DNA from: a virus
Taxonomy: Duplodnaviria; Caudoviricetes
Reading direction: 5' to 3' (one strand)
IMG/VR virus record: IMGVR_UViG_3300042868_009047
DNA length: 64,000 nt
The translations under genes were made by a program, and so were the position numbers. Shown here piece after piece: positions 1 to 64,000 of the stretch. Positions within the stretch are counted from its first letter, which is position 1. Each line of letters opens with the position of its first letter. The notes below the pieces were generated by a model. It made no database searches, was not told the DNA's origin, and was given only the letters and a program-made list of their open reading frames with translations.

Positions 1-2
1 TC

Positions 3-1613
3 GTTAATAAATTATTCGATATAAGTAAATCTTGTAGACCTTTTATCGCTGAACAATTAAAATTAGATTTTATACCAGATAAAATATTCATTAATAAATT
101 ACTTAGTAGAAAAGAAAATTTTTTACATATTTACGGTTGTTTTGAAGAAGGTTGTGACCAATACTATACATTTTACATTTCAAAAGAGTGTGTAAAAGTT
201 AGTCGCCCTGAACCAGAAATTGACCCAACAAAGTATGAAAGGGATCCAAAACCACATCAAATAACAGCAATTAAAAAATTATTGACAAACGATAAATTTA
301 TATTGGCTGATGAAATGGGTCTTGGTAAAACTACATCCGCTATCATTGCGGCCATAGAAGGTCAATTTAAAAAAATATTGATTGTTTGTCCAGCATCACT
401 TAAACTTAACTGGAAAATTGAAATTTCAAACTATGATTCCCCAGATAATATTAGCGTTGTTGACGGAAGTAACCTTACTGTAAAGAAATGGACAATCGTA
501 AACTACGATATTCTTAAGAATTTTCACCATTTACCTAGACGTGGTGTTAAGACAGCTGATTTACCCGTGTCACCAATTGATTACCATAAGTTTGATTTGG
601 TAATTGCGGATGAAGCTCACTACCTTAAAAACGCTGCGTCAAACAGAACTAAGATCTTTAATGATTTTGCAATGAAAATACCAGTAAGGTGGTTATTGAC
701 AGGTACACCAATCACAAATAAACCGATTGATTTCTATAATCTTTTGTATTTGTGTGATTCACCTGTTGCTTCTAACTGGGTTGGCTATGTTAAAAGATAT
801 TGCGCTGGTAGACAATTCAACCGTAAAGGTACCAAACAAAAGTATTGGGTTTGTTCAGGATCTTCAAATCTTGAGGAATTAAAAGATTTCTCTGCTGATG
901 TTATCTTAAGGAGAACTAAGAGTGATTCTATTGATTTACCACAAAAGACTATTAAACCTGTATATCTACCATTGGAATTCTCAACCAGTTACAACGCTTA
1001 TATTGATGAATATGAAGCTTGGATTGAGGAAATGGAAGCGGCTGGTGAAAAACCAACAATTACAGATCACTTAACAAAACTTATTAAAGTTAGACAATTA
1101 TTATCCTACGATAAAATAGCCCACACAATTGAAATGGCTGAAGAAATGCTTGAGAATGATCAAAAGGTAATTATCTTTAGTTGTTTTACAAACACAATTA
1201 AAGAATTGCAAGCTCATTTTGGTAAAAAGTCAGTAACGATTGACGGGTCTGTTTCAAAAGAAAAAAGACAACAAGCTGTCGAAGCATTCCAAAATGATAA
1301 CAACATCAAAGTTTTTTTAGGTAATATTGTTGCGGCTGGCGTTGGTTTAACACTTACTGAAAGTAGCGTTGTAATATTCAATGATCTGGATTGGACACCA
1401 GCTAACCATATGCAAGCTGAGGATAGGGCTCATAGAATTGGTCAACAAAATCAAGTCCATATTATATACCCATTGTTTGCGGACACTTTAGACATGATCA
1501 TGTATAAAGCACTTCAAAGTAAAATGAAAATTATTAGCACGATTATGGGTGATAACCCATCAGAAGAACAAATTTCTGTTGGTAAAGAAGTTATTATGCA
1601 CCTTAGACGTTAA
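3..1613 (+). CDS. SNF2/SWI2-family (SMARCAL1/HARP-like) helicase, 5'-truncated by window edge
   Basis: Frame is open from nt 3, so the TTG at 282 is internal. Motifs: PKPHQ (Q motif), LADEMGLGKT (Walker A), IADEAH (Walker B), LTGTP, AAGVGLTL, WTPANHMQAEDRAHRIGQ. Confidence 0.92.
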   Translation, partial: VNKLFDISKSCRPFIAEQLKLDFIPDKIFINKLLSRKENFLHIYGCFEEGCDQYYTFYISKECVKVSRPEPEIDPTKYERDPKPHQITAIKKLLTNDKFILADEMGLGKTTSAIIAAIEGQFKKILIVCPASLKLNWKIEISNYDSPDNISVVDGSNLTVKKWTIVNYDILKNFHHLPRRGVKTADLPVSPIDYHKFDLVIADEAHYLKNAASNRTKIFNDFAMKIPVRWLLTGTPITNKPIDFYNLLYLCDSPVASNWVGYVKRYCAGRQFNRKGTKQKYWVCSGSSNLEELKDFSADVILRRTKSDSIDLPQKTIKPVYLPLEFSTSYNAYIDEYEAWIEEMEAAGEKPTITDHLTKLIKVRQLLSYDKIAHTIEMAEEMLENDQKVIIFSCFTNTIKELQAHFGKKSVTIDGSVSKEKRQQAVEAFQNDNNIKVFLGNIVAAGVGLTLTESSVVIFNDLDWTPANHMQAEDRAHRIGQQNQVHIIYPLFADTLDMIMYKALQSKMKIISTIMGDNPSEEQISVGKEVIMHLRR

Positions 1614-2785
1614 TGTTGTAGTAAATAACTACCTTTAACATCTTTTCTTTGAGCTGCAATATCACTGTCACCAGTTGGCAATACAATAACATTGTATTTA
1701 AATGCTTCACCTTGTGTTGTTGGTAACTCATCCGTATAAACAATTGATTCGTATGGTATGTTATATTTAATACTAACACGATTTTTTAATGTTTCTTTAG
1801 CTTCATCATCAATAAAGGTTGCTTTTTCTTTTTCATCCTTAACATAGTGAGGACCTTTTTTAACAAAAATATCTTTAAATAACTCTTTTGGTACTATCTT
1901 AGAAATTTTAACTGTATCTGTATCAACTTTAGCTGTTTCTTTTTTATTCGCATCATCAGAAAAATTCATAACAAAATTTGGATCCGCTATGTTTGCAATA
2001 TCACCCATCTTTGTATATGCATAAGATTCAATATTATAGCCATCTTTAAGTAACTGGTTTGTAACACTAATTGCTATATCATAATATTTTTTAGCAAAAA
2101 AATCACCAGCATCATTCCATCTAATAATTAATTTAATGTCAATACCTTCTTTTTTTGATTGTCTTTTTATACTATAAGCTAAAGGATCTAACTCATCCAT
2201 TATAATGTTTTCATACATTTCAGGATCATTTAATAATAGATTAACTCTTTGTGTATATTTTAAATTTTTACCATCACTCATAATATAACGACCTTTTCTA
2301 GCGTAACATCCAACCGCACATGAGCCAGCCCCAGGACAAGTATTTATGGTATAAAATTTACCTTGCTCTTTATCATAAAGAATACTTCTTAACGCTGGTA
2401 TACCCGTATTAACAGTATATTGCCCACCACCCCTGTCACCTTTTTCCATTTTAGGGTTTCTATCAAATATCAATTTAGGTAAAGCCGTAATTTGTCTAAT
2501 AAAATGGTTAATATCAATTTCACCCTCTTTATCCATTGGTATATTATTACGACTAATTATAGGTGTATTAGCGTCAATTTTCTCCCTATTTTTTTCTGGT
2601 GAATTTAATCTATCTATTTGTGAGTTTAGCATACCAATAACAGATTCTGGGGACAAGCAAGTTTTTTTAACATCACTAAAATCATTTTCCCAATCAACCT
2701 CAGATATATTTGTGGACTCATTTAAACGAAAACCGATTAATTCTTTTGTTCTGAGTATTGCGTTATTAAATTTGTTATTAGTCAT
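1610..2785 (-). CDS. GP88-like protein with Cys cluster (putative Fe-S enzyme)
   Basis: TCPGAGSCAVGCYARKGRY, IRWNDAGDFF and YAYTK resemble the phage gene product 88 family. Start moved to the ATG at 2785 (MTNNKF...), because the longer call overlaps the divergent promoter region. Confidence 0.65.
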   Translation of the reverse strand: MTNNKFNNAILRTKELIGFRLNESTNISEVDWENDFSDVKKTCLSPESVIGMLNSQIDRLNSPEKNREKIDANTPIISRNNIPMDKEGEIDINHFIRQITALPKLIFDRNPKMEKGDRGGGQYTVNTGIPALRSILYDKEQGKFYTINTCPGAGSCAVGCYARKGRYIMSDGKNLKYTQRVNLLLNDPEMYENIIMDELDPLAYSIKRQSKKEGIDIKLIIRWNDAGDFFAKKYYDIAISVTNQLLKDGYNIESYAYTKMGDIANIADPNFVMNFSDDANKKETAKVDTDTVKISKIVPKELFKDIFVKKGPHYVKDEKEKATFIDDEAKETLKNRVSIKYNIPYESIVYTDELPTTQGEAFKYNVIVLPTGDSDIAAQRKDVKGSYLLQH

Positions 2786-2805
2786 AATATTCCCGTATTT
2801 AAAAG

Positions 2806-2820
2806 TATTTATAATAAATA
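2806..2820. promoter_or_regulatory. Back-to-back TATTTAT motifs (putative divergent late promoters)
   Basis: TATTTAT-A-ATAAATA palindrome between the divergent ATGs at 2785 (-) and 2829 (+). Confidence 0.5.
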
Positions 2821-2828
2821 TTAGGCAA

Positions 2829-3920
2829 ATGAGAATAAATCCAATCGAAAAGCAAAAAATATACAAACAAGCTAAACACAGACTTGGTGCCCCTATTAGA
2901 AAGATTCAATTAGAGGATGAGCAAATGGACTCTCTTCTTGAAATCGCAACAGAAGATTATGTTGAGTTTATTAACAACTGGTTAATTGAACACCAATGGC
3001 CAAGTTTGATTGGTTTAAGTGTTAGTGAGGCTGACCTAACAAGGGCTTTTATTTATAGAAGCTTTGATTTGGTTACTCAATATACCTATTCTTACTCAAA
3101 AATCGTTGGTTTAGGTGCTGGTGAAGGTGGTTATGTACTTAAAAAAGACTATGTTGAATTATCTAAAGGACAACAAATATATGAAATTCCAGCGAATAGG
3201 GAAATAAATGAGGTGTTATGGTTTACCCCAGCTTCTTTAGATCAATCTGTAATTGACCCATTCTTAGGTGTTTGGAATAATCAATTTGGTGCCGAATACA
3301 TGGGTTTAGGTAGTTATTATATTCTACCAGCCTTTGATATCTTAATGAGAACAACGGATAGAAACCTTAAAAATAGAATGATTCGCTCTGAGTTAATATA
3401 TAAGATTACGAATGCACCTGATGGTAAAAAATATCTTCATTTAATGAATACCCCAGGTGGTAAGTTTGATTTTAGGGGTTCAATGCTTGACCAGGGTAAA
3501 TGTTGGTATTGGTATTACGATATTAACCCATTAATTAAAGACGATTGTTTAGCAAAAAACAAAGATATTATTAAATCACCTTCTGATGTTCCGTTGGATA
3601 ATATTTCATTTGATGATTTAAATGATCCAGCTAAAGTTTGGATCAGAAGATATTTTATTGCATTATGTAAAGAAACTTTAGGTAGGGTAAGAGGTACATT
3701 TGGTGGTAAAATACCAGTTCCAGATGCAAATATGGAAATTGAATACCAATCGCTTTTATCAGAAGGTAAAGATGAGATGGTTACACTTAAAAAAGAATTA
3801 GAGGATAGAATGTTTAAATTAAATCCAATAGAAATTCTTAAGAGAATGTCTTCTGAGGCTGAAGAAATTAATAAAGCCCTTAAATTTAGAGCATTCCAAA
3901 AACCAATTAAGATTATATAA
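2829..3920 (+). CDS. Neck/head-completion protein (T4 gp13-like)
   Basis: N-terminus HRLGAPIRKIQLEDEQMDSLL and C-terminal ALCKETLGRVRG match the gp13 pattern. Start moved to ATG 2829. Confidence 0.7.
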   Translation: MRINPIEKQKIYKQAKHRLGAPIRKIQLEDEQMDSLLEIATEDYVEFINNWLIEHQWPSLIGLSVSEADLTRAFIYRSFDLVTQYTYSYSKIVGLGAGEGGYVLKKDYVELSKGQQIYEIPANREINEVLWFTPASLDQSVIDPFLGVWNNQFGAEYMGLGSYYILPAFDILMRTTDRNLKNRMIRSELIYKITNAPDGKKYLHLMNTPGGKFDFRGSMLDQGKCWYWYYDINPLIKDDCLAKNKDIIKSPSDVPLDNISFDDLNDPAKVWIRRYFIALCKETLGRVRGTFGGKIPVPDANMEIEYQSLLSEGKDEMVTLKKELEDRMFKLNPIEILKRMSSEAEEINKALKFRAFQKPIKII

Positions 3921-5620
3921 TGTTTTATACAGCCCTAGATAATAGTGATTATTTTGATTTAGTTGTCACAAAAGATTGTCGTGATTTTTATCGTAATTAT
4001 AGTGAATGTAATTTAATAAACATTAATATTACTGAAGATCTATGTTCAACCCCTGGGAGTGTTCAAACAGAAGAAGTTGAATTAAAGAATATAACCCTTA
4101 CTGGTTATGATAACTTTTTTATACATAATGGTGAAATATCTAACATTAATAATTTCACTGGTGATACAATAGGGTATACGGTTAATCAAGATATTGTTAT
4201 TGATGTCGATAAAAATTTAACATATGTGGTCGAGACTGGGGATACATTCTGTTTTCATGAAATATCAGGTTATAGTGGTAATTATTGTTATGAGATCGAT
4301 CATTTAAACCTTGATAACGGTGTTTACTACAACAAATTAAACGGTGGTTTTTACCAAGGCTTTTATAAAATATTTGGTGAGAACGTTGAATGGTATCCAG
4401 CCAGAGCAAAAATGGGTTGGACCGTTGACATGGTTGTTCATTTTCCTATGGACGTAACAGGTTCAACTGGAACTAGTGGTACTTCAGGAACATCTGGTTC
4501 TTCTGGATCTAACGGTACTAATGGAACTATTGGTACTTCAGGAACATCTGGTTCTTCTGGGTCTAACGGTTCTTCAGGATCTAACGGTACTAATGGCACT
4601 TCAGGAACATCTGGTTCTTCTGGATCATCAGGGAGTTGTGTAACTTTGAACGAGGTTTACCCAAATAATAGTGGTTTTATTTTTTATTTAGGAACAAGAG
4701 CTGAAAATAAATTTGCTGATAAGACTGACATTGAGATACAAAAATTTGAAAATAACTATGAAATCTTACCGTTAAACACAACAAACTTATTCACCTATAA
4801 TAATTTAATAAGTTTAGATGGTTTAACCAATTACATTGGTTATTTTAACTATTATAATGGTTTAATGTATACTGGTAGAAATTACACAACAGATTCTCAA
4901 CCTTTACAATATCATCAGGAATATAGCGATTTAACTTATAATGCATTTGGTATAAGAGTTACCAATGATGGTAGAATTGGTTATAGAACAATATACCCAA
5001 CTGACATATGTTACACTGGGGCGACACAAGAAGTAAGCGGTATAACAAACAACTCATTTATAATGGAACCCGATGATCCTTGTGTTAGTCATACAAAAGC
5101 TCTTATTATTACAAAATACTTTACCATTGAAGAATGTTATACAAAAAAACCAGTTATCAATGTTAATGAAAAAAAGTTTTTAAATATAACTGGAGTGTTT
5201 GAAAGGGATTTTGGATATGGTGATAATTGCCAGTTAAAATACGGTGACTATAAAAAAGGAACCTTCTCAATTTACCTAAACGGATTTCTAGTTTTTAGAA
5301 ATAAAAAATTTGTTGAGGTTATACCACATGAATTAGATACCGATGCGAAATACCAAGAAGGTGTACCGTTTAATATTTCATTTGGTGGTGGTACCCAAAG
5401 TTTAATTGATGCTGTTGTGTTTGATAAGACAAAAGTACTTGGTACCGTTTTAGAAAGATTTTTTGCTGGAACATTTTTAGGTGGTGTTAAATCATTTAAA
5501 ATGTATTGTGTACCTTTGTATACTGTTGAAGTTAAAAAAGAACTTAGAAGTATTGCAGGTATATATAACTTACCAATAATAAACGGTGGAAGACAAATAT
5601 TTATAAAAAACCTATTCTAA
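3920..5620 (+). CDS. Putative virion structural protein (LamG/concanavalin-like C-terminus) with internal Gly-X-Y insert
   Basis: C-terminal FAGTFLGGVKSFKMYCVPLYTVEV resembles the end of LamG-like domains. Coupled to the neck gene by a TAATG overlap. Confidence 0.45.
   Translation: MFYTALDNSDYFDLVVTKDCRDFYRNYSECNLININITEDLCSTPGSVQTEEVELKNITLTGYDNFFIHNGEISNINNFTGDTIGYTVNQDIVIDVDKNLTYVVETGDTFCFHEISGYSGNYCYEIDHLNLDNGVYYNKLNGGFYQGFYKIFGENVEWYPARAKMGWTVDMVVHFPMDVTGSTGTSGTSGTSGSSGSNGTNGTIGTSGTSGSSGSNGSSGSNGTNGTSGTSGSSGSSGSCVTLNEVYPNNSGFIFYLGTRAENKFADKTDIEIQKFENNYEILPLNTTNLFTYNNLISLDGLTNYIGYFNYYNGLMYTGRNYTTDSQPLQYHQEYSDLTYNAFGIRVTNDGRIGYRTIYPTDICYTGATQEVSGITNNSFIMEPDDPCVSHTKALIITKYFTIEECYTKKPVINVNEKKFLNITGVFERDFGYGDNCQLKYGDYKKGTFSIYLNGFLVFRNKKFVEVIPHELDTDAKYQEGVPFNISFGGGTQSLIDAVVFDKTKVLGTVLERFFAGTFLGGVKSFKMYCVPLYTVEVKKELRSIAGIYNLPIINGGRQIFIKNLF
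4460..4636 (+). repeat. In-frame (Gly-X-Y)~19 Ser/Thr/Asn repeat
   Basis: Translates as GST GTS GTS GTS GSS GSN GTN GTI GTS GTS GSS GSN GSS GSN GTN GTS GTS GSS GSS GS. Confidence 0.95.
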
Positions 5621-6021
5621 TGATATTCAGTATAAGACAAAACGCGACATTACCTATTTTGAAAATGAAAGTTTTCAGAGATGGCCGCAACGATTTTAGA
5701 CGTTTCGAAGAGTTAATCGAAAATTGTGTGGTAACATTTGCCATGAAAGATGAAAAAACTGGTATATACAAAGTTGCAAATAAAGCGGCAAATGTTGTAC
5801 TTGAAAATCCTTGTGACGAAAATGGTTACAAAAACTATATCATAACATACCAATTTACAAAAGACGATACCGACAAACCTGGGGTGTTTCTTGGTGAATT
5901 TAAATTAACCTTGTTTGATCTAGCCGACCCAACTGAAGTTTATGGTGAGTTAATAGCACCAATTCAAGAGGAATTATACATACACATCCTCGATTCATTC
6001 GTAAAAACAGATATTATTTAA
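5620..6021 (+). CDS. BppU N-terminal-like structural protein
   Basis: FSIRQNATLPIL...ITYQFTKDDTDKPGVFLGEF pattern typical of BppU_N-like domains. Confidence 0.55.
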   Translation: MIFSIRQNATLPILKMKVFRDGRNDFRRFEELIENCVVTFAMKDEKTGIYKVANKAANVVLENPCDENGYKNYIITYQFTKDDTDKPGVFLGEFKLTLFDLADPTEVYGELIAPIQEELYIHILDSFVKTDII

Positions 6022-6027
6022 CCTTTT

Positions 6028-6058
6028 TTTGTTTTTTTAAGTTTTATACTTATATTTG
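6028..6058 (+). promoter_or_regulatory. Bacteroidota-type primary sigma promoter upstream of DNA polymerase
   Basis: TTTG (6028-6031), 19 nt, TATATTTG (6051-6058); matches the -33/-7 consensus TTTG...TAnnTTTG. Confidence 0.75.
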
Positions 6059-6075
6059 TGCCAAAATAACGAATT

Positions 6076-9000
6076 ATGGCCGAATACAAAATTTCCCTTG
6101 AAGAAATAGAAAAATTTTTAAATGGACACAATGATGAGAAATACATTGTGAATGTTGAGTACGATGCCGAAACTAATCTAATCCATAAGGTTAAACAAGA
6201 TCCTGAAAGAGGTAACTATGTCGAAACAGAACCGTTACTCGCTTTCATGTGGATTAAAAATCTTAATAAGATTAAGGAATTAACCAATTTTTATGGTAAT
6301 AGCGATTCAAAGATTAAATCTGCTAGACAAAGATTTGGTATTGAAATTAAATCTTTAGGTGGTGATCACCCAAAACTACTTGAGGGTTATAGATACTTGG
6401 TCACTTGTAATCAAGGTAATAAAAGAATGTTAGATTTCTTCAGAGAAGGTGGCATCTATGTCTATGACACAAGAAACGATATTAGATCACACTTTTTAAT
6501 GATATCACCTGTTGAACAATACTTTATACACACTGGTAAACGTTTGTTTAAAGGGTATGAAGAATATGATGATATTCATAAATTTATATTTGACTTAGAG
6601 ACAACAGGTTTAGATCCACATATCAATAGGATATTTTTGATTGGTGTCTATACTAATAAAGGTGTTAAAGAAATTATACCAGTTGAGGATGATGATGAAT
6701 CTGAAAGACAAGCAATTACAAAATTCTTCGAGGTTATTAATGACATTAAACCAACAATTATTGCTGGTTATAATAGCGCTAACTTTGACTGGGATTTCTT
6801 TTTTGTTCGTTGTCAAAAACTTGGATTAAATATTCAAGATATAGCTATAACACTTAAACCAGGTGAGCTTATCCAAAGAAAAGAAAAAAGCGTACTTAAA
6901 CTTGGTAATGAGGTGGAAGAATATACACAAACTAATATGTTTGGTTATAGTGTTATTGACATTATCCACTCAGCTAGGCGTGCACAAGCAATTGATTCAA
7001 GTATGAAGTCAGTTGGTTTAAAGTATGTTTGTAAGTATAACAAGATTGCCAAAAAGAATCGTGTTTACATTGTTGGTGATAAAATTGGTAATACATGGTA
7101 CTCAAAGGATAAATTCTATTTTGACGATAGAACTGGTTCGTACACTAAAACAAAACCAGCTTTAGAGTTTATGGATTACATTCGTAGAGAAGACATCCAA
7201 GCTAATCCAGATAAAATATTTGTTTTTGGTGATAACATGACGAGGCAAGGACTTGGTGGTCAAGCAAAAGAAATGCGTGGTGAACCAAATGTTATCGGTG
7301 TTGTAACAAAACATTCACCAGAATCAACACCTGAATCTTATTTTAATGACAAAGATTTTGATTCCATTAAAAAATATATTGATACTGATATTAATCAGAT
7401 AATTGAAAAGATTAAAGAAGGTAAAACTATTGTGTTCCCTAAAATGGGTATTGGTACAGGTTTGGCTCAGTTAGATATGAGAGCACCAAAAACTTTTAAA
7501 TATCTAATAGATTTATTACGTGCATTACGTGATTATATTAACACCTTCCAAGAAGTTGACGGTAAATATATTGTTGAGCGTTACTTGGTTGATGATTTAT
7601 GGGAAACCATGGAAGTTGATGCCGTTTATAATCAATCATCATTCTTGTTGGCTAAATTGGTACCGACAACGTACCAAAGGGTATCGACCATGGGTACAGC
7701 TGGGTTATGGAAGTTATTGATGATGACATATTCATTTGAAAATGATTTAGCGATACCTGTATCAGATGTTAAAAGAGATTACACGGGTGGTTTATCAAGG
7801 TTATTTAAAGTTGGATACTCAACCACTTTAAGAAAGATGGACTACAATTCACTATACCCAGCTATTCAATTGGCTCATGATGTATTTCCGAGTGTTGATG
7901 TTAACGGTGCAATGAAATCGATGTTAAAGTATTTCCACACTGAACGTTTTAACGCTAAGAAATTATCTGACAAGTACAAAAAAGAGGGTAATTACCAATT
8001 AGCTGACAAATATAAACGTAAACAGTTACCACTTAAGATCTTTATTAACTCGATGTTCGGTGCCCTTGGAGCACCAATGGCTTTCCAATGGGCTGAAATT
8101 GATGTCAGTGAACGTATTACATGTACGGCAAGACAATACCTTAGACTGATGGTTACATTTTTTGTTAAACGTGGTTACACACCTTTGGTACTTGATACGG
8201 ATGGTGTGAACTTTATGGCCCCTAAAAACGGTGAGCACTATACATATATTGGTAAAGGATTAAACGATGAAGTTGAAGCTGGTAAAGAATATACAGGTGT
8301 TAAAGCTATAGTCGCTGAATTTAACGATACGTACATGCGTGGTGAGATGGGCCTTGGTTTGGATGGTATTTGGCCAGCAACCATAAACCTATCAAGAAAA
8401 AACTACGCTTTATTAGAAGATGATGGATCAATTAGTTTAACTGGTAATAGTATCAAGTCAAAAGCTATGCCTGTTTATATTGAGGAGTTTTTAGCTAAAG
8501 GCATGAAAATGTTATTAAACGGCCATGGTTATGATTTTGTTCAATATTACTATGAATACGCTGAAAAGGTTTATAATAAAGAGATACCGTTAGCAAAAAT
8601 TGCCACAAAATCTAGAGTTAAGAAATCAATAAACGCTTACATAAATCGTGGTGGTGATAAAAATGGCAGACAATTGGCTAAACAAGCTCACATGGAGTTA
8701 GCGATTAAACATGATATTGATGTTAATCTTGGTGATACAATTTATTACGTTAATAACGGTAAAACAAAATCGCATGGTGATGCTCAAGAAGATAAACACG
8801 GTGAAATGTACGCAACATTAGTACCAAATGATATTATTGAGAACCAACCAGATTATATTGGTGAATATAACGTACCAAAATATTTGGAAGCCTTAAATAA
8901 AAAGGTTGAACCGCTATTAGTTGCTTTCTCTCTTGATGTTAGAGATAAAATTTTAATTAAAAAATCTGGTGAAAGAACAATGTTCTTAAGATCTGAATTA

Positions 9001-9177
9001 GATTTAGTAAATAACCAGCCAACCGATATTGAAGACCAAGACACCTTGGAAGAATTTTTCACACCATCCCCAATGGAAAAAGAATTCTGGGCTAAAATGA
9101 AATATGAATCTGATTATTGGTTTTCAGATGAAATAAGATTTAAAATACCTGGTCTAGATGAAGAATTTACGGTTTAG
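6076..9177 (+). CDS. polB: DNA polymerase family B with inserted ~128-aa domain
   Basis: ExoI FDLETTG, ExoII YNSANFD, ExoIII YLVDD; polymerase motifs DYNSLYP, KIFINSMFG, LDTDG. Confidence 0.95.
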   Translation: MAEYKISLEEIEKFLNGHNDEKYIVNVEYDAETNLIHKVKQDPERGNYVETEPLLAFMWIKNLNKIKELTNFYGNSDSKIKSARQRFGIEIKSLGGDHPKLLEGYRYLVTCNQGNKRMLDFFREGGIYVYDTRNDIRSHFLMISPVEQYFIHTGKRLFKGYEEYDDIHKFIFDLETTGLDPHINRIFLIGVYTNKGVKEIIPVEDDDESERQAITKFFEVINDIKPTIIAGYNSANFDWDFFFVRCQKLGLNIQDIAITLKPGELIQRKEKSVLKLGNEVEEYTQTNMFGYSVIDIIHSARRAQAIDSSMKSVGLKYVCKYNKIAKKNRVYIVGDKIGNTWYSKDKFYFDDRTGSYTKTKPALEFMDYIRREDIQANPDKIFVFGDNMTRQGLGGQAKEMRGEPNVIGVVTKHSPESTPESYFNDKDFDSIKKYIDTDINQIIEKIKEGKTIVFPKMGIGTGLAQLDMRAPKTFKYLIDLLRALRDYINTFQEVDGKYIVERYLVDDLWETMEVDAVYNQSSFLLAKLVPTTYQRVSTMGTAGLWKLLMMTYSFENDLAIPVSDVKRDYTGGLSRLFKVGYSTTLRKMDYNSLYPAIQLAHDVFPSVDVNGAMKSMLKYFHTERFNAKKLSDKYKKEGNYQLADKYKRKQLPLKIFINSMFGALGAPMAFQWAEIDVSERITCTARQYLRLMVTFFVKRGYTPLVLDTDGVNFMAPKNGEHYTYIGKGLNDEVEAGKEYTGVKAIVAEFNDTYMRGEMGLGLDGIWPATINLSRKNYALLEDDGSISLTGNSIKSKAMPVYIEEFLAKGMKMLLNGHGYDFVQYYYEYAEKVYNKEIPLAKIATKSRVKKSINAYINRGGDKNGRQLAKQAHMELAIKHDIDVNLGDTIYYVNNGKTKSHGDAQEDKHGEMYATLVPNDIIENQPDYIGEYNVPKYLEALNKKVEPLLVAFSLDVRDKILIKKSGERTMFLRSELDLVNNQPTDIEDQDTLEEFFTPSPMEKEFWAKMKYESDYWFSDEIRFKIPGLDEEFTV

Positions 9178-9201
9178 TTGAAATATTACTCAAATCACCG
9201 A

Positions 9202-9208
9202 TATTTAT
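9202..9208 (+). promoter_or_regulatory. TATTTAT putative late promoter, inside inverted repeat 9198-9221
   Basis: CCGATATTT-atagta-AAATATCGG; ATG at 9222. Confidence 0.45.
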
Positions 9209-9221
9209 AGTAAAATATCGG

Positions 9222-9794
9222 ATGAACACTAATAAAGATATAAACGAATTTATTGATGCAGATGGTGATATAATTAGTGGTGATAAAAAATACATTAATT
9301 ACGTTAACACCACTCATGATACAACTGATGCTACTATTTTAAAAACTAGACAACCGTTTGTTTTTCAAAACTATAGAAGATATTACGGTGAATCTGTATT
9401 ACCTTTTAATAACGAAGCAGATTATTGTAAAAGCAACCCTAAGAAATTCTATGAATTTTTGGGTAAAAAAGGTATGGAACATACTTTTGAGGATTATTTT
9501 ACTGAAGTAAAACAAAGAAAAGATGTTAAACCTGTCATTGACCCCAAAGATAAATTAAAAGAAATTGCCAAAGAAAAAGCGTTTAAAATGCTTGAGGATC
9601 TTATTTCAAAAAGAACGGACAATGATTACCTTATTTCAAAGAATATGCCAACGAGTATAGAGGAAGTTAAAGATAAAGAAAAATTGCTTTTTGATAAATT
9701 TGACAAAATTCTTGAATTTTTTAAGAACAACTTAAATGAAGGTGAGAAAAAATTATTAATGTCTTATTTTGAAGACTCATTAAAAAATGGATAA
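9222..9794 (+). CDS. Hypothetical phage protein
   Basis: 190-aa ORF overlapping the next gene; no recognised motif. Confidence 0.7.
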   Translation: MNTNKDINEFIDADGDIISGDKKYINYVNTTHDTTDATILKTRQPFVFQNYRRYYGESVLPFNNEADYCKSNPKKFYEFLGKKGMEHTFEDYFTEVKQRKDVKPVIDPKDKLKEIAKEKAFKMLEDLISKRTDNDYLISKNMPTSIEEVKDKEKLLFDKFDKILEFFKNNLNEGEKKLLMSYFEDSLKNG

Positions 9795-10281
9795 AAATTC
9801 AAAATTATATGAGGTAAATTCAAAACTTATCGGTATGACTTATGACATACCAGATGAGGTTTTGATTCATATTAAAAATACATTAAAAAAATTTAAAGAC
9901 CACAAAACAGTTAAAGGTTATAAAAGAGCTAATTTTTTGGTGAATAACCCAAATCAACCGTATGTTAATTTAGCTATGATTAAATCATATTTTGATAACG
10001 TAAATAAAGATGAGGTTAATCCAGTTGAATACGCTTTAAACGGTGGTGATGTATTAAATGTTTGGGTTCAGGATCTCATAAAAAGAGAAAAAGAAAGAGT
10101 TCAGGGTAATAAAGTTGCTAGGACAAATGCTGGTATGAACGGTCAGTTTAGAAAAGATTCTGAAGGGGATGATTTTAATACCGATTTACCAAATAACGTA
10201 ATGGATACGCCAGACATAATGTTTAATAGCGCATTACTTGAAGATATAACTAGAATAAAAAAATTAATAAATAAAATATAA
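9787..10281 (+). CDS. Hypothetical phage protein
   Basis: 164-aa ORF ending LLEDITRIKKLINKI. Confidence 0.7.
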   Translation: MDKNSKLYEVNSKLIGMTYDIPDEVLIHIKNTLKKFKDHKTVKGYKRANFLVNNPNQPYVNLAMIKSYFDNVNKDEVNPVEYALNGGDVLNVWVQDLIKREKERVQGNKVARTNAGMNGQFRKDSEGDDFNTDLPNNVMDTPDIMFNSALLEDITRIKKLINKI

Positions 10282-10283
10282 TC

Positions 10284-10547
10284 ATGGCAGATAACATTTT
10301 AAAAGTACCAGCATCCACACAATTAAGACAGGTTGCTGATCAAGAACTAAACGGTAAATTAATACCAGTTAATGAGTATAAACCAAACTCTTTTGAGTAT
10401 AGCTCAACAAACCCTAACGCACTTAGTGGTGACGCTAAGGGTAAAGGTGATATCGGTAACACCACTGATGTTGAAGAAAGATCAAAATTGGTTGCTGTTA
10501 ACAATTATAAAGACAGTAATACATATCCAGATTCATCTGTAGTTTAA
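10284..10547 (+). CDS. Hypothetical phage protein
   Basis: 87-aa ORF tightly packed in the operon. Confidence 0.65.
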   Translation: MADNILKVPASTQLRQVADQELNGKLIPVNEYKPNSFEYSSTNPNALSGDAKGKGDIGNTTDVEERSKLVAVNNYKDSNTYPDSSVV

Positions 10548-10559
10548 TTTTTTTTATTT

Positions 10560-11195
10560 ATGCTTATTATTGAAAACACAAGTGGTAACAAACTCGACAT
10601 ATTAAAATACGCAATTGAAAATAAATATTCAATTGTATTTTGGTATAGAGGTGTTAAACTAGGTGACCCAAATGAAAAAGGTTATACACGCCAAAATTAT
10701 AGACGTGTTGAACCCGTGGCTTTGGGTAAAAGTGATAAAACAGGTAAAGACATGTTAAGAGCTTTTCAATATAATGGTGCGACAAATACTAAAAACCAAG
10801 TTTATAAAACATTTATTGTAGATGAAATAAAAGATGGTAGTATACAAATGGTTTACGATTCAACAGGTAAGCAATTAAGAACCTTTGATACTAATAACCA
10901 AAGATATACAGATAAAAACGGAAATAGCGCTGAATTTAGGTCAAATGGTAATGATTTAAAAATGGCTTCTGGTAGATCAGAAAAATATGTAGATACTAGC
11001 AAACCAGCTGGACCAACAGACCCTAAATACGCTAACATGAATTATAAAGAACCAGAAATAAAAAATAAACCAGAACAAAAACCAGTGGAACCCCAACCTC
11101 AAGGACAAAATGTCCCTGAGAACCCAAATGACAAAGAGGTTGTAACTGAACATAGTTCTGGATTCTTAAAATGGATATATAACATATATGGATAA
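10560..11195 (+). CDS. WYL-like domain protein
   Basis: AIENKYSIVFWY...RRVEPVALG...LRAFQ...YKTFIVDEI follows the WYL pattern (R.VEP..L, W/Y..F..D.I). Confidence 0.55.
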   Translation: MLIIENTSGNKLDILKYAIENKYSIVFWYRGVKLGDPNEKGYTRQNYRRVEPVALGKSDKTGKDMLRAFQYNGATNTKNQVYKTFIVDEIKDGSIQMVYDSTGKQLRTFDTNNQRYTDKNGNSAEFRSNGNDLKMASGRSEKYVDTSKPAGPTDPKYANMNYKEPEIKNKPEQKPVEPQPQGQNVPENPNDKEVVTEHSSGFLKWIYNIYG

Positions 11196-11796
11196 TCAAG
11201 ATAAAGCAGCGTTATTAGCACAAGGAATTGCTAAAGCAAGAATAGTAATGGAAAAAGTTGAAGCCAATACTGGCGGTAAAATGGCACAAGATAGAGGTAT
11301 GTCGGGCATGAATAGAGAAGTTTATTCAGACAACTACCAAGAACGTGAACCAGAATATTTAACCGAAGAGCAAGTTGCAGCTAGAACAAGAAATGCTGGT
11401 GGTGGTGTACCTAAAAACACTATGAAAAACCTGTCATCATCAAAAATGCCTAAAGAAATACTACAGTCGTTCATCGATAATCCGATTGTTGACCCAACGG
11501 TACCAGTTGGTATGGATAATTTAATGGAGCAAATCGCTAAAGCACAACCTAAAATTAGACAAATTGATGAAGTTGTACAACCAAGATCAGTTGCACCAGC
11601 TCAATCAGCCCCAGCTTTAACAATGGATAGGGAGTTAATTGAATACATTATCAAAAAAACCGTTGAGACTGTTCTTGAAGAACAAGCTAAAAAAACTAGT
11701 ATTGATGAGAATTTTCAAATTAAAATAGGTGACAAAATATTTGGTGGTAAATTAAATGTTTTAAAAGAAAATAATAATAAATCAGTTAAAAAGTAA
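11188..11796 (+). CDS. Hypothetical phage protein
   Basis: 202-aa ORF overlapping the upstream gene. Confidence 0.7.
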   Translation: MDNQDKAALLAQGIAKARIVMEKVEANTGGKMAQDRGMSGMNREVYSDNYQEREPEYLTEEQVAARTRNAGGGVPKNTMKNLSSSKMPKEILQSFIDNPIVDPTVPVGMDNLMEQIAKAQPKIRQIDEVVQPRSVAPAQSAPALTMDRELIEYIIKKTVETVLEEQAKKTSIDENFQIKIGDKIFGGKLNVLKENNNKSVKK

Positions 11797-11800
11797 AATT

Positions 11801-11962
11801 ATGAAAAAAGAACAAGTATTAGGAATCGTAAGACACGTATTGACGTTTGTTGGCGGTATTTTAGTAGCAAAAGGTTTGGCGACAGATGTTTTGTCTAATG
11901 AATTAATTGGCGCTGCCATGACATTAGTTGGTGGTATATGGTCAATCACCTCAAAAAAATAA
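11801..11962 (+). CDS. Small two-TM protein, Pam3-gp28-like putative holin (absent from the ORF track)
   Basis: Hand translation MKKEQVLGIVRHVLTFVGGILVAKGLATDVLSNELIGAAMTLVGGIWSITSKK* (53 aa), with a GIVRH.LT..GG motif. Confidence 0.7.
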   Translation: MKKEQVLGIVRHVLTFVGGILVAKGLATDVLSNELIGAAMTLVGGIWSITSKK

Positions 11963-11982
11963 CTCTTTAAATAAATAAACAA

Positions 11983-12171
11983 ATGAGTAATAATATAATA
12001 AAATTTTGTAAAAACAAATGCTGTCCAGTTATTGAGGTTCAAGAAAACGCAATTGTATTGGGTGATAAAGAAGGACCAGAAGGAATAACAACATGGACTA
12101 AAACCCAATTTGCTGACTTTGTTGAAGCGGCTAAAGAAGGTAAATTTGACGAAATTGTTAACGAATCTTAA
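11983..12171 (+). CDS. DUF397-like small protein
   Basis: C.PVIEV...V.LGDKEGPEG..TWT..QFADFVEAAKEGKFD parallels the DUF397 pattern CVEVA...RDSK.P.G..L.F....W.AF...VK.GEF. Confidence 0.5.
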   Translation: MSNNIIKFCKNKCCPVIEVQENAIVLGDKEGPEGITTWTKTQFADFVEAAKEGKFDEIVNES

Positions 12172-12202
12172 AATTAAGGTTCATACTAAGAAAAAATAAA
12201 TT

Positions 12203-12232
12203 ATGGGGAATTTAATATTCCCCATTTTTTTT
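12203..12232 (+). terminator. Intrinsic terminator
   Basis: ATGGGGAAT-ttaat-ATTCCCCAT followed by a T tract. Confidence 0.85.
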
Positions 12233-12293
12233 GTACTTTTGTTTGATTTTTAAACCTTTTTTCCTATTATTATGGAAACATAATATAAAACCT

Positions 12294-13514
12294 ATGAGTA
12301 AAATTAATATATTAGTACAACCAAACGATAGAGCTGGTTCAGGTAAATATCGATGTGTAGACCCACATGTAACACTACAGAATAATAACGCGGATGATTT
12401 TTTTGTTGAGATTAATGAAAACGTTAATTTTAATGATGATGGTTACCTAAAAAAATTCCAGTTGTTCTTTTTCCATAGAGCCCCAGGTGGTAATTATTTA
12501 CAAGGTGCTGAAATCATCAAAAAAATTAAATCATTTGGTGGTAAAGTTATTATTGACTTAGATGATCACTGGGATTTAGATCCATCACATGGTTTATATC
12601 AAACAGCAAAAAAAAATAATATACCAGGCCACACGATTAATATCGTAAAAGAAGCTGATTTAGTAACCGTGTCAACGCATTTTTTACAAAAAGAGGTTTT
12701 AAAATATAACAAAAAATGTGTTGTTTTGGCTAACGCAATAAACCCAAATGAAACACAATTTAAACCAAAACCAAGTGAGTCAGATAGGTTAAGATTTGGC
12801 TGGTTAGGTGGCTCATCACACGCTAAAGATATCGAGTTATTAAAAGGTGTACCTCAAAGGTCAAATGAGTACGGGGATAAGATGCAAATTGTATTATGTG
12901 GTTATGACACAAGAGGTACTGTTAGGGCTCAAAACCCTGAAACAGGTGAAATGATGGAAAGACAAATGCAACCTGTTGAAACAACTTGGTTTATGTATGA
13001 AATATACCTAACCGATCATTTTAAAACGATTAAAGATCAGGAATATATTAAACATTTGTTGAAATTTGAGCAAGACCTAAATTACGATGATACAAATATG
13101 CCATATAGAAGAATATGGACTAAGCCAATTGATACATACGCAAAGGGTTATAATGAATTTGATGTGGCTTTAGCACCGTTAAATGATAGTTCTTTTAATA
13201 AATATAAATCCCAGTTAAAGGTAATTGAGGCTGGGTTCCATAAAAAAGCTATAATAGCTCAAAATTATGGGCCTTACACCATTGATTTGGTTTCTGCAAT
13301 TGAAAAGGGTGGCGGTTTTAATTCAAAAGGTAACTCTTTATTAGTTGAATCAAGTAAAAACCACAAACAATGGAGTCAACACATTAAAAGGTTAATTGAT
13401 AACCCAAATCTTGTTGAAGATCTTGGTGAAAAACTATATGAGACCGTTAAAGACAGGTATGATATAAATCACGTAACAAAATTAAGAGCTGAAATTTATA
13501 AAACATTAATATAA
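12294..13514 (+). CDS. GT-B fold glycosyltransferase
   Basis: GWLGGSSH, FDVALAPL...FNKYKSQLKVIEAG. Start moved to ATG 12294 (MSKINILV). Confidence 0.75.
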   Translation: MSKINILVQPNDRAGSGKYRCVDPHVTLQNNNADDFFVEINENVNFNDDGYLKKFQLFFFHRAPGGNYLQGAEIIKKIKSFGGKVIIDLDDHWDLDPSHGLYQTAKKNNIPGHTINIVKEADLVTVSTHFLQKEVLKYNKKCVVLANAINPNETQFKPKPSESDRLRFGWLGGSSHAKDIELLKGVPQRSNEYGDKMQIVLCGYDTRGTVRAQNPETGEMMERQMQPVETTWFMYEIYLTDHFKTIKDQEYIKHLLKFEQDLNYDDTNMPYRRIWTKPIDTYAKGYNEFDVALAPLNDSSFNKYKSQLKVIEAGFHKKAIIAQNYGPYTIDLVSAIEKGGGFNSKGNSLLVESSKNHKQWSQHIKRLIDNPNLVEDLGEKLYETVKDRYDINHVTKLRAEIYKTLI

Positions 13515-13515
13515 T

Positions 13516-14103
13516 ATGAGTAACAACAGATTAGAAGATTTAAACATGGATGATCTTTTTGATGATGAAACAAAAAATGAGTTGGATAGTATTCTAAAAG
13601 AAACCCAGCACATGATGGGTGATTGGGATTATGATCCAGCTACAATGACAATTAAATTGAAGGTTTCTTTCATTAACAAATCGAATAACCCAGACCCTAC
13701 TTATGAAAAAGAAGGAGATAGTGGTTTTGACATCAGAGCTTTTATTGGTAACCCTGTTGATATTGAGCCAGGTTGTAGAGCTTTAATAAAAACAGGTTTG
13801 TATTTTGAAATACCTTTGGGGTATGAATTACAAATTAGATCTAGAAGTGGTTTAGCTTTAAATAACGGTGTTATGGTTTTAAATAGCCCTGGTACTGTTG
13901 ATTCTGGATACAGAGGTGAGATTGGTATTATTTTACACAATACGGATAAATTAAACCCGTTCTATGTACACAATGGTGATAGAATAGCACAAGGTGTTAT
14001 TGCCGCTGTACAAACAATGGGTAAAACTAAATTTATAAAAACAAACGAACTATCAAGTAGCGATAGAGGTGCTGGTGGTTTCGGTTCAACTGGGGTTAGT
14101 TAA
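13516..14103 (+). CDS. dut: Trimeric dUTPase
   Basis: SGFDIRA, RSRSGLA, GTVDSGYRGEI, RGAGGFGSTG. Confidence 0.96.
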   Translation: MSNNRLEDLNMDDLFDDETKNELDSILKETQHMMGDWDYDPATMTIKLKVSFINKSNNPDPTYEKEGDSGFDIRAFIGNPVDIEPGCRALIKTGLYFEIPLGYELQIRSRSGLALNNGVMVLNSPGTVDSGYRGEIGIILHNTDKLNPFYVHNGDRIAQGVIAAVQTMGKTKFIKTNELSSSDRGAGGFGSTGVS

Positions 14104-14408
14104 TGATAGTATTTAAAGACCAAATAAAAGCTTATAAAGCAATCACAAGTGATATCTTAAACCAAATAGAATATAAAACTGTTTGGTCAGGTAAAAGAAT
14201 TGATATTGGTGATAAAGTTTTATATGCGTTTGTATACCCTTTAAATTCAGAGGATTATAAATTAGCAACGTTTCTTGAACGTGAATTAGGTGAAGTTAAT
14301 CAAATGTTTACCTATCTTCAAACAATAAAAGGTATTATACCAGTATTAAAATATAAAAATGATAATCTGGTAAGAGATTTAATCATAGAAGAAGAGAATG
14401 AGTCATAA
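14103..14408 (+). CDS. Hypothetical protein
   Basis: 101-aa ORF coupled to both neighbours by overlaps. Confidence 0.6.
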   Translation: MIVFKDQIKAYKAITSDILNQIEYKTVWSGKRIDIGDKVLYAFVYPLNSEDYKLATFLERELGEVNQMFTYLQTIKGIIPVLKYKNDNLVRDLIIEEENES

Positions 14409-15834
14409 AATAAGCGTTGTTTTCTCAACAAGAAAGATAGATGAAAATTTTATTGAGCATGTTAAGAAAACCTGTATGTATAAAGGTGTTGAAGTTTTAC
14501 CATATGAAAATAATGGTGAATATTCTTTAACGGAAATATACAATAAAGGTTTAAAAGATGCGTCAAGCGATATTATTATTTTTTGTCACGATGATATCCT
14601 GTTTGAAACAAAAAATTGGGGTGAAAAGGTTTTAAAAGCTTTTGAAAAAAACCCCGAATACGGTATTCTTGGCGTTGCTGGGACAAACCATATGGTTAGT
14701 GGTATGTGGTGGGAAGTACGTAGTGCAATGCATGGTACAGTAAAACATACTGACGGTACAAAGGTATGGGCAAACAAATACTCCGAAAATTACGGTAATC
14801 AATTAAAAGAGATGGTTGCTGTGGATGGTTTATTTATCGCTGTTGACAGAACCAGAATAGAAAATATTTTTGATGATCGATTTAAAGGTTTTCACTTTTA
14901 TGATATATCATTTTGTTTATCAAACTATATTAATGGTGTTGATATTGGGTTAATATCAAACATAACAATATTACATAAGTCTGTTGGTCAGGTTAATGAA
15001 CAATGGGTTGAAAATAAAACTTTATTTGAAGAAATATATGGTGGGGAATTACCAATTTGTTTAAATGAGAATAATAAACATATTCTTTTTGATAAAGATT
15101 TACCAAAAATTGATATGTATGTTCTTTGCTGGAACGAAGAAAAAATTATACCTTACTTTTTAAAGCATTACGAAAATTATGTTTCAAATATATATGTCTA
15201 TGATAATAAATCAAACGATGGTGGTACCAAATTATTAAAATCACACCCAAAGGTTACCGTAATACCATATGATACCAAAGGTGAGATTAGGGATGATACT
15301 TATTTACAGATAAAAAATAATGCCTGGAAAAACTCAATTGGTAAGGCAGACATTGTTATTGTCTGTGATATGGATGAATTTTTACATAGCGATGATTTAA
15401 AAAAATCGATCATTAAGTTTTATGAAAGTGACTCAACTATCATTAAACCAACTGGTTATGACATGATTGTAGATGAGTTTGAATTTAATTATGGTGATGA
15501 ATTAACTAATCTTGTTAAAACTGGATATAAAAACCAACTATTTGATAAACTAGTTATGTTTAAAACAAAAAATATAACTGAAATGAACTATAACGGTGGT
15601 TGTCATGTTGCAGCACCAAGAGGTAATAAAGTTAAATTATTTGAAGGTGAATTTTTACTTTTACATTATAAAAGACTTGGTTTAAAATATTTTTTAAATA
15701 AAATGTCACTTTATAAAAAAAGGTTAAGTGAGTTTAATAAAAAATATAAACTTGGTTATGAATATGAGTTTAATAAAAATAAACACACTGAAGATTTTAA
15801 TGAATCTTTGGGTAAAATATCTGATGTTATTTAG
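14398..15834 (+). CDS. Two-domain GT-A glycosyltransferase (GT2-like fusion)
   Basis: N-domain YNKGL...IFCHDD...FHFYDISF; C-domain LCWNEEKIIPYFLKHY...YDNKSND...VCDMDEF. Confidence 0.75.
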   Translation: MSHKISVVFSTRKIDENFIEHVKKTCMYKGVEVLPYENNGEYSLTEIYNKGLKDASSDIIIFCHDDILFETKNWGEKVLKAFEKNPEYGILGVAGTNHMVSGMWWEVRSAMHGTVKHTDGTKVWANKYSENYGNQLKEMVAVDGLFIAVDRTRIENIFDDRFKGFHFYDISFCLSNYINGVDIGLISNITILHKSVGQVNEQWVENKTLFEEIYGGELPICLNENNKHILFDKDLPKIDMYVLCWNEEKIIPYFLKHYENYVSNIYVYDNKSNDGGTKLLKSHPKVTVIPYDTKGEIRDDTYLQIKNNAWKNSIGKADIVIVCDMDEFLHSDDLKKSIIKFYESDSTIIKPTGYDMIVDEFEFNYGDELTNLVKTGYKNQLFDKLVMFKTKNITEMNYNGGCHVAAPRGNKVKLFEGEFLLLHYKRLGLKYFLNKMSLYKKRLSEFNKKYKLGYEYEFNKNKHTEDFNESLGKISDVI

Positions 15835-15866
15835 TTTTCATAACTATTTAAATTAAAAAATATTAT

Positions 15867-16862
15867 ATGGGATTTTTTAGGATTAAAAAAACAACAAAAG
15901 ATAGTGATAACAATCAGGTTATTTATGATAAAACAGACAATTTTATAAAAGAGGAAAGATTGTCCGACACAGAAAAAACAACAATAAAAAAAAGCTATGT
16001 GGATACAAATAAAAGTGAGTCGTATATGATAAAAAAAACAGTAGTTAAAAAAAATAATCTTGTTGACGTAACAAAATATTTTGAAAAAAAAGAACTTGTG
16101 GTTGATTACTCTTTACCAGAAGTTACAGAAAATTTTGGTATTATAGACAATATTAATACAATCACACCTTTCCCTTTTAGACAAAAAAAATTGGCTGTTT
16201 TTATCCATATGTTTTATCCAGATCTATGGAGTACCTTAGATAGTTATTTAGATAACATTAAATGTAAGTTTGATTTATATATTAACGCTGTAATAGATAA
16301 CTATGATAAAGATGTTATACATAAGATAGTTGATAAATATCCTAACGCAAAAATTATTAAAAATATTAATAAAGGTAGAGATATTGGTGGTTTAATAACC
16401 ATGTCAAAGTATATAATAAAAAATCAGTACGATTCCGTTTATTTTATACACACAAAAAAAAGCCCACATTTAAAAAGTGGTAACACTTGGAGAAATGATA
16501 TGTTAATAGCGTTAATGGGTGATGAAAACAAAGTTAATAATCTTATTAAAGATATAAGGTATTATGAGTTTGGTCTGATAACTCCAGGTTTATATAAAAC
16601 AAATTCCATGGGTAGTAACCACAATAATTTAAGAAGATTGATGCAGTTATATAAAATTGATTATGACTTAAAACAATTAGAATTTTCAGCTGGAACATTT
16701 TTTTTATGTAGTGCGGAATTAATTGAACAGATAGGTATGCTAACGGATTTATCATATTTTGAAGATGGTTCTGATCTTGATGGGCAAATGGCTCACGCAT
16801 TTGAAAGATTTTTACCTATTTTAACAATAAAAAAATTAAATAAAACTATTAAATATGTCTAA
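15867..16862 (+). CDS. Rhamnan synthesis protein F (RgpF)-like
   Basis: HMFYPDL, NKGRDIG, HTKKSPH, WRNDM, AGTFF, AHAFERF. Confidence 0.8.
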   Translation: MGFFRIKKTTKDSDNNQVIYDKTDNFIKEERLSDTEKTTIKKSYVDTNKSESYMIKKTVVKKNNLVDVTKYFEKKELVVDYSLPEVTENFGIIDNINTITPFPFRQKKLAVFIHMFYPDLWSTLDSYLDNIKCKFDLYINAVIDNYDKDVIHKIVDKYPNAKIIKNINKGRDIGGLITMSKYIIKNQYDSVYFIHTKKSPHLKSGNTWRNDMLIALMGDENKVNNLIKDIRYYEFGLITPGLYKTNSMGSNHNNLRRLMQLYKIDYDLKQLEFSAGTFFLCSAELIEQIGMLTDLSYFEDGSDLDGQMAHAFERFLPILTIKKLNKTIKYV

Positions 16863-17937
16863 ACCAAAAATTATTTGTTTTTACCTTCCGCAATTTCACC
16901 CTTTTGCTGAAAACGATCAATTCTGGGGTCGTGGTTTTACTGAGTGGAATAATTTATATGATGTAAAAATATTCCATAAAAACCAAAGATTTATAAGGAC
17001 ATCATCCGAATTTGGTGATTATGATTTACGGAGCTATGCCGTAAGAAAAAGACACGCTGAGTTAGCTAAAGAACATGGTATAGACGGGTTTTGTTTATAT
17101 CATTATTGGTTTTATGGTCACCCAGGTAATAAAGTTATGTATGAAGTTGCTGAAAGAATGCTTGAGGATGGTGAACCTAACATTAATTTTTGTTTTGAAT
17201 GGGCTAATGAACCCTGGACAAGAACTTGGGATGGTATGGAAAAAAACTACCTAATAAAACAGGAATATGGTACTGAAGAGGATTGGACAGAACATTTTAA
17301 TTATTTATTAAAATTTTTTAAACACAAGAATTACATAAAAGTTGATAATAAACCGATGTTTCTTGTTTATAGAATGGGTCATTTTAAAGAGTTCGATAAA
17401 TTTAAAAAACATTTTGATGATTTAGCTAAGAAAGAAGGTTTTGATGGTATTATTTTTTCACAAACTTTAAACCATTTTAATGAAGATGGTAGTAATGATG
17501 GTGTTAATAAAAATGCTGATGCGTATATTGAGTATCATCCAATGTATGTTAATAGGTTTTCTGAACCAGAACCAGAAAGTAATGATAATGTAACCATATT
17601 TTATGCACCTAAAAAATGGGAAAACATAACTAACCTAAAAAAACCAAATGATGTTGGTATTAAACCTTATATTCGTGGTTTTTATAGTGGTTGGGACTCA
17701 TCCCCAAGAGCTAAAAACAGAGCATCAACAATTGATTTATACAACGACCCAAAAAACTTTGAGTTTTATTTAAAGAAACAATTAGAAAATGTTGTTAATG
17801 ATAATAATGAACCGTATAATTACTTATTTATTTTTGCTTGGAATGAGTGGGGTGAGGGTGCTGTAATTGAACCAAGTGATCTGTATGGTAACCAATATTT
17901 ACTGGCTATAAAAGACGCATTAAATGGTATCAAATAA
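16855..17937 (+). CDS. WbsX-family / GH99-like glycan-active protein
   Basis: FYLPQFHP..END.FWG.GFTEW, GIDGFCLYHYWF, WANEPWTRTWDG, AWNEWGEG. Confidence 0.88.
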   Translation: MSKPKIICFYLPQFHPFAENDQFWGRGFTEWNNLYDVKIFHKNQRFIRTSSEFGDYDLRSYAVRKRHAELAKEHGIDGFCLYHYWFYGHPGNKVMYEVAERMLEDGEPNINFCFEWANEPWTRTWDGMEKNYLIKQEYGTEEDWTEHFNYLLKFFKHKNYIKVDNKPMFLVYRMGHFKEFDKFKKHFDDLAKKEGFDGIIFSQTLNHFNEDGSNDGVNKNADAYIEYHPMYVNRFSEPEPESNDNVTIFYAPKKWENITNLKKPNDVGIKPYIRGFYSGWDSSPRAKNRASTIDLYNDPKNFEFYLKKQLENVVNDNNEPYNYLFIFAWNEWGEGAVIEPSDLYGNQYLLAIKDALNGIK

Positions 17938-18565
17938 AGTTTGTATAATAGCTTTAAAATATTTAGAGTCATACTGGGAGTCAACACAAAAAGATATAGT
18001 TGATTCAAATTTACCTGTTATATATGTTGATAGGGAAGGTGTTGGGTCTATGACAAAAGCTTTTAATTCAGCTATACCAGAATTATATAAAAATTTTGGG
18101 GATAACCAACCTGAATATTTATTTTTTGTAACAAATAATAATTTTACCACAGCTACTGTTAATAGGCTAATAGACTCAATGGATAAAACTAATTTTGCTG
18201 CAATACATCCGTCACATAATAGTGACCATCCTTCACACAAAAATAATAAATCTGATCAGGTTATTGAAACAAAATATATTGAGTGGACCTCACCAATTGT
18301 TAAAACTGACCTGTTTTTAAAATATCCTTTAAATGAAAATTATTATTATTGGTTTTTTGATCTGGTTTGGAGTTATGAAATCAAAGCGCTTGGCCACAAA
18401 ATTGGTGTCGATCATGGTGCTTTTGTGGATCATAGGTATCTTGTAAAAGATTTATCAGATCCAATATCAAAAAAAAGAAAAGAATTAAGAGATACCAGAA
18501 ATGTGGTAGAACATCAAATATTAAACGAAACCTATGGGAATAACTGGCAATCAATTTTATTATGA
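17924..18565 (+). CDS. Putative GT-A glycosyltransferase
   Basis: SMTKAFNSAI, YLFFV, LNENYYYWFFDLVWSY; lies inside the glycan operon. Confidence 0.45.
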   Translation: MVSNKVCIIALKYLESYWESTQKDIVDSNLPVIYVDREGVGSMTKAFNSAIPELYKNFGDNQPEYLFFVTNNNFTTATVNRLIDSMDKTNFAAIHPSHNSDHPSHKNNKSDQVIETKYIEWTSPIVKTDLFLKYPLNENYYYWFFDLVWSYEIKALGHKIGVDHGAFVDHRYLVKDLSDPISKKRKELRDTRNVVEHQILNETYGNNWQSILL

Positions 18566-19005
18566 TTAATGAAGTAACTAAAATATTAATAGATTTTGAT
18601 GGTGTACTAACCGATGGTAAAATATATTATACCCATAACGGTGAACAATTTAAAGGTACTAACACACGTGATGTTAGGGCTATTAGAGAATTAATATCAT
18701 ATGGTTATGATGTTATCATATTAACCGCAAGTAATTGGCCAGGTTCAGAAACTTTTGCCAAAAAAACTGGATCAGAGATTGTTATATCAAAGGATAAAAA
18801 ACTTTTTGCTGATCAACTAAACGAAAAATTTATTGCTATTGGTGATGATGTGTGGGATCTTGGTTTAATAGAAAAATCAGACAGATTCTTTGCACCAAAA
18901 GATTGTGATAGAGCGATTCGTTATAATAGTGATAAAATTGAAATACTTAATAGTAAAGGTGGTGAAGGTGTTATAGCCGAGTTAGTATGGTTATTATGTA
19001 AATAA
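18562..19005 (+). CDS. KdsC/YrbI-type HAD sugar-phosphate phosphatase
   Basis: DFDGVLTDG.IYY, IGDDVWD, GGEGVIAE. Confidence 0.85.
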   Translation: MINEVTKILIDFDGVLTDGKIYYTHNGEQFKGTNTRDVRAIRELISYGYDVIILTASNWPGSETFAKKTGSEIVISKDKKLFADQLNEKFIAIGDDVWDLGLIEKSDRFFAPKDCDRAIRYNSDKIEILNSKGGEGVIAELVWLLCK

Positions 19006-19018
19006 ATAAATCAAATAT

Positions 19019-19783
19019 ATGAATACAAGACAAACAAAAACAGCAACTAGAAAAACAAGAAAAAGATTAACGCCCGAAGAAGAGAGTGAAGCTTTTGAAG
19101 AAATTAATAAAGCTCATATCGGTAATGTTCTTGATAAGATGAAAGTTGACATCAAGTATAAAACACAAAATCAAAAAAAATTAGTCACTGAGATAAAAAA
19201 TAAGGAAATTGTTATTTGTTCTGGGTTACCAGGTACAGGTAAAACCTTCTTATCTTGCGCTGTAGCGTTAGAACTTCTTAAAAGTGACCCAAGATACCGA
19301 AAAATTGTTATCGTTAAATCTGTGACAACTTTAAAGGATGAAGAGATTGGGTTTTTAAAGGGTACCATGAAAGAAAAGATGGAACCGTTTATGTATTCTT
19401 TTATGCATAATTTTGAAAAGGTAATTGGTAAACACAATGTTGAGCTTTTAAGAGCTAACAATATGATCGAAGAAATGCCAATTGCATATATGAGGGGTAT
19501 TAACATTGATAATTCAATTACAATCATCGATGAAGCTCAAAATATCTCTATTGACAATATTAGAACAATTATGACTAGACTTGGTGAAAACTCTAAAATG
19601 ATATTTTTAGGGGATGAAAACCAAATTGATATGAAAAAGAAGGGTGAAAGCTCTTTAAATTTTATCATTAAAAAGTTTAGTGATTTTGATGAGGTTGGAA
19701 CAATCACATTGGGTGAAGATGATGTTGTTAGAAACCCGTTAATCAAAAAAATCGAAAAAATATTCAACGAAAATAAAATGTAG
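19019..19783 (+). CDS. phoH: PhoH-family ATPase
   Basis: GLPGTGKT, PIAYMRG, IIDEAQN, GDENQID, VVRNPLI. Confidence 0.93.
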   Translation: MNTRQTKTATRKTRKRLTPEEESEAFEEINKAHIGNVLDKMKVDIKYKTQNQKKLVTEIKNKEIVICSGLPGTGKTFLSCAVALELLKSDPRYRKIVIVKSVTTLKDEEIGFLKGTMKEKMEPFMYSFMHNFEKVIGKHNVELLRANNMIEEMPIAYMRGINIDNSITIIDEAQNISIDNIRTIMTRLGENSKMIFLGDENQIDMKKKGESSLNFIIKKFSDFDEVGTITLGEDDVVRNPLIKKIEKIFNENKM

Positions 19784-19836
19784 ACTTTATTTTAGACCAA
19801 GATCATGTTATTTTTATACAAAAATAATAAATAACT

Positions 19837-20472
19837 ATGGTAATAGGTATTACAATAAATAACATTCTAAGAGAACATATTAGTAAGTTAATGGATTTAT
19901 ATGAATTTGAGTTTGAAAAAGAACCCATTTTACCTATAAATCCTTTTGACTTATCCAAATCGTTCCCAGACATCGAAGGGGAGATTATTGACACTAACTT
20001 TGAAGTTGATAAAGAGTTAGAGTTATCTGAAAATAAAAAAGACGCTTCTTTTAACCTAAGTAGGTTTATGTATGAAGATGCGTGTTTTGAGGTATTTGGT
20101 CGGGTTGAGGAAAGTCAACCTGGTATTATTAAACAAATATGCGACTTCTCTAACAAAAACAAGATTAAAATCGTTTTATTAAATAATGAGAGTCAAAGAT
20201 CTAAGTCAGCAACATTATTTTTCCTAAGTAAAAATTACTACAACCTAGAGCAAATAATCTTTCCAAGTAAATGGAAGGATTTTTGGTTGTATTGTGATAT
20301 TTTGGTTACTGATAATCCTAAACTATTAAAAAACAAACCAAAAAATAAGATATCAATAAAACACAAAAATGATTTTAATGTTGATATTAAGTCAGATTAT
20401 ACTATAATTAACAATGAAGAATTATTTAAAATCCTAAAAAAATTAAAGAAAGAACAAAATGGAAAAAACTAA
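19837..20472 (+). CDS. Degenerate HAD / 5'-nucleotidase-like protein
   Basis: IGITINNILR at the position of IGIDxxxVLR, plus DILVTDNP; catalytic Asp not seen. Confidence 0.4.
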   Translation: MVIGITINNILREHISKLMDLYEFEFEKEPILPINPFDLSKSFPDIEGEIIDTNFEVDKELELSENKKDASFNLSRFMYEDACFEVFGRVEESQPGIIKQICDFSNKNKIKIVLLNNESQRSKSATLFFLSKNYYNLEQIIFPSKWKDFWLYCDILVTDNPKLLKNKPKNKISIKHKNDFNVDIKSDYTIINNEELFKILKKLKKEQNGKN

Positions 20473-21541
20473 CGAAATAGTTAAAAACATTGAATCAGCT
20501 ATAAGTAAGATTCAAAACAAAGAACAAAAAATTGTTTTTTTGGTGCCAGACACTAAAGGTAATGCTAAATCAAGTGTTATTCATCTGTATAAACAAGCGC
20601 TAACACTTAAAAACTTGGGTTATAGCGTTAGTATGTTACACGAAAAAAACGATTACATTAAAGTCGGATCATGGTTAACACCAGAATGCGATGAATTAGA
20701 ACATTTATCGATTGAGGATAACAACCTTGTTGTAGGTGCATCAGATTTTATTATTGTACCAGAAGTGTATGGTACTGTATTTGAACAAATTGAAAAAATG
20801 CCCATTGAGAAAATTGTCTACGTACAATCATTTGATTATATGCTTGAGGCTTTTGCTCCTGGTAAATCTTGGGCTGATTTAGGTGTTGAAGAGTGTATCA
20901 CAACATCAAACTCACTTAAAACAATGATTGAAGATACTGTACCAGTTGAAGATGTTCAATTTATCGAACCAACTATTTCAAATGAGATGTTTACTTTAAA
21001 TGATAAACCACAAAAACCTATCATTGCAATATATTGCCGTGAAGCTAGAAAGGCTGCTAAAATGATTAAATCGTTTTATTTGAAATATCCAATCTACAGA
21101 TTCGTATCCTTTAAAGATATGCATACAATGCCACAAGATACTTTCGCTAAGAATCTAAAAGAATGTTGTGTTTCTATATGGATTGATGACGACTCATCAT
21201 TCGGTAGATACCCAATTGAATCTATTAAGTGTAACGTACCTGTTATTGGTAAAGTACCTAATATCATCCCAGAATGGATGACAGATGAAAACGGTGTTTG
21301 GGTTTACGATGAAAATCAAATACCAGAGATTTTATCTAGCTACATTAAAAACTGGTTAGAAGATACTTTACCAGAGAATCTATTAAATGTTTCAAAAACA
21401 GTTGAGGGTAAATACACCGAAGAGATTTTCGAAAAAAATACTAAAGAAGTTTATGAATACCTTTTTAATAAAAAGATCTCAAAACTAGAAACAATAAAAG
21501 AAAATTTTAAAAAAGAAGTAGAACAAAATGAGCAAAACTAA
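20459..21541 (+). CDS. GT-B (GT4-like) glycosyltransferase
   Basis: SSFGRYPIESIKCNVPVIG resembles the GT4 motif EGFG.P.LEAM.CG.PVI. Confidence 0.55.
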   Translation: MEKTNEIVKNIESAISKIQNKEQKIVFLVPDTKGNAKSSVIHLYKQALTLKNLGYSVSMLHEKNDYIKVGSWLTPECDELEHLSIEDNNLVVGASDFIIVPEVYGTVFEQIEKMPIEKIVYVQSFDYMLEAFAPGKSWADLGVEECITTSNSLKTMIEDTVPVEDVQFIEPTISNEMFTLNDKPQKPIIAIYCREARKAAKMIKSFYLKYPIYRFVSFKDMHTMPQDTFAKNLKECCVSIWIDDDSSFGRYPIESIKCNVPVIGKVPNIIPEWMTDENGVWVYDENQIPEILSSYIKNWLEDTLPENLLNVSKTVEGKYTEEIFEKNTKEVYEYLFNKKISKLETIKENFKKEVEQNEQN

Positions 21542-22358
21542 TTTAACCGTTATAATTCCCGTACATTCAGTTGCTGATATCGGGAAACAAAAATTTGATG
21601 ATTTATTCGATATCGCATTATCATCAATTAGTAGAAATGAAGTTAAACCAGAAAAGGTTTTAATCGTAAGATGTAATTGTATTGAGGTTGACGCTAAATT
21701 AGAGTCAATGGACCTATCAAAATACGGTTTAAATGTTGAGATCATAGTAAACGATGGTGATACCGACTACCAAAACCAAATAAATTACGCAGCAAAACAT
21801 GTTGACACCGAATACATGTCAATTTTAGAGTTTGATGATGAAGTATCAAAAACATGGTACGGTAATGTTAAAACTCATGTTGAAGCGTATCCAGAAGTTG
21901 ATATGTTTTTACCTATTGTTAATGATGTTTCTGAAGATAACGGCTTTATAGGGTTATCAAATGAAGCTATTTGGGCTTATAACTTTAGTGAATCACTTGG
22001 TAATGTTGATTTAGAGTGTTTATTAGAATATCCTAATATTAGCCCTTGTGGTATGGTTATTAAAACAGCTATTTTTAACGAGATTAACGGTTTTAAACAA
22101 ATCAAATTAACATTTAACTATGAGTTTTTATTACGTTTTCATAAAAACGGTTACAAATCAATGGTTATACCAAAAATTGGTTACAAACACGTTAACATGA
22201 GAGAGGAATCCTTGTTCTGGTTATATAAAAATAGTGAAGCTGTTGAATATAAGATGAACCCTAAACAGGCTTTATTTTGGATGGAAACCGCTAAAAAAGA
22301 ATATTTGTTTAACAATGATAGGTATATAATATATGAGGAAAATGACGTTAGTGAGTAA
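21528..22358 (+). CDS. GT2 family glycosyltransferase
   Basis: LTVIIPVH...VNDG...YMSILEFDD. Confidence 0.75.
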   Translation: MSKTNLTVIIPVHSVADIGKQKFDDLFDIALSSISRNEVKPEKVLIVRCNCIEVDAKLESMDLSKYGLNVEIIVNDGDTDYQNQINYAAKHVDTEYMSILEFDDEVSKTWYGNVKTHVEAYPEVDMFLPIVNDVSEDNGFIGLSNEAIWAYNFSESLGNVDLECLLEYPNISPCGMVIKTAIFNEINGFKQIKLTFNYEFLLRFHKNGYKSMVIPKIGYKHVNMREESLFWLYKNSEAVEYKMNPKQALFWMETAKKEYLFNNDRYIIYEENDVSE

Positions 22359-23071
22359 TGGCAAAACAGAAAAAAGATCGCAACTACTATGGCGTAGAGC
22401 AAGAGAAAGCGGTGGTCATGTTTCTGGAAGCTAAAACGGTTGGCGAAAGAGAAAAAATTTATAGAGAATTCTTACAAGAACCTATCAATACTATGATAGA
22501 AAGTATTATTAGAACCTATAAATTATATAGACAATCATACGAATTCCACGATTTACATGCTGACACTCTGTCATTTTTAATGACAAAATTTGATAAATTT
22601 AAACCTGAAAAGGGTAAAAGATCATTTTCGTATTTTGGTACGATATGTAAAAATTACCTTTTTGGTGAAATGGTTAAAGAATATAAGAAAACAACATCTA
22701 TTGTTGATATTGATCAACATGAAGGTGATATTTTAAAAAGAGACGAATTATTATATCGTATTGATAATGAAGATCTTGACTTAACAATTTTTATTGAAAC
22801 TTTAACCACCAATATAAAAGATGAATTAAAATCAGACGATTTAAATGAAAATGAATTTAAAGTTGGTCATTCTCTGGTAAAGATACTTGAAGAGTGGCGT
22901 GAATTGTTTTCACAAGTTAATGAGGGTAAAAATTCACCAAAATTCAATAAAAACTTAATATTATTGTATATCCGTAATATGACTGGCCTAAATACCAAAG
23001 AAATTAGGAACAGTATGAAAAGATTTAAGTCATTATACCGTATTTTTAAGGACAATTATTTAGATGGTTGA
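22358..23071 (+). CDS. Phage RNA polymerase sigma factor (gp55-like, putative late sigma)
   Basis: Region-2-like KFDKFKPEKGKRSFSYFGTICKNYL. Confidence 0.65.
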   Translation: MAKQKKDRNYYGVEQEKAVVMFLEAKTVGEREKIYREFLQEPINTMIESIIRTYKLYRQSYEFHDLHADTLSFLMTKFDKFKPEKGKRSFSYFGTICKNYLFGEMVKEYKKTTSIVDIDQHEGDILKRDELLYRIDNEDLDLTIFIETLTTNIKDELKSDDLNENEFKVGHSLVKILEEWRELFSQVNEGKNSPKFNKNLILLYIRNMTGLNTKEIRNSMKRFKSLYRIFKDNYLDG

Positions 23072-23078
23072 TATTTAT
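23072..23078 (+). promoter_or_regulatory. TATTTAT putative late promoter
   Basis: GATATTTATA, 17 nt before ATG 23096. Confidence 0.45.
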
Positions 23079-23095
23079 ATTAAATAACATTTATT

Positions 23096-23479
23096 ATGAT
23101 ACCAAAAAAGAAAAAAGTTGACGTTTCAGAAGATAGCATGAAAGAGCTTATGCAAGAGACTTATAATGAAATTGTTGACGAAAGAAATAGAGCTTTAACA
23201 GCCTATAAAAAATTTACAAAAGATATTAACGAAAATTCTGATATCGCTTTGGTTGGTAAAATCACTAATGATTTATTAAAAATAATCGATTCATCCATTG
23301 AAAAAAAACTAAGGTTAATCAAAATACAGGGTGATATTCTATATAAATCTGGTAGACCATCTGATGCCGCTGCTGGTAATATGACAATTACCGATGATGA
23401 TAGAAAGTGGGCTGAGGATTTTATCAAAAGTCAAGCAACTGCAAGTGAATCGGATACGAATGAAAAAGAGTATGAATAA
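23096..23479 (+). CDS. Hypothetical protein
   Basis: 127-aa helical ORF. Confidence 0.7.
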   Translation: MIPKKKKVDVSEDSMKELMQETYNEIVDERNRALTAYKKFTKDINENSDIALVGKITNDLLKIIDSSIEKKLRLIKIQGDILYKSGRPSDAAAGNMTITDDDRKWAEDFIKSQATASESDTNEKEYE

Positions 23480-23481
23480 TA

Positions 23482-25386
23482 ATGGGTTCACAAAGCGAAA
23501 TATTTTCAAGATATAGGTCACTCGTGGTTTCTAATAATCAGAAACCATACGCTACCGATGCACAAAAAAAATTAGATAAATTAGAGTTTGTTGACTTTTT
23601 AGTTGAGTTAGTAAAATCAACCAGAGGCCAAAAAGAATTTAAAAGTCTAATATTAAAAGGTAGTTTATCCCAATTAAAAAAATTCGATGATATTAATAAG
23701 ATTATTATTGATAATTTTATTGCTTTATTTGGTTGTGACACTAATTTAATAATCCCACAAAAGTATACAACATTAGCAGTCGGTGGTATAGAAATGACCA
23801 AACAAGAAATTGATTCTTTTGGTTTGTTAAATATTGATCCAGATAGTAGGACTGGTAAATTAATGTATGAGGGTAATGATATTACCAAGCACGTAAATTA
23901 TTTTTTTAGTAAATCACAAATTGCTATAAGCGACTCACCTTTAGTACTTAAAAAAGGTAATAGAGTATTATTTACTATACACGCAAAAGATTCATCAACA
24001 TTCGTATTTAAATTTGGTGAATTTTACTCAAAAAAATTATACGGTGATTTTTTAAATGACTACATGGGTGTAGTAACACCAGTATTTAACTTTCCTAATT
24101 TTATGGCTATATTAATGGACATATTAACTGGATCGGTATCCACCAAATCAAAGTTAAATAAAAAAATCATAGTTAAACAAAGCGCTTTAATTAAAGGGTT
24201 AAAAAAAATGTTTGGTTTTTGTAATGAAAATGATGATGAAAAGCCAGATGCATCAAATAAAAATTTCCTAGATAAAGAGTTTAACCCATCAGACGCACAA
24301 AAAAACGGTGAAGATAGTGGTGTTTTAAACGCTGACGCTGATTTTGATAATGTTTTTAATTTTAATAAAAAAGAATTAGATGATATTGAAAACACTGGTA
24401 ATCTTAGGGCGAATGGTTTTTTAAGATTTTCTTCATGTGGTAATCTAGATATTGCCATAAATGCAGATGATATTATAAATTCTTTAGAGGAATTATTTAA
24501 TAATAGCCAGGGTGACAGATTAATCTTTCCCAACGAAAATCCGCAAAATGTTACACCGCAATCAAATACCAGTACAATAGATAATTCTAAAAAGATACCA
24601 AGCTTAGATCAAGCATCTGATGTATTAGATAGAGCCTTAAAAAACGGTATTAATGATGTTGTTAATTCAGGTGAAATAAATGCAGCAATTAATTTACCTA
24701 ATATAAACGCTGAAATTCAATTAAATATTTTAAAAGCAATACCATATGCTATTATGCAAATGATTATGACACCTAAATTATTGGTGGTGCCTAAATTATA
24801 CTTGGTTTTAAAAGGTGATAACACAAAAAAATCACCAGAAGAAATGATATCTTTTATGAGACCTTTAGTTAAAAAAATCGGTAGTTTTGTTACAGATTTA
24901 TTAATTAAAAATATTTTTAATATGGTAAAAAAAGATTTGATTGGTTTAGCTAAAAAAATTAGCGCTGATTTCTTAAAACAAAGAGGTCTTGATTACATAT
25001 CTTCATTAAAAAGTTTATTAGCTCTTTTAAACGCTTTAAAAGGATTCAAAGTAGGTGGTTGCCAATCAATAATTGATCAGATACTTCGTTTACTAAAGTT
25101 ATTGAACGTTGTACCTATGCCGCCAATACCACCACCGTTAGTTTTACTCGGGGGTGCTTTAAAACCAGGTTTAAATCACGTATCTATGATAAATGACCTT
25201 AAATCTAATTTAGGTGAAAAGGGTATTGAAACAGCGGCAACTTTTCCAGACGGAACACCAAATCATCTTATCATTGCTTTGGAAGAAACAATGAAAATTA
25301 TGGTTTCAAACATAAAAACAAACGCAAAGGTTGAGGTAACAACAGTAGGTGTTGGTTTTACAACAGGATTTGGACAAATACAGTAA
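23482..25386 (+). CDS. Hypothetical protein (probable structural)
   Basis: 634-aa ORF downstream of a TATTTAT motif. Confidence 0.7.
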   Translation: MGSQSEIFSRYRSLVVSNNQKPYATDAQKKLDKLEFVDFLVELVKSTRGQKEFKSLILKGSLSQLKKFDDINKIIIDNFIALFGCDTNLIIPQKYTTLAVGGIEMTKQEIDSFGLLNIDPDSRTGKLMYEGNDITKHVNYFFSKSQIAISDSPLVLKKGNRVLFTIHAKDSSTFVFKFGEFYSKKLYGDFLNDYMGVVTPVFNFPNFMAILMDILTGSVSTKSKLNKKIIVKQSALIKGLKKMFGFCNENDDEKPDASNKNFLDKEFNPSDAQKNGEDSGVLNADADFDNVFNFNKKELDDIENTGNLRANGFLRFSSCGNLDIAINADDIINSLEELFNNSQGDRLIFPNENPQNVTPQSNTSTIDNSKKIPSLDQASDVLDRALKNGINDVVNSGEINAAINLPNINAEIQLNILKAIPYAIMQMIMTPKLLVVPKLYLVLKGDNTKKSPEEMISFMRPLVKKIGSFVTDLLIKNIFNMVKKDLIGLAKKISADFLKQRGLDYISSLKSLLALLNALKGFKVGGCQSIIDQILRLLKLLNVVPMPPIPPPLVLLGGALKPGLNHVSMINDLKSNLGEKGIETAATFPDGTPNHLIIALEETMKIMVSNIKTNAKVEVTTVGVGFTTGFGQIQ

Positions 25387-25389
25387 AAT

Positions 25390-25608
25390 ATGAATAACCC
25401 AAAACTAAAAGAGATTTTTGAAAACGTTGATAAAAAGTCAAATAAAGATTTGGCAACACTATTGGTTGCCCTAAAAAATGATTTCGAGGATGTTAAAGAA
25501 ACCGTCCTAAGATTAACAACAACAATGGAAGAAGTTGAAGTTACTTATGATAAAGTTTATAATGAATTAAAACAAAGATTAAAATTCGAGGATAAAAATG
25601 AAGGCTGA
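25390..25608 (+). CDS. Hypothetical coiled-coil protein
   Basis: 72-aa ORF overlapping the next gene. Confidence 0.6.
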   Translation: MNNPKLKEIFENVDKKSNKDLATLLVALKNDFEDVKETVLRLTTTMEEVEVTYDKVYNELKQRLKFEDKNEG

Positions 25609-27250
25609 GTTTAGTTTAGGTATTTGTTTTAACAATGGTGATCCCTTAAATTTTGGGAGAATACTTGTTGCCTCATATGAGGATTACAAGGGACACGTTT
25701 CCTATACATCTATTGAGAATGCAATTAGTTTATTAAACATAGGTTCAGTAAAATACGATAAATGGAGTGATAGGGGTGGTGTTACCAGTAAAATTGGTGA
25801 TCCATATCTAGCGTCACCATTTTTGCCTAATCAAATATCAGTTATACCTAAACCTGGTCAGGTTGTTAGATTAATTAAATTTGATGATGGTACTGTTAAT
25901 TATATTGGTCCTGTAACACAAAATCCTTTAAAGCTAAACACAACATATTTTGAGGAAACTAGTAGAAGAAAATTTCCTGTATCCGATGACATTTCAAATA
26001 ACGTTAACGACACAGTCTTTTCTGGTTTTAATAATGAACAAGTTTCTTTAGGTAATGACAGAATTCTACTTAGATTAGATCACATAGATAACCAGGATAG
26101 AAAAAAAACATACCCAGTATTTCAAATATCAAAATTTACAAAAACAACAAATTATACTGTTAAAGATGTTACTGAAACAAAAAAACCAGATGTTTTTTTG
26201 GATTATATCGTTGAAATAACATTTGATTATACTAGAAAGGAAGCTCTTGACAGTAAAAATATTGTATGTAACATAAACTTATATAGCACTTTAGATATTG
26301 TATCAAAAATTGTTAGAGGTTTAATGAAAAAAGATTATAATAGCTTTCAAAACTATACGTCTGGTACAAACTATAATCAATATATTGTTAATCACACGTT
26401 AGAGTTTAATGATATCGAATCAATGGATAAAACTATTGAAGATATTATTTCAGCTTACAAAACAAAAAAGATTAAATTTTATAACCCACAAACAGTTGGC
26501 TCACAAAGAATTGAATCCGCTAGTAATATTATAAGTTTAGTTAATAGGATACCTTTTAGAGCGAATAGTTCTGGGGCAAACCATGATACACCAGATGAGA
26601 TCTCTGATTTAAAAAACTTTGTTGTTAGGATAAATCCATACAACAGGGATACGTATACAACACCTAGTATTGAATTACAAACCCAACTTGGTATACCAGC
26701 AACACAACCAACAGATTCAACATCATTGGATTATGTTAGATTTAAAGAATTTAACACTTTTATAAGTAAAATTAGAAAGTACAATAACGCTAGATTCTTA
26801 GGTGATCAGGAATTACAAGCACCTGTTACAACAACAACTAAACAAACACAATCTTCCGTAAATGATAAAGAGGTTACAGTAAATGTTAATTATGCTGATA
26901 AATTTTTATTTTTAAGCAGTATTAACTCAAGGGATTACCTTGAAAGTGCCAATGATGGTATGAGTAAAGAAACTATTTCCAAATTTTTATCAAATCTTTC
27001 TTCGGACGATTCGGGTAGGAGTTACGAAACTTATGGCCATGTTAGGGGTGAAAAAATACTAGACCTGTTAGATCAAATACTAAGTGTTTTCTTATCTCAC
27101 GGCCACTCAATTGGACAATCTGAGGGTTCTTTAAGTAAAAACGCGGTTGCATTGGTTGCAGAATTAAGAGGGCAAATTGCCCAAGAAATAAACGGAAACA
27201 CAACAAATTCCACAACAAAGATAATTAATCATAACTTACGTATTAATTAA
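25598..27250 (+). CDS. Putative baseplate hub/spike-like protein (gp5-like layout)
   Basis: N-terminal GRI...FLPNQISVIPKPGQVV (OB-fold-like) and C-terminal RGEKILDLL...HGH; inference only. Confidence 0.35.
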   Translation: MKAEFSLGICFNNGDPLNFGRILVASYEDYKGHVSYTSIENAISLLNIGSVKYDKWSDRGGVTSKIGDPYLASPFLPNQISVIPKPGQVVRLIKFDDGTVNYIGPVTQNPLKLNTTYFEETSRRKFPVSDDISNNVNDTVFSGFNNEQVSLGNDRILLRLDHIDNQDRKKTYPVFQISKFTKTTNYTVKDVTETKKPDVFLDYIVEITFDYTRKEALDSKNIVCNINLYSTLDIVSKIVRGLMKKDYNSFQNYTSGTNYNQYIVNHTLEFNDIESMDKTIEDIISAYKTKKIKFYNPQTVGSQRIESASNIISLVNRIPFRANSSGANHDTPDEISDLKNFVVRINPYNRDTYTTPSIELQTQLGIPATQPTDSTSLDYVRFKEFNTFISKIRKYNNARFLGDQELQAPVTTTTKQTQSSVNDKEVTVNVNYADKFLFLSSINSRDYLESANDGMSKETISKFLSNLSSDDSGRSYETYGHVRGEKILDLLDQILSVFLSHGHSIGQSEGSLSKNAVALVAELRGQIAQEINGNTTNSTTKIINHNLRIN

Positions 27251-27263
27251 AATATTTATTACT

Positions 27264-28637
27264 ATGGGTATATACAGAACATATTTTGATAAAAACAACA
27301 CCATTCTTAGAGATAGTGACGTAAACACTGGTAAAAACCAAGTGTCAGAACTATATTTTGGTAATCTCATCAGTAGGTTTTTATTCTATTGCTCGTTTGA
27401 TGAGATTAAAAATCTTGTAACATCTGGTGTTATAAATCCAAACGGAAATGTAAAACACACGTTAACAATTAAAAATACTAGTAATTTTGATATTAAAGAT
27501 ATTTTAAGTATTGACAACAATTTAATGTTTGGTGATTATTATCGACCAACATCTTTTGACCTTGAGTTGCATGATGTAAATCAATTGTGGGATGAGGGTA
27601 ATGGTTATGATTTCGCCACTGGGATTAAATCGTTTCCACAGAATATTGAGTATATTTTAGGCCCATCTAACTGGACTAAAGCTACTAACACGACTAATTT
27701 CTCAACACCAGGTGTTATAAGCGGAGCCACCCCAATTGCCGTACAACATTTAGGTTTCGGTAATGAGGATATTAAAATGGACGTTACTGATTTTGTAAAC
27801 TCTTTATTAACTGGAACCACAACTGGTACAACTTATAATGGTTTTTGTTTAAAATATTCAGATGCTATTGAAGCTTTGACATTCCCAGATAATAGGGTTT
27901 GTGCTCTTGGTTTATTTACAAGACACACACAGACATTTTTTGAACCCTACATTGAAACAACATATGATGACCATATTGATGACGAAAGGATAAGTTTTTA
28001 TTTGGGTAAAGAAAATAAATTATTCTTTTATTCAGTTATTAATGGTAAATTAGAGAATTTAGATCAATTACCAACCTGTACAATTAATGGTACTGGATAT
28101 ACTGTTAACCAAAAAACAAAAGGTGTTTATTATGTAACGGTTGATGGTGATGAAACAAATTTTGTTAGTTACACAGAATATAACGATATTTGGAGCGATA
28201 TTATTTATAATGGTAATGCTAGACCCAACGTTAAACTAAGGTTTGTCCCAATTGACGCTGATAAATATTATAACTTTAATATAGATGCTTTGGATGATAC
28301 TAGATATGGTTTATCTTTGAGTGGTATTAAAGTTGGTGAGGGTTTACAACAAGGTGAACAAAGAAAGGTTAACATCCTTTTAAGAAAACCTTACACAGTT
28401 TCTGAATACTACGTTAGTAATAGTGTTTATTATAAACTATATGTTAAACAAGGACCAGCTATTATTGATATTTTTGATTGGCAGCCAGCAAATAAAGCGT
28501 TAAATAATAACTATTTTACAATTGACACAACCTGGTTGGTGCCGCAAAGATATTTCGTTGACATCAAAATAGAAACCAACGGTGAGACAACATTACATAG
28601 TAATGAACTACATTTTGATATTGTAAATAAAGCGTAA
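27264..28637 (+). CDS. Putative virion structural protein
   Basis: 457-aa beta-rich ORF; TATTTAT at 27253-27259 directly upstream. Confidence 0.55.
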   Translation: MGIYRTYFDKNNTILRDSDVNTGKNQVSELYFGNLISRFLFYCSFDEIKNLVTSGVINPNGNVKHTLTIKNTSNFDIKDILSIDNNLMFGDYYRPTSFDLELHDVNQLWDEGNGYDFATGIKSFPQNIEYILGPSNWTKATNTTNFSTPGVISGATPIAVQHLGFGNEDIKMDVTDFVNSLLTGTTTGTTYNGFCLKYSDAIEALTFPDNRVCALGLFTRHTQTFFEPYIETTYDDHIDDERISFYLGKENKLFFYSVINGKLENLDQLPTCTINGTGYTVNQKTKGVYYVTVDGDETNFVSYTEYNDIWSDIIYNGNARPNVKLRFVPIDADKYYNFNIDALDDTRYGLSLSGIKVGEGLQQGEQRKVNILLRKPYTVSEYYVSNSVYYKLYVKQGPAIIDIFDWQPANKALNNNYFTIDTTWLVPQRYFVDIKIETNGETTLHSNELHFDIVNKA

Positions 28638-28640
28638 TAT

Positions 28641-29045
28641 ATGTATTTAATTTATATAAACCCACTTAATAAAAATTTTAAAGGTCAATACACCTACGAG
28701 TTTATCTTTACAAAACGTTTGGATAATGTTGAGTACGGTGATGACTGGGATGTTCAACCAGCATCAAGCGGAATACCAACACCACCAAATGTTAAACAAA
28801 TTGAATCAATCGGTATGCTAAAATCAGATGATATTGAATTAGATTTGGCTTTGAATTCGGATACATTCTCAATGTATGATTGTGTTGAAGGTATTATAGC
28901 AATTGGTTGGGAATCAGAATCACCTGAAATTGATGATAGATTGGTTTTTAGATACGGTGAAACTATTGAATCAGTAAAAGAAAAAATATACAGTAGGGAT
29001 AAACTACTAACAATAATAAATAAAGAAGAAATCGATAAATTTTAA
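28641..29045 (+). CDS. Hypothetical protein
   Basis: 134-aa ORF. Confidence 0.7.
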   Translation: MYLIYINPLNKNFKGQYTYEFIFTKRLDNVEYGDDWDVQPASSGIPTPPNVKQIESIGMLKSDDIELDLALNSDTFSMYDCVEGIIAIGWESESPEIDDRLVFRYGETIESVKEKIYSRDKLLTIINKEEIDKF

Positions 29046-29053
29046 TTAAAAAC

Positions 29054-29839
29054 ATGGAAACAAATAATAACGCAATAGGTGCAGTAGCTGCCGCAGCAAT
29101 TGACAACCCAGGGGAAGTAATGCAAAGTTTGGATAATTTAAAAAATACATTACAACAAATTTCTAATACAGCTAGTGGTATGCAAACAGAAGATGATTCT
29201 GCTAGTCAGTGGTCTTTTGAGGATACCATTGATGAGTTAATGTCTAAAATTTCGGGTTACACATATTACGATTTACCATGGACTAAAAGAAATACACCAA
29301 AGGGTAGTAGTAATAGATATAATATTGATGATGAATCTGGTACAGTTAAAGCAAATGCGTCTGAAGAAGATGTTATTGAATACGCTAACACTGTTTATCA
29401 TTATGATATGTCTGATAATGAGTCTGAGGAATTTAAAACTTTTGATGACGCTAAAAACGCCTTAGAAAACGAAGGTAATTTTAACGTTGTTAATGTTGCG
29501 GATACAAAACAAATAAGTTTATTCCCAACTGAAAAAAAGAAAGAAGTTATGGAGCCAGCAAATACTATTATTAGTAAAATGGATGATGCAGCTTACACAC
29601 AGTTTATTAACGATATTCAAAACCCTTATCTGAAAGCCCAAATTAACCAAGCAGTTGATTTACTAAAAGCTAATAAACAAAAAGAAGCTTATTCAAAATT
29701 AAGAGGTTTATTGGATAATTTAAAAAATCTTAAAGAAAGTTTGGTTAATTCAAAAACATTTAGTATTATTGCACAGTCAGAAAAACCAAAATTGACAAAA
29801 TCAGATATTTTGGAATTTGTTAAACAACGTAAAAAATAA
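29054..29839 (+). CDS. Hypothetical protein
   Basis: 261-aa acidic ORF. Confidence 0.7.
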   Translation: METNNNAIGAVAAAAIDNPGEVMQSLDNLKNTLQQISNTASGMQTEDDSASQWSFEDTIDELMSKISGYTYYDLPWTKRNTPKGSSNRYNIDDESGTVKANASEEDVIEYANTVYHYDMSDNESEEFKTFDDAKNALENEGNFNVVNVADTKQISLFPTEKKKEVMEPANTIISKMDDAAYTQFINDIQNPYLKAQINQAVDLLKANKQKEAYSKLRGLLDNLKNLKESLVNSKTFSIIAQSEKPKLTKSDILEFVKQRKK

Positions 29840-29848
29840 ATTTGCAAT

Positions 29849-29980
29849 ATGAAAAATAATCAAGAAAACCCAACACAAGCACCTGTTGAAACACCAGTAA
29901 AGACACCCACGCCAGTTAAGGATCCATCAAAAATTAACATCCCTAACCCAAAAACAAACCCTGGTCGACCAAAAGCTTAA
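29849..29980 (+). CDS. 43-aa Pro-rich micro-ORF (absent from the ORF track)
   Basis: MKNNQENPTQAPVETPVKTPTPVKDPSKINIPNPKTNPGRPKA*; fills the gap before the next promoter. Confidence 0.55.
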   Translation: MKNNQENPTQAPVETPVKTPTPVKDPSKINIPNPKTNPGRPKA

Positions 29981-29986
29981 AAAAAA

Positions 29987-30018
29987 TTTGTTTATTTAAA
30001 AACTTTTACTTACATTTG
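29987..30018 (+). promoter_or_regulatory. Bacteroidota-type primary sigma promoter
   Basis: TTTG (29987-29990), 20 nt, TACATTTG (30011-30018). Confidence 0.75.
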
Positions 30019-30049
30019 CCTTGTTAATAATAAACAAGGCATTTTTTTT

Positions 30050-31186
30050 ATGAGAAAATCAGGAATACAGTTGGGTGATTACCCTAATTTTATCGCTAAG
30101 GCGACAGTTGATGCGTTATCCAAAAGAACACATCCTTTGGCTAAAATGCCATACTACGACCAATCCACACACCCAGAGAGGTGGAGAGAGGAAGTTATTG
30201 CATCTGAAAGATATAAAGAGTTGGTCGACTCTTATAGTAACACATTTGGTATAGACAAATCACAACTAAATCCAATGGAAGTTATGATGTGTGCAGGTTC
30301 TGCTAATTATATTGCAACAAATAAAGAGAGTGGTAATAGACCAAAACTTTGCAAACTTGCTGAAAAAATCATAAGAGAAGAATGGTTTCTCGGTAAAGAT
30401 GAGGTTATTTTTGATTTAGAAATATTAGAGCCAGGTAATATTAAACTACCTGAGGAAACAAATATGGAATCACCTTTAACTGAAGAAGAAAAAGAGGAAA
30501 TTGAAAATGAAATGGAAGATGAGGTTGTAAAAAGAAGAACAATTAATGGGTTTGCACAAGGTGCTTCATTAAGAGGTCACTATTTATTTCATTTATATAG
30601 TTCCGAAATTGAGGAGATTGTACCAGATATTACTGGTTACTACCAAAAAGCTTTAATTGCTAATGACTTGTTTTATTATTTAATTAGCGATGAGATGTTT
30701 CAACAACAAATTGAAGCTGATGATTCTAATAACGCAGGTTACGTTAAGCTTGACTTTAGTGGAGAAACACCTAAAATTATAGCAAAAGCGATTAATTTAC
30801 CGATATTAATCCATGAAATGATAAAAGGTATTATATCTTTATTATCTGTAGCTGGTTTACCAAAAGAAAACTCAGATAAAGTAATTGATTATACTGATAC
30901 AATTATTTCTGAATTATGGGATATTCGTTTATTCCCTGTTATATGGGGTAATTTTCACGCTTTAATTGATGAAGAAGATTATGACATTAAAAAATTAATC
31001 TTAATTGATCTCTTCAAAAGAGATGCTGAAGATTTTATTGATTTTATGTCGTTGTTAGAGCATCGACCTGATTACGCTAAAAAAGAGATAAAAGATATTG
31101 TCAAGGAAAAAAGAATGGAAATTATGGAATATAATTTTATTAAAGATGACCTTGATAATTTTGATTTAAGCGATTTAGGACTATAA
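30050..31186 (+). CDS. Hypothetical protein upstream of terminase
   Basis: 378-aa ORF; no recognised motif. Confidence 0.75.
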   Translation: MRKSGIQLGDYPNFIAKATVDALSKRTHPLAKMPYYDQSTHPERWREEVIASERYKELVDSYSNTFGIDKSQLNPMEVMMCAGSANYIATNKESGNRPKLCKLAEKIIREEWFLGKDEVIFDLEILEPGNIKLPEETNMESPLTEEEKEEIENEMEDEVVKRRTINGFAQGASLRGHYLFHLYSSEIEEIVPDITGYYQKALIANDLFYYLISDEMFQQQIEADDSNNAGYVKLDFSGETPKIIAKAINLPILIHEMIKGIISLLSVAGLPKENSDKVIDYTDTIISELWDIRLFPVIWGNFHALIDEEDYDIKKLILIDLFKRDAEDFIDFMSLLEHRPDYAKKEIKDIVKEKRMEIMEYNFIKDDLDNFDLSDLGL

Positions 31187-31214
31187 TAAACTATTTATAT
31201 GGAAAGAATAGACC

Positions 31215-33023
31215 TTGGCAAAACAAATTACCGATAAAAAAGAGTTACTATTAGAGTATGCAAAATGCTCTCAGGATTTTTGTTATGTCATAGAAAGTTA
31301 TTTTGAGACATTTGATAAAACCAGAGAGGGTTATGTCCCTTTTGAGCTTTTTGATGGTCAAAGAAAACTTGTTGCTAATTATAAAAAACATAGATTTAAT
31401 CTAGTTTTAAAATATCGCCAGGCTGGTATCTCAACAGTAACAGCCGCCTATTCTGCTGTACTTACAGCTTTTGCTAGTCCAGATAGACCTGAGAAGGTTT
31501 TGATTCTTGCGAATAAACAGGAAACAGCGATTGAGTTCCAAAACAAAATCATTAACTTTATCAAACAATTACCTGATTGGGTAAATGTTTCATTTGATAA
31601 ATCATCACAAAAACACGTTAGATTATCTAACGGTTCCGAAATTAAAGCCGTTGCAACATCCCAGGATGCCTTGCGTGGTTATACACCAACTGTTTTATTA
31701 ATTGATGAAGCTGCCTTCGTTGAGGGTGGTCAGGAGTTATGGACAGCGTGTCTCGCTTCAATTGGTACTGGTGGTAAAGCTGTATTAATCTCAACTCCTA
31801 ATGGATTAGACCCAATTTATTATGCTTCATATGAAGGTGCTATCAAAGGTGATAACAGTTTTTGTGTTACCCATTTAAAATGGTGGCAAGATCCACGATT
31901 TAACAAGGATTTACGTTTAATCAAAACTAAAGATATTGTTGACTGGATCCAAAAACCAGCGTCTGAAAAAGATGAAGATATTATTGAATCGGTTATTGAT
32001 TTACACCAAGATGTTATAGCTAAATTTATTAGCGATGGTTATAAACCACACTCTACATGGTATGAAAATATGTGTAGAGATATGAACTTTAATAAACGTA
32101 TGATCAACCAAGAGTTGGAGTGTGCATTTATTGGTTCTGGTGATAACGTTATTGAGGGTGAAATTATTAGAAAACAAGAACAAGAAAATGTCATCGAACC
32201 GATTGTTAAAGATAAGGCTTGGGACAGTAATTTATGGATATGGAAATTACCTGAAAAAGGTCATAGATATATTTTAGCTTTGGATGTATCTCGTGGTGAT
32301 TCCGAAGATGCTACTGGTATGTGCATTATTGATTATGATACGTTTGAACAAGTTTTGGAATACCATGGTAAAGTTCAACCAGATATCGCAGCTTTAATAG
32401 TTGACCAATACGGTAGGATGTATGATGCATTATCAACTTTTGATATCACAGGTGGTATGGGTATTGCATCAACCCAAAAACTTAAAGATTTAAATTATCC
32501 TAAAAAATTATTACATTACGATAAAGAAGGTGATAATAATAGTATGTATTTTATACCAGATGAAAACTCTATCCCAGGTATAAATTTTGCATCAAAAAAC
32601 AGAAGAAGTCAAATTGTAGCTGCTTTAGAAGAGGCTGTTGCTAGAGGTGGTTTTAAAATCAGAAGTGAAAGATTGACAGCTGAGTTAAAAAAATTCGTTT
32701 ATAAAAACGGTAAGCCAGACCATATGAAAGGTTCACACGATGACCTTATTATGGCTCTTGGTATGTGTCTATTTGTAGCTAATACGTCATTTAAAAGATT
32801 ACAAGAATCAGATAATATGACCAGAGCTATGTTAGATAGTTGGAAGATAACAACTAATAACGTAAAAACGGAAGCAGACTATTTATTAAAAGACGTAACT
32901 AGCTCACCAAATCCAGATAAATCATATTACAATTCTGATGAATTTACGACAAATAATAATATGATGAATACAAGGGAATTTGGCTGGTTATTTGGCGTAA
33001 CTAAACCTAAACCTAATAATTAA
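31215..33023 (+). CDS. terL: Terminase large subunit (T4 gp17-like)
   Basis: LKYRQAGIST, IDEAAF, ISTPNG, LDVSRG, HDDLIMALG; TTG start; TATTTAT at 31192-31198. Confidence 0.95.
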   Translation: MAKQITDKKELLLEYAKCSQDFCYVIESYFETFDKTREGYVPFELFDGQRKLVANYKKHRFNLVLKYRQAGISTVTAAYSAVLTAFASPDRPEKVLILANKQETAIEFQNKIINFIKQLPDWVNVSFDKSSQKHVRLSNGSEIKAVATSQDALRGYTPTVLLIDEAAFVEGGQELWTACLASIGTGGKAVLISTPNGLDPIYYASYEGAIKGDNSFCVTHLKWWQDPRFNKDLRLIKTKDIVDWIQKPASEKDEDIIESVIDLHQDVIAKFISDGYKPHSTWYENMCRDMNFNKRMINQELECAFIGSGDNVIEGEIIRKQEQENVIEPIVKDKAWDSNLWIWKLPEKGHRYILALDVSRGDSEDATGMCIIDYDTFEQVLEYHGKVQPDIAALIVDQYGRMYDALSTFDITGGMGIASTQKLKDLNYPKKLLHYDKEGDNNSMYFIPDENSIPGINFASKNRRSQIVAALEEAVARGGFKIRSERLTAELKKFVYKNGKPDHMKGSHDDLIMALGMCLFVANTSFKRLQESDNMTRAMLDSWKITTNNVKTEADYLLKDVTSSPNPDKSYYNSDEFTTNNNMMNTREFGWLFGVTKPKPNN

Positions 33024-33038
33024 AAACAACTAAACAAA

Positions 33039-33278
33039 ATGGCAAACATAATTAGACAAGCTAGAAGCAGTGGATTCGGGTCAACATCAATCGTTAGAGG
33101 AAGTGAACCAAAAAATTTCGATAAAAAAGACGGTATAGCATTACAAAGAAATGTTGATGCTATTAAATGTTCAATAGAATCTGATGGTACAACAACATAC
33201 GTGCAAAAAAAAGAATGGGATCAAGATGTAGAAAACTACAAATTTCCACCATTTGTAGAATGTGAATACGTAAATTAA
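33039..33278 (+). CDS. Hypothetical protein
   Basis: 79-aa ORF between terminase and portal. Confidence 0.65.
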   Translation: MANIIRQARSSGFGSTSIVRGSEPKNFDKKDGIALQRNVDAIKCSIESDGTTTYVQKKEWDQDVENYKFPPFVECEYVN

Positions 33279-33284
33279 AAATAT

Positions 33285-35138
33285 ATGGCAGATAATAGAT
33301 TAACAATATTTCAAAGATTAAATAAGGTTCTCGGTAATGAAGTCGATGGCCCAAAATACGTAATTGACCCTAGTTCATTCAATGGGTTAAGTGGTAATGA
33401 TTTGGAACAAAAAAAGTTAGAGGCACAACAAACTCTATACCTACAAAATCAATGGAAAAAAATTGATAATGAACTTTATCAAAAAGCTGTTTACTATGAA
33501 CCAACAAGAATTGCATCATATTACGATTATGAGGCCATGGAATATACACCAGAAATTTCTGTTGCGTTGGATATTTTTGCTGAAGAAGCTACAACAGCAA
33601 ATGAAAGCGGTAAAGTTTTAACAATTTATTCTGATAGTACCAGAATCAAAAAAGAATTAACAGATTTGTTTGAGAATGTGTTAGATATTAACGCTAACCT
33701 AACATCTTGGGCTAGAAACGTATGTAAATACGGTGATAATTTTGTTTACAATAAAATCGTACCTAATCAGGGTATTGTTGGTGTAACTCAATTACCAAAT
33801 ATTGAGATGACAAGATCTGAACCAGGATTTTCAAAAATCACTAGTTTAGGTGATCAACAAAAAGAAAAGAATATTAAATTTTTCTGGAAAGATAAAAATG
33901 TTGAGTTTAATTCATTTGAAATTTCCCACTTTAGATTACTTGGTGATGATAGAAGATTACCTTATGGTACATCAATGCTTGAAAAAGTAAGAAGAATTTG
34001 GAAACAATTATTATTATCTGAAGATGCGATGTTAGTTTATCGTGTTACCAGAGCACCAGAAAGACGTGTTTACAAAGTATTTGTTGGTAACATGGATGAT
34101 AAAGACGTTGACGCTTATGTTGACAAGATTGCCAATAACTTCAAAAGAGTTAATATGGTTGATAATAATAATGGTCAGCAAGACACACGTTATAACGCAT
34201 TAGCTGTCGATCAGGATTATTTTATACCTGTTAGGGACCCAAGCCTTGCGATGCCAATTGAAACGCTTCCTGGGGCTCAAAACTTATCAGAAATAGCTGA
34301 CATTGAGTATATCCAAAAGAAAATGCTTGCTGCCCTTAGAGTACCCAAAGCTTTTATTGGTTTTGAGGAAACTACTGGTGATGGTAAAAACTTGGCAATC
34401 CTTGACGTACGTTTTGCAAGAGCTGTACATAGAGTACAAAAAGCCCTTATCCAAGAATTAAATAAAATGGCTATCATTCATTTGTATACTAAAGGGTTTA
34501 CGGATGATTTAGAAAACTTTACGTTAACATTAACAAGCCCATCTACTCAAGCCGAAATGCTTAAAATCCAAAACTGGAAAGAAAAAGTTACATTATATCG
34601 TGACGCTGTTTCTGACGCTGGTAACGGATTCTCAGCCATGTCAATGACTTACGCTAAGAAAGAAATCTTAAATATGAGTGATGATGAGATTAAACTCGAC
34701 ATACAAAGACAAGCTGTTGAAAAAGCTGGTGGTGAAGAGCTTAAATCATTGGGTGAAACCATTAAACAAACTGGTATATTTAGAGATATCTATAAAATAT
34801 ACAAAATTGACCCTAATAACATGACACTTGGTGGTGCTGGTGGAGATATGAGTGGTGCTGGTGCTGGTGGTAGCATGGGTGGTGATATGGGTGGTGGTGC
34901 TGAAACTGCTGGTGGAACTGATTTTACAACCCCGTTAGAAGTTCCAGGAGCTGAGAGCGGTGCTGAAATACCAGGCCCTGAAACAGCAGCTGCGGCCCCA
35001 GAAGTGGGTTCTGAGTTACCAGGTACCGAAGAAGAGCCTTTAGCTGAGATAACAAAAAGAAAATTAGATGCTAAAAATAGACTAATCAATGAGTCACTTA
35101 AAAAAACAATTGATGAAATTGACGATTTATTAGTATAA
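33285..35138 (+). CDS. gp20: Portal vertex protein (T4 gp20-like)
   Basis: YGTSMLE...EDAMLVYRVTRAPERRVYKV, DYFIPVR, IETLPGAQNL; Gly/acidic C-terminal tail. Confidence 0.95.
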   Translation: MADNRLTIFQRLNKVLGNEVDGPKYVIDPSSFNGLSGNDLEQKKLEAQQTLYLQNQWKKIDNELYQKAVYYEPTRIASYYDYEAMEYTPEISVALDIFAEEATTANESGKVLTIYSDSTRIKKELTDLFENVLDINANLTSWARNVCKYGDNFVYNKIVPNQGIVGVTQLPNIEMTRSEPGFSKITSLGDQQKEKNIKFFWKDKNVEFNSFEISHFRLLGDDRRLPYGTSMLEKVRRIWKQLLLSEDAMLVYRVTRAPERRVYKVFVGNMDDKDVDAYVDKIANNFKRVNMVDNNNGQQDTRYNALAVDQDYFIPVRDPSLAMPIETLPGAQNLSEIADIEYIQKKMLAALRVPKAFIGFEETTGDGKNLAILDVRFARAVHRVQKALIQELNKMAIIHLYTKGFTDDLENFTLTLTSPSTQAEMLKIQNWKEKVTLYRDAVSDAGNGFSAMSMTYAKKEILNMSDDEIKLDIQRQAVEKAGGEELKSLGETIKQTGIFRDIYKIYKIDPNNMTLGGAGGDMSGAGAGGSMGGDMGGGAETAGGTDFTTPLEVPGAESGAEIPGPETAAAAPEVGSELPGTEEEPLAEITKRKLDAKNRLINESLKKTIDEIDDLLV

Positions 35139-35177
35139 TTAAAAAATAACCGATATTTATATAAAAATATTAAACAG

Positions 35178-35891
35178 ATGTTTGGACAATTAAAAGAAAG
35201 TATTCTTTCAGATTTAGAAAAAACCTACCAAGAAAAAGGTGAAAAAGATTTTAAAAAGTCTTTTTCCAAGTATGTTAAGGTGTTAAAAGAAAATAATGTA
35301 TTAAGAGAATTTAATGAGGTTTACAACTTATTAAATACAATGAGATTTGAAAACGAGGATATTGCAAAAGAATTCGTTGAGGAATCAATTACACATTTAA
35401 AATCTTTTGATTTAACAAAAATTGACGCATTAAAAACTTTAACCGAAAACATTGTTATTGTTAATAATGTTATTAGTGAAAGTATCGACCAACTTGTTTT
35501 TAACAAAAAATTATCATTGGTTGATAAAGTTAAACATAAAACAAATTTAGTTAAAAATTTAACAAGAGTTGATGAAAATATTGTTTCAATAAAAGAATCA
35601 ATAGATAAAATTAACGAAAGTTTGGCTGATAAAATATCAAAATTAAACGAGGAACAAGTTAAGGTTTTGAATTTATTCGCTGAAAATGATGAATCTATTA
35701 TTAATAACTATTACACAACATTAATCGAAAGCACTCAGAATATGGTTGAAAAAACTATAAATAAAGCTGATGATATTATTGTTGTTAAAAAATTATTAGA
35801 AGTTAGATCAAAGTTAAATGAGATGAAAAATCAAAAACCATCTTTAGATGTTATTGATACTGTTCTTGATTTAAAGAAAAGTTTCGAATAA
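35178..35891 (+). CDS. Hypothetical protein (probable prohead component)
   Basis: 237-aa helical ORF after the portal; GATATTTATA at 35152-35161. Confidence 0.65.
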   Translation: MFGQLKESILSDLEKTYQEKGEKDFKKSFSKYVKVLKENNVLREFNEVYNLLNTMRFENEDIAKEFVEESITHLKSFDLTKIDALKTLTENIVIVNNVISESIDQLVFNKKLSLVDKVKHKTNLVKNLTRVDENIVSIKESIDKINESLADKISKLNEEQVKVLNLFAENDESIINNYYTTLIESTQNMVEKTINKADDIIVVKKLLEVRSKLNEMKNQKPSLDVIDTVLDLKKSFE

Positions 35892-35914
35892 ACACACATT
35901 CTACAATAAAAAGT

Positions 35915-35945
35915 AAAGCCAGGGTAGCGAATCCTGGCTTTTTTT
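35915..35945. terminator. Bidirectional intrinsic terminator
   Basis: AAAGCCAGG-gtagcgaat-CCTGGCTTT with T tract, between convergent genes. Confidence 0.85.
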
Positions 35946-35992
35946 GTTCCATAACTGGAACGGTCCTAAAACACCGCTTATAGCGGAATATC

Positions 35993-36304
35993 TTATTTGG
36001 TTTCCTCAACCATAGTGTCAGCTTCAGTTGACGAAGCTTCAGCATTTGATTTAGCTATTGACACTTTATGACCCGTATAGTTTTTATAACCAATTAAAGC
36101 GGCTCCAATCATGGTAAAAGCTACCGCTTGATTAATTACGTCCATACTTTTGTCAATAAAAATTCTATCAACCACCCCTAATAGGAATGATAAACAGCCT
36201 ACCATAACAATGATAAAGCCTGATGTTGATGTTACAGATGTTTTTCCGTCTGGGTTCGATGTCATTTCACCGAAAGACCATTTTTTGATGTCTCCTATAT
36301 TCAT
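35993..36304 (-). CDS. Two-TM membrane protein (holin-like candidate)
   Basis: Two hydrophobic segments (GFIIVMVGCLSFLLGVV; AVAFTMIGAALIGY); TATTTAT on the minus strand at 36322-36328. Confidence 0.55.
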   Translation of the reverse strand: MNIGDIKKWSFGEMTSNPDGKTSVTSTSGFIIVMVGCLSFLLGVVDRIFIDKSMDVINQAVAFTMIGAALIGYKNYTGHKVSIAKSNAEASSTEADTMVEETK

Positions 36305-36335
36305 AATATGTGTGTTTGATTATAAATACCTTAAA

Positions 36336-36367
36336 TTTGCTTTAATGACCTTTTTTTCTTATTATTA
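36336..36367 (+). promoter_or_regulatory. Variant host-type promoter
   Basis: TTTG, 20 nt, TATTATTATAACAAT; same spacing and tail as GTTG-N20-TACTATTATAACAAT at 38522. Confidence 0.5.
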
Positions 36368-36409
36368 TAACAATAAATAATAAAATATATTAAAATATGA
36401 AAAAACAAA

Positions 36410-36859
36410 ATGCAGTGCAAATTTGGGAAAGAAAAGAAACTCTTTACAGACGAGAGATTTCGAGTTAAATACGGTACAATTGATGCCGTTAAGTTAAACG
36501 CCATTTATTTAAATTTTGAGTCATGGGTGCAACCCAAGGAAATAGATAATTACGACTCATACATTAGATTAATGCGGAAACAAATTATTGTTAAAATAAA
36601 AGATAATATGGATATAACAACATTTAACGAAAATTTTATTGTTGACCTTGATTTAAGAGCTTCAGGTATGTCATCAGATAAAAAAAGTTTTATGTTTATT
36701 GAGTTAACGGTATACCCCAAAGAGAAATTAAAATTTAATTCCACTTTAATGTTTAAAAAAATGCAAGAATTGTCTAATCTTATAGTCGAATCCTTAGAAC
36801 AGAATAAGCTAAATTACTTTTCAAAAAAATCAAATGCTAGATCAAGAAGACTTATATGA
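36410..36859 (+). CDS. Hypothetical protein
   Basis: 149-aa ORF. Confidence 0.7.
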   Translation: MQCKFGKEKKLFTDERFRVKYGTIDAVKLNAIYLNFESWVQPKEIDNYDSYIRLMRKQIIVKIKDNMDITTFNENFIVDLDLRASGMSSDKKSFMFIELTVYPKEKLKFNSTLMFKKMQELSNLIVESLEQNKLNYFSKKSNARSRRLI

Positions 36860-37757
36860 GATGTCCGCAGAAGAAGGACAAGAAATGATTAAAGAACACT
36901 TCGATAAAATTTACCCATCAATCGAATCGTGGTATACAATAAACAACACTGATTTCTTTTTTAACTTTAAAACGGTTGCTACCGTTGAATCTGGCTTATA
37001 TAGTATGATATATAACGATGGTAACGGTTTTGGTGTTTCAAAATTAAACTATAAAAGTGATGAATTTTTTCACCTACCATCACTACCACATAATGAAATT
37101 ATCGATGACCTAATCAAATTCTGGGATAATGTAGATAGGTTTAAAAAATATAACCTAACCCCAAAAAGAGGTATAATTCTACACGGTGAACCAGGTTGTG
37201 GTAAAACATCTTTGATTTATCTTTTGGTTGATAAATTAAAAGAATATAATGGTTTATCAATCTATTTTGATAACCCGTTTAATTGGGTTGAATTAGCCAA
37301 GCTGGTTAGAAAGGTTGAAAAAACAAGACCTTTACTTTGTATTATTGAGGATATTGATCTTGTTATTGATAAATTCGGTGAAGAAGTGTTCTTAAACTTC
37401 TTAGATGGTCTAAATTCAATTGATAATGTTGTTTATGTGGCAACGACAAATAATCTGGAAAAAATCCCAGCTAGGATTAAAGACAGACCATCCAGATTTG
37501 ACAAGAAATATAAAATAGAAAAACCAACAGCGGAAGACAGGAAAATTTATTTTACTGGGATATTAGATGAAGAGGATAAAAAACTATATGACATTGATAA
37601 ATTGGTTAAAGATACTAATGGTTATACCATGGCCCATCTTAAAGAATCGTTTATCTCATTATATATTCTTAAAAACCCATATGATGAAACCATTAAGCGA
37701 TTAAAAAACAAAAAAATTGCTGACGAACGAATCGGATTTGATATTTCTGGGGATTAA
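36834..37757 (+). CDS. AAA+ ATPase (BCS1-like)
   Basis: GEPGCGKT, IIEDID, TTNNLEKI, DRPSRFD. Confidence 0.9.
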   Translation: MLDQEDLYEMSAEEGQEMIKEHFDKIYPSIESWYTINNTDFFFNFKTVATVESGLYSMIYNDGNGFGVSKLNYKSDEFFHLPSLPHNEIIDDLIKFWDNVDRFKKYNLTPKRGIILHGEPGCGKTSLIYLLVDKLKEYNGLSIYFDNPFNWVELAKLVRKVEKTRPLLCIIEDIDLVIDKFGEEVFLNFLDGLNSIDNVVYVATTNNLEKIPARIKDRPSRFDKKYKIEKPTAEDRKIYFTGILDEEDKKLYDIDKLVKDTNGYTMAHLKESFISLYILKNPYDETIKRLKNKKIADERIGFDISGD

Positions 37758-37807
37758 GGCGACACTTAACTTGTTTTCATTATATTTATGTAATATAATC
37801 TATTAAA

Positions 37808-38521
37808 ATGGGTATAAAAATATTAAAAGAAAACGAAGAAGGTTTTGGTATCTTAATTGAAGGTGATGCTGGTTCAGTATCTGAGATATTACAAGGACAA
37901 ATTATAAATGAGGAAATAAGCAAAGGTCCTATTGATTTATCTGGTCCTATATACTATTATGCCACATTACAAAAATATGGTGTTGAAAACAGAAATGGTA
38001 GAGTATACCCAGAAGATATCTTAAGAAGAGAAGTTGAAAACTATAGAGAAGTTATTGCTCGTAACTCTAGTTTCCATGAATTGGATCACCCACAAGAATC
38101 AGTTATATCACTTAAAGGTGGTTCACCTCACAGAATAGTAGATATGTTCTGGAAAGATAACGTTCTTATAGGTAAATTGGAGATATTAGTATCTGAAGGT
38201 TTTAGAAGAGGTGGGATCATATCTTGTAACGGTGATTTAGTTGCTCATTACTTAAGTTATGGTATGACATTGGGTATCTCATCAAGAGGTGTTGGTAGTC
38301 TTAAAAAGATTAACGGTAAAAATGTTGTACAAGGTGACTTTGAATTAATATGTTGGGATATTGTCTCATCACCATCGACACCTGGTTCTTACTTATATAA
38401 AGACCCACAAGATTTTAGAAAATATGATGAGGTTTTAGCTGAACCAAAGGAAATTGAGGAGAGTGCAGCGCCTGAAGAGGATAATTTTTTAGCCAATCTT
38501 AACAAATTTTTAAAGTTTTAA
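37808..38521 (+). CDS. gp21: Prohead core protease (T4 gp21-like)
   Basis: NRNGRVYP, ELDHP, LGISSRGVGS, WDIVSSPSTPG; TATTTAT at 37783-37789. Confidence 0.93.
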   Translation: MGIKILKENEEGFGILIEGDAGSVSEILQGQIINEEISKGPIDLSGPIYYYATLQKYGVENRNGRVYPEDILRREVENYREVIARNSSFHELDHPQESVISLKGGSPHRIVDMFWKDNVLIGKLEILVSEGFRRGGIISCNGDLVAHYLSYGMTLGISSRGVGSLKKINGKNVVQGDFELICWDIVSSPSTPGSYLYKDPQDFRKYDEVLAEPKEIEESAAPEEDNFLANLNKFLKF

Positions 38522-38553
38522 GTTGTCTTTTCAAAAAATTTTTATTACTATTA
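38522..38553 (+). promoter_or_regulatory. Variant host-type promoter
   Basis: GTTG-N20-TACTATTA, which also reads as TTGTCT-N17-TACTAT. Confidence 0.5.
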
Positions 38554-38575
38554 TAACAATTAAAAAATATTTTTT

Positions 38576-38815
38576 ATGAAAACTTACTATTGGTACACAG
38601 TTACAATTCAATTTGTCGTTGAAGACGAGCAAACAGGGAAAATTAAAAAGATTAAAGAAAATTACCTAACCAAAGCAATCTCTGTTACTGACGCAGAAGC
38701 CTCTGTAATCAAGGATCTTGAGGGTACAATGGGTGATTTTAGAATCTTAAAAATTGATGAATCTAAAATTGTTAGAGTCATTCTTCCACAAGGAGTTGAT
38801 ATCAACGCTGAATAA
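38576..38815 (+). CDS. DUF4494-like protein
   Basis: KKIKENYLTKAISVTDAEASV...F.I..I.ESKI pattern of the Bacteroidota DUF4494 family. Confidence 0.7.
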   Translation: MKTYYWYTVTIQFVVEDEQTGKIKKIKENYLTKAISVTDAEASVIKDLEGTMGDFRILKIDESKIVRVILPQGVDINAE

Positions 38816-38836
38816 AAACTAAGAAAAAAACACTTT

Positions 38837-38866
38837 AAAAACCATCCATATCGGGTGGTTTTTTTT
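38837..38866 (+). terminator. Intrinsic terminator
   Basis: AAAAACCATCC-atatc-GGGTGGTTTTT (one G-U pair) plus T tract. Confidence 0.8.
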
Positions 38867-38988
38867 GTTTAACCCCAATGTAATATGAGATAATAAGAAT
38901 ATTTTTTTATTTTTTTTGTTCTTTTGATGTTTTCATAGTATTTATTACTAAGATAATATATCATAATAATTTTATAATAAATTAAAAC

Positions 38989-40278
38989 ATGAGCAAGACA
39001 AATATTTTAGCAGAAACTCTAGCTGAAATTCAAGAACTAAGAGAAGCCGTTTCTAAAAACGCTAATCATGCTTTGAAAAGCACTCTTAAAGAAGAATTAG
39101 AAGAAATTGTCAAAAACAACCTAGAGGAAGTTAATGACGAAGAGTTAACAGATGACATGCCTGGTGATGAACTACCAGGTGATCAAACAGCAAATAATGA
39201 TGACGGTATGGGTAACATGCCTACTGAACCAGAAGAAGGTGAAGAGGTTGTTGACTTAACTGGCGAATCAGATAAGGATGTTATTACACATTTCAACCTT
39301 ATGGATCCTGCTGATGAGATCGAAATCGTACAAACCCCAGAAGGTGGTGTACAAATCAACATTACAGCCTCTAAAGGTGAAGACAAAGAATCTGAAGAAG
39401 GTTCTGAGGAAACACCAGTAGCTACTGATATTGATGAGTACAACGATAAACCAATGGAAGGTATGGTCGATGAAATGATTGACTTAGAAGAAGAGCCAGT
39501 GTATGAGATTGAAATCTCAGAAGAGGATCTTAACGAAGTTGCCAAGGAAGCTACAGCGCACATGACTACTAAAGGTGGATCAGTTCCAACAGGTGAAAAG
39601 AAACTTGAGGAACCATCTAAAGAAAGTGGTATGATTAAAAATGCAGCTACCAAACACATGACTACTAAAGGTGGATCAGTTCCAACAGGTGAAAAGAAAC
39701 TTGAGGAACCATCTAAAGAAAGTGGTATGATTAAAAATGCAGCTACGAAAGATATCAACGAAAGTACACAAAATAAGGCTGGAAACAAAAACAAAGAAAA
39801 AGAGTTACATGAAAGCTTGGTAGTTATGAGAAAAAAATACCAAGAAACAGTGGCTGAAAATAATAAAAAGACTCAAGAGTTAGATAGCTTTAAAACTTTA
39901 GCGGAAGAATTTAAAGGTTCTGAAACTGAATATAAATCAGCTATTAAAAATCTTAAGTCTCAGTTACAAGAAGTTGCCTTGTTTTCATCAAACTTAACTT
40001 ATGCAATCAAATTGATTACTGAAAACTCTACAACTAAGGATGAAAAATTAAATATCCTTAAGAGATTCGATTCAGCTAAAAACTTAAACGAATCAAGAGA
40101 AATCTTTAACAGTTTGCAAGATCAGTTAGTTTCTGTTAAATCAGCAACAAAACAAGTGATTGAAGACAAAATTATGGAAACTCCAAAAGCTAGTGGTTCT
40201 TCAAAATTAAATGAATCAACTGCTTATCAGAATCCACAATTATCTAGAATGTTGGATATCATCGGAAAAATTAAATAA
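38989..40278 (+). CDS. Prohead scaffolding/core protein (gp22-like)
   Basis: Highly acidic coiled-coil ORF between protease and capsid genes; TATTTAT at 38939-38945. Confidence 0.7.
   Translation: MSKTNILAETLAEIQELREAVSKNANHALKSTLKEELEEIVKNNLEEVNDEELTDDMPGDELPGDQTANNDDGMGNMPTEPEEGEEVVDLTGESDKDVITHFNLMDPADEIEIVQTPEGGVQINITASKGEDKESEEGSEETPVATDIDEYNDKPMEGMVDEMIDLEEEPVYEIEISEEDLNEVAKEATAHMTTKGGSVPTGEKKLEEPSKESGMIKNAATKHMTTKGGSVPTGEKKLEEPSKESGMIKNAATKDINESTQNKAGNKNKEKELHESLVVMRKKYQETVAENNKKTQELDSFKTLAEEFKGSETEYKSAIKNLKSQLQEVALFSSNLTYAIKLITENSTTKDEKLNILKRFDSAKNLNESREIFNSLQDQLVSVKSATKQVIEDKIMETPKASGSSKLNESTAYQNPQLSRMLDIIGKIK
39559..39750 (+). repeat. 96-bp in-frame tandem duplication
   Basis: Two copies (39559-39654, 39655-39750) encoding HMTTKGGSVPTGEKKLEEPSKESGMIKNAATK; one synonymous difference (ACC/ACG). 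Confidence 0.95.
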
Positions 40279-40310
40279 TAAAATTAAAAACAAACTAAAA
40301 AAATACTAAA

Positions 40311-41891
40311 ATGGGAGCATTATTAGAATCAGGAAAAGTTGGTAACGTTGGCTTAAATCATTTAAAAGCTGTACGTACTGACGTAATTAACAGATGGGAC
40401 AGCTTAGGACTATTAGAAGGTCTTGCTGGTCACAGAAAAGAGAATATCGCACAATTATTTGAAAACCAAGCATCACACATGCTTAATGAATCAGTTGCTT
40501 TAGGTAACGAAGGTTCTTTCGAAACTGTGGTATTCCCAATCGTGAGAAGAGTATTCTCAAAATTATTAGCTAACGAAATCGTTTCGGTTCAAGCATTAAA
40601 CTTACCTATTGGTAAATTATTCTACTTCATTCCGAAGTTAGAAAACTCAGCATTTAACTCTGCTAACGCTGGTATTAACCCAGCTGGTACATCAGTAAGT
40701 GCTAACCTTTATGACTCTTTCTACGGAGAGAACGGTCTTTATGACAACTCTAAAGGTGCTGCGACTACTTTAACTGGCGTTAAAACTGTAGCAAATTTGT
40801 ATCAATTCGATTCAGCTTCTGCTAGTGGTTATGCTACATTAGCTGGTACTTCAGTTCCAGTAAGTACAACTTCAATCATTGAGGTTGATTTCGCTGCAAG
40901 TATCACTAACTGGGATAACGCTGAAGAAGTTATGTCAACATTAAACGTTACATCTGTAACTAATGATGCTGACTTTGATTTCTATTTACCAGCTCAAAAA
41001 TATGGTAAATCAATCATGAACTCAAGTGGTGTTATCTACATCGCAGTTGTTAACAACAGTGCATCAGTAGCATTACCTTTGACTGGTTTAACTGTAACAG
41101 CTAAAGAATACGAATCTTTAGAGTACAATGACACAATGGGTGAAGTAAGCTTCGAACTTCAATCAGTAACAGTTTCTGTTATCGAAAGAAAGTTAAGAGC
41201 TCAGTGGTCTCCAGAATTAGCTCAAGACGTATCAGCGTTCCATAACATTGATGCAGAAGCTGAATTAACAGCTTTATTGTCTGAGCAAGTTGCTGCTGAG
41301 ATTGACCGTGAGATTTTACGTGACTTACGTAGAGGTGCTGCATGGAGAATGACTTGGGATTACTCTGGTTCAAGAGTTAACACAGGTGGTTTGAATGCTA
41401 CAAACGGTTTCTACACTCAAAAAGATTGGAACCAAACTTTGATCACTGCGATCAACCAAGTTTCTGCACAAATCCACAAAGCTACTTTAAGAGGTGGTGC
41501 TAACTGGATCGTAGTTTCTGCTGAGGTTTCAGCTATCTTGGACGACTTAGAATACTTCCACGTATCTAACGCTGCTCCAGAGCAAGACAAATATAACATG
41601 GGTATTGAAAGAATCGGTTCATTGGGTGGAAGATACCAAGTTTACCGTGATCCTTACTTCCCAGCTGACACAATCTTGATGGGTCACAAAGGTACATCTT
41701 TGTTGGATACAGGTTACATCTACGCACCATACGTGCCAATGCAATTAACTCCTACAATGTACAACCCATTCACCTTTGCACCAGTTAAAGGTATCATGAC
41801 TCGTTACGCTAAGAAAATGGTTAACAACCGTTTCTATGGTGTAATCAAATGTCAAAATATCGTTAGCTTCGGTATCACAGGTTTAAGATAA
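40311..41891 (+). CDS. gp23: Major capsid protein (T4 gp23-like)
   Basis: FPIVRRVF, RKLRAQWSPELAQD...HNIDAEAEL, YAPYVP, GIMTRYA. Confidence 0.97.
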   Translation: MGALLESGKVGNVGLNHLKAVRTDVINRWDSLGLLEGLAGHRKENIAQLFENQASHMLNESVALGNEGSFETVVFPIVRRVFSKLLANEIVSVQALNLPIGKLFYFIPKLENSAFNSANAGINPAGTSVSANLYDSFYGENGLYDNSKGAATTLTGVKTVANLYQFDSASASGYATLAGTSVPVSTTSIIEVDFAASITNWDNAEEVMSTLNVTSVTNDADFDFYLPAQKYGKSIMNSSGVIYIAVVNNSASVALPLTGLTVTAKEYESLEYNDTMGEVSFELQSVTVSVIERKLRAQWSPELAQDVSAFHNIDAEAELTALLSEQVAAEIDREILRDLRRGAAWRMTWDYSGSRVNTGGLNATNGFYTQKDWNQTLITAINQVSAQIHKATLRGGANWIVVSAEVSAILDDLEYFHVSNAAPEQDKYNMGIERIGSLGGRYQVYRDPYFPADTILMGHKGTSLLDTGYIYAPYVPMQLTPTMYNPFTFAPVKGIMTRYAKKMVNNRFYGVIKCQNIVSFGITGLR

Positions 41892-41915
41892 TCTTAAAGG
41901 TTTACATTAAAATAC

Positions 41916-41944
41916 AAAAGGGTGGATTTTTTCCACCCTTTTTT
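41916..41944 (+). terminator. Intrinsic terminator after capsid gene
   Basis: AAAAGGGTGGA-ttttt-TCCACCCTTTT plus T tract. Confidence 0.88.
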
Positions 41945-41947
41945 GTT

Positions 41948-41976
41948 TATATTTGTTTCTATTATTACTATATTTG
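41948..41976 (+). promoter_or_regulatory. Tandem TATATTTG (-7-type) boxes before the second glycan operon
   Basis: TATATTTG at 41948-41955 and 41969-41976; TATTTAT at 41993-41999 overlaps the start codon. Confidence 0.5.
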
Positions 41977-41997
41977 TATGGTTAATTAGAAATATTT

Positions 41998-44751
41998 ATG
42001 AAAAAATTATTATACATCGCCCCACACCTTTCCACAGGCGGTTTACCACAGTACTTAACTAAAAAAATTGAATTACTTAGAGATTCGTTTGACATATATG
42101 TTGTTGAATGGTCTAACCACACTGGTGGCGTGTTGGTTGTACAAAGAGATAAAATAACTTCAATGGTTGCGCCAGATAAATTCTTTACTCTGGAAGAAAA
42201 TAAAATGCAACTGATTGATATTATTAACCAGGTGTCTCCAGACATTATACACTTGGAAGAAATCCCTGAATATTTCATGGATTTTGACGTTGCAAAAGAA
42301 ATTTACAAAAAAGATCGTAATTATGTTATCGTAGAAACTTCTCACGATTCATCATATGATGCGACACAAAAGAAATTTTACCCAGACAAATTTATGTTTG
42401 TATCTGATTGGCAAATTAAATTATTTGAATCAATTGATATCCCAAAAGTTTTGGTTGAATATCCTATTGAATATAAACAAAGACCAAATAGAGAAAATGC
42501 GTTAAGAGATCTTAATTTAGATCCTAATAAAAAACACGTATTACACGTTGGTTTGTTCACGCCAAGAAAAAATCAAAAAGAATTTTTTGAATATGCTAAG
42601 TCTTTACCTGATTATGTTTTTCACTCTGTCGGAAATCAAGCTGGTAACTTTGCTCATTACTGGGAACCTTTAATGGTTGATAAACCAAGTAATGTTGTTT
42701 GGCACGGTGAAAGAAAAGATGTTGATAGGTTCTATCAAGCAATGGATCTATTCTTATTCACGTCCAGAGGTACTGATAATGATAAAGAAACTATGCCATT
42801 GGTTATTCGTGAGGCAATTTCCTGGAACTTACCAATTTTAATTTACAACCTTGGTGTTTATTTGAATTACTTTGATAAATTTGATAACGTAAAGTATTTA
42901 GATTTCTCTGATTTTAATAAAAACTGTTCCTTAATTACCGAAGTTCTTGAAAACGGTATAGAGTTTCAACCAAAAACAAAAGAAATTAACAGGGAAAAAG
43001 AAGCTATTATAATTTCTACATACCCAACAACAAAAAGCGTATTTGATACAACAGTTGAATGTATTTTAGCTGCTAAAAAAACTGGTAGAAAAGTTATTTT
43101 AACCTCACATTTACCAATTTCCCCAGATTTACAGAGTTTAGTTGACTATTGTATATATGACAAAAATAATATTCTAACCAAACACACATTCTACTCACAG
43201 AGTAGATACAGCGAAGCTGATTTCTTTGCGTTTGTTAATCTAAGAGGTGAAGGTAATGATATTTATCATGGTCCAACTTGTTACACAAACTATTATAACG
43301 GTGCCGCATTAGCAAATGAGTTAGGTATGGAAAAAGTTTATTTCCTTAACTATGATTACGTGCTTAAAAATGATTCGTATTTAGATAACATTTCAAATGT
43401 ATTGGATACAAAATCTGCTTATTTTGGTGATATGCCAAATAATCCAGAAGGTCATTCTGTTACAACGTTTTTTATGGGTATTAAACCATCATTTTATTTA
43501 GATACCGTTGAACCAATTTTTGATGTCCATGGTTACGAGAATTTGAGAACCAAATGGGGTTCGTTCAGTAATGGGTATGAGAATATGATGTATTTTGCTT
43601 TTAAAGATAAAATGAATCAGATTGAATTAGTTGGTGAAGAGCAATTTAAAACTGAGGTAGCAACTAATTTCCACCATAGAGATTATTCTAGAGTGGAGTA
43701 CTTTACAGTATTACCGACAAATATACCAAATTCATTTGCTGTTTACTTCCAAGTATCAAATTCAGTTGATAGTAGAATTGTTAATATCACTATTAATAAA
43801 AATGGATCTTTACTTAAAGAAGAGCAAATTACGGTAACAGGTAGAGGTGCTTGGTATAATATGGTTGGTTATAATTTAGATGAAAATGCTGAATATACGG
43901 TTGACTATCAATCATTTGATAAAGATACACAGCAGTTTATTGAGAGTAAATTTATAAAGATTGATAATAATTATATCACAAATGTTTTACCGAATAACGG
44001 TAATTTTGATTATAAAGGTGATCACAATAGTGTTAATTTATTAACTAACAACGATAGTTCAAAACCTAAAATTAGAATTGTGCATTTAGTTACTGAACCA
44101 TCAAGTAACCCCAAAGAGTTACGATCAGCGTTTTCTTTAAAAGATTTTGCTAATACTTTTGATAACGTTGAGTACTATCAAAAAGTTAATTTAATCTATA
44201 AGGATTTACCACCAGCTGATAATTGCAATAGACCACAGGATGTCGCATCTGAACCAGGATACTTCAAGCTGTCCCCAGGGCACTATGGTTGTTTCTTAGC
44301 GCATAAAAATGGTATTACTTTACCAGACAACAACCAATATGATTTTATCTTAGTATTTGAGGGTGATGTTATCATTGACGCACCTTATCAAGAATTATAC
44401 GATAATCTAATCAGATGGTCACAATTGGCTAAAGAAGAAAACGTGGATATGGTTGGTTTTGGTAACTACTGTGCCGAAAGATATAGTGGTGAACGCGAAG
44501 ATTTAATGCTTAATTTAAGTATTTTTGCGCCAGCACAATCCTACTTGATTAATAGAGAAAAATTACCTACTTTTGTGGAAAGATTTGAAACTTGTAAATG
44601 GGATGCATTTGATTTGTGGATGACCAAGGTTGCTAAATTACATGGTGCTATGGCTAACAAGATCTATACTAAACATTTACCAGGTTATTCTATCGTAGAT
44701 AGAAAAGATAAAAATAAAGATAACGACTACGCAGCAATTTTTACTAATTAA
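41998..44751 (+). CDS. Multi-domain glycosyltransferase (GT4-like N-terminus, unknown middle, GT25-like C-terminus)
   Basis: N: HLSTGGLPQY, HVGLFTPRKNQ, DLFLFTS...ETMPLVIREA. C: GHYGCFLAH...LVFEGDV. Confidence 0.75.
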   Translation: MKKLLYIAPHLSTGGLPQYLTKKIELLRDSFDIYVVEWSNHTGGVLVVQRDKITSMVAPDKFFTLEENKMQLIDIINQVSPDIIHLEEIPEYFMDFDVAKEIYKKDRNYVIVETSHDSSYDATQKKFYPDKFMFVSDWQIKLFESIDIPKVLVEYPIEYKQRPNRENALRDLNLDPNKKHVLHVGLFTPRKNQKEFFEYAKSLPDYVFHSVGNQAGNFAHYWEPLMVDKPSNVVWHGERKDVDRFYQAMDLFLFTSRGTDNDKETMPLVIREAISWNLPILIYNLGVYLNYFDKFDNVKYLDFSDFNKNCSLITEVLENGIEFQPKTKEINREKEAIIISTYPTTKSVFDTTVECILAAKKTGRKVILTSHLPISPDLQSLVDYCIYDKNNILTKHTFYSQSRYSEADFFAFVNLRGEGNDIYHGPTCYTNYYNGAALANELGMEKVYFLNYDYVLKNDSYLDNISNVLDTKSAYFGDMPNNPEGHSVTTFFMGIKPSFYLDTVEPIFDVHGYENLRTKWGSFSNGYENMMYFAFKDKMNQIELVGEEQFKTEVATNFHHRDYSRVEYFTVLPTNIPNSFAVYFQVSNSVDSRIVNITINKNGSLLKEEQITVTGRGAWYNMVGYNLDENAEYTVDYQSFDKDTQQFIESKFIKIDNNYITNVLPNNGNFDYKGDHNSVNLLTNNDSSKPKIRIVHLVTEPSSNPKELRSAFSLKDFANTFDNVEYYQKVNLIYKDLPPADNCNRPQDVASEPGYFKLSPGHYGCFLAHKNGITLPDNNQYDFILVFEGDVIIDAPYQELYDNLIRWSQLAKEENVDMVGFGNYCAERYSGEREDLMLNLSIFAPAQSYLINREKLPTFVERFETCKWDAFDLWMTKVAKLHGAMANKIYTKHLPGYSIVDRKDKNKDNDYAAIFTN

Positions 44752-45344
44752 TGTATTTACACGGCCACAAATTAAACACAAAACACCCAGATTTCGATAT
44801 CGAATGGTATAAATGTGTTTTCAAAGAGATTTGGTTAGATCACGAATACTCAAGATATGGTGTTGAAATTGAAAAAGGTGATGTGGTTGTCGATTGCGGG
44901 GCGAATGTTGGTTTTTTTACCAATTACGCCTTAAACCACAGAAAAGCAAAACACGTTTATTCATTTGAATGTGAGGAAACATTTGTTGAGTGTTTAAAAG
45001 AAAACACAAATGAAAATGTTACCATAACACAAGCGTTTGTTTCAGATAGGGATGAAGTTGGTCATTATAACATAGAAAAAATGTTACATGATTTTGGTTT
45101 AACACACATTGATTTTATTAAAGTGGATATTGAATGGTGGGAATACCCATTATTAATTAACATGTCTAATGAGACGATGAAGAGAGCAAACAAATGGGTA
45201 ATAGAATTACACAGCATTTACGAAAATTATGATAAAATAATGGACATAATTGAAAAATTCACATTAAATGGGTTTGATATCAATTATGAGCAAGTGCATA
45301 AAGAAACAAACCTAGCATTATTATACGTAAAAAAAAGAATATGA
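44751..45344 (+). CDS. FkbM-family SAM-dependent methyltransferase
   Basis: VVVDCGANVGFF, IDFIKVDIE. Confidence 0.85.
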   Translation: MYLHGHKLNTKHPDFDIEWYKCVFKEIWLDHEYSRYGVEIEKGDVVVDCGANVGFFTNYALNHRKAKHVYSFECEETFVECLKENTNENVTITQAFVSDRDEVGHYNIEKMLHDFGLTHIDFIKVDIEWWEYPLLINMSNETMKRANKWVIELHSIYENYDKIMDIIEKFTLNGFDINYEQVHKETNLALLYVKKRI

Positions 45345-46291
45345 AAATTTGCCAAGTACATCCAGGATGCGGAATCCCAGTTCCACCACCTAATTGGGGC
45401 GCTGTAGAAAAAATAGTATGGGAGTTTACCCAGAATTTAAGATTATTAGGACATGAGGTTGATATTAAATACGCCAATGAGATTAAACCAGGTGAATATG
45501 ATGTTGTTCACGTACACATGGCCAATTTATGTCATTTTTTACACGATAGGGGTATACCATACATTTATCAATTACATGATCACCATGCGTACTACTACGG
45601 TAAAGGTTCTTACGTGTTTAACCAAAATAACAGAGCTATTCTCGAATCACAGGTTTCTTTGATGCCTGGTAAATTCTTGGTACCTTATTTTGAAACAGAA
45701 AAAGCTGTTTATTTTTCACATGGTGTTAATACAGATTTTTATCACCCATCAGATGTTAGGCCAAAAGAACATAAATTATTATGTTTAGCAAATAATGGTT
45801 TAGCTGGTATGGATGGTTATGATAGAAAAGGTTTTGGTTTTGCAATCCAAGCCGCAATGTCGAGAAATCTACCAATCACAATTGCTGGACCAAGAAATAA
45901 CCAGAATTTCTTTAATGAAAACCCATGGGTTAATGGTTACACAAAATTATCAATCGAATGGGAGCCAAATCAAGATGAATTAGTTGATTTGTATCATAGA
46001 CACACAATCTTCATGCATCCTTCTGAATTAGAAGCTGGGCACCCTAATTTAACGATATTAGAGGCCGCTGCATGTGGTTTACCCATTAACGGGGCCATTG
46101 AGATTGAAACTGATTTTAACGGTATGTGGAGAGCACCTAGAAAGGTTACAGACATTGTACGTGGTTTGGACGACATCATCACCAACTACGATACATATCG
46201 TGAAAGAGCTATTCAACATGCCGAGTCCTTATCATGGTATAACAGATCAAAAGAATTATTAGAGGTTTACAAACAATACACACAGCGATGA
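45341..46291 (+). CDS. GT4 family glycosyltransferase
   Basis: PPPNWGAVE, HGVNTDFY, HPSELEAGHPNLTILEAAACGLP. Confidence 0.85.
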   Translation: MKICQVHPGCGIPVPPPNWGAVEKIVWEFTQNLRLLGHEVDIKYANEIKPGEYDVVHVHMANLCHFLHDRGIPYIYQLHDHHAYYYGKGSYVFNQNNRAILESQVSLMPGKFLVPYFETEKAVYFSHGVNTDFYHPSDVRPKEHKLLCLANNGLAGMDGYDRKGFGFAIQAAMSRNLPITIAGPRNNQNFFNENPWVNGYTKLSIEWEPNQDELVDLYHRHTIFMHPSELEAGHPNLTILEAAACGLPINGAIEIETDFNGMWRAPRKVTDIVRGLDDIITNYDTYRERAIQHAESLSWYNRSKELLEVYKQYTQR

Positions 46292-47913
46292 GAATATTAG
46301 GGCTTTCAGCTGGATCACATTCTTGTGGTATAAGTTTAATAGAAGATGGTAAAATAATTTTTTCTTTAGAAGAAGAAAGGTGTACAAGGGTAAAAGTTTA
46401 CAAAGATTTTTACGGTAATTATTTTAGGTACCCAAAACAATCAATTATTGAGGCTATTAATAAATTTAATTTAGACCTAAATTCAGTTGATTACATAACA
46501 AGTTACTATCCTAAACATGAGGTTAAAATATTTTGGAAAAGTATGAATCTAGGTGTATTCCCAGAACAAAAATTTATATTTATTGACCACCATGATTCAC
46601 ATGCAGCCACTGCTTATTATATGAGCGGTTTTGATGAGGACACACTTGTTGTTACTATGGATGCTAGCGGTGGACAATATAGCGCAAAATATTTTATTGG
46701 TACCAATGGTAGTTTAGATTATATTGACGGTTTAGATTTAACAAAAAAATCTTTTGGCCATTATTACGCAATGTTAACAGAATTTTTAGGTTTTAGACGA
46801 CTTAAAGATGAAGGTAAAGTTGTTGGTATGGCAGCTCATGGTAGACATGACACTGTTTCATACCAAGCTTTTAATGAATGTATTAAAATTGAGGGTATAC
46901 ACACAGACAAGGATCAATCAGATGTATTATTTGGTCAACTGTACCTTGATTTTTATACCAAGTACTATAAAACATTAGGTTCTAGGGTATTTTTTGGTAC
47001 AAAAGCTGACTTAGCTTACACAGGACAACTTGTCTTTGAAGAAAAAATATTACAGGTGTTTAACAACTTACATAACATGTATCCTAATGTTAAAAAAGTT
47101 GCTGTAGCTGGTGGTGTTTTTGCTAATGTAAAATTAAATAAACGTATTAATGAACTATACTGGGTTGATGAAATGTTTGTGGCACCCCCAATGGGTGACG
47201 AAGGTTGTCCACTTGGTTGTGTTTTATTAGTGCATAAAATGTTTACACCAGACTTTAAACCATTTAGATTGGACAACATGTTTATGGGTACCTCATATAC
47301 AGATGTTGAGGTTGGTGAACATTATTGGGACCAAAATAAATTCTCAAGAGAAATATTTACACCAGAATTAACCGCAAAATATTTAGCAGAAGGTAAAATT
47401 ATGGGTGTTTTTAACGGTAGATATGAACACGGTCCAAGAGCTTTGGGTAATCGTAGTATCATTGGTGAGGTAACTAATCCAGATACTTACGATAAGCTCA
47501 ATAATAAACTCCAAAGAAACGATTTCATGCCATTTGCACCAGCTGTTATGGAAGAACATGCTGATACGATCTTTAATGTCACTAAATCAAGATATACAGC
47601 TGAATTTATGACCATGTTGTATGATACAAGACCTGAATGGGCTGACAGAATACCAACAGTTGTTCACCCCAAGGATAAAACAGCTAGAATACAAATAGTA
47701 ACTAAAACAAGCAACCCAACATTTTATAAAATATTGGATGAATACAATAAAATAACTGGCGTACCCGTTCTTTTAAATACATCATTTAATGTGCATGAAG
47801 AACCGATTGTATGTCACCCGAACGAAGCGTTTAACCATTTAGAAAACGATGTCGTTGACTTAATAATAATAAACAATTTTATCTATAAAAAATATGAAGG
47901 AAATATTAACTAA
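46288..47913 (+). CDS. O-carbamoyltransferase (NodU/CmcH/TobZ family)
   Basis: EEER..R.K, HHDSHAA, GGVFANVKLN, GPRALGNRSI, FMPFAP, TARIQ, LLNTSFN. Confidence 0.93.
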   Translation: MRILGLSAGSHSCGISLIEDGKIIFSLEEERCTRVKVYKDFYGNYFRYPKQSIIEAINKFNLDLNSVDYITSYYPKHEVKIFWKSMNLGVFPEQKFIFIDHHDSHAATAYYMSGFDEDTLVVTMDASGGQYSAKYFIGTNGSLDYIDGLDLTKKSFGHYYAMLTEFLGFRRLKDEGKVVGMAAHGRHDTVSYQAFNECIKIEGIHTDKDQSDVLFGQLYLDFYTKYYKTLGSRVFFGTKADLAYTGQLVFEEKILQVFNNLHNMYPNVKKVAVAGGVFANVKLNKRINELYWVDEMFVAPPMGDEGCPLGCVLLVHKMFTPDFKPFRLDNMFMGTSYTDVEVGEHYWDQNKFSREIFTPELTAKYLAEGKIMGVFNGRYEHGPRALGNRSIIGEVTNPDTYDKLNNKLQRNDFMPFAPAVMEEHADTIFNVTKSRYTAEFMTMLYDTRPEWADRIPTVVHPKDKTARIQIVTKTSNPTFYKILDEYNKITGVPVLLNTSFNVHEEPIVCHPNEAFNHLENDVVDLIIINNFIYKKYEGNIN

Positions 47914-49165
47914 CGAATACAATAATACGGAAATCTTAAGAAAAGATTTTAAAGAACCATCTAACTCATTTATCATACATTTTGTGAATGGTGCTTTGTG
48001 TGAGATTAAAGGACCAATATCTAAAAAATACAAGGTTGTTTTTTCTGATAATAAAACTGGACACGTACATCACGTATCTGAGATTACAAATAACATGTGG
48101 ACTAAAAGTGCTATCGAATATTTCATCGAATGGAATATTAAGGTGTATGAATTAGAAACTGATGAGTTGGTTTTTGAACACACATACGACTGTAAGGACA
48201 AAAGAGTTTATATCCACTTAGATAGCTCCGCTGTTGGTGATACAATGGCTTGGTTCCCTTATGTGGATGAGTTTAGAAAGAAACACGGTTGTAAAGTATT
48301 GTGTTCAACATTCCATAATGAATGGTTTGAAAAGATGTACTCAGAAATTGAATTTGTTAAACCTGGTACGCCTGTGATTGATTTGTACGCTATGTATAAA
48401 ATCGGTTGGTTCTATGATGACAAAGAAGTTGTTAAATCTAAAATCCCAATCGACTTTAAACAACACCCGTTACAAGAAAGTAGTTCATGTATTTTGGGTC
48501 TTGATTACGAAGAAGTTAAACCAAAGGTATTTGTACCTGATGAACCTAGTAGGATTGACGGTAAATACGTAATTATTGCACCTCACGCATCTGCGCACGC
48601 TAAGTATTGGAATCATCCAGGTGGGTGGCAAGGTGTTATCGATCATTTAAATGATAATGGTTATAAGGTTGTTATGATTACATCAGAAAAATTAGGTGAT
48701 GCTTGGCATGACTCCAAACTTGGTGGTACATTAAAGAACGTTATCGATAAAACTGGTGGTCACATTGATCTTGTTGACCGAATGATTGATATTAAACATG
48801 CGTCAGCTTTTATTGGCCTTGGTAGTGGGTTAAGTTGGTTATCTTGGGCTATTGGAACACCTACGGTTCTTATTTCAGGGTTTAGTTATCCTTTATCAGA
48901 GTTTGCTGATTGCGAAAGAATTTTTAATCCAGATGTTTGTAACGGATGTTTTAACAGACATTGGTTAAATCCAGGGGATTGGGAATGGTGCCCAGATCAT
49001 AAAGACACACCAAGACATTTTGAATGTTCTAAAACTATTAAAACTCAAACAGTTATAGACGCTGTTGATAGACTTTTAAGTAAAAAAGAAGAGATTATTC
49101 AAGAAGTTACTGAAGAGGTCTTAGAAAAAAAAGAGAAAAAAAGTTTTTTTGGTAAGTTTTTTTAG
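47894..49165 (+). CDS. TibC/Aah-type autotransporter O-heptosyltransferase homologue
   Basis: AVGDTMAWFPYVDEFRKKHGC, KYWN..GW, FIGLGSGLSWLSWA.GTP.VLISGFS; four Cys (CNGC...WCP...FECS) in the iron-finger arrangement. Confidence 0.85.
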   Translation: MKEILTNEYNNTEILRKDFKEPSNSFIIHFVNGALCEIKGPISKKYKVVFSDNKTGHVHHVSEITNNMWTKSAIEYFIEWNIKVYELETDELVFEHTYDCKDKRVYIHLDSSAVGDTMAWFPYVDEFRKKHGCKVLCSTFHNEWFEKMYSEIEFVKPGTPVIDLYAMYKIGWFYDDKEVVKSKIPIDFKQHPLQESSSCILGLDYEEVKPKVFVPDEPSRIDGKYVIIAPHASAHAKYWNHPGGWQGVIDHLNDNGYKVVMITSEKLGDAWHDSKLGGTLKNVIDKTGGHIDLVDRMIDIKHASAFIGLGSGLSWLSWAIGTPTVLISGFSYPLSEFADCERIFNPDVCNGCFNRHWLNPGDWEWCPDHKDTPRHFECSKTIKTQTVIDAVDRLLSKKEEIIQEVTEEVLEKKEKKSFFGKFF

Positions 49166-49174
49166 GTATATTTG
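49148..49174 (+). promoter_or_regulatory. Possible host-type promoter
   Basis: TTTG, 15 nt, TATATTTG; spacing shorter than consensus. Confidence 0.4.
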
Positions 49175-49201
49175 TTGCTATAATGTAAGATAGCAACAAC
49201 T

Positions 49202-49771
49202 ATGTTTTATAAATATGATGAAAAACAACTCAGATTTGTTAAGAACAAACTGGGTATAAGAATAGCATTGGGAACCACCATTTTATTGATGGTTGGTTCC
49301 TTTTTTCTTGGCAGGTATTTCCAATCAGATGCGTTGGATAATATTGAAAATGAGGTTAAAATAGTTAACCTTCAAAAAGAAAAAGATAAATTTTCAAAAG
49401 AAAGATTTATTAGTGAATTAAAAAACAAAAAGGTTAAATTCCCTTACATCGTAATGGCCCAGGCTATTATGGAAAGTGGTTTGGGTAAAAGCAATTTATT
49501 TAAAGAAAACCATAATTTGTTTGGGATGCGTTTGGCTAGAAGTAGGATGACAACTGCCGCAGAATCAAAAAATAATTTTGCTTATTATAATAAGTGGCAA
49601 GATTGTGTGTTGGATATGGCTTATTTCCAAGCTTCTTATTTAAACGGAATTAACACCGAAGAAAAATACCTACTATATTTAGGTGCTAATTATGCAGAAT
49701 CACCAACTTACATAACAAAATTAAAAAGTGTTATAAACAATCAAAATCTAAAATCGTATTTTAATGAGTAA
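49202..49771 (+). CDS. Glucosaminidase-domain (GH73-like) peptidoglycan hydrolase with N-terminal TM
   Basis: AQAIMESG...NNLFG-like (HNLFGM), YAESPTY; hydrophobic segment at about aa 21-40. Confidence 0.8.
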   Translation: MFYKYDEKQLRFVKNKLGIRIALGTTILLMVGSFFLGRYFQSDALDNIENEVKIVNLQKEKDKFSKERFISELKNKKVKFPYIVMAQAIMESGLGKSNLFKENHNLFGMRLARSRMTTAAESKNNFAYYNKWQDCVLDMAYFQASYLNGINTEEKYLLYLGANYAESPTYITKLKSVINNQNLKSYFNE

Positions 49772-50597
49772 AGAAAAATTAAAAGATATACTCTCCACCC
49801 CAACTTATTGTGGGCAAGAACAATATCTTATAGCGAAAATAACAAGATATCTTAGTGAAAGTAATTTAGATTATGTTGTTGATGAACATGGCAATATCTA
49901 TGTAACAAAGGGTGTTGCTGATCACTACCCTTGTATTGTTGCCCATACAGATTCAGTCCATAGGATTGTTGAAATGGATATTCTTGAACGTGAGGATGAT
50001 GAGGATATTTTATACGCTGTTGAAAAGGGTACAAATAAAAGAACTGGGTGTGGCGGGGATAATAAGGCTGGTGTATACGTTTGCTTGGAATTACTTGAAC
50101 GTGTTGAGATTCTTAAAGCCGCTTTTTTTGTTTCAGAAGAATATGGTTGCTTTGGTTCAATACTTTCAGATGAGACATTCTTTGAAAACGTTGGATACAC
50201 ACTTCAATTTGATGCACCAGAAAATGATTGGGTAACCCATTATTGTAATGGTGTTAAACTATTTGATGAGGAAGGTGATTTTTATAAAACAATCCAACCA
50301 ATACTAGAAGATTACATGGGTGATTATTCTTTGGGTAGACACCCGTACACAGACGTAAGCGTTTTAGGAGCTTTTCATGACTTTTCTTGTATCAACTATT
50401 CAGTTGGTTATTACAACATGCATTCAAACATGGAGTATGTCAGCGTTGGTTTTACACAACAAGCCAAAAATATCGCTTTAGAGATCATTTCATCCCTGGG
50501 TAATATAAAGTATCCGTTTATAGATGAAACCGTCAGAATCGACAAAGAAAAGGCCAGAGAGAGGGCTTTAAAATCACTTAATGGTTTAAGAAAATAA
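49764..50597 (+). CDS. Zn peptidase, M20/M28/M42-like
   Basis: IVAHTDSV, GGDNKAG, SEEYGC.GS. Confidence 0.85.
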   Translation: MSKEKLKDILSTPTYCGQEQYLIAKITRYLSESNLDYVVDEHGNIYVTKGVADHYPCIVAHTDSVHRIVEMDILEREDDEDILYAVEKGTNKRTGCGGDNKAGVYVCLELLERVEILKAAFFVSEEYGCFGSILSDETFFENVGYTLQFDAPENDWVTHYCNGVKLFDEEGDFYKTIQPILEDYMGDYSLGRHPYTDVSVLGAFHDFSCINYSVGYYNMHSNMEYVSVGFTQQAKNIALEIISSLGNIKYPFIDETVRIDKEKARERALKSLNGLRK

Positions 50598-50622
50598 AAA
50601 AAGGGGTTTTAAACCCCTTTCT
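50596..50622. terminator. Bidirectional terminator between convergent genes
   Basis: AAAGGGG-ttttaaa-CCCCTTT flanked by A/T tracts. Confidence 0.8.
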
Positions 50623-50628
50623 TATTTA

Positions 50629-53600
50629 TTATTTTTTTAAATCTTGGATTTCTTTGTCAAGATCTTTTATTGCTTCAATAAGTAGACCAACCAAGTTTGA
50701 GTAAGCTACCCCTAAGTATCCGTCAGATTCTCTTGTTGATATAACCTCTGGGATAACTTTTTGAACTTCTTGTGCAATAACACCCATTTTCAATGATTTG
50801 TCCTCAACGTCATTTCTCGTATAGTTAACACCTCTCATACTTCTAACTTTATTCAAAGCATCGCTAATTGTAACAACATTATCCTTAACTCTTTCATCTG
50901 AGAATGCAATAACATCAGCAGAAGCGTAGATAGTACCACTAACATCCAATGTATATGATGGTGAGGCATTGTTAATACCAAGTCTGTTACTAGTTGTATC
51001 AACTTTCAAGAAGCTTACACTTTGTACTTGTGTTGCACTTGTTGTTCTAACCAAGTAGTCAGGTTGGTTTGTGAATGAACCACCACTGATACCAGATGTA
51101 CCATTAATAGATTGACCACTTGTTCCAGCAACACCTGTAGTACCATTTGTACCGTTAGCGCCTGATAAACCACCTGCACCGTTGTTACCATTGTTACCAG
51201 CTGCACCATTTGTACCGTTAGAACCATTTACACCTGATAAACCACCTGCACCGTTGTTACCGTTGTTACCAGCTGCACCATTTGTACCGTTAGAACCATT
51301 TACACCTGATAAACCACCTGCACCGTTGTTACCATTGTTACCAGCAACACCTGAAGTACCGTTTGCACCGTTGTTACCGTTGTTACCAGCTGCACCATTT
51401 GTACCATTTGAGCCGTTAACACCCGAAACACCACTATTACCATTACCACCGTTAAGACCATTAGCACCACCAGTACCTGTAGAACCATTAGTTCCACTTA
51501 CACCTGAGACACCACCAAGACCAACACCACCATTGTTACCGTTAGTACCGTTTGAACCATTTGAACCTGATAGACCTGATAAACCAGAGTTACCATTGTT
51601 ACCGTTGTTACCTGAAGTTCCGTTAGTACCAGTTGAACCTGAAGAACCAGAAAGTTGACTTATACCTGAAGGAACAGGTAAACCGTTTGTACCACCAGTG
51701 CCCGATGAACCTGAAGAACCACTCACCGCTGAATTACCATTACCACCAGCATTACCATTATTACCAGTTGTACCATTTGTACCTGTTGATCCTGATAGGC
51801 CTGAATTACCACTGTTACCATTAGCACCGTTGTTACCATTTGTACCAGCAGTTCCGTTAGAACCTGAAATACCACTTAAACCACTTACACCATTTCCACC
51901 ACTAGCACCTGATGTACCAGCTGTTCCGTTAGAACCTGATAGACCAGAATTACCTGAGTTACCGTTAGCACCATTATTACCGTTTGTACCATTTGTACCA
52001 GTCGATCCTGAAGAACCGCTCAATCTTGATAAACCAATAGCACCAGCATTACCTGTAGTACCGCTTGTACCTGTAGATCCAGAAGAACCAGATAAACCAC
52101 TTACACCATTTCCAGCACTAGCACCTGATGTACCAGCTGTTCCGTTAGAACCTGAAATACCACTTAAACCACTTACACCATTAGCACCATTGTTACCGTT
52201 AGTACCGTTTGATCCATTGGTCCCACTTAATCCAGAGTTACCTGAGTTACCGCTGTTACCATTGTTACCTGAAGTTCCGTTAGTACCAGTTGAACCTGAA
52301 GAACCACTCAATCTTGATAAACCAATAGTACCAGCATTACCTGAAGTACCATTTGTACCTGAAGATCCTGAAGAACCAGAAAGTTGACTTATACCTGAAG
52401 GAACAGGTAAACCGTTTGTACCACCAGTGCCCGATGAACCTGAAGAACCACTCACCGCTGAATTACCATTACCACCAGCATTACCTGTAGTACCTGTAGA
52501 ACCTGTTGACCCTGAAGTACCTGATAGGCCTGAATTACCGTTTCCACCAGCATTACCATTTGTACCATTTGAACCATTTGAACCTGATAAACCTGATAAA
52601 CCACTAACACCATTTCCACCACTAGCACCTGATGTACCAGCTGTTCCGTTAGAACCCGATAAACCAGATAAACCACTTACACCATTAGCACCATTGTTAC
52701 CATTTGTACCTGTAGATCCATTTGTTCCACTTAATCCAGAGTTACCGCTGTTACCGTTGTTACCTGTAGTTCCGTTAGTACCAGTTGATCCTGAAGATCC
52801 ACTATTAGCTGAAGCACCGATGTTACCAGCATTACCATTTGTACCGTTTGTACCTGTTGATCCTGAAGAACCAGAAAGTTGACTTATACCTGAAGGAACA
52901 GGTAAACCGTTTGTACCAGCAGTACCAGTCGAACCAGAGGTACCACTCACCGCTGAGTTACCATTAGCACCAGCATTACCTGTAGTACCATTTGTACCTG
53001 TTGATCCTGAAGAACCACTATTAGCACTTGCACCAATGTTACCAGCATTACCTGAAGTACCATTAGAACCTGAAGTTGCTGAAGAACCACTTAATCGTGA
53101 TGAACCTGAAGCACCCGCAGTACCTGAAGAACCAGAAGAACCAGAAGTTCCTGAAGAACCACCCAAACCACTATTACCAGCAGTTCCTGAAGAACCACTT
53201 GTTCCTGAAAGAGCGCTAATACCATTTAATCCAGCCACACCACCTGTACCGTTAGAACCAGTAGAACCAGATGAACCACTTAAAGCCGAAGCTCCGATGT
53301 TACCCGCATTACCCGATGTACCGTTAGAACCTGTTGAACCAGCAGAACCGCTTAAACCAGATGTTCCGCTAAATCCTGATTGACCTCTAAACCCTGTTGT
53401 TCCTGTTGTTCCTTCCGTACCTGAAGAACCTGAAGAACCAGCTAATCCTGAAGTCGCTGAAGAACCAGAAGTTCCAGAAGAACCTGACAATCCACTTAAA
53501 CCACTCGTACCATTTGTACCAGTTGATCCTGAAGACGCTGAACTACCAGAGTTAGCTGATAAACCATTACCACCGATTATACCTGTAGTACCATTTGTAC

Positions 53601-56600
53601 CAGTTGATCCTGAAGATCCACTATTAGCTGAAGCACCGATGTTACCAGCATTACCATTTGTACCGTTTGTACCAGTTGATCCTGAAGAACCTGATAGAGT
53701 ACTTATACCAGAACCAACAGCTAAACCATTTGTACCAGCAGTACCAGTTGATCCTGAAGAACCTGAAGATGCTGAAGAACCACTTAATTGTGATAAACCT
53801 GAGTTACCAGCAGTTCCGTTTGTACCAGTTGAACCTGAAGAACCAGAAGTTCCTGAAGAACCTGAGTTATTACTAGCACCATTGTTACCAACCGTACCAA
53901 TTGTACCTGAAGTTGCTGAAGTACCTGAAGTACCCGCAAAACCTGCTATTCTAGAAATACCGTCAGTACCAGCAGTACCAGTACTACCTGAACTACCTGA
54001 AGTACCACTTGATCTACTCAATGAAGACGCACCATCAGTACCATTTGTTCCAGAAGAACCAGAAGTTCCTGAAGAACCTGACGATCTACTTAAACCTGAT
54101 GTACCATTTGTACCAGTTGATCCTGAAGACGCTGAACTACCAGAGTTAGCTGATAAACCATTACCACCGATTATACCTGTAGTACCATTTGTACCAGTCG
54201 ATCCTGAAGACCCGCTTAATGCACTAGCACCTATATTTCCAGCATTACCTGAAGTACCATTAGAACCAGATGTGCCTGATGAACCTGAGTTATTACTCGC
54301 ACCATTATTACCCGCTGTACCAGTTGAACCTGAAGAACCAGCGGTTCCCGAACTTCTACTTAAACCAGACTGACCATCTGTACCATTTGTTCCTGAAGAA
54401 CCAGAAGATCCAGAAGAACCTGACAATCTTGATAAACCAGCGGTACCAGCGGTACCTGTAGAACCGCTAGATGCTGAAGAACCACTTAATTGTGATAAAC
54501 CTGAGTTACCAGCAGTTCCGTTTGTACCAGTTGACCCTGAACTACCAGATGTTCCTGAAGATCTACTTAAACTAGATTGACCATCGGTACCATTTGTTCC
54601 AGAAGAACCGCTTGTTCCAGAAGAACCAGAAGACCTACTTAAACCAGCAGTACCATTTGTTCCTGAAGAACCACTTGAACCGCTTGACGCACTTGATCCA
54701 CTATTTGAACTTAAACCTGATGTACCATTCGTACCAGTTGAACCTGAAGAACCTGAAGTTCCTGAGCTTCTACTTAAAGCAGACTGACCATCCGTACCAT
54801 TTGTTCCAGAAGAACCTGAAGTTCCTGAAGAACCTGAAGATCTACTTAAACCTGAAGTACCATTTGTTCCTGAAGAACCAGAAGAACCTGAAGAAGCAGA
54901 AGACCCAGACAATTGTGACAAACCTGAGTTACCTGCTGTACCATTTGTACCAGTTGAACCTGAAGTTGCAGAGCTACCTGAAGTTGAACTTAAACCACTA
55001 TTACCAGCATTACCTGATGTTCCATTTGTACCTGTAGAACCACTTGAACCTGAAGTTCCAGCTGAACCAGAACTTCTACTTAAACCTGATTGACCGTCTG
55101 TACCAGAAGTACCAGAGGTTCCAGCTGTTGCTGAAGATCCGCTTAATCTTGATAAACCTGATGTACCAACCGTACCATTTGTTCCTGAAGACCCCGAAGA
55201 TGCGCTAGAACCACTTAACTGAGATAAACCTGAGTTACCAGCGGTTCCGTTTGTACCAGTAGAACCTGAAGTAGCAGAGCTACCAGAAGATGCTGAAGCA
55301 CCTGATAAACCAGATGTACCGTTAGTACCAGTTGATCCTGAAGAACCAGCAGTTCCTGATGACCCAGAACTTCTACTTAATCCAGAAAGACCATCTGTAC
55401 CTGACGTACCTGTTGATCCAGAACTACCTGAAGTTCCAGAAGTATCACTTAATGCTGATTGGCCATCAGTTCCAGATGTACCTGAAGTTCCAGCTGTTGC
55501 TGAAGACCCACTTAATCTACTCGAACCGTTTGTACCAGCAGTACCAGTTGTTCCCGATGAACCTGAAGAAGCAGATGAACCACTTAATTGAGACAATCCA
55601 GAATTACCAGCTGTTCCGTTTGTTCCCGTAGAACCAGAGGTTGCTGATGAACCTGAAGATGCTGACGCACCCGATACACCCGCAGTACCGTCAGTACCTT
55701 TAGAACCACTTGAACCAGATGTTCCTGAAGTTCCTGATGTAACAGATATACCACTATTTGCGGCAACACCTGATGTACCAACTGTACCCGAAGTAGCTGA
55801 GCTACCAGAAGTTCCAGCTGAACCACTATTATTACTTGAACCAACTGTACCATTTGTACCCGTAGAACCTGAAGAACCACTTGTGCCTGAACTTCTACTT
55901 AAAGCAGATGCTCCGTCAGTACCTGAACTACCTGTTGATCCTGAACTACCTGAAGTTCCTGAAGTATCACTTAATGCTGACTGACCATCTGTACCAGAAG
56001 TACCAGATGTACCAGATGTTGCTGAAGACCCAGACAATCTGCCTAACCCAGATGTACCAATTGTACCCGAAGTAGCTGAGCTACCAGAAGTCGCTGAAGA
56101 ACCAGAGTTAGCTGAAGCACCGTTTGTACCAACTGTTCCAGTTGATCCTGAACTACCTGAAGTACCACTTGATCTACTTAGTGATGATTGGCCATCAGTA
56201 CCATTTGTTCCAGAAGAACCAGATGTTCCAGAAGAACCTGACGATCTACTTAAACCTGAAGTACCATTTGTTCCTGAAGAACCAGAAGATGCGCTTGAAC
56301 CACTTAACTGAGATAAACCCGAGTTACCAGCTGTTCCGTTTGAGCCAGATGTACCTGATGTAGCCGAACTACCAGCTGATCCTGAAGAACCACTTAATTG
56401 TGATAAACCGTTTGTACCCGCAGTACCTGAAGTAGCAGAAGAACCTGATGTAGCTGAGCTACCACTATTCGCTGAAGCACCATTTGTACCGTTCGTACCA
56501 GTACTACCAGAAGAACCAGATGTTCCTGAAGACCTACTCAATGAAGACGCACCATCCGTACCATTTGTTCCAGAAGAACCAGAAGTTCCTGAAGAACCTG

Positions 56601-59600
56601 ACGATCTACTTAAACCGCTTGTTCCGTTTGTTCCTGAAGAACCTGAAGATGCTGAAGACCCAGACAATTGTGACAAACCTGAGTTACCAGCTGTACCACT
56701 TGAACCAGAAGTTCCTGAAGTTGCTGAAGATCCCGAAGAACCACTTAACGCTGAAGAACCAACTGTACCTGCTGAACCTGAAGTTGCTGATGTACCAGAA
56801 GTTCCTGAAGAACCACTATTTGCACTAGCACCATTTGTACCAGTGGTACCAGTTGATCCTGAACTACCACTTGTACCTGAACTTCTACTTAAAGCAGAAG
56901 CACCATCTGTACCATTTGTTCCTGAAGACCCAGAAGTTCCAGAAGAACCCGAAGATCTACTCAAACCAGAAGTACCGTTAGTACCACTTGATCCTGAAGT
57001 TGCCGAAGAACCACTTAATTGTGATAAACCTGAAGCACCCGCAGTACCGTTTGTACCTGTAGATCCGCTTGATCCTGATGTTCCAGCTGAACCAGAACTT
57101 CTACTTAAACCTGATTGACCATCAGTTCCTGAAGTACCAGTCGATCCTGAAGAACCAGATGTACCTGAAGTATCACTTAATGCTGATTGGCCATCAGTAC
57201 CTGAGGTACCCGATGTACCAGCTGTTGCTGAAGAACCTGACAATCTTGATGAACCGTTTGTACCAGCGGTACCAGTTGTTCCTGAAGAACCACTTGATGC
57301 GCTTGACCCACTTAATTGTGACAATCCCGATAAACCAGCAGTACCATTTGTACCCGTAGAACCTGAAGACGCTGAAGTACCGCTCGATCCACTATTTGCG
57401 GATTGACCACTTGTACCAGCGCTACCTGAAGATGCTGATGAACCTGATGAACCTGATGTTCCTGAAGTTGCACTTGATCCAGCACTACCTGAAGATCCGC
57501 TTAACTGAGACAATCCTGATGTACCAACCGTTCCTGATGTTGCTGAAGAGCCTGATGTAGCTGAGCTACCTGAGTTAGCTGAAGCACCTGAAGTTCCGTT
57601 AGAACCTGTAGATCCTGAAGAACCAGATGTTCCGCTTGATCTACTTAATGATGATTGGCCATCAGTTCCTGAAGTACCAGTTGAACCTGATGAACCAGAA
57701 GTTCCTGAAGTATCACTTAACGCTGATTGACCGTCCGTACCTGAAGTACCTGACGTTCCAGCTGTTGCTGAAGACCCACTTAATCTACCCAATCCTGAGG
57801 TACCATTTGTACCTGAAGTTGCGGAAGATCCTGAAGTTGCGGAAGAACCACTATTTGCTGAAGCACCTGAAGTTCCGTTAGAACCAGTCGATCCAGAAGA
57901 ACCCGATGTTGCTGAAGAACCAGCAGAACCACTTAACGCTGAAGAACCTGCTGTTCCTGAAGTCCCAGAAGAACCTGCGCTACCAGCTGAACCACTTAAC
58001 GCTGAAGAACCAACTGTACCAGACGTACCAGAAGATGCTGATGAACCTGAAGTTCCAGCAGAACCTGAAAGTTGACTTAAACCTGAAGTACCGATTGTAC
58101 CTGAAGTAGCTGAGCTACCTGAAGTAGCTGAAGAACCGCTATTTGCGCTAGCACCGTTAGTACCGTTTGTACCTGTACTACCTGAACTACCTGATGTACC
58201 AGAACTTCTACTTAATGAAGACTGACCATCTGTACCATTTGTACCTGAAGAACCCGAAGTTCCTGAAGAACCTGAAGATCTACTCAAACCTGAAGTACCA
58301 TTTGTTCCTGAAGAACCGCTAGATGCTGAAGAACCGCTTAATTGAGATAATCCTGAGTTACCAGCTGTTCCATTTGAACCGCTTGTACCAGAAGTCGCTG
58401 AAGAACCAGCAGATCCACTTGAACCACTTAATGAACTTAAACCAGATGTACCCGCAGTACCACTTGTAGCAGAGCTACCAGCTGTTGCTGAAGAACCTGA
58501 ATTAGCAGATGCTCCGTTTGTACCGTTTGTACCCGTAGAACCACTTGAACCAGATGTACCAGAACTTCTACTTAACGCTGATGCACCATCCGTACCCGCT
58601 GATCCTGAAGAACCAGAAGAACCTGATGTACCACTTGTTGCTGAAGTACCCGCTGAGCCTGAGCTACCACTTAATTGTGATACTCCAGATGTTCCAGCTG
58701 TTCCTGATGTTGCGGAACTACCAGCTGTTGCTGAAGAACCACTATTTGAACTTAATCCTGACGTACCGTTTGTTCCAGTTGATCCTGAAGAACCAGCAGT
58801 TCCTGATGAACCTGAAGATCTACTCAAACCAGATTGTCCGTCAGTTCCTGAAGTTCCCGTAGAACCTGATGATCCAGAAGTTCCTGATGTATCACTTAAA
58901 GCTGACTGACCATCTGTACCAGATGTACCAGAGGTTCCAGCTGTTGCTGAAGATCCGCTTAATCTACCCAATCCTGAGGTACCCGCAGTACCACTTGTAG
59001 CTGAACTACCAGAAGTTGCTGAAGAACCTGAATTTGCACTTGCACCTGAAGTACCAGTAGAACCTGTTGAACCACTTGATGCAGATGTTCCTGAAGAACC
59101 ACTATTTGAAGATAAACCAGATGTACCGTTTGTACCAGTTGATCCTGAAGAACCACTAGAACCTGACGTACCGCTTGATTTACTTAATGCTGAAGCTCCA
59201 TCAGTACCAGATGTACCACTTGAACCTGAAGAACCAGATGTACCACTTGTTGCAGATGTTCCAGCAGAACCAGAAGAACCTGATAATTGAGACAATCCAG
59301 ATGTACCAACTGTACCTGAAGTGGCAGATGAACCAGAGGTTGCTGATGAACCGCTATTTGCTGAAGCGCCATTTGTACCGTTTGATCCAGTTGAACCACT
59401 TGAACCAGATGTTCCTGAAGATCTACTTAACGATGATTGACCATCAGTTCCTGAAGTTCCTGTTGATCCTGAAGAACCACTTGTTCCAGAAGTATCGCTT
59501 AAAGCTGATTGGCCATCTGTACCTGAAGTACCTGATGTACCAGCCGTTGCTGAAGAACCTGATAATCTACCTAAACCTGAAGTACCGTTTGTACCTGAAG

Positions 59601-62600
59601 TTGCGGAAGAACCAGATGTAGCTGAACTACCAGAGTTTGCCGATAAACCGCTTGTACCAGCTGATCCTGAAGAACCACTTGTTCCCGCTGTTGCTGAAGA
59701 ACCAGCTGAACCACTAGAACCACTTAACGCTGAAGAACCAACTGTACCTGCCGAACCTGAAGTTGCTGATGTACCGCTTGTTGCAGAAGAGCCACTATTT
59801 GAAGATAAACCAGATGTACCGTTTGTACCTGTTGATCCTGAACTTCCACTTGTACCTGAACTTCTACTTAAAGCAGATGCTCCGTCAGTACCAGCTGATC
59901 CTGAAGAACCACTTGATCCTGATGTACCTGAAGTCGCAGATGTACCAGCAGATCCAGAAGAACCTGAAAGTTGACTTAATCCTGATGTACCAATTGTACC
60001 ACTTGTTGCCGAACTACCAGAAGTTGCAGATGATCCAGAATTAGCACTTAATCCTGATGTTCCAGCTGAACCAGTACTTCCTGAAGAAGCTGATGTACCC
60101 GCTGAACCAGAAGATGCGCTTAAACCACTAGAACCTGATGTTCCTGAAGTCGCAGAAGAACCTGCGCTACCAGCAGAACCGCTTAATGCTGAACTACCTG
60201 AAGTACCAGTTGTACCGCTTGTTGCAGAACTACCAGCTGTTGCTGAAGAACCACTATTCGAACTCAACCCTGAAGTACCGTTTGTACCAGTTGAACCACT
60301 TGAACCAGAAGAACCTGAAGTTCCTGAAGATTTACTTAATGCTGATTGACCATCAGTTCCTGAAGTTCCAGTTGAACCACTTGATCCAGATGTACCAGAT
60401 GTATCACTTGTAGCAGAAACACCATCTGTACCTGAAGTACCTGATGTACCAGCTGTTGCTGAAGAACCGCTTAGTCTTGACAAACCTGAAGTACCGATTG
60501 TACCTGATGTAGCTGAAGAACCTGAAGTTGCTGATGAACCACTATTTGCGCTAACACCTGATGTACCAGCAGTACCTGTAGATCCAGAAGAACCTGAAGT
60601 TGCTGAACTACCACTTAATGCGCTAGCCCCTGAAGTTCCAGCCGAACCACTTGAACCTGAAGTTGCTGATGTTCCAGCTGAACCAGAACTTGCTGATAGA
60701 CCTGAAGACCCTGCGGTTCCTGAAGTTGCTGATGTACCAGCCGAACCTGAACTACCGCTTAATGCTGAGCTACCTGATGTACCAGTTGTACCACTTGTAG
60801 CTGAACTACCGCTTGTTGCAGATGATCCGCTATTAGCCGATAAACCTGAAGTACCATTTGTACCAGTTGATCCTGAAGATCCACTTGATCCAGATGTACC
60901 TGAAGATCTACTTAAACCTGATTGACCATCAGTTCCTGATGTACCTGTAGAACCACTTGATCCAGAAGTTCCTGAAGTATCACTTAACGCTGATTGACCG
61001 TCCGTACCTGAAGTACCTGATGTACCAGCTGTTGCTGAAGACCCACTTAATCTACCCAATCCTGAAGTACCATTTGTACCTGAAGTCGCTGATGAACCAC
61101 TTGTTGCTGAGCTACCAGAGTTTGCACTAGCACCTGAAGTACCAGCAGAACCTGTTGATCCTGAAGAACCAGAAGTCGCAGAAGAACCTGCGCTACCACT
61201 TAACGCTGAACTACCAGAAGTACCTGTTGTTCCAGAAGTAGCAGATGAACCTGCGCTCCCCGAAGATGCGCTCAATCCTGAGCTACCAGCTGTTCCTGAA
61301 GTAGCAGAGCTACCTGAAGTTGCCGAAGATCCGCTTAATTGAGATAAACCATTTGTACCAGCAGTACCAGTTGTACCAGAAGATGCTGATGTACCGCTTG
61401 AACCACTATTTGCAGCTAAACCTGAGGTACCATTTGTACCAGAAGTTGCTGATGAACCAGAAGAAGCTGAAGTTCCTGAAGAAGCAGATGCTCCTGAAGA
61501 TCCATTAGAACCTGATGAACCTGCGGTTCCTGAAGTTGCCGATGAACCAGAAGATGAACTTAATCCTGAAGACCCTGCGGTTCCAGAAGTTGCTGAAGTA
61601 CCCGCTGAACCACTCAATGCAGAACTACCAGATGTACCTGTTGTACCTGAAGTTGCTGATGAACCAGAAGTTGCTGAAGAACCCGAGTTAGCGCTTAGGC
61701 CTGACGTACCATTTGTACCAGTTGATCCTGAAGATCCGCTAGAACCAGATGTACCACTTGATTTACTCAATGCAGAAGCACCATCAGTTCCTGAAGTACC
61801 AGTCGATCCTGAAGAACCAGATGTACCTGAAGTATCACTTAAAGCAGATTGACCATCAGTACCTGAGGTACCCGATGTACCAGCTGTTGCTGAAGAACCA
61901 GACAATCTTGATAAACCTGAAGTACCATTTGTACCTGAAGTAGCAGAAGAACCAGACGATGCCGAAGTTCCTGAGGAAGCTGAAGCTCCTGAAGAACCAG
62001 CTGATCCAGCTGAACCTGATGTTCCAGCTGTTGCTGAAGAACCACTTGAAGCACTTAAACCTGAAGATCCAGCTGTTCCTGAGGTAGCCGAACTACCTGA
62101 AGTTGCTGAAGATCCGCTTAATGCACTTAAACCACTCGTACCATTTGTACCTGAAGTAGCTGAACTACCAGACGATGCTGATGTTCCTGAAGATGCCGAA
62201 GCTCCTGAAGAACCTGATGATCCCGTAGAACCTGCGGTTCCTGATGTTGCTGAACTACCAGAACTTGCACTCAACCCTGATGAACCTGCGGTTCCAGAAG
62301 TTGCTGAAGATCCTGATGTTGCTGAACTACCACTATTTGAAGATAATCCTGATGTACCGTTTGTACCTGATGTAGCTGAGCTACCTGATGTACCTGATGA
62401 ACCAGAACTATTACTATTTCCACTCGAACCTGCGGTCCCTGAAGAAGCTGAACTTCCTGAAGAACCTGATGTACCGCTAGTCGCAGATGATCCACTTGTA
62501 GCAGATGATCCCGAATTAGCAGCCAATCCTGAGGTACCATTTGTACCTGAAGTTGCTGATGAACCAGATGATGCCGAAGTTCCTGAAGAAGCTGAAGCAC

Positions 62601-63999
62601 CTGAAGAACCATTAGAACCAGTTGAACCTGATGTACCGCTTGACGCTGATGTACCTGAAGAAGCGCTTAAACCTGAACTTCCAGCTGTTCCTGACGTAGC
62701 AGAGCTACCTGAAGTTGCTGAAGAACCACTATTTGAACTCAATCCCGAAGTACCGTTTGTTCCACTTGTAGCAGAAGAACCAGAACTTGCAGATGTACCT
62801 GAAGAAGCTGAAGCGCCTGAAAAACCAGCTGATCCACTTGTACCTGAAGTACCTGAAGAAGCTGAACTTCCAGATGATGCACTTAAACCAGAACTTCCAG
62901 CCGTTCCTGAGGTAGCGGAGCTACCTGAAGTTGCTGAAGAACCCGAGTTAGCGGCCAACCCTGATGTACCATTTGTACCTGAAGTAGCTGAACTACCAGA
63001 CGATGCTGATGTTCCTGAAGAAGCTGACGCACCACTTGACCCAGCTGAACCTGAAGATCCTGAGGTCGCAGAAGTTCCTGAAGAACCAGCTGAACCCGAA
63101 CTACCTGAATTAGCAGCTAAACCTGAAGTACCATTTGTACCTGAAGTAGCTGAACTACCAGACGATGCTGATGTTCCTGAAGAAGCGGAAGCCCCTGATG
63201 AACCAACAGAACCTGTTGAACCTGAAGTTCCACTTGTTGCTGAAGACCCAGCAGAAGAACTTAAACCTGAAGATCCAGCCGTACCACTTGTAGCAGAGCT
63301 ACCTGAAGTTGCTGATGAACCACTATTACCTGATAAACCACCAGTACCATTTGTTCCTGAAGAACCAGAAGATCCTGATGTAGCTGAAATAGCTGAAATA
63401 CCATCAGCACCATCAACCCCACTTGAACCTGAAGTTCCTGATGAACCAGATGTTTTACTTGAACCAGCTAAACCACTTGTACCTGTTGTACCCGAAGTTG
63501 CTGATGAACCACTTGTTGCTGAAGACCCTGAATTAGCTGATAAACCACTTGTACCAGCTGTTCCTGAAGTTGCAGATGAACCAGATGATGCTGATGTTCC
63601 TGAAGATGCTGATGCCCCTGATGAACCTGATGTACCAGCTGTTCCACTTGTAGCTGAAGAACCTGATGTTGCAGATGTACCTGAAGAAGCTGAAGCTCCA
63701 CTTGAACCTGCCGAACCACTAGTTGCAGATGTACCTGAAGAAGCTGAACTTCCAGATGATGCACTTAAACCAGAACTTCCAGCCGTTCCTGACGTTGCAG
63801 ACGAACCAGAAGAAGCCGAAGAACCCGAATTAGCAGCTAAACCTGAGGTACCGTTTGTACCTGAAGTTGCTGATGATCCTGATGTAGCTGAACTACCGCT
63901 TAAAGCAGAAGCCCCACTTGTACCTGATGAACCTGAACTACCTGATGTAGCTGAAGTACCTGAAGTTGCTGATGAACCACTATTTGCACTCAAACCTGA
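50629..63999 (-). CDS. Giant Ser/Gly/Thr triplet-repeat fibre protein with C-terminal peptidase S74 intramolecular chaperone; 5'-truncated (>4450 aa)
   Basis: Frame is open to the window edge. C-terminus: LGINNASPSYTLDVSG, SDERVK, GVIAQEV, VAYSNLVGLLIEAIK. Confidence 0.9.
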   Translation of the reverse strand, partial: SGLSANSGSSATSGTSATSGSSGSSGTSGASALSGSSATSGSSATSGTNGTSGLAANSGSSASSGSSATSGTAGSSGLSASSGSSASSGTSATSGSAGSSGASASSGTSATSGSSATSGTAGTSGSSGASASSGTSASSGSSATSGTAGTSGLSANSGSSATSGSSATSGTTGTSGLAGSSKTSGSSGTSGSSGVDGADGISAISATSGSSGSSGTNGTGGLSGNSGSSATSGSSATSGTAGSSGLSSSAGSSATSGTSGSTGSVGSSGASASSGTSASSGSSATSGTNGTSGLAANSGSSGSAGSSGTSATSGSSGSAGSSGASASSGTSASSGSSATSGTNGTSGLAANSGSSATSGSSATSGTAGSSGLSASSGSSASSGTSGTSGSAGFSGASASSGTSASSGSSATSGTNGTSGLSSNSGSSATSGSSATSGTAGSSGLSASSGTSASSGTSGSTGSNGSSGASASSGTSASSGSSATSGTNGTSGLAANSGSSATSGSSATSGTSGSSGSSASSGTAGSSGNSNSSGSSGTSGSSATSGTNGTSGLSSNSGSSATSGSSATSGTAGSSGLSASSGSSATSGTAGSTGSSGSSGASASSGTSASSGSSATSGTNGTSGLSALSGSSATSGSSATSGTAGSSGLSASSGSSATAGTSGSAGSAGSSGASASSGTSASSGSSATSGTNGTSGLSRLSGSSATAGTSGTSGTDGQSALSDTSGTSGSSGSTGTSGTDGASALSKSSGTSGSSGSSGSTGTNGTSGLSANSGSSATSGSSATSGTTGTSGSSALSGSAGTSATSGTAGSSGLSSSSGSSATSGTAGSSGSNGSSGASASSGTSASSGSSATSGTNGTSGLAANSGSSGTSASSGTTGTAGTNGLSQLSGSSATSGSSATSGTAGSSGLSASSGSAGSSATSGTTGTSGSSALSGSAGSSATSGSSGSTGSAGTSGASANSGSSATSGSSATSGTNGTSGLGRLSGSSATAGTSGTSGTDGQSALSDTSGTSGSSGSTGTSGTDGQSGLSRSSGTSGSSGSSGSTGTNGTSGLSANSGSSATSGSSATSGTTGTSGSSALSGSSGSAGTSATSGTAGSSGLSASSGSAGTSATSGSSGSAGTSGASALSGSSATSGSSGSTGTAGTSGVSANSGSSATSGSSATSGTIGTSGLSRLSGSSATAGTSGTSGTDGVSATSDTSGTSGSSGSTGTSGTDGQSALSKSSGTSGSSGSSGSTGTNGTSGLSSNSGSSATAGSSATSGTTGTSGSSALSGSAGSAGSSATSGTSGSSGLSASSGSAGTSASSGSTGSAGTSGLSANSGSSATSGSSATSGTIGTSGLSQLSGSSGSAGTSATSGTSGSSGSSGSAGTDGASALSRSSGTSGSSGSTGTNGTSGLSSNSGSSATSGTSATSGSAGTVGSSALSGSSGSAGSSATAGTSGSSGSAGTSGLSANSGSSATSGSSATSGTNGTSGLGRLSGSSATAGTSGTSGTDGQSALSDTSGTSGSSGSTGTSGTDGQSSLSRSSGTSGSSGSTGSNGTNGASANSGSSATSGSSATSGTVGTSGLSQLSGSSGSAGTSATSGTSGSSGSSGTSGTDGASALSKSSGTSGSSGSSGSTGTNGTSGLSSNSGSSGTSASSGSTGSTGTSGASANSGSSATSGSSATSGTAGTSGLGRLSGSSATAGTSGTSGTDGQSALSDTSGTSGSSGSTGTSGTDGQSGLSRSSGSSGTAGSSGSTGTNGTSGLSSNSGSSATAGSSATSGTAGTSGVSQLSGSSGSAGTSATSGTSGSSGSSGSAGTDGASALSRSSGTSGSSGSTGTNGTNGASANSGSSATAGSSATSGTAGTSGLSSLSGSSGSAGSSATSGTSGSNGTAGNSGLSQLSGSSASSGSSGTNGTSGLSRSSGSSGTSGSSGTNGTDGQSSLSRSSGTSGSSGSTGTNGTNGASANSGSSATSGSSATSGTIGTSGLSQLSGSAGTSGSSASSGTSGTVGSSALSGSAGSAGSSGTSGTAGSSALSGSAGSSATSGSSGSTGSNGTSGASANSGSSATSGSSATSGTNGTSGLGRLSGSSATAGTSGTSGTDGQSALSDTSGTSGSSGSTGTSGTDGQSSLSRSSGTSGSSGSTGSNGTSGASANSGSSATSGSSATSGTVGTSGLSQLSGSSGSAGSSATSGTSGSSGSSASSGSAGTSGQSANSGSSGTSASSGSTGTNGTAGLSGLSQLSGSSASSGSSGTTGTAGTNGSSRLSGSSATAGTSGTSGTDGQSALSDTSGTSGSSGSTGTSGTDGQSGLSRSSGSAGTSGSSGSTGTNGTAGASGLSQLSGSSATSGSSGTNGTSGLSRSSGSSGTSGSSGTNGTDGASALSRSSGTSGSSGSTGTTGTNGASANSGSSGTSGTSATSGSAGTVGSSALSGSSGSSATSGTSGSSGTAGNSGLSQLSGSSASSGSSGTNGTSGLSRSSGSSGTSGSSGTNGTDGASSLSRSSGTSGSSGSTGTNGTNGASANSGSSATSGSSATSGTAGTNGLSQLSGSSGSAGSSATSGTSGSNGTAGNSGLSQLSGSSASSGSSGTNGTSGLSRSSGSSGTSGSSGTNGTDGQSSLSRSSGTSGSSGSTGTVGTNGASANSGSSATSGSSATSGTIGTSGLGRLSGSSATSGTSGTSGTDGQSALSDTSGTSGSSGSTGSSGTDGASALSRSSGTSGSSGSTGTNGTVGSSNNSGSAGTSGSSATSGTVGTSGVAANSGISVTSGTSGTSGSSGSKGTDGTAGVSGASASSGSSATSGSTGTNGTAGNSGLSQLSGSSASSGSSGTTGTAGTNGSSRLSGSSATAGTSGTSGTDGQSALSDTSGTSGSSGSTGTSGTDGLSGLSRSSGSSGTAGSSGSTGTNGTSGLSGASASSGSSATSGSTGTNGTAGNSGLSQLSGSSASSGSSGTNGTVGTSGLSRLSGSSATAGTSGTSGTDGQSGLSRSSGSAGTSGSSGSTGTNGTSGNAGNSGLSSTSGSSATSGSTGTNGTAGNSGLSQLSGSSASSGSSGSSGTNGTSGLSRSSGSSGTSGSSGTNGTDGQSALSRSSGTSGSSGSTGTNGTSGLSSNSGSSASSGSSGSSGTNGTAGLSRSSGSSGTSGSSGTNGTDGQSSLSRSSGTSGSSGSTGTNGTAGNSGLSQLSGSSASSGSTGTAGTAGLSRLSGSSGSSGSSGTNGTDGQSGLSRSSGTAGSSGSTGTAGNNGASNNSGSSGTSGSNGTSGNAGNIGASALSGSSGSTGTNGTTGIIGGNGLSANSGSSASSGSTGTNGTSGLSRSSGSSGTSGSSGTNGTDGASSLSRSSGTSGSSGSTGTAGTDGISRIAGFAGTSGTSATSGTIGTVGNNGASNNSGSSGTSGSSGSTGTNGTAGNSGLSQLSGSSASSGSSGSTGTAGTNGLAVGSGISTLSGSSGSTGTNGTNGNAGNIGASANSGSSGSTGTNGTTGIIGGNGLSANSGSSASSGSTGTNGTSGLSGLSGSSGTSGSSATSGLAGSSGSSGTEGTTGTTGFRGQSGFSGTSGLSGSAGSTGSNGTSGNAGNIGASALSGSSGSTGSNGTGGVAGLNGISALSGTSGSSGTAGNSGLGGSSGTSGSSGSSGTAGASGSSRLSGSSATSGSNGTSGNAGNIGASANSGSSGSTGTNGTTGNAGANGNSAVSGTSGSTGTAGTNGLPVPSGISQLSGSSGSTGTNGTNGNAGNIGASANSGSSGSTGTNGTTGNNGNSGNSGLSGTNGSTGTNGNNGANGVSGLSGLSGSNGTAGTSGASGGNGVSGLSGLSGSNGSNGTNGNAGGNGNSGLSGTSGSTGSTGTTGNAGGNGNSAVSGSSGSSGTGGTNGLPVPSGISQLSGSSGSSGTNGTSGNAGTIGLSRLSGSSGSTGTNGTSGNNGNSGNSGNSGLSGTNGSNGTNGNNGANGVSGLSGISGSNGTAGTSGASAGNGVSGLSGSSGSTGTSGTTGNAGAIGLSRLSGSSGSTGTNGTNGNNGANGNSGNSGLSGSNGTAGTSGASGGNGVSGLSGISGSNGTAGTNGNNGANGNSGNSGLSGSTGTNGTTGNNGNAGGNGNSAVSGSSGSSGTGGTNGLPVPSGISQLSGSSGSTGTNGTSGNNGNNGNSGLSGLSGSNGSNGTNGNNGGVGLGGVSGVSGTNGSTGTGGANGLNGGNGNSGVSGVNGSNGTNGAAGNNGNNGANGTSGVAGNNGNNGAGGLSGVNGSNGTNGAAGNNGNNGAGGLSGVNGSNGTNGAAGNNGNNGAGGLSGANGTNGTTGVAGTSGQSINGTSGISGGSFTNQPDYLVRTTSATQVQSVSFLKVDTTSNRLGINNASPSYTLDVSGTIYASADVIAFSDERVKDNVVTISDALNKVRSMRGVNYTRNDVEDKSLKMGVIAQEVQKVIPEVISTRESDGYLGVAYSNLVGLLIEAIKDLDKEIQDLKK
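51079..63999 (-). repeat. ~12.9 kb coding repeat in triplet register (G/A)-X-(S/N/A)
   Basis: Translation parses as GSS ATS GTN GTS GLS ANS...; higher GC than the rest of the window. Confidence 0.97.
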
Positions 64000-64000
64000 G

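What the first reader, a model, noticed from the sequence alone, without database searches (positions are those of the whole stretch)
7159..7542. Macrodomain-like module inserted in the proofreading domain of the DNA polymerase
Seen: between ExoII (YNSANFD) and ExoIII (RYLVDD) lies a ~128-aa block (aa ~362-489) with IFVFGDN...GLGGQAKEMRGEPNVIGVVTK and VFPKMGIGTGLAQL. It resembles small stand-alone phage proteins of the IFVFG(S/D)N...G(I/C)G(T/C)GLA type (A1S_2505-like). The GIGTGLA loop resembles the diphosphate-binding loop of DarG/Poa1-like macrodomains. Known: DarT toxins ADP-ribosylate ssDNA and stall phage replication, and DarG macrodomains reverse this. Inference: the polymerase may carry a built-in ADP-ribose reader/eraser, an anti-DarTG-type counter-defence at the fork. 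I do not know of this architecture being described.
Basis: partly seen in the sequence, partly recalled or inferred. Interest (0 to 1): 0.8.

Follow-up and report, generated by a model that had tools for sequence, protein, structure and literature searches.

The report
Unknown-function domain inside phage DNA polymerase
A freshwater giant phage's DNA-copying enzyme carries a complete extra domain (Pfam DUF7831) inside its proofreading part; the domain is strongly conserved, looks most like the enzymes that strip ADP-ribose marks off DNA, and may let the polymerase clear a bacterial defence mark itself, which nobody has tested.

Summary
Residues 362-489 of the 1033-aa family-B polymerase (window 6076-9177) are one full DUF7831 domain (PF25176, E 4e-44). 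It sits between ExoII and ExoIII, where insert-less relatives have 22 residues instead of 138.

More than 60 polymerase clusters (49-95% identity) keep all 20 family motif residues. Against its closest relative, dN/dS is 0.06 in the insert and 0.05 in the rest of the gene. Other lineages altered, decayed or lack the insert.

The macrodomain reading is only partly supported:
- Foldseek, Pfam, PADLOC and profile-profile tests are not significant.
- A local alignment puts invariant K412 on the catalytic lysine of DarG and GIGTG on its ADP-ribose-grasping loop.

DUF7831 elsewhere is fused to NADAR, SLOG, DUF4326 and DUF488 domains, which places it in the NAD/ADP-ribose conflict network.

The anti-DarT role is plausible and untested. 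I found no paper that names DUF7831 or describes this architecture. Stand-alone phage macro (AdfM) and NADAR (AdfN) anti-DarT enzymes are known, so I class this as a new variant of a known kind. The same stretch was also flagged in an overlapping window of this scan.

The parts
6076..9177 (+). Family-B DNA polymerase gene (1033 aa) that hosts the insert
   Evidence: ORF list. Pfam DNA_pol_B_exo1, RNase_H_2 and DNA_pol_B; phrog_262 DNA polymerase. Closest solved relatives are archaeal KOD/Tgo-type PolB.
6589..6609 (+). ExoI motif FDLETTG (aa 172-178)
   Evidence: D173 and E175 are invariant in A2.
6769..6789 (+). ExoII motif YNSANFD (aa 232-238)
   Evidence: D238 is invariant. It aligns with YNGDNFD of KOD polymerase.
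7159..7542 (+). Inserted DUF7831 domain as flagged (aa 362-489). The Pfam match covers aa 364-479, nt 7165-7512.
   Evidence: PF25176 E 3.7e-44. Net insertion of about 116 aa against insert-less relatives. AF2 model pLDDT 93.8.
7219..7236 (+). Strand plus FGDN motif (aa 382-387). Invariant N387 is the proposed counterpart of DarG N22.
   Evidence: F23, G24, D25 and N26 are invariant in 41 stand-alone homologues and in over 60 polymerase clusters. The mapping to N22 is inference from motif order, not produced by hhalign.
7249..7290 (+). Glycine-rich loop and helix GLGGQAKEMRGEPN (aa 392-405)
   Evidence: G31, G34, Q35, R40 and N44 are invariant; G33 and E42 are at least 90% conserved.
7291..7311 (+). 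Strand VIGVVTK ending in invariant K412, the proposed catalytic lysine
   Evidence: K51 is invariant. The hhalign local alignment puts it on the FPTK lysine of DarG, which is K80, the catalytic residue (PMC5179494).
7432..7473 (+). Strand plus second glycine-rich loop VFPKMGIGTGLAQL (aa 453-466)
   Evidence: G97, G101 and L102 are invariant; P94, G99 and T100 are at least 90% conserved. It aligns with DarG IPPLGxGNGGL, the 117-122 loop that grasps ADP-ribose.
7579..7596 (+). ExoIII motif RYLVDD (aa 502-507), 13 residues after the flagged block
   Evidence: Y503 and D507 are invariant. It aligns with ARYSMED of KOD polymerase.
7840..8208 (+). Polymerase motifs A (DYNSLYP), B (KIFINSMFGAL) and C (DTDG)
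   Evidence: invariant columns.

Best explanation
The block is one intact DUF7831 (PF25176) domain spliced into a surface loop of the 3'-5' exonuclease domain of the replicative family-B DNA polymerase. The host is an uncultivated freshwater T4-like jumbo phage. The insert lies about 13-25 residues before the ExoIII helix.

DUF7831 is a very widespread small domain of phages, giant viruses and conjugative elements, and it belongs to the NAD/ADP-ribose 'conflict' toolkit. Its predicted fold is closest to the small TARG1/DarG/Poa1-type macrodomains. It is cut down, apparently lacking their beta-hairpin and last strand.

Four strictly conserved elements fall, in order, where DarG has its functional sites:
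- N387, where DarG has N22
- the GLGG loop, where DarG has its GxG loop
- K412, where DarG has the catalytic lysine K80
- the GIGTG loop, where DarG has the loop that grasps ADP-ribose

Most likely the domain binds an ADP-ribose-type (ribose-phosphate) adduct and cleaves it off. Because it is built into the polymerase, the likeliest substrate is an adduct on the DNA the replisome meets, such as DarT-type ADP-ribosylated bases on single-stranded template, so that a block is cleared in cis.

Shown here: domain identity, the insertion, purifying selection, repeated alteration, decay and absence across lineages, and the fusion partners.
Inferred: macro homology, ADP-ribose binding, hydrolysis, the DNA substrate and the anti-DarT role.
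For: Identity and insertion:
- Pfam E 3.7e-44.
- 138 against 22 residues between anchor columns.

Functional constraint:
- All 20 motif residues are kept in over 60 polymerase clusters spanning 49-95% identity.
- Window against L001: dN/dS is 0.062 in the insert and 0.046 in the rest.
- In a FastTree of the insert-free polymerase alignment the insert states need at least 9 changes. The lineages that lack, altered or decayed it are scattered among intact ones. This is typical of an accessory, arms-race function.

Fold:
- AF2 pLDDT 93.8.
- In the unbiased VIA-align search of 48,161 chains, 11 of the top 13 hits are annotated macrodomains: Poa1p 6.1, alphavirus and coronavirus macros, DarG 5.3, DarTG 5.3. 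The top row, 2afc at 6.5, is an uncharacterised Bacteroides protein, and the other non-macro row is CbiL.
- An AFDB cluster named 'Macro domain-containing protein' matches at TM 0.62, probability 0.99.
- An A1S_2505-like cluster whose members all carry ADP-ribosylglycohydrolase PF03747 matches at TM 0.60.

Motifs:
- hhalign places K51 on DarG FPTK and GIGTG on PPLGxGNGG.
- K80 and N22 are the key DarG residues, and loop 117-122 grasps ADP-ribose (PMC5179494).

Context:
- DUF7831 is fused to NADAR (4 of 54), DUF4326 (4), DUF488-N3a (5), and cpYpsA, YpsA or YAcAr SLOG domains.
- NADAR enzymes remove ADP-ribose from DNA and serve as phage anti-DarT1 factors (PMC11825919).
- A stand-alone phage macrodomain, AdfM, counters DarT2 (PMC13309987).
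- Polymerase mutations let phages escape DarTG.
- DarG matched in 62 of 401 Bacteroidota genomes sampled, so the defence is common. The phage's host is unknown.
Against: Statistical support for macro homology is missing:
- Foldseek against PDB and Swiss-Prot found nothing at E<=0.001, and its top rows are tyrosine phosphatases and CbiL.
- There is no Pfam macro, NCBIfam or PADLOC hit.
- hhalign against DarG gives P 0.044 with 3 of 60 shuffles as high. Against MacroD-type the reversed alignment scores the same.

Structure: the model has only 4-5 strands, where the macro core has 6.

An earlier follow-up agent of this scan judged a 'macro' label wrong for an add-on domain in a crAss-type polymerase whose note mentions DUF7831.

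Iyer et al. 2022 argue that phage ADP-ribose-processing domains mostly target soluble derivatives rather than macromolecular adducts.

No DarT, ART or other ADP-ribose gene was seen in the window. The host is unknown. The position of the insert relative to the DNA path could not be computed, because no coordinates were available.

Neighbourhoods of stand-alone genes show no consistent partner.
Confidence: 0.4

Rival explanations
1. DUF7831 acts on a soluble small molecule: an ADP-ribose-derived signal or toxin such as cADPR variants or ADPr-1''-phosphate, or a nucleotide. On this reading the insertion in the polymerase only secures early co-expression or localisation at the replication site. 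DNA adducts are not the substrate.
Against: An insertion inside a folded catalytic domain is a costly way to achieve mere co-expression. It has been kept with every motif intact in over 60 polymerase clusters. Other fusion partners are DNA enzymes: MutL_C, endonuclease VII and UvrB_inter. NADAR partners are now known to act on DNA. The bacterial cassettes sit beside a relaxase and RNase H on conjugative-type elements that enter cells as ssDNA.
Confidence: 0.25
2. The domain is not a macrodomain. It is another Rossmann-like or phosphatase-like enzyme that cleans blocked DNA ends, for example 3'-phosphate or another 3' adduct, for the adjacent proofreading site.
Against: There is no Cys-X5-Arg or Asp nucleophile at the loop. 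The residue before GIGTG varies (M, Q, D, N, A). Phosphatases score lower than macrodomains in both VIA rankings, 4.2-4.5 against 5.3-6.7. In fused proteins DUF7831 sits next to the rhodanese-phosphatase-type DUF488 or DUF4326 domains, so it is a distinct family that would duplicate their role.
Confidence: 0.12
3. The insert is a non-catalytic module: a ligand sensor, a docking site for another replisome or host protein, or a tolerated relic of a mobile domain.
For: Several lineages carry altered, decayed or half-length inserts yet keep an otherwise intact polymerase. Some macrodomains are readers and not enzymes. Insert-less relatives function without it and carry no stand-alone copy in the contigs searched.
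Against: Twenty motif residues, including polar N, Q, R, E, N and K, are identical across polymerases only 49% identical overall and across stand-alone proteins. dN/dS is 0.06. That pattern is typical of an active site, not of a scaffold. A pure relic is excluded for the window's copy.
Confidence: 0.1

Closest known systems
Pfam DUF7831 (PF25176) / PHROG phrog_2072: stand-alone small proteins of phages, giant viruses and bacteria, such as Sinorhizobium phage phiM9 gp152 (YP_009189537.1)
   Same: Full-length, high-scoring match with every invariant residue of the family present.
   Different: Here the domain is not free-standing or terminally fused. It is inserted inside the exonuclease domain of a replicative polymerase. 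The family has no experimentally known function, and no paper in the library names it.
DarG (DarG2) and TARG1 macrodomains (PDB 5M31, 5M3I, 4J5Q): glycohydrolases that remove ADP-ribose from thymidine in ssDNA
   Different: About 30-40 residues shorter, with no beta-hairpin after the first helix and no final strand. There is no significant sequence or profile similarity. The DarT-binding C-terminal domain of DarG is absent. Activity is untested.
AdfM (PhiKZ gp104 family) and AdfN (T4 30.3 family): phage-encoded stand-alone macro and NADAR anti-DarT enzymes
   Same: These are phage-borne enzymes that erase DarT marks from phage DNA so that replication proceeds (PMC13309987, PMC11825919). That is the same proposed job, and DUF7831 is found fused to NADAR.
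   Different: AdfM and AdfN are separate proteins with clear Macro or NADAR membership and demonstrated activity. The present domain is embedded in the polymerase, its membership is uncertain and it is untested.
SLOG / NADAR / DUF4326 / DUF488 multidomain and polyvalent proteins of phages and conjugative elements (Iyer et al. 2021 and 2022, PMC7824862 and PMC9503650)
   Same: DUF7831 occurs in exactly such fusions and in 2000-6700-aa giant proteins. Those papers note links between this network and DNA replication components.
   Different: Neither paper's main text, where I searched it, describes a domain of this network inserted into a family-B polymerase exonuclease domain; figures and supplements were not available. 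Canonical Macro-NADAR-SLOG fusions also exist, so DUF7831 need not be their 'Macro'.
Read-ahead recognition of template uracil by archaeal family-B polymerases (own knowledge)
   Same: It is a precedent for a family-B polymerase inspecting the template for an abnormal base ahead of synthesis. Archaeal PolB are the closest solved relatives of this enzyme.
   Different: That pocket is in the N-terminal domain, only senses and stalls, and is not an inserted enzyme domain.

Membership tests
Pfam DUF7831 (PF25176) | HMM score above the gathering cut-off over the whole profile | tested here: met
   149.8 bits against a 27-bit cut-off, E 3.7e-44, profile positions 2-117 of 118.
Pfam DUF7831 (PF25176) | Family-invariant residues (FGDN, GxGGQ, R..E.N, TK, P, GxGTGL, P) | tested here: met
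   All 16 invariant and the near-invariant columns of 41 homologues are present. The 20-residue motif string is identical to the consensus.
Family-B DNA polymerase with proofreading exonuclease | ExoI, ExoII and ExoIII and polymerase motifs A, B and C with their acidic residues | tested here: met
   Motifs located and invariant in 17 homologues. Pfam DNA_pol_B_exo1 and DNA_pol_B. PDB matches to KOD/Tgo PolB.
Macrodomain superfamily (DarG/TARG1 type) | Significant sequence or profile similarity to Macro models | tested here: not met
   No PF01661 hit at E<=1. No PADLOC DarG hit. hhalign against 30 DarG macrodomains gives P 0.044 with 3 of 60 shuffles as high. Against 31 MacroD-type sequences the reversed control scores the same.
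Macrodomain superfamily (DarG/TARG1 type) | Three-layer alpha/beta/alpha fold with six-stranded sheet (order 1-5-6-2-4-3) | tested here: inconclusive
Macrodomain superfamily (DarG/TARG1 type) | Glycine-rich (GxG) loop after the second core strand, and a second phosphate-binding loop before a helix | tested here: met
   FGDN-x4-GLGGQ follows strand 19-26, and P-x2-GIGTGL follows strand 90-94, ahead of a helix. The second loop aligns with DarG PPLGxGNGG.
Macrodomain superfamily (DarG/TARG1 type) | Catalytic lysine (DarG K80, TARG1 K84) at the end of the FPTK strand | tested here: inconclusive
   Invariant K412 in VVTK (consensus IPTK) is aligned with the FPTK lysine by a non-significant local hhalign alignment. 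The role of K80 comes from PMC5179494.
Macrodomain superfamily / anti-DarT factors (AdfM-like) | Binds ADP-ribose, removes it from DarT-modified DNA, and rescues DarT toxicity or phage growth | not testable with these tools
   Needs biochemistry and genetics.
A1S_2505 family phage non-structural protein | Match to the curated family model | tested here: not met
   No NCBIfam family at E<=10 for the domain. There is only a resemblance: language-model score 0.89 and TM 0.60-0.64.
Rhodanese / tyrosine-phosphatase superfamily | Cys-X5-Arg (or equivalent nucleophile) active-site loop between a strand and a helix | tested here: not met
   The loop is P-K-M-G-I-G-T-G-L-A with no Cys, Asp or Arg, and the preceding residue varies. 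Fold scores are lower than for macrodomains.
Intein or intron (mobile insertion removed after expression) | Intein splicing or homing motifs, or a transcript joint that skips the insert | tested here: not met
   No intein Pfam hit in this protein, although homologue P0173 has one elsewhere. Contigs from RNA libraries (metatranscriptomes, which can also contain DNA) and from DNA runs cross both junctions with no joint.

The most novel reading that the evidence does not exclude
A replicative DNA polymerase carries its own cis-acting DNA de-ADP-ribosylase in the proofreading domain. On this reading the replisome erases DarT-type marks, or a related ribosyl adduct, from the template as it meets them. 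That would be a 'self-cleaning' polymerase and a new class of anti-defence built into an essential enzyme. The altered active-site variants in sister lineages would then be retargeted specificities in an arms race.
Probability: 0.25. Interest if true: 0.85.

Novelty: new variant of a known kind. Interest (0 to 1): 0.6.

Why it matters
ADP-ribosylation of DNA by DarT toxins is a recently recognised anti-phage defence. The known phage answers are separate proteins (AdfA, AdfB, AdfN, AdfM) or polymerase point mutations.

A conserved candidate eraser domain built into the polymerase itself would link those two routes. It would show that accessory repair or counter-defence chemistry can be grafted into the proofreading domain of a replicase.

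It would also give a first functional handle on DUF7831. That family has about 2,600 sequence clusters (at 50% identity) across phages, giant viruses, conjugative elements and even an amoeba, and no known function.

The pattern of strict conservation in most lineages, with repeated alteration, decay or absence in others, offers natural controls for experiments.

If the domain turns out not to act on ADP-ribose, the finding is still a clean case of domain insertion in a polymerase with an unknown, clearly selected activity.

Tried and rejected
1. Sequence search of the PDB with the domain and with its 41-sequence profile gave only chance-level rows (triosephosphate isomerase at E 0.02, through the GTGLA string).
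2. Foldseek against PDB and Swiss-Prot models found nothing at E<=0.001. The top rows were phosphatases, CbiL and PanC.
3. hhalign against a MacroD-type alignment built from 31 Bacteroidota genes was meaningless, because the reversed alignment scores the same. Against 30 DarG macrodomains it was not significant.
4. Pfam Macro_2 (PF14519), tried as a possible home of the 2afc/Poa1 type, matched only 3 genomes of 151 and was dropped.
5. NCBIfam and PADLOC gave no hit for the domain.
6. Complementary distribution: five insert-less phage contigs (46-75% complete) hold no stand-alone DUF7831, so there is no sign that a separate gene replaces the insert. Absence in incomplete records proves little.
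7. Neighbourhoods of stand-alone genes show no consistent partner. In cultured phages they are exonuclease and recombination genes in a Rhizobium phage, rIIB in Caulobacter phages, and a metallophosphatase, HicA and CCA-adding enzyme in RcXuper. In 66 viral contigs they are MT-A70, dCMP deaminase and CHAP.
8. Three giant DUF7831 proteins showed no other Pfam domain.
9. The intron or intein reading was rejected.
Strand order, pocket geometry and the position of the insert relative to the DNA path therefore could not be computed.
11. The Burroughs & Aravind 2023 paper on the rhodanese-phosphatase superfamily is not held, and no supplement of Iyer 2022 is held.
12. My inference that the 'Macro' partner of DUF4326 in Iyer et al. 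is DUF7831 was weakened. Canonical Macro-NADAR-SLOG fusions exist in other phages.
Full report
**What is there**

ORF 6076..9177 on the + strand encodes a 1033-residue family-B DNA polymerase. It has ExoI (FDLETTG, aa 172-178), ExoII (YNSANFD, 232-238), ExoIII (RYLVDD, 502-507) and polymerase motifs A, B and C. All catalytic positions are invariant among 17 homologues. Its nearest solved relatives are archaeal KOD/Tgo-type polymerases. Its nearest cultured-phage relatives are only 24-26% identical.

The flagged block at 7159-7542 is residues 362-489, and the quoted strings are exact. It is a complete copy of Pfam DUF7831 (PF25176): E 3.7e-44, 149.8 bits against a 27-bit cut-off, profile positions 2-117 of 118 at residues 364-479. 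It also matches PHROG 2072, of unknown function.

**It is a genuine insertion**

In an alignment of insert-carrying and about 940-residue relatives, the segment between two conserved anchors has 138 residues in the window's protein and 22 in the short relatives. The net gain of about 116 residues is one domain. By alignment with KOD polymerase, the insert lies in the loop just before the ExoIII helix.

An independent DNA contig with no differences, and contigs from lake metatranscriptome libraries, run through both junctions with no skipping joint. The same sequence recurs in lake-water metagenomes from many studies. Assembly artefact, intron and intein are therefore excluded. There are no intein motifs in this protein, although homologue P0173 carries an intein elsewhere.

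**The phage**

The window encodes gp23-type capsid, gp20-type portal, T4-type terminase, prohead protease, PhoH, dUTPase, an SNF2 helicase and many glycosyltransferases. Related IMG/VR contigs of 140-206 kb are rated 47-69% complete, which implies a genome of about 300 kb. No whole genome is held, and the host is unknown.

**Selection on the insert**

About 80 polymerase clusters carry PF25176.
- More than 60 of them, spanning 49-95% identity to the window's enzyme, keep all 20 family motif residues.
- Against the closest IMG/VR relative, dN/dS is 0.062 in the insert and 0.046 in the rest of the gene.
- A sister subclade (P0128-P0137) changed the motifs: FGDN to Y-S/D-E/D-N, GGGQ to GG-E/Q-Q, and GTGL to G-T/N-D/G-S/E. 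Comparisons to it give insert dN/dS near 0.3 against 0.08-0.09 for the rest. Within it the value is 0.074 against 0.057. That suggests a changed but still selected domain, with the caveat that dS is saturated.
- Other lineages hold decayed or half-length inserts (P0185-7, P0201, P0203-6) or none.
- On a FastTree of the insert-free alignment the states need at least 9 changes. The insert-less group sits next to an intact one, but the root is unknown.

The pattern is that of a functional accessory module that is repeatedly retuned or missing.

**The family**

A profile of 41 stand-alone homologues finds 2,589 clusters at 50% identity.
- Members are mostly 110-160-residue proteins of phages, giant viruses (Hyperionvirus, Tupanvirus, Yasminevirus) and bacteria. 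Another agent of this scan noted a copy in Dictyostelium.
- Among 54 multidomain members, the partners are DUF488-N3a (5), DUF4326 (4), NADAR (4), cpYpsA SLOG, MazG-like, MutL_C, endonuclease VII and UvrB_inter.
- ESM-Atlas clusters show DUF4326+DUF7831 and YAcAr+DUF7831 fusions.
- In Pyrinomonadaceae genomes the domain recurs, several copies per genome, in a cassette of MobL relaxase, YAcAr SLOG, DUF7831, a DUF488-N3a-bearing giant protein and RNase H. It also occurs as a YpsA-DUF7831-DUF488 fusion.
- It also sits inside 2000-6700-residue giant phage proteins.

These partners are the NAD/ADP-ribose network described by Iyer, Burroughs, Aravind and colleagues. They noted links of DUF4326 with SLOG, Macro and NADAR domains and with replication components. 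No paper in the library names DUF7831.

**Is it a macrodomain?**

The AlphaFold2 model is confident: pLDDT 93.8, four to five strands and three main helices.

Evidence against significance:
- Foldseek finds nothing significant in the PDB or Swiss-Prot models. Its top rows are phosphatases.

Evidence for a macro-like shape:
- An AFDB cluster annotated 'Macro domain-containing protein' matches at TM 0.62.
- An A1S_2505-like cluster whose members all carry an ADP-ribosylglycohydrolase domain (PF03747) matches at TM 0.60.
- The nearest named language-model cluster is 'A1S_2505 family' at 0.89.

I built alignments of 31 MacroD-type and 30 DarG macrodomains from Bacteroidota genomes.
- hhalign against MacroD is worthless, because the reversed control scores the same.
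- Against DarG it scores 17.2, P 0.044, with 3 of 60 block-shuffles as high. That is not significant.
- That local alignment nevertheless places the invariant lysine of VVTK/IPTK on the FPTK lysine of DarG. It also places GIGTG on the PPLGxGNGG loop, with the long helix between them in register.
- K80 (the FPTK lysine) is the catalytic residue of DarG, N22 is the next most important, and loop 117-122 grasps ADP-ribose (PMC5179494).
- By motif order, FGDN-x4-GLGG corresponds to VNTVN-x5-GKG. This step is my inference.

The domain would be a DarG/TARG1-like macro lacking the hairpin and last strand. I put macro ancestry at roughly even odds. An ADP-ribose or nucleotide-derivative substrate is somewhat more likely than not, given the fusion context.

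**Mechanism**

Known phage answers to DarT are binders (AdfA, AdfB), the NADAR enzyme AdfN, the stand-alone macrodomain AdfM (reported in 2026 as the first macrodomain Adf) and polymerase mutations. DarG matched in 62 of 401 Bacteroidota genomes sampled, although this phage's host is unknown.

An eraser embedded in the polymerase that clears ADP-ribose-type adducts from the DNA in cis is therefore a coherent reading. I commit to it at 0.4. The rivals are a soluble-ligand enzyme (0.25), a non-macro end-cleaning enzyme (0.12) and a non-catalytic module (0.1). The remainder is unassigned.

**What did not help**
- Insert-less phages have no stand-alone copy (0 of 5, incomplete records).
- Neighbourhoods of stand-alone genes are heterogeneous.
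- The window has no ART, Macro or NADAR gene among its top families.

**Verdict**

The architecture appears undescribed in the literature I could search. It is a new variant of a known kind, worth a bench test. Another agent judged a 'macro' label wrong for a DUF7831-related add-on. My tests agree that family membership is unproven.

Noticed in passing
window 50629-63999 (-), runs off the window end: A giant ORF of more than 4456 aa made almost entirely of collagen triple-helix repeats (Pfam Collagen E 3e-276, 18 stretches), with a C-terminal Peptidase_S74 intramolecular chaperone. It is probably an enormous fibre protein. It explains the jump in G+C from about 0.31 to about 0.45 and the reversed GC skew.
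   Followed up: partly
window 3920-5620 (+): A 566-aa protein just upstream of the polymerase region with a run of GTSGTSGSSGSNG collagen-like repeats in its middle.
   Followed up: no
window about 12000-50600 (+): An unusually rich set of sugar-modifying genes for a phage sits among T4-type head genes: WbsX, RgpF, GT1, GT2 and GT9 glycosyltransferases, a Nol-type carbamoyltransferase and an FkbM methyltransferase. Exact gene coordinates were not mapped.
   Followed up: no
homologues P0128-P0137; loci L003, L005, L007 (match 10001-13100): A sister polymerase subclade has rewritten the DUF7831 motifs (FGDN to YSEN or YDEN, GGGQ to GGEQ or GGQQ, GTGL to GTDS or GNGE). It keeps R, E, N and K, and remains under purifying selection within the subclade (dN/dS 0.074). 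This may be a changed specificity and not decay.
   Followed up: partly
homologue P0173 (1392 aa): One polymerase of this clade also carries an intein (PF14528 LAGLIDADG_3, PF14890 Intein_splicing) and a weakened DUF7831 (45 bits).
   Followed up: no
loci L086-L165, e.g. L110:6001-8802, L104:8884-9564, L133:4938-5315, L088:3151-5649, L107:5260-11394: Pyrinomonadaceae (Acidobacteriota) genomes carry several copies each of a conserved cassette: MobL relaxase, YAcAr SLOG, DUF7831, a large DUF488-N3a protein, RNase H and an RHH-like protein. Some have a YpsA-DUF7831-DUF488 fusion of 1500-2000 aa. It looks like cargo of a conjugative or integrative element.
   Followed up: partly
genomes G011-G415 (Bacteroidota sample): The PADLOC DarG model matched in 62 of 401 sampled Bacteroidota genomes, about 40 of them full length.
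   Followed up: no
homologues P0203 and P0205 (1122-1153 aa); A2 columns 180-240 and 1030-1060: Some relatives carry further, different insertions in the N-terminal region and in the thumb region of the polymerase.
   Followed up: no

What the first reader, a model, noticed from the sequence alone, without database searches (positions are those of the whole stretch)
7159..7542. Macrodomain-like module inserted in the proofreading domain of the DNA polymerase
Seen: between ExoII (YNSANFD) and ExoIII (RYLVDD) lies a ~128-aa block (aa ~362-489) with IFVFGDN...GLGGQAKEMRGEPNVIGVVTK and VFPKMGIGTGLAQL. It resembles small stand-alone phage proteins of the IFVFG(S/D)N...G(I/C)G(T/C)GLA type (A1S_2505-like). 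The GIGTGLA loop resembles the diphosphate-binding loop of DarG/Poa1-like macrodomains. Known: DarT toxins ADP-ribosylate ssDNA and stall phage replication, and DarG macrodomains reverse this. Inference: the polymerase may carry a built-in ADP-ribose reader/eraser, an anti-DarTG-type counter-defence at the fork. I do not know of this architecture being described.
Basis: partly seen in the sequence, partly recalled or inferred. Interest (0 to 1): 0.8.

Follow-up and report, generated by a model that had tools for sequence, protein, structure and literature searches.

The report
Macro-like domain inside a phage polymerase
An uncultured T4-like phage carries, inside the proofreading part of its DNA polymerase, an intact ~125-residue module whose predicted fold is closest to enzymes that strip ADP-ribose from DNA, so the polymerase may undo a bacterial anti-phage DNA modification itself, though this is untested.

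Summary
The family-B polymerase (window 6076-9177, 1033 aa) has a discrete domain at aa 363-488. It lies between ExoII and ExoIII and matches Pfam DUF7831 end to end (E 4e-44). Sister polymerases of about 940 aa lack it.

Context gives independent support:
- Elsewhere DUF7831 is fused to NADAR, DUF4326 and YpsA-type SLOG domains.
- In bacterial mobile elements it sits beside SSB, RNase H and relaxase genes.

At least 60 of 80 polymerase inserts keep essentially all 31 conserved residues, and the query keeps 31/31. One sub-lineage and some outliers have degraded inserts.

My best reading is a minimal macro-like ADP-ribose module, probably a hydrolase, placed at the replisome. An anti-DarT role is plausible but not shown.

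Phage ADP-ribose erasers are already known (AdfN, AdfM). A polymerase-embedded one was not found in the literature or in 50,697 cultured-phage records. I rate it a new variant of a known kind.

The parts
6076..9177 (+). Family-B DNA polymerase gene (1033 aa) that hosts the insertion
   Evidence: ORF list. Pfam DNA_pol_B_exo1, RNase_H_2 and DNA_pol_B. Closest solved relatives are archaeal PolB, E 1e-34.
6589..6609 (+). ExoI motif FDLETTG (aa 172-178; D173, E175)
   Evidence: Invariant in alignment A1.
6769..6798 (+). ExoII motif YNSANFDWDF (aa 232-241; D238)
   Evidence: F237 and D238 are invariant in A1.
7162..7539 (+). Inserted DUF7831 domain (aa 363-488), a predicted minimal macro-like fold
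   Evidence: Pfam PF25176 E 3.7e-44. HMM envelope 363-488. Absent from the ~940-aa sister PolBs. AF2 pLDDT 94.7 and 95.0. Macrodomains are the top structural matches.
7225..7266 (+). First conserved block FGDN-x4-G-x-GGQA (aa 384-397): strand end plus glycine-rich loop
   Evidence: F23, G24, D25, N26, G31, G34 and Q35 are invariant and G33 and A36 nearly invariant across 121 family members. Intact in the query.
7306..7311 (+). Thr411-Lys412 (TK), candidate counterpart of the DarG 'PTK' lysine
   Evidence: K51 is invariant and T50 near-invariant. hhalign pairs it with the Lys of DarG INFPTKRHW, at weak significance.
7438..7467 (+). Second glycine-rich loop PKMGIGTGLA (aa 455-464), a putative phosphate-binding loop
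   Evidence: P94, G97, G99, T100 and G101 are near-invariant. Aligned by hhalign with DarG PPLGSGLGGL.
7579..7608 (+). ExoIII motif RYLVDDLWET (aa 502-511; Y503, D507), 14 residues after the insert ends
   Evidence: Y503, D506 and D507 are invariant. Aligned to the ExoIII helix of archaeal PolB.
7840..7860 (+). Polymerase motif A DYNSLYP (aa 589-595)
   Evidence: D589, S592, L593, Y594 and P595 are invariant.
8194..8205 (+). Polymerase motif C DTDG (aa 707-710)
   Evidence: D707, T708, D709 and G710 are invariant.

Best explanation
The block is a functional, self-folding DUF7831 domain that was captured, most simply once, into a surface loop of the exonuclease domain just before the ExoIII helix. 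The host lineage is a group of large uncultured T4-superfamily phages.

DUF7831 is best read as a stripped-down macrodomain of the TARG1/DarG/Poa1p type. It has four strands, two glycine-rich loops that would grip the diphosphate of ADP-ribose, and an invariant Asn and Lys for the distal ribose.

The most likely job is to bind, and probably hydrolyse, an ADP-ribose linkage. Because it is built into the replicative polymerase, the most economical target is ADP-ribose attached to single-stranded template DNA, the product of DarT-type defence toxins that stall phage polymerases. On this reading the enzyme clears the adduct where replication stalls.

Shown: the insertion, its family, its conservation, the fold ranking and the domain/gene contexts.

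Inferred: ligand identity, catalysis, DNA as substrate, and the anti-DarT role.
For: (1) It is a discrete domain with a full-length Pfam DUF7831 match. It is absent from the ~940-aa sister PolBs.

(3) hhalign lines up IGIPTK with DarG INFPTK, and P..GIGTG with PPLGSGLG, collinearly.

(4) Fusion partners elsewhere are NADAR, DUF4326, YpsA/cpYpsA SLOG, DUF488-N3a, and a kinase plus Mu-F polyvalent protein. PMC9503650 reports DUF4326 and viral SLOG as typically fused to Macro and NADAR.

(5) The gene context in bacteria is ssDNA-centred. More than 30 loci show SSB-DUF7831-unknown-SSB-RNase H, and 10 loci sit next to a relaxase.

(6) At least 60 of 80 PolB inserts keep 29-31 of the 31 conserved residues although the polymerases have diverged to 49% identity. 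The query keeps 31/31.

(7) There is precedent. DarT adducts block phage replication, and phages escape through polymerase mutations, AdfN (NADAR) or AdfM (macrodomain) (PMC11481870, PMC11825919, PMC13309987).
Against: - Foldseek finds no significant PDB match.
- There is no Pfam Macro, NCBIfam or PADLOC hit.
- The hhalign score is matched by the reversed DarG profile (19.2 vs 19.8) and reached by 6 of 150 column shuffles. The N-terminal motif did not align in the expected register.
- The model has only four strands, so it is not a canonical macro sheet.
- A sub-lineage 73-79% identical to the query polymerase has mutated the glycine loops, and some relatives carry decayed remnants. The function is therefore dispensable in places.
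- Iyer et al. argue that phage ADP-ribose domains mostly target soluble derivatives.
- No DarT is present in the window, and the host is unknown.
Confidence: 0.45

Rival explanations
1. The domain processes soluble NAD-derived molecules, for example cyclic ADP-ribose-type immune signals, ADP-ribose-1''-phosphate or O-acetyl-ADP-ribose. The polymerase is merely a convenient early-expressed carrier, and no DNA adduct is involved.
For: Stand-alone and polyvalent forms are fused to SLOG, NADAR and DUF4326. Iyer et al. interpret these as acting mostly on diffusible ADP-ribose derivatives in phages. Most family members are free 120-160-aa proteins.
Against: Insertion at one fixed site of a replicative polymerase has been kept across PolBs down to 49% identity. 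The repeated neighbourhood with SSB, RNase H and relaxase points to DNA. The closest folds, DarG and TARG1, are the macro class described as acting on DNA adducts (DarG: PMC11825919; TARG1: my own knowledge).
Confidence: 0.2
2. The domain is a non-catalytic reader or a structural/protein-interaction module. It might sense ADP-ribose or NAD level, or dock a replisome partner, and so modulate exonuclease/polymerase switching.
For: Some macrodomains are pure readers. One PolB sub-lineage tolerates loss of the glycine loops while keeping the domain folded in place. The insert surface evolves faster than the polymerase core.
Against: The same polar and glycine residues are invariant in free proteins and in inserts, including a Lys/Asn pair typical of catalytic sites. 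The fusions are to enzymes.
Confidence: 0.15
3. The macro resemblance is only a shared Rossmann-like arrangement. DUF7831 would then be another kind of nucleotide- or phosphate-handling enzyme, for instance acting on terminal phosphates of DNA or nucleotides.
Confidence: 0.15
4. The insert is a tolerated passenger with no present function in this phage and is on its way to decay.
For: Decayed or motif-mutated versions exist in related polymerases (P0128-P0137, P0173, P0185-7, P0201, P0203-6). Insert-less sister phages seem to do without any DUF7831 in the parts sequenced.
Against: The query and its nearest relatives keep 31 of 31 conserved residues. Most lineages do so across deep divergence, which requires purifying selection.
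Confidence: 0.05

Closest known systems
DarG / TARG1 (OARD1) / Poa1p class of macrodomains (ADP-ribosyl glycohydrolases; DarG removes ADP-ribose from thymidine in ssDNA)
   Different: The domain is about 125 aa with four strands, against about 150 aa and a six/seven-stranded sheet. There is no detectable sequence-profile membership. It has no DarT partner and no DarT-binding C-terminal domain. It is embedded in a polymerase.
Phage anti-DarT factors AdfM (PhiKZ gp104, macrodomain) and AdfN (T4 30.3, NADAR)
   Same: They are phage-encoded enzymes that remove DarT-made ADP-ribose from phage DNA. AdfM is concentrated where phage DNA replicates. DUF7831 is itself fused to NADAR in other proteins.
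   Different: Those are free proteins with experimentally shown activity. Here the module is an internal domain of the polymerase, belongs to a different and uncharacterised family, and has no assay.
Read-ahead lesion sensing by archaeal family-B polymerases (uracil/hypoxanthine pocket in the N-terminal domain; my own knowledge)
   Same: A family-B polymerase has a built-in site that inspects template ssDNA for a modified base. This PolB is closest to archaeal PolB among solved structures.
   Different: The archaeal pocket only senses and stalls. It is part of the ancestral N-terminal domain, not an inserted enzyme-like module.
Polyvalent proteins of phages and conjugative elements (Iyer et al. 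2017, as cited in PMC9503650)
   Same: DUF7831 occurs in 2,400-6,700-aa multidomain proteins and in a Mu-F fusion. It also occurs next to relaxases. This fits the anti-defence toolkit delivered with incoming DNA.
   Different: In the window the domain is not in such a protein but inside an essential replication enzyme.

Membership tests
Pfam DUF7831 (PF25176) | Full-length HMM match above the gathering score | tested here: met
   149.8 bits against a cut-off of 27, profile positions 2-117 of 118, aa 364-479.
Family-B DNA polymerase with 3'-5' exonuclease | ExoI, ExoII and ExoIII motifs and polymerase motifs A, B and C with catalytic acids | tested here: met
   D173/E175, D238, Y503/D507, D589, K654/N658/G662 and D707/D709 are invariant in A1. 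Pfam and PDB matches agree.
Macrodomain (TARG1/DarG-like) | Three-layer alpha/beta/alpha macro fold as the closest structural class | tested here: inconclusive
Macrodomain (TARG1/DarG-like) | Complete six/seven-stranded mixed sheet | tested here: not met
   DSSP on both models shows four strands and lacks the C-terminal strand(s). DarG has about 33 extra residues between the first loop and the PTK strand.
Macrodomain (TARG1/DarG-like) | Sequence-profile similarity to Macro (PF01661) or DarG | tested here: not met
   No PF01661 hit at E<=1. hhalign gives P 0.017, the reversed profile scores 19.2 vs 19.8, and 6 of 150 shuffles are as high. No PADLOC hit.
Macrodomain (TARG1/DarG-like) | Catalytic lysine at the end of the 'PTK' strand and a G-x-G-x-G diphosphate loop | tested here: inconclusive
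   K412 (K51) is invariant. P-x2-G-x-G-x-G is nearly invariant across the family and intact in the query. hhalign pairs them with the DarG counterparts, at weak significance. No residue-level structural superposition was available.
Macrodomain (TARG1/DarG-like) | Binds or hydrolyses ADP-ribose conjugates | not testable with these tools
   Needs biochemistry.
DarTG toxin-antitoxin (DarG antitoxin) | Adjacent DarT gene and a C-terminal DarT-binding domain | tested here: not met
   No DarT-like ORF in six frames of the window. The domain is internal to PolB and has no DarG C-terminal part.
   No NCBIfam model matched at E<=10. I could not verify that the library holds that family, and the two papers naming A1S_2505 are unrelated.

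The most novel reading that the evidence does not exclude
A replicative DNA polymerase has acquired its own adduct eraser. The DUF7831 module inside the exonuclease domain would remove ADP-ribose from template or primer DNA in cis when the enzyme meets a DarT-type lesion. This would make the replisome intrinsically resistant to DNA-ADP-ribosylating defence. It would also identify DUF7831 (about 2,600 clusters in phages, giant viruses and conjugative elements) as a new minimal family of DNA ADP-ribosyl hydrolases.
Probability: 0.27. Interest if true: 0.85.

Novelty: new variant of a known kind. Interest (0 to 1): 0.65.

Why it matters
If the reading is right, three things follow.
- It would give a function to a large domain-of-unknown-function family, with 2,603 representative clusters.
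- It would extend the macrodomain superfamily to a minimal four-stranded form.
- It would show a new layout for counter-defence, in which the repair activity is built into the replicative polymerase instead of being a free protein (AdfN, AdfM).

It also offers a natural experiment. Closely related polymerases exist with an intact insert, with mutated glycine loops, with decayed remnants and with no insert. These can be compared directly for bypass of ADP-ribosylated templates.

Tried and rejected
- PDB sequence and profile searches gave only a weak triosephosphate-isomerase loop-6 match (E 0.01) and no macrodomain.
- NCBIfam and PADLOC gave no hit for the domain.
- hhalign against DarG is weak, as the shuffle and reversal controls show. 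My expected alignment of the first motif (GDN...GGQA against VNTVN...GRGIA) was not reproduced when the N-terminal parts were compared alone, so I do not claim it.
- The last homologue search returned only near-identical DarG fragments, so it did not deepen the macro profile.
- I tested for complementary distribution. Seven insert-less sister phage records had no stand-alone DUF7831, and none of 11 records had Macro or NADAR. These records are only 34-75% complete.
- No DarT and no second DUF7831 are present in the window.
- The tree of 338 domains is too poorly resolved to prove a single capture. It needs 5 changes on the ML tree, and 1 is not excluded.
- The paper on DUF488 and the rhodanese-phosphatase superfamily is not held.
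- The Atlas gave nothing for the conserved 550-640-aa neighbour.
- No whole genome is held for the window.
I could therefore not check residue-level superposition, or where the pocket lies relative to the DNA channel.

Full report
**What is there**

The window carries one long ORF at 6076-9177 (+) encoding a 1033-aa family-B DNA polymerase. Pfam finds the PolB exonuclease and polymerase domains. Between them it finds a full-length match to PF25176 (DUF7831) at aa 364-479, E 3.7e-44, profile positions 2-117 of 118. PHROGs gives phrog_2072, function unknown.

The exonuclease and polymerase motifs are present and invariant in a 17-sequence alignment:
- ExoI: FDLETTG, aa 172-178.
- ExoII: YNSANFDWDF, aa 232-241.
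- ExoIII: RYLVDDLWET, aa 502-511.
- Pol motifs A and C.

The polymerase therefore looks fully functional.

**It is a real insertion**

A search of 5.8 billion proteins found about 80 polymerase clusters, 49-95% identical to the query, that carry PF25176 at the same place. It also found a large sister group of about 940-aa polymerases that lack it. In the alignment the sisters have about 25 residues where the query has about 145, between TGSYT and FQEVDG. My family HMM places the domain at aa 363-488, window 7162-7539.

Among solved structures the polymerase is closest to archaeal PolB (E 1e-34). The match breaks exactly at the insert and resumes at the helix that carries ExoIII. The insert therefore sits in a surface loop, and its C-terminal end lies 14 residues before Y503/D507.

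**The phage**

The window also encodes a T4-type portal, major capsid protein and large terminase, an SNF2 helicase and many glycosyltransferases. The capsid protein is only 31-33% identical to the nearest cultured phages, Microcystis phage Mel-JY01 and Flavobacterium phage immuto.

IMG/VR holds a 206-kb contig with a 93% identical polymerase. CheckV rates it 69% complete, which suggests a genome near 300 kb.

No cultured phage among 50,697 records has the domain inside a polymerase. In all rows listed of the 102 records that have it, it lies in small genes annotated 'hypothetical protein' or unannotated.

**The fold**

AlphaFold2 with 121 stand-alone homologues gives pLDDT 94.7. With 44 polymerase inserts only it gives 95.0, with the same secondary structure.

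**Sequence-level tests**

I collected six DarG proteins from DarT loci and compared profiles. hhalign aligns 60 columns collinearly. DUF7831 IGIPTK pairs with DarG INFPTKRHW (the catalytic lysine of DarG/TARG1, by my knowledge), and P..GIGTGLAQL pairs with PPLGSGLGGL.

The score is weak, P 0.017. The reversed DarG profile scores almost the same, and 6 of 150 column shuffles reach it. The first motif did not align in the register I expected. Pfam Macro, NCBIfam and PADLOC do not match. Sequence therefore does not establish membership.

**Context, the strongest independent evidence**

The family is large: 2,603 representative clusters, in phages, giant viruses and bacteria. Fusions found here:
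- NADAR: P0391, P0419, P0432.
- DUF4326: P0391, P0405, P0419.
- cpYpsA / YpsA SLOG: P0429, L024.
- DUF488-N3a: many Acidobacteriota proteins.
- A P-loop kinase plus UvrB-interaction domain plus phage Mu-F: P0376.
- Sigma-70 or HTH regions.
- Proteins of 2,400-6,700 aa.

Iyer et al. (PMC9503650) report that viral YpsA-like SLOG domains and DUF4326 are typically fused to Macro and NADAR domains. They place all of these in ADP-ribose processing. DUF7831 thus occupies the architectural slot usually held by Macro.

In Acidobacteriota, more than 30 loci (several per genome) show the cluster SLOG or sigma-54 activator, SSB, DUF7831, an unknown 550-640-aa protein, SSB, RNase H. The giant DUF7831-DUF488 proteins lie directly after a MobA/VirD2-type relaxase. 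Both settings involve single-stranded DNA entering or replicating in a cell.

**Selection**

Of 80 polymerase inserts, at least 60 keep 29-31 of the 31 conserved family residues although the polymerases have diverged to 49% identity. The query keeps all 31. At short range the insert changes faster than the polymerase core (89.7% vs 96-98% for P0123). It then plateaus near 50% identity. That pattern suggests a fixed active site under a fast-changing surface.

One sub-lineage 73-79% identical to the query (P0128-P0137) has replaced the glycine-loop residues (G24S/D/E, G34E/Q/A, G101D in P0131-P0136, L102S/E). P0173, P0185-7, P0201 and P0203-6 carry decayed remnants. The activity has therefore been lost repeatedly.

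Records of insert-less sister phages show no stand-alone copy, and no canonical Macro or NADAR. They are only 34-75% complete.

**Interpretation**

The most likely reading (about 0.45) is a minimal macro-like ADP-ribose module that is active in this phage. Its position in the polymerase makes it likely to act on ADP-ribosylated DNA at the replisome.

Published work makes this coherent. DarT toxins ADP-ribosylate ssDNA and stop phage replication, and some phages escape through polymerase mutations. Others carry free erasers: AdfN, a NADAR, and AdfM, a macrodomain concentrated in the phage nucleus.

The rivals remain open: action on soluble ADP-ribose derivatives, a reader or structural role, another phosphate-handling chemistry, or a decaying passenger.

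**Novelty**

No paper in the library mentions DUF7831. The two broad surveys of viral NAD/ADP-ribose systems do not describe a polymerase-embedded macro-like domain. The counter-defence principle itself is known. I classify the finding as a new variant of a known kind, with moderate to high interest that depends on biochemical confirmation.

Noticed in passing
window 50629-64000 (-): An ORF of more than 4456 aa, open at the window end, is a giant collagen-repeat fibre. Pfam Collagen matches in 18 stretches, and there is a C-terminal Peptidase_S74 intramolecular chaperone. Its GGN-rich repeats explain the jump in G+C from 0.32 to 0.45, so this is not a host junction.
   Followed up: partly
window 3920-5620 (+): A 566-aa ORF just upstream of the polymerase region contains a long GTSGTSGSSGSNG-type glycine/serine repeat. 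It may be another fibre-like protein. It was not analysed.
   Followed up: no
window 14398-17937, 41998-44751, 46288-47913 (+): Several glycosyltransferases (GT2 family, RgpF, WbsX, GT1) and a carbamoyltransferase lie between replication and head genes. This suggests phage-encoded glycan modification.
   Followed up: no
L003, L004, L020, L021, L026, L033, L038, L046 and about 25 more loci (Acidobacteriota), around 4700-9600 of each locus: A conserved multi-copy cluster runs YAcAr-SLOG or sigma-54 activator, SSB, DUF7831, an unknown 550-640-aa protein, SSB, RNase H. The unknown protein has no Pfam, PADLOC or Atlas lead.
   Followed up: partly
L005:5923-10503, L008:3444-8576, L010, L015, L018, L030 (Acidobacteriota): Proteins of 1,500-2,000 aa have N-terminal DUF7831, then DUF488-N3a, then about 1,200 unassigned residues. 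They lie directly downstream of a MobA/VirD2-type relaxase. They look like polyvalent proteins of conjugative elements.
   Followed up: partly
L069:2107-12327 (Neisseriaceae MAG); also proteins P0368, P0377, P0484 etc.: DUF7831 is embedded in ORFs of 3,400-6,700 aa with no other Pfam domain recognised in the one scanned.
   Followed up: no
protein P0173 (PolB relative, 1392 aa): This relative carries intein/LAGLIDADG Pfam domains as well as a strongly decayed DUF7831 (44.6 bits, 11 of 31 key residues).
   Followed up: no
proteins P0128-P0137 (PolB 73-79% identical to the query): A coherent sub-lineage has co-ordinated replacement of the glycine-loop residues but retains Asn26, Arg40 and Asn44, and Lys51 in 8 of 10 members (Arg in the other two). 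This may mean a changed ligand rather than simple decay.
   Followed up: partly
window 7438-7467 (aa 455-464): The loop P-x-x-GIGTGLA resembles loop 6 (PVWAIGTGLA) of triosephosphate isomerase (profile E 0.01). It is probably a convergent phosphate-gripping loop.
   Followed up: no
BFVD entries A0A7M1RU68, A0A7M1RTM7, A0A7M1RV35 (crAss-like phages cr272_1, cr130_1, cr131_1): Proteins of 1,278-1,451 aa in crAss-like phages contain a DUF7831-like fold (E 1e-6). I could not determine what the rest of these proteins is. If they are replication proteins, this would be a second, independent fusion.
   Followed up: no
L002 (Caulobacter phage Ccr10) 2563-4699 and related phiCbK-like phages: The stand-alone DUF7831 gene lies immediately downstream of rIIB in Caulobacter and Brevundimonas phages.
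   Followed up: no

Follow-up and report, generated by a model that had tools for sequence, protein, structure and literature searches.

A T4-like phage from lake water carries, 3' of its capsid gene, a glycosyltransferase operon that faces the gene for a giant collagen-like fibre. The operon appears to belong to a phage-encoded module that probably modifies the virion fibre after translation, the glycosylation being predicted from the genes alone. The fibre is probably its substrate because the operon adjoins a giant, proline-free, collagen-like Ser/Thr fibre in many phages, and its glycosylation by this module, if it is the substrate, would be a new kind of virion glycosylation. Positions are those of the window, the whole 64,000 nucleotide stretch of DNA that was analysed.

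The capsid-side operon

The features of this region, with their strands, are as follows.

40311..41891, +, major capsid protein of the Gp23 family (Pfam PF07068, E=2e-73), marking the end of the head module and given for context only
41916..41942, no strand, hairpin terminator (11-bp stem, then a T run) separating the capsid gene from the operon
41998..44751, +, GT917, a three-domain glycosyltransferase of 917 aa (Pfam GT1, E=2e-12)
41998-42987, +, GT917 residues 1-330, GT-B domain (Pfam GT1, E=2e-12)
43000-43677, +, GT917 residues 335-560, GT-A domain, glycogenin/GT8-like (model pLDDT 92.8; Foldseek 6eql, glycogenin, E=6e-6)
43690-44037, +, GT917 residues 565-680, beta-sandwich
44044-44748, +, GT917 residues 683-917, GT25-like domain (Pfam GT25, E=1e-3; Foldseek 9evk, COLGALT1, E=2.4e-7)
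44751..45344, +, FkbM-family methyltransferase (Pfam PF05050, E=6e-10)
45341..46291, +, GT4-type glycosyltransferase, a member of the core trio (Pfam GT1/GT4 families)
46288..47913, +, NodU/CmcH-type O-carbamoyltransferase, Carbam_trans_N/C (Pfam PF16861, E=3e-58; PF02543, E=2e-33)
47894..49165, +, homologue of the TibC/AAH-family (BAHT) protein O-glycosyltransferases, 423 aa (Pfam GT9; PDB 4rap)
49202..49771, +, glucosaminidase with an N-terminal hydrophobic segment (Pfam PF01832, E=5e-17; hydropathy 1.81 at residue 18)
49764..50597, +, peptidase 3' of the glucosaminidase (phrog_4191)
50597..50623, no strand, bidirectional hairpin terminator (12-bp stem) common to the converging operon and fibre gene

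The five genes from GT917 to the TibC homologue are translationally coupled, with overlaps of 1, 4, 4, and 20 nt, and all lie after the capsid gene as the earlier note on this DNA had claimed. Its statement that the operon converges on the fibre gene is right as to direction, but two unrelated genes (49202-50597) intervene. These, the glucosaminidase and peptidase genes, probably encode lysis or cell-wall enzymes outside the conserved module, and the pair is missing from the second gene arrangement described below. The methyl and carbamoyl transferases, which the note had counted in the glycan system, are both present but are accessory rather than core, judging from their distribution across loci: the FkbM methyltransferase is missing at many related loci and the carbamoyltransferase is limited to the post-capsid arrangement. 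The GT4 gene is found at every informative TibC locus. There are no membrane segments in the module enzymes, and no genes for a lipid carrier, flippase, or polymerase within the module. Two RNA-library contigs, which carry no expression levels, match this region, one (X24) being identical to part of the TibC gene (48137-48520) and the other (X22), from a 93% identical relative, running from the 3' end of the capsid gene to the start of the GT4 gene. Neither is counted as evidence of transcription, DNA carry-over being possible.

The description of the 917 aa protein as a multiple glycosyltransferase is borne out by Pfam and Foldseek. Sequence profiles of the protein (A3, A5) run against the PDB gave nothing useful, so that the folds alone are informative. 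For the C-terminal domain the fit to Pfam PF01755 (GT25) is 19.5 bits, under the 24-bit cut-off, and the top Foldseek match is COLGALT1, from a model with a pLDDT of only 69.8; the predicted fold is nearest to this human collagen galactosyltransferase and to Mimivirus R655. Shorter forms of GT917, of ~663 aa, do not have this last domain.

By its sequence, the 423 aa protein is a TibC-family member in which the catalytic set is kept. It is 45% identical to TibC (PDB 4rap), the match covering residues 66-394 with E=2.5e-58, and 4rap sequences are its sole PDB matches at E<=1; the LPS heptosyltransferases WaaC/WaaF give none at this threshold. G115-D116 aligns to TibC G109-D110, making D116 the equivalent of the catalytic base Asp110, and the ADP-sugar contacts S233, K237, R296, and W315 correspond to TibC Thr226, Lys230, Arg286, and Trp305, of which Thr226 to Ser is a conservative change. 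The iron-finger residues C349/C352/C366/C378 align to TibC Cys339/342/358/370, so that both the GD site and the four-Cys finger named in the earlier note are there. The roles of the catalytic, donor-contact, and iron-finger residues are those of the structural study of TibC (PMC4358343). The stereoselectivity residue P300 of TibC is replaced by G310, and this glycine and the three sets of residues are invariant across 21 phage homologues. The thumb (beta-hairpin) region of TibC, an enzyme that assembles as a dodecamer, aligns, but its tip residues Phe265/Val266 are changed to Ala and Trp. No autotransporter substrate is present, the neighbours of the TibC homologues being phage fibres, one of which (L058) has adhesin-like beta-roll repeats.

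Retention of the Arg that reads adenine makes an ADP-sugar the probable donor. It had been suggested that this might not be ADP-heptose, and the doubt is reasonable: GmhA was not found in five related phage contigs, and RfaE domain II was over the cut-off in 0 of 101 genomes of one candidate host family, 37 of which have GlgC over the cut-off. With ADP-heptose synthesis not found in these contigs and genomes, ADP-glucose becomes a candidate, and the two donors are judged equally likely. Nucleotidyltransferase-like proteins are present beside zeta-toxin-like kinases elsewhere in related phages, with no clear link to sugar activation.

The collagen-like fibre

The fibre gene and a second candidate substrate have the following parts.

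51085..63999, -, collagen-like region, 1435 (G/A)-X-Y triplets in a single unbroken phase (phase tracking; Pfam Collagen, E=1e-45 to 2e-58)
50902..51084, -, non-repeat neck from the triplet region to the S74 domain, kept among related fibres (alignments A1, A2; PHROG tail-fibre families, to E=8e-31)
50632..50901, -, Peptidase_S74 intramolecular chaperone with a Ser-Lys dyad, SDERVK (Pfam PF13884, E=3e-14)
3920..5620, +, second candidate substrate, a tail-fibre-like protein of 566 aa (PHROG tail-fibre and collagen-like matches, residues 180-238)

The fibre ORF (50629-63999, minus strand) is open at the window edge, its 5' end lying outside, and encodes more than 4456 aa. The earlier note had described a protein of more than 4450 aa dominated by Ser, Gly, and Thr, in agreement with the composition found (S 33.8%, G 25.7%, T 14.0%, with Pro at 0.2% and D+E+K+R together below 3%). 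There are 2126 Ser and Thr residues in the part of the fibre inside the window. The gene is not a chance reading frame, because the frame is free of stops over 13.4 kb, the C-terminal domain is conserved across many contigs, and homologous fibres are present at dozens of loci. Every tandem DNA unit within it has a length that is a multiple of 3.

On sequence grounds the giant protein is a collagen-like protein of the tail-fibre class, an assignment made because it ends in the trimerising Peptidase_S74 chaperone; this domain is also the adjacent trimerisation domain looked for in collagen-like proteins. Residues S78 and K83 of the dyad are invariant in alignment A2, and Ser4367 (codon 50899-50901) is the predicted site of self-cleavage. 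A mucin-like coat, as proposed earlier, is not what the protein suggests, given its strict triplet periodicity and S74 chaperone. In the 566 aa protein, 57 consecutive residues consist of G-[ST]-[SN] triplets (4460-4630, motif scan).

The collagen triple helix rises 0.286 nm per residue, so that a filament of this fold would measure ~1.2 µm over the part of the fibre in the window, and the whole filament is possibly longer than 1.2 µm. The triple helix need not be continuous, because position 1 of the triplet is Gly in 77% of cases, Ala in 15.5%, and another residue in 7%, leaving ~23% of triplets without Gly there. The stabilising Pro/Hyp or charge pairs are also missing from the fibre. It may be, then, that the fibre is glycosylated without forming a collagen triple helix, as a polyproline-II bundle, a beta-solenoid, or a disordered mucin-like brush, and the beta-roll repeat, rather than G-X-Y, of the fibre in L058 would fit with this. 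Against it are the single triplet phase, unbroken over 4305 residues, the strong Pfam Collagen matches, the trimerising S74 at the C-terminus, and related fibres in which classical GYQGPQ triplets are found alongside a prolyl hydroxylase. This alternative fold is considered rather unlikely, although it survives better than the alternatives to fibre modification considered below.

Linkage of the enzymes to the fibre, and the proposed pathway

The core trio of GT917, GT4, and TibC homologue is complete at all 80 TibC loci with sufficient flank, and virtually all informative loci have a collagen-like or repetitive fibre beside it. This holds for two gene orders and for three phage lineages distant from one another. 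In the first order the trio follows the capsid gene and is convergent with the fibre; in the second the order is fibre, GT917, GT4, and TibC, just 5' of the tail sheath gene. Counted strictly, the fibre is adjacent at 11/13 and 25/32 informative loci, and those that fail the count have, on inspection, short, Pro-rich, or beta-roll fibres, or are on cut contigs. G-[ST]-S triplets are the motif common to all neighbouring fibres. In the reverse direction, among S74-terminated fibres, the trio accompanies 6/7 that are Ser/Thr-rich and collagen-like versus 0/72 others (Fisher 2.5e-8), and of the capsid relatives whose downstream sequence is 9 kb or longer, 3 have fibre and trio and 25 lack both. 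These counts are not phylogenetically independent, the signal coming from roughly four or five lineages. The co-occurrence of TibC-like genes with Gly/Thr/Ser fibres, which had been set as a test, is thus seen forward, in reverse with controls, and in distant lineages with fused genes.

The enzyme set follows the chemistry of the fibre: a P4H-type 2OG oxygenase is present at 4/5 loci with Pro-containing fibres versus 0/46 with Pro-poor fibres. In two lineages the trio genes are fused. In Microcystis phage Mel-JY01 the GT1, middle domain, and TibC form one protein of 1226 aa, beside a G-T-S collagen-like fibre, and in the huge phage LR756501 GT4 and TibC share one ORF; this phage also has a GT917 homologue, a module neighbour with stretches of G-[ST]-S, and, over the whole genome, 72 matches to the Collagen domain. 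TibC-family loci in phages number 237 in IMG/VR and turn up repeatedly in metagenomes from lakes, from at least 15 studies. A scan of bacterial genomes with narrow patterns matched two contigs alone, both phage-like and binned in MAGs of Flavobacteriales, and is uninformative on cellular relatives.

The association has exceptions on both sides. Phage LR756504 (636 kb) has a lone divergent TibC-like gene (36.5% identity), with neither GT917 nor a collagen-like protein found, which indicates that the TibC family has other uses too. A Ser/Thr-rich collagen-like fibre is present on a 27-kb fragment (L087) with no TibC on the contig, and two complete phage genomes have collagen-like S74 fibres without the trio, which is therefore not required by every such fibre.

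In the proposed pathway, the soluble TibC-family enzyme would act in the infected cytoplasm, attaching an ADP-activated sugar to the hydroxyl groups of Ser, and perhaps of Thr, while the (G/A)-X-Y chains are unfolded or still folding. Further sugars would then be added by GT4 and by GT917 with its three catalytic domains (GT-B, GT8-like, and GT25-like), lengthening the glycan into a short oligosaccharide, which in this phage may be decorated by the FkbM methyltransferase and NodU-type carbamoyltransferase; an oligosaccharide rather than single heptoses is expected because the TibC homologue comes with two further glycosyltransferases. The C-terminal S74 would trimerise the chains and afterwards cleave itself off, giving a filament on the virion that is collagen-like, free of proline, and coated in glycan. 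The glycan would be the surface that the fibre presents, and it probably helps to keep stable or soluble a helix lacking both proline and charge pairs. Shielding, adhesion, and receptor mimicry, the roles suggested in the earlier note, are putative, as are the order in which the enzymes would act and the glycan. An extension of this scheme, which is speculative and considered unlikely to hold as a whole, is a micrometre-long "glyco-collagen", in which the TibC-family member has been adapted to an ADP-hexose, for example ADP-glucose, and starts an O-glycan on almost all triplets, glycan rather than hydroxyproline holds the proline-free helix, the radius of host capture in dilute lake water is enlarged, and fibre chemistry and enzymes evolve together as one cassette, Pro-rich fibres being paired with hydroxylases and beta-roll fibres with a sulfotransferase. 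Galactosyl-threonine is said to hold the triple helix of tubeworm cuticle collagen together.

That the enzymes have other targets, for instance the capsid or tail tube, another virion protein, or proteins of the host surface, with the giant fibre unmodified or a minor target, would suit the position of the operon directly 3' of the capsid gene, the G-[ST]-S stretch in the 566 aa protein of the same window, and the other substrates implied by LR756504. Glycosylation of capsid and tail-tube proteins is known in mycobacteriophages (Freeman et al. 2023, as cited in PMC12619734). In the second arrangement, however, the capsid gene is ~20 kb off (in G003 the capsid is at ~58-59 kb and the module at ~77-82 kb) and the fibre is still adjacent, and capsid relatives without the fibre are also without the trio, which makes these other targets improbable. 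There is a similarly slim chance that the operon remodels the host envelope, acting on an LPS/LOS-core-like or capsular oligosaccharide, for example to block superinfection, and that adjacency to the fibre reflects a common accessory insertion site: GT9, GT4, GT8, and GT25 are classic LPS/LOS core glycosyltransferase families, all represented here in kind, and methyl and carbamoyl decorations occur on secreted glycolipids such as Nod factors, but the GT9-type enzyme resembles TibC, with its iron finger, and not the LPS heptosyltransferases, the fibre linkage persists over both gene orders and all three lineages, the prolyl hydroxylase of collagen type accompanies the module only at loci with Pro in the fibre, and lipid-carrier, flippase, and polymerase genes are absent from the module. 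The lack of membrane segments is no argument against a host LPS target, since LPS core transferases are likewise soluble.

Modification of the fibre is therefore the preferred reading. If it is true, TibC-family protein O-glycosylation is not confined to the virulence autotransporters of Proteobacteria but is a widespread phage tool, and bacteriophages, like giant viruses and spores, make enzymatically tailored collagen-like glycoprotein fibres, with the longest collagen-like regions described. It would also mean that a compact, soluble, cytoplasmic system of 3-5 genes densely O-glycosylates a simple repeat, G-[ST]-S, a module attractive for glyco-engineering and collagen-like biomaterials, and would explain giant repeat genes that break phage assemblies and are mis-annotated. 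The presence of the same module in the cultured phage Mel-JY01 makes the idea directly testable.

Comparison with known systems

No description of the system was found among the available papers on TibC in phages, autotransporter heptosyltransferases, phage collagen-like proteins, virion glycosylation, and Mel-JY01, a result that falls short of proof of novelty. The closest relatives are TibC/AAH of E. coli with their substrates TibA/AIDA-I (PMC4358343), with which the phage enzyme shares homology, the catalytic Asp, the ADP-sugar contacts, and the 1Fe-0S four-Cys finger. TibC/AAH is a soluble cytoplasmic enzyme, encoded beside a long repetitive Ser-rich surface protein that is hyper-glycosylated (PMC4358343); the phage gene is likewise beside that of a long repetitive Ser-rich protein. 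In contrast, the phage neighbour is a collagen-like or beta-roll fibre with S74 rather than an autotransporter beta-helix, the enzyme is accompanied by two more glycosyltransferases, its thumb residues have changed, Gly stands in place of P300, and no heptose pathway is visible.

BclA, of the exosporium nap of Bacillus anthracis, is a trimeric G-X-Y filament, similarly containing hydroxy-amino acids, that carries a short O-oligosaccharide with a methylated terminal sugar (PMC6222408, PMC8968730) and forms a hair-like surface layer. It differs in its GPT triplets, in having rhamnose/anthrose glycans made by unrelated enzymes, and in that the particle is a spore and not a virion. The collagen-like regions of Bcl proteins reach 1,158 residues (PMC8968730), against at least 4305 in the phage fibre.

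Mimivirus also encodes collagen-like proteins together with hydroxylating and glycosylating enzymes (PMC9614988; Luther 2011, cited in PMC8968730), and R655 resembles the C-terminal domain of GT917 in fold. It is, however, a giant virus of eukaryotes with hydroxylysine-linked glucose, whereas here there is a bacteriophage, presumably with Ser/Thr O-linkage and a TibC-family primer. In mycobacteriophages, glycosyltransferases in the structural region modify virion proteins, but there (Freeman et al. 2023, cited in PMC12619734) capsid and tail-tube subunits are the targets, modified at their C-termini, the enzymes are of other families, and there is no giant repetitive fibre or BAHT.

Prolyl 4-hydroxylase and COLGALT1 (GT25) take part in the maturation of animal collagen. 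Animal collagen chains need modification prior to trimerising (PMC8968730). Related phage loci similarly have a 2OG oxygenase of P4H type where the G-X-Y fibre contains Pro, and the GT25-like domain of GT917 is nearest in fold to COLGALT1. Unlike in animals, no hydroxylysine chemistry is implied, the window being without a hydroxylase and the fibre almost without Pro or Lys. With the endosialidase-type S74 tail fibres and spikes, finally, the phage fibre shares the C-terminal S74 with its Ser-Lys dyad and the PHROG tail-fibre matches, but its shaft is a collagen-like polymer several thousand residues long, linked to a set of modification enzymes.

The enzyme operon and its TibC homologue

The window derives from a T4-like phage of approximately 31% GC, with a head module in the region of terminase, portal, prohead protease and Gp23 capsid genes (Pfam/PHROG). 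The capsid gene is followed by five plus-strand genes with successive overlaps of 1, 4, 4 and 20 nt, containing five glycosyltransferase domains in total.

Features of the region (operon assignments by Pfam)
40311-41891: capsid gene, Gp23 match
41916-41942: hairpin terminator, 3' of the capsid gene
41998-44751, plus: operon gene 1, 917-aa protein with GT1 domain (GT917)
plus: operon gene 2, FkbM methyltransferase
plus: operon gene 3, GT4-type transferase
plus: operon gene 4, NodU/CmcH carbamoyltransferase
47894-49165, plus: operon gene 5, 423-aa protein with GT9 match
49202-50597, plus: glucosaminidase (N-terminal hydrophobic segment) and phrog_4191 peptidase, between the TibC and fibre genes
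50597-50623: bidirectional terminator, between the peptidase gene and the converging 13.4-kb ORF
50629-63999, minus: fibre ORF, 4456 aa, open to the window edge

The earlier note had claimed an overlapping operon of five enzymes after the capsid gene, including a TibC homologue, and all of these were located from Pfam, a PDB match and the overlaps. The glucosaminidase and peptidase, retained in close relatives only, may act together in lysis, though they could also contribute to fibre maturation.

The 423-aa protein matches TibC (PDB 4rap) at E=2.5e-58 over 329 residues, while LPS heptosyltransferases, though in the PDB, gave no match to it at E<=1. With residue roles taken from the TibC structure paper (PMC4358343), D116 aligns with the catalytic Asp110, S233/K237/R296/W315 with the donor contacts T226/K230/R286/W305, and C349/C352/C366/C378 with the iron-finger Cys339/342/358/370, bearing out the catalytic Asp and four-Cys iron finger described earlier. 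All of these positions are invariant across 21 phage homologues. The position of P300, associated with stereoselectivity in TibC, is Gly in every case. F265/V266, the tip of the TibC thumb, is not conserved in the phage homologue.

The donor is likely to be an ADP-sugar, because the adenine-contacting Arg is conserved; the sugar need not be heptose, with ADP-glucose as a candidate alternative. A search for GmhA in five related phage contigs, including one that is 92% complete, gave no match. Two close TibC homologues are on phage-like contigs that had been assigned to Flavobacteriales MAGs. Of 101 genomes from the family to which one of these MAGs belongs, none scored over the cut-off for the ADP-heptose adenylyltransferase domain and 37 did so for GlgC, for ADP-glucose synthesis; the other MAG has the adenylyltransferase domain. 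The only named relative is a Flavobacterium phage, and window DNA recurs in lake-water metagenomes from many studies. In two related loci (L164:627-4150, L165:431-3266), far from the module, a zeta-toxin-like P-loop kinase adjoins a long protein whose N-terminal domain is cytidylyltransferase-like, a pair that could serve nucleotide-sugar activation.

Residues 1-330 of GT917 are a GT-B domain. A confident model of residues 322-682 (pLDDT 92.8) predicts a GT-A fold followed by a beta-sandwich, the GT-A domain appearing nearest to glycogenin (GT8; 6eql, E=6e-6). Residues 683-917 have a weak Pfam GT25 match, under cut-off (E=1e-3), and in a moderate model (pLDDT 69.8) their predicted fold is nearest to human COLGALT1 (E=2.4e-7, TM 0.52-0.58), a collagen hydroxylysine galactosyltransferase, and to Mimivirus R655. 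Forms of GT917 of about 663 aa in other phages do not have the GT25-like domain. At L072:5052-8432 an FkbM methyltransferase is joined to the N-terminus of a GT917 homologue (1127 aa), one more fusion linking an accessory enzyme to the core.

The collagen-like fibre

The convergent protein, described earlier as longer than 4450 aa and dominated by Ser, Gly and Thr, is indeed 4456 aa within the window, with S 33.8%, G 25.7%, T 14.0%, A 9.5% and Pro 0.2%. Absent from the earlier note is that residues 1-4305 are 1435 triplets in a single unbroken phase, with G 77% and A 15.5% at position 1, T 36%, S 34% and L 12% at X, and S 68%, N 11% and A 9% at Y. This region matches Pfam Collagen, with E down to 2e-58, and its DNA contains tandem units that have diverged, with lengths of 72 to 369 nt that are always divisible by three. 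The final 151 residues contain a Peptidase_S74 (S74) intramolecular chaperone (E=3e-14) with its Ser-Lys dyad, SDERVK, at residue 4367, and many PHROG tail-fibre families match this C-terminus.

The rise of the collagen triple helix is 0.286 nm per residue, at which the part of the fibre in the window would be approximately 1.2 µm long; a true triple helix is putative because 23% of triplets lack Gly. The fibres of complete relatives have just a short N-terminal domain, of 45-110 residues, and total 1,500-2,700 aa, therefore fibre length is highly variable. Many IMG/VR contigs (L001-L080) stop inside or just short of the fibre gene; short-read assemblies evidently fail at the repeat, and collagen-like fibres are therefore probably under-counted in viromes. 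A 566-aa tail-fibre-like protein at 3920-5620 (plus strand) includes a run of 57 residues in G-[ST]-[SN] triplets at 4460-4630, the motif of the giant fibre, and may be a second substrate.

Association of the enzymes with the fibre

The co-occurrence of TibC-like genes with Ser/Thr-repeat fibres across phages, proposed earlier as a check, was found in both directions. An IMG/VR scan with the TibC homologue gave 237 loci, 80 of which were fetched; in these, wherever the flank permits, TibC is accompanied by GT917 and GT4 homologues, making a core trio, with the FkbM and carbamoyltransferase genes as accessory members. Close relatives, whose TibC is 70-96% identical, have the order of the window, after the capsid gene and convergent with the fibre. 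In a larger group (61-68%), likewise with Gp23 capsids, the order is fibre, GT917, GT4, TibC on the same strand, directly upstream of tail sheath, baseplate hub and tape measure genes. A strict detector identified a collagen-like ORF in 11/13 and 25/32 informative loci. Inspection accounts for the loci it missed: a fibre of 495 aa in which GSSGTS forms two short stretches, collagens of the classical GYQGPQ or the G/P/T-rich type, contigs broken within the fibre gene, and, in L045 and L058, an S74 fibre made up of GGGxxNTASGxxS beta-roll repeats that resemble those of adhesin heads.

In the reverse scan, with the S74 C-terminus as query, 79 other fibres were fetched, and the trio accompanies 6/7 Ser/Thr-rich collagen-like fibres versus 0/72 others (Fisher 2.5e-8, the counts not being phylogenetically independent). 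The exception, L087, is a 27-kb fragment that lacks TibC. The 72 include eight collagen-like fibres that are not Ser/Thr-rich, and collagen-like S74 fibres without TibC occur in two complete genomes. Of the capsid relatives with 9 kb or more downstream, also not phylogenetically independent, three carry the trio as well as the fibre and 25 carry neither of them; Flavobacterium phage immuto, which shares the head module, has neither.

The linkage extends to distant lineages. In Microcystis phage Mel-JY01 (PP395634.1; 42% TibC identity) a single 1226-aa protein combines a GT1 domain, the middle domain of GT917 and TibC, and just upstream is a G-T-S collagen-like ORF, about 1,788 aa overall and missing from the annotation, which crosses the ends of the linear record in frame (L248, ~187.7 kb to the record end), resuming at position 2 (L081:2-3049). 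The Pro-rich ORFs annotated on its opposite strand look like antisense artefacts of the repeat. Huge phage LR756501 (41%) has a GT4-TibC fusion in one 743-aa ORF, beside a GT917 homologue whose domains are permuted and a protein that contains G-[ST]-S stretches; Collagen-domain matches across its 735-kb genome number 72, in ORFs of up to 3,488 aa. Several giant collagen-like open frames, 1,665 to 3,488 aa, are at ~100-124 kb and 400-421 kb of LR756501.1. In LR756504 (36.5%) the TibC-like gene stands alone, with no GT917 or collagen match in the 636 kb searched.

Where the fibre contains Pro, three genes are added between fibre and trio, for a GT2-methyltransferase fusion, a DUF6445 protein and a 2OG-FeII_Oxy_3 (prolyl-hydroxylase-type) oxygenase, a putative phage collagen hydroxylation set. 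The oxygenase is present in 4/5 Pro-containing loci versus 0/46 Pro-poor. All three are borne by the classical GYQGPQ fibre loci L040:2161-4052 and L072:2565-5043. The beta-roll fibre loci (L058:5384-7078, L045) have a sulfotransferase (E=1e-18) beside the trio, which hints at sulfated glycans, and a further ORF that is GT9-like by eye only, matching no Pfam family.

A proposed route of fibre glycosylation

The main alternative is that the operon remodels the host envelope, and GT9, GT4, GT8 and GT25 do double as LPS-core families. That the enzyme set tracks the chemistry of the fibre would be difficult to account for if the cassette did not act on that fibre. A second alternative is that the targets are other proteins; the triplet-bearing protein at 3920-5620 may also be modified.

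It is probable that the cassette O-glycosylates the adjacent fibre in the cytoplasm. The analysis establishes how the genes are laid out, that the 423-aa protein is a member of the TibC family, and that enzymes and fibre are linked. As to the order of enzyme action, the glycan and its role, we infer that the TibC-family enzyme would prime the fibre, GT4 and GT917 would extend the glycan, and methyl and carbamoyl groups would decorate it in the window phage, with hydroxylation or sulfation as lineage-specific decorations elsewhere; S74-driven trimerisation would come afterwards.

Virion glycosylation is known from mycobacteriophages and giant viruses, glycosylated collagen-like filaments from Bacillus spores, and the bacterial autotransporter heptosyltransferase (BAHT) family, to which TibC belongs, from autotransporters. 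A literature search found no report linking a BAHT enzyme with phage collagen-like fibres.
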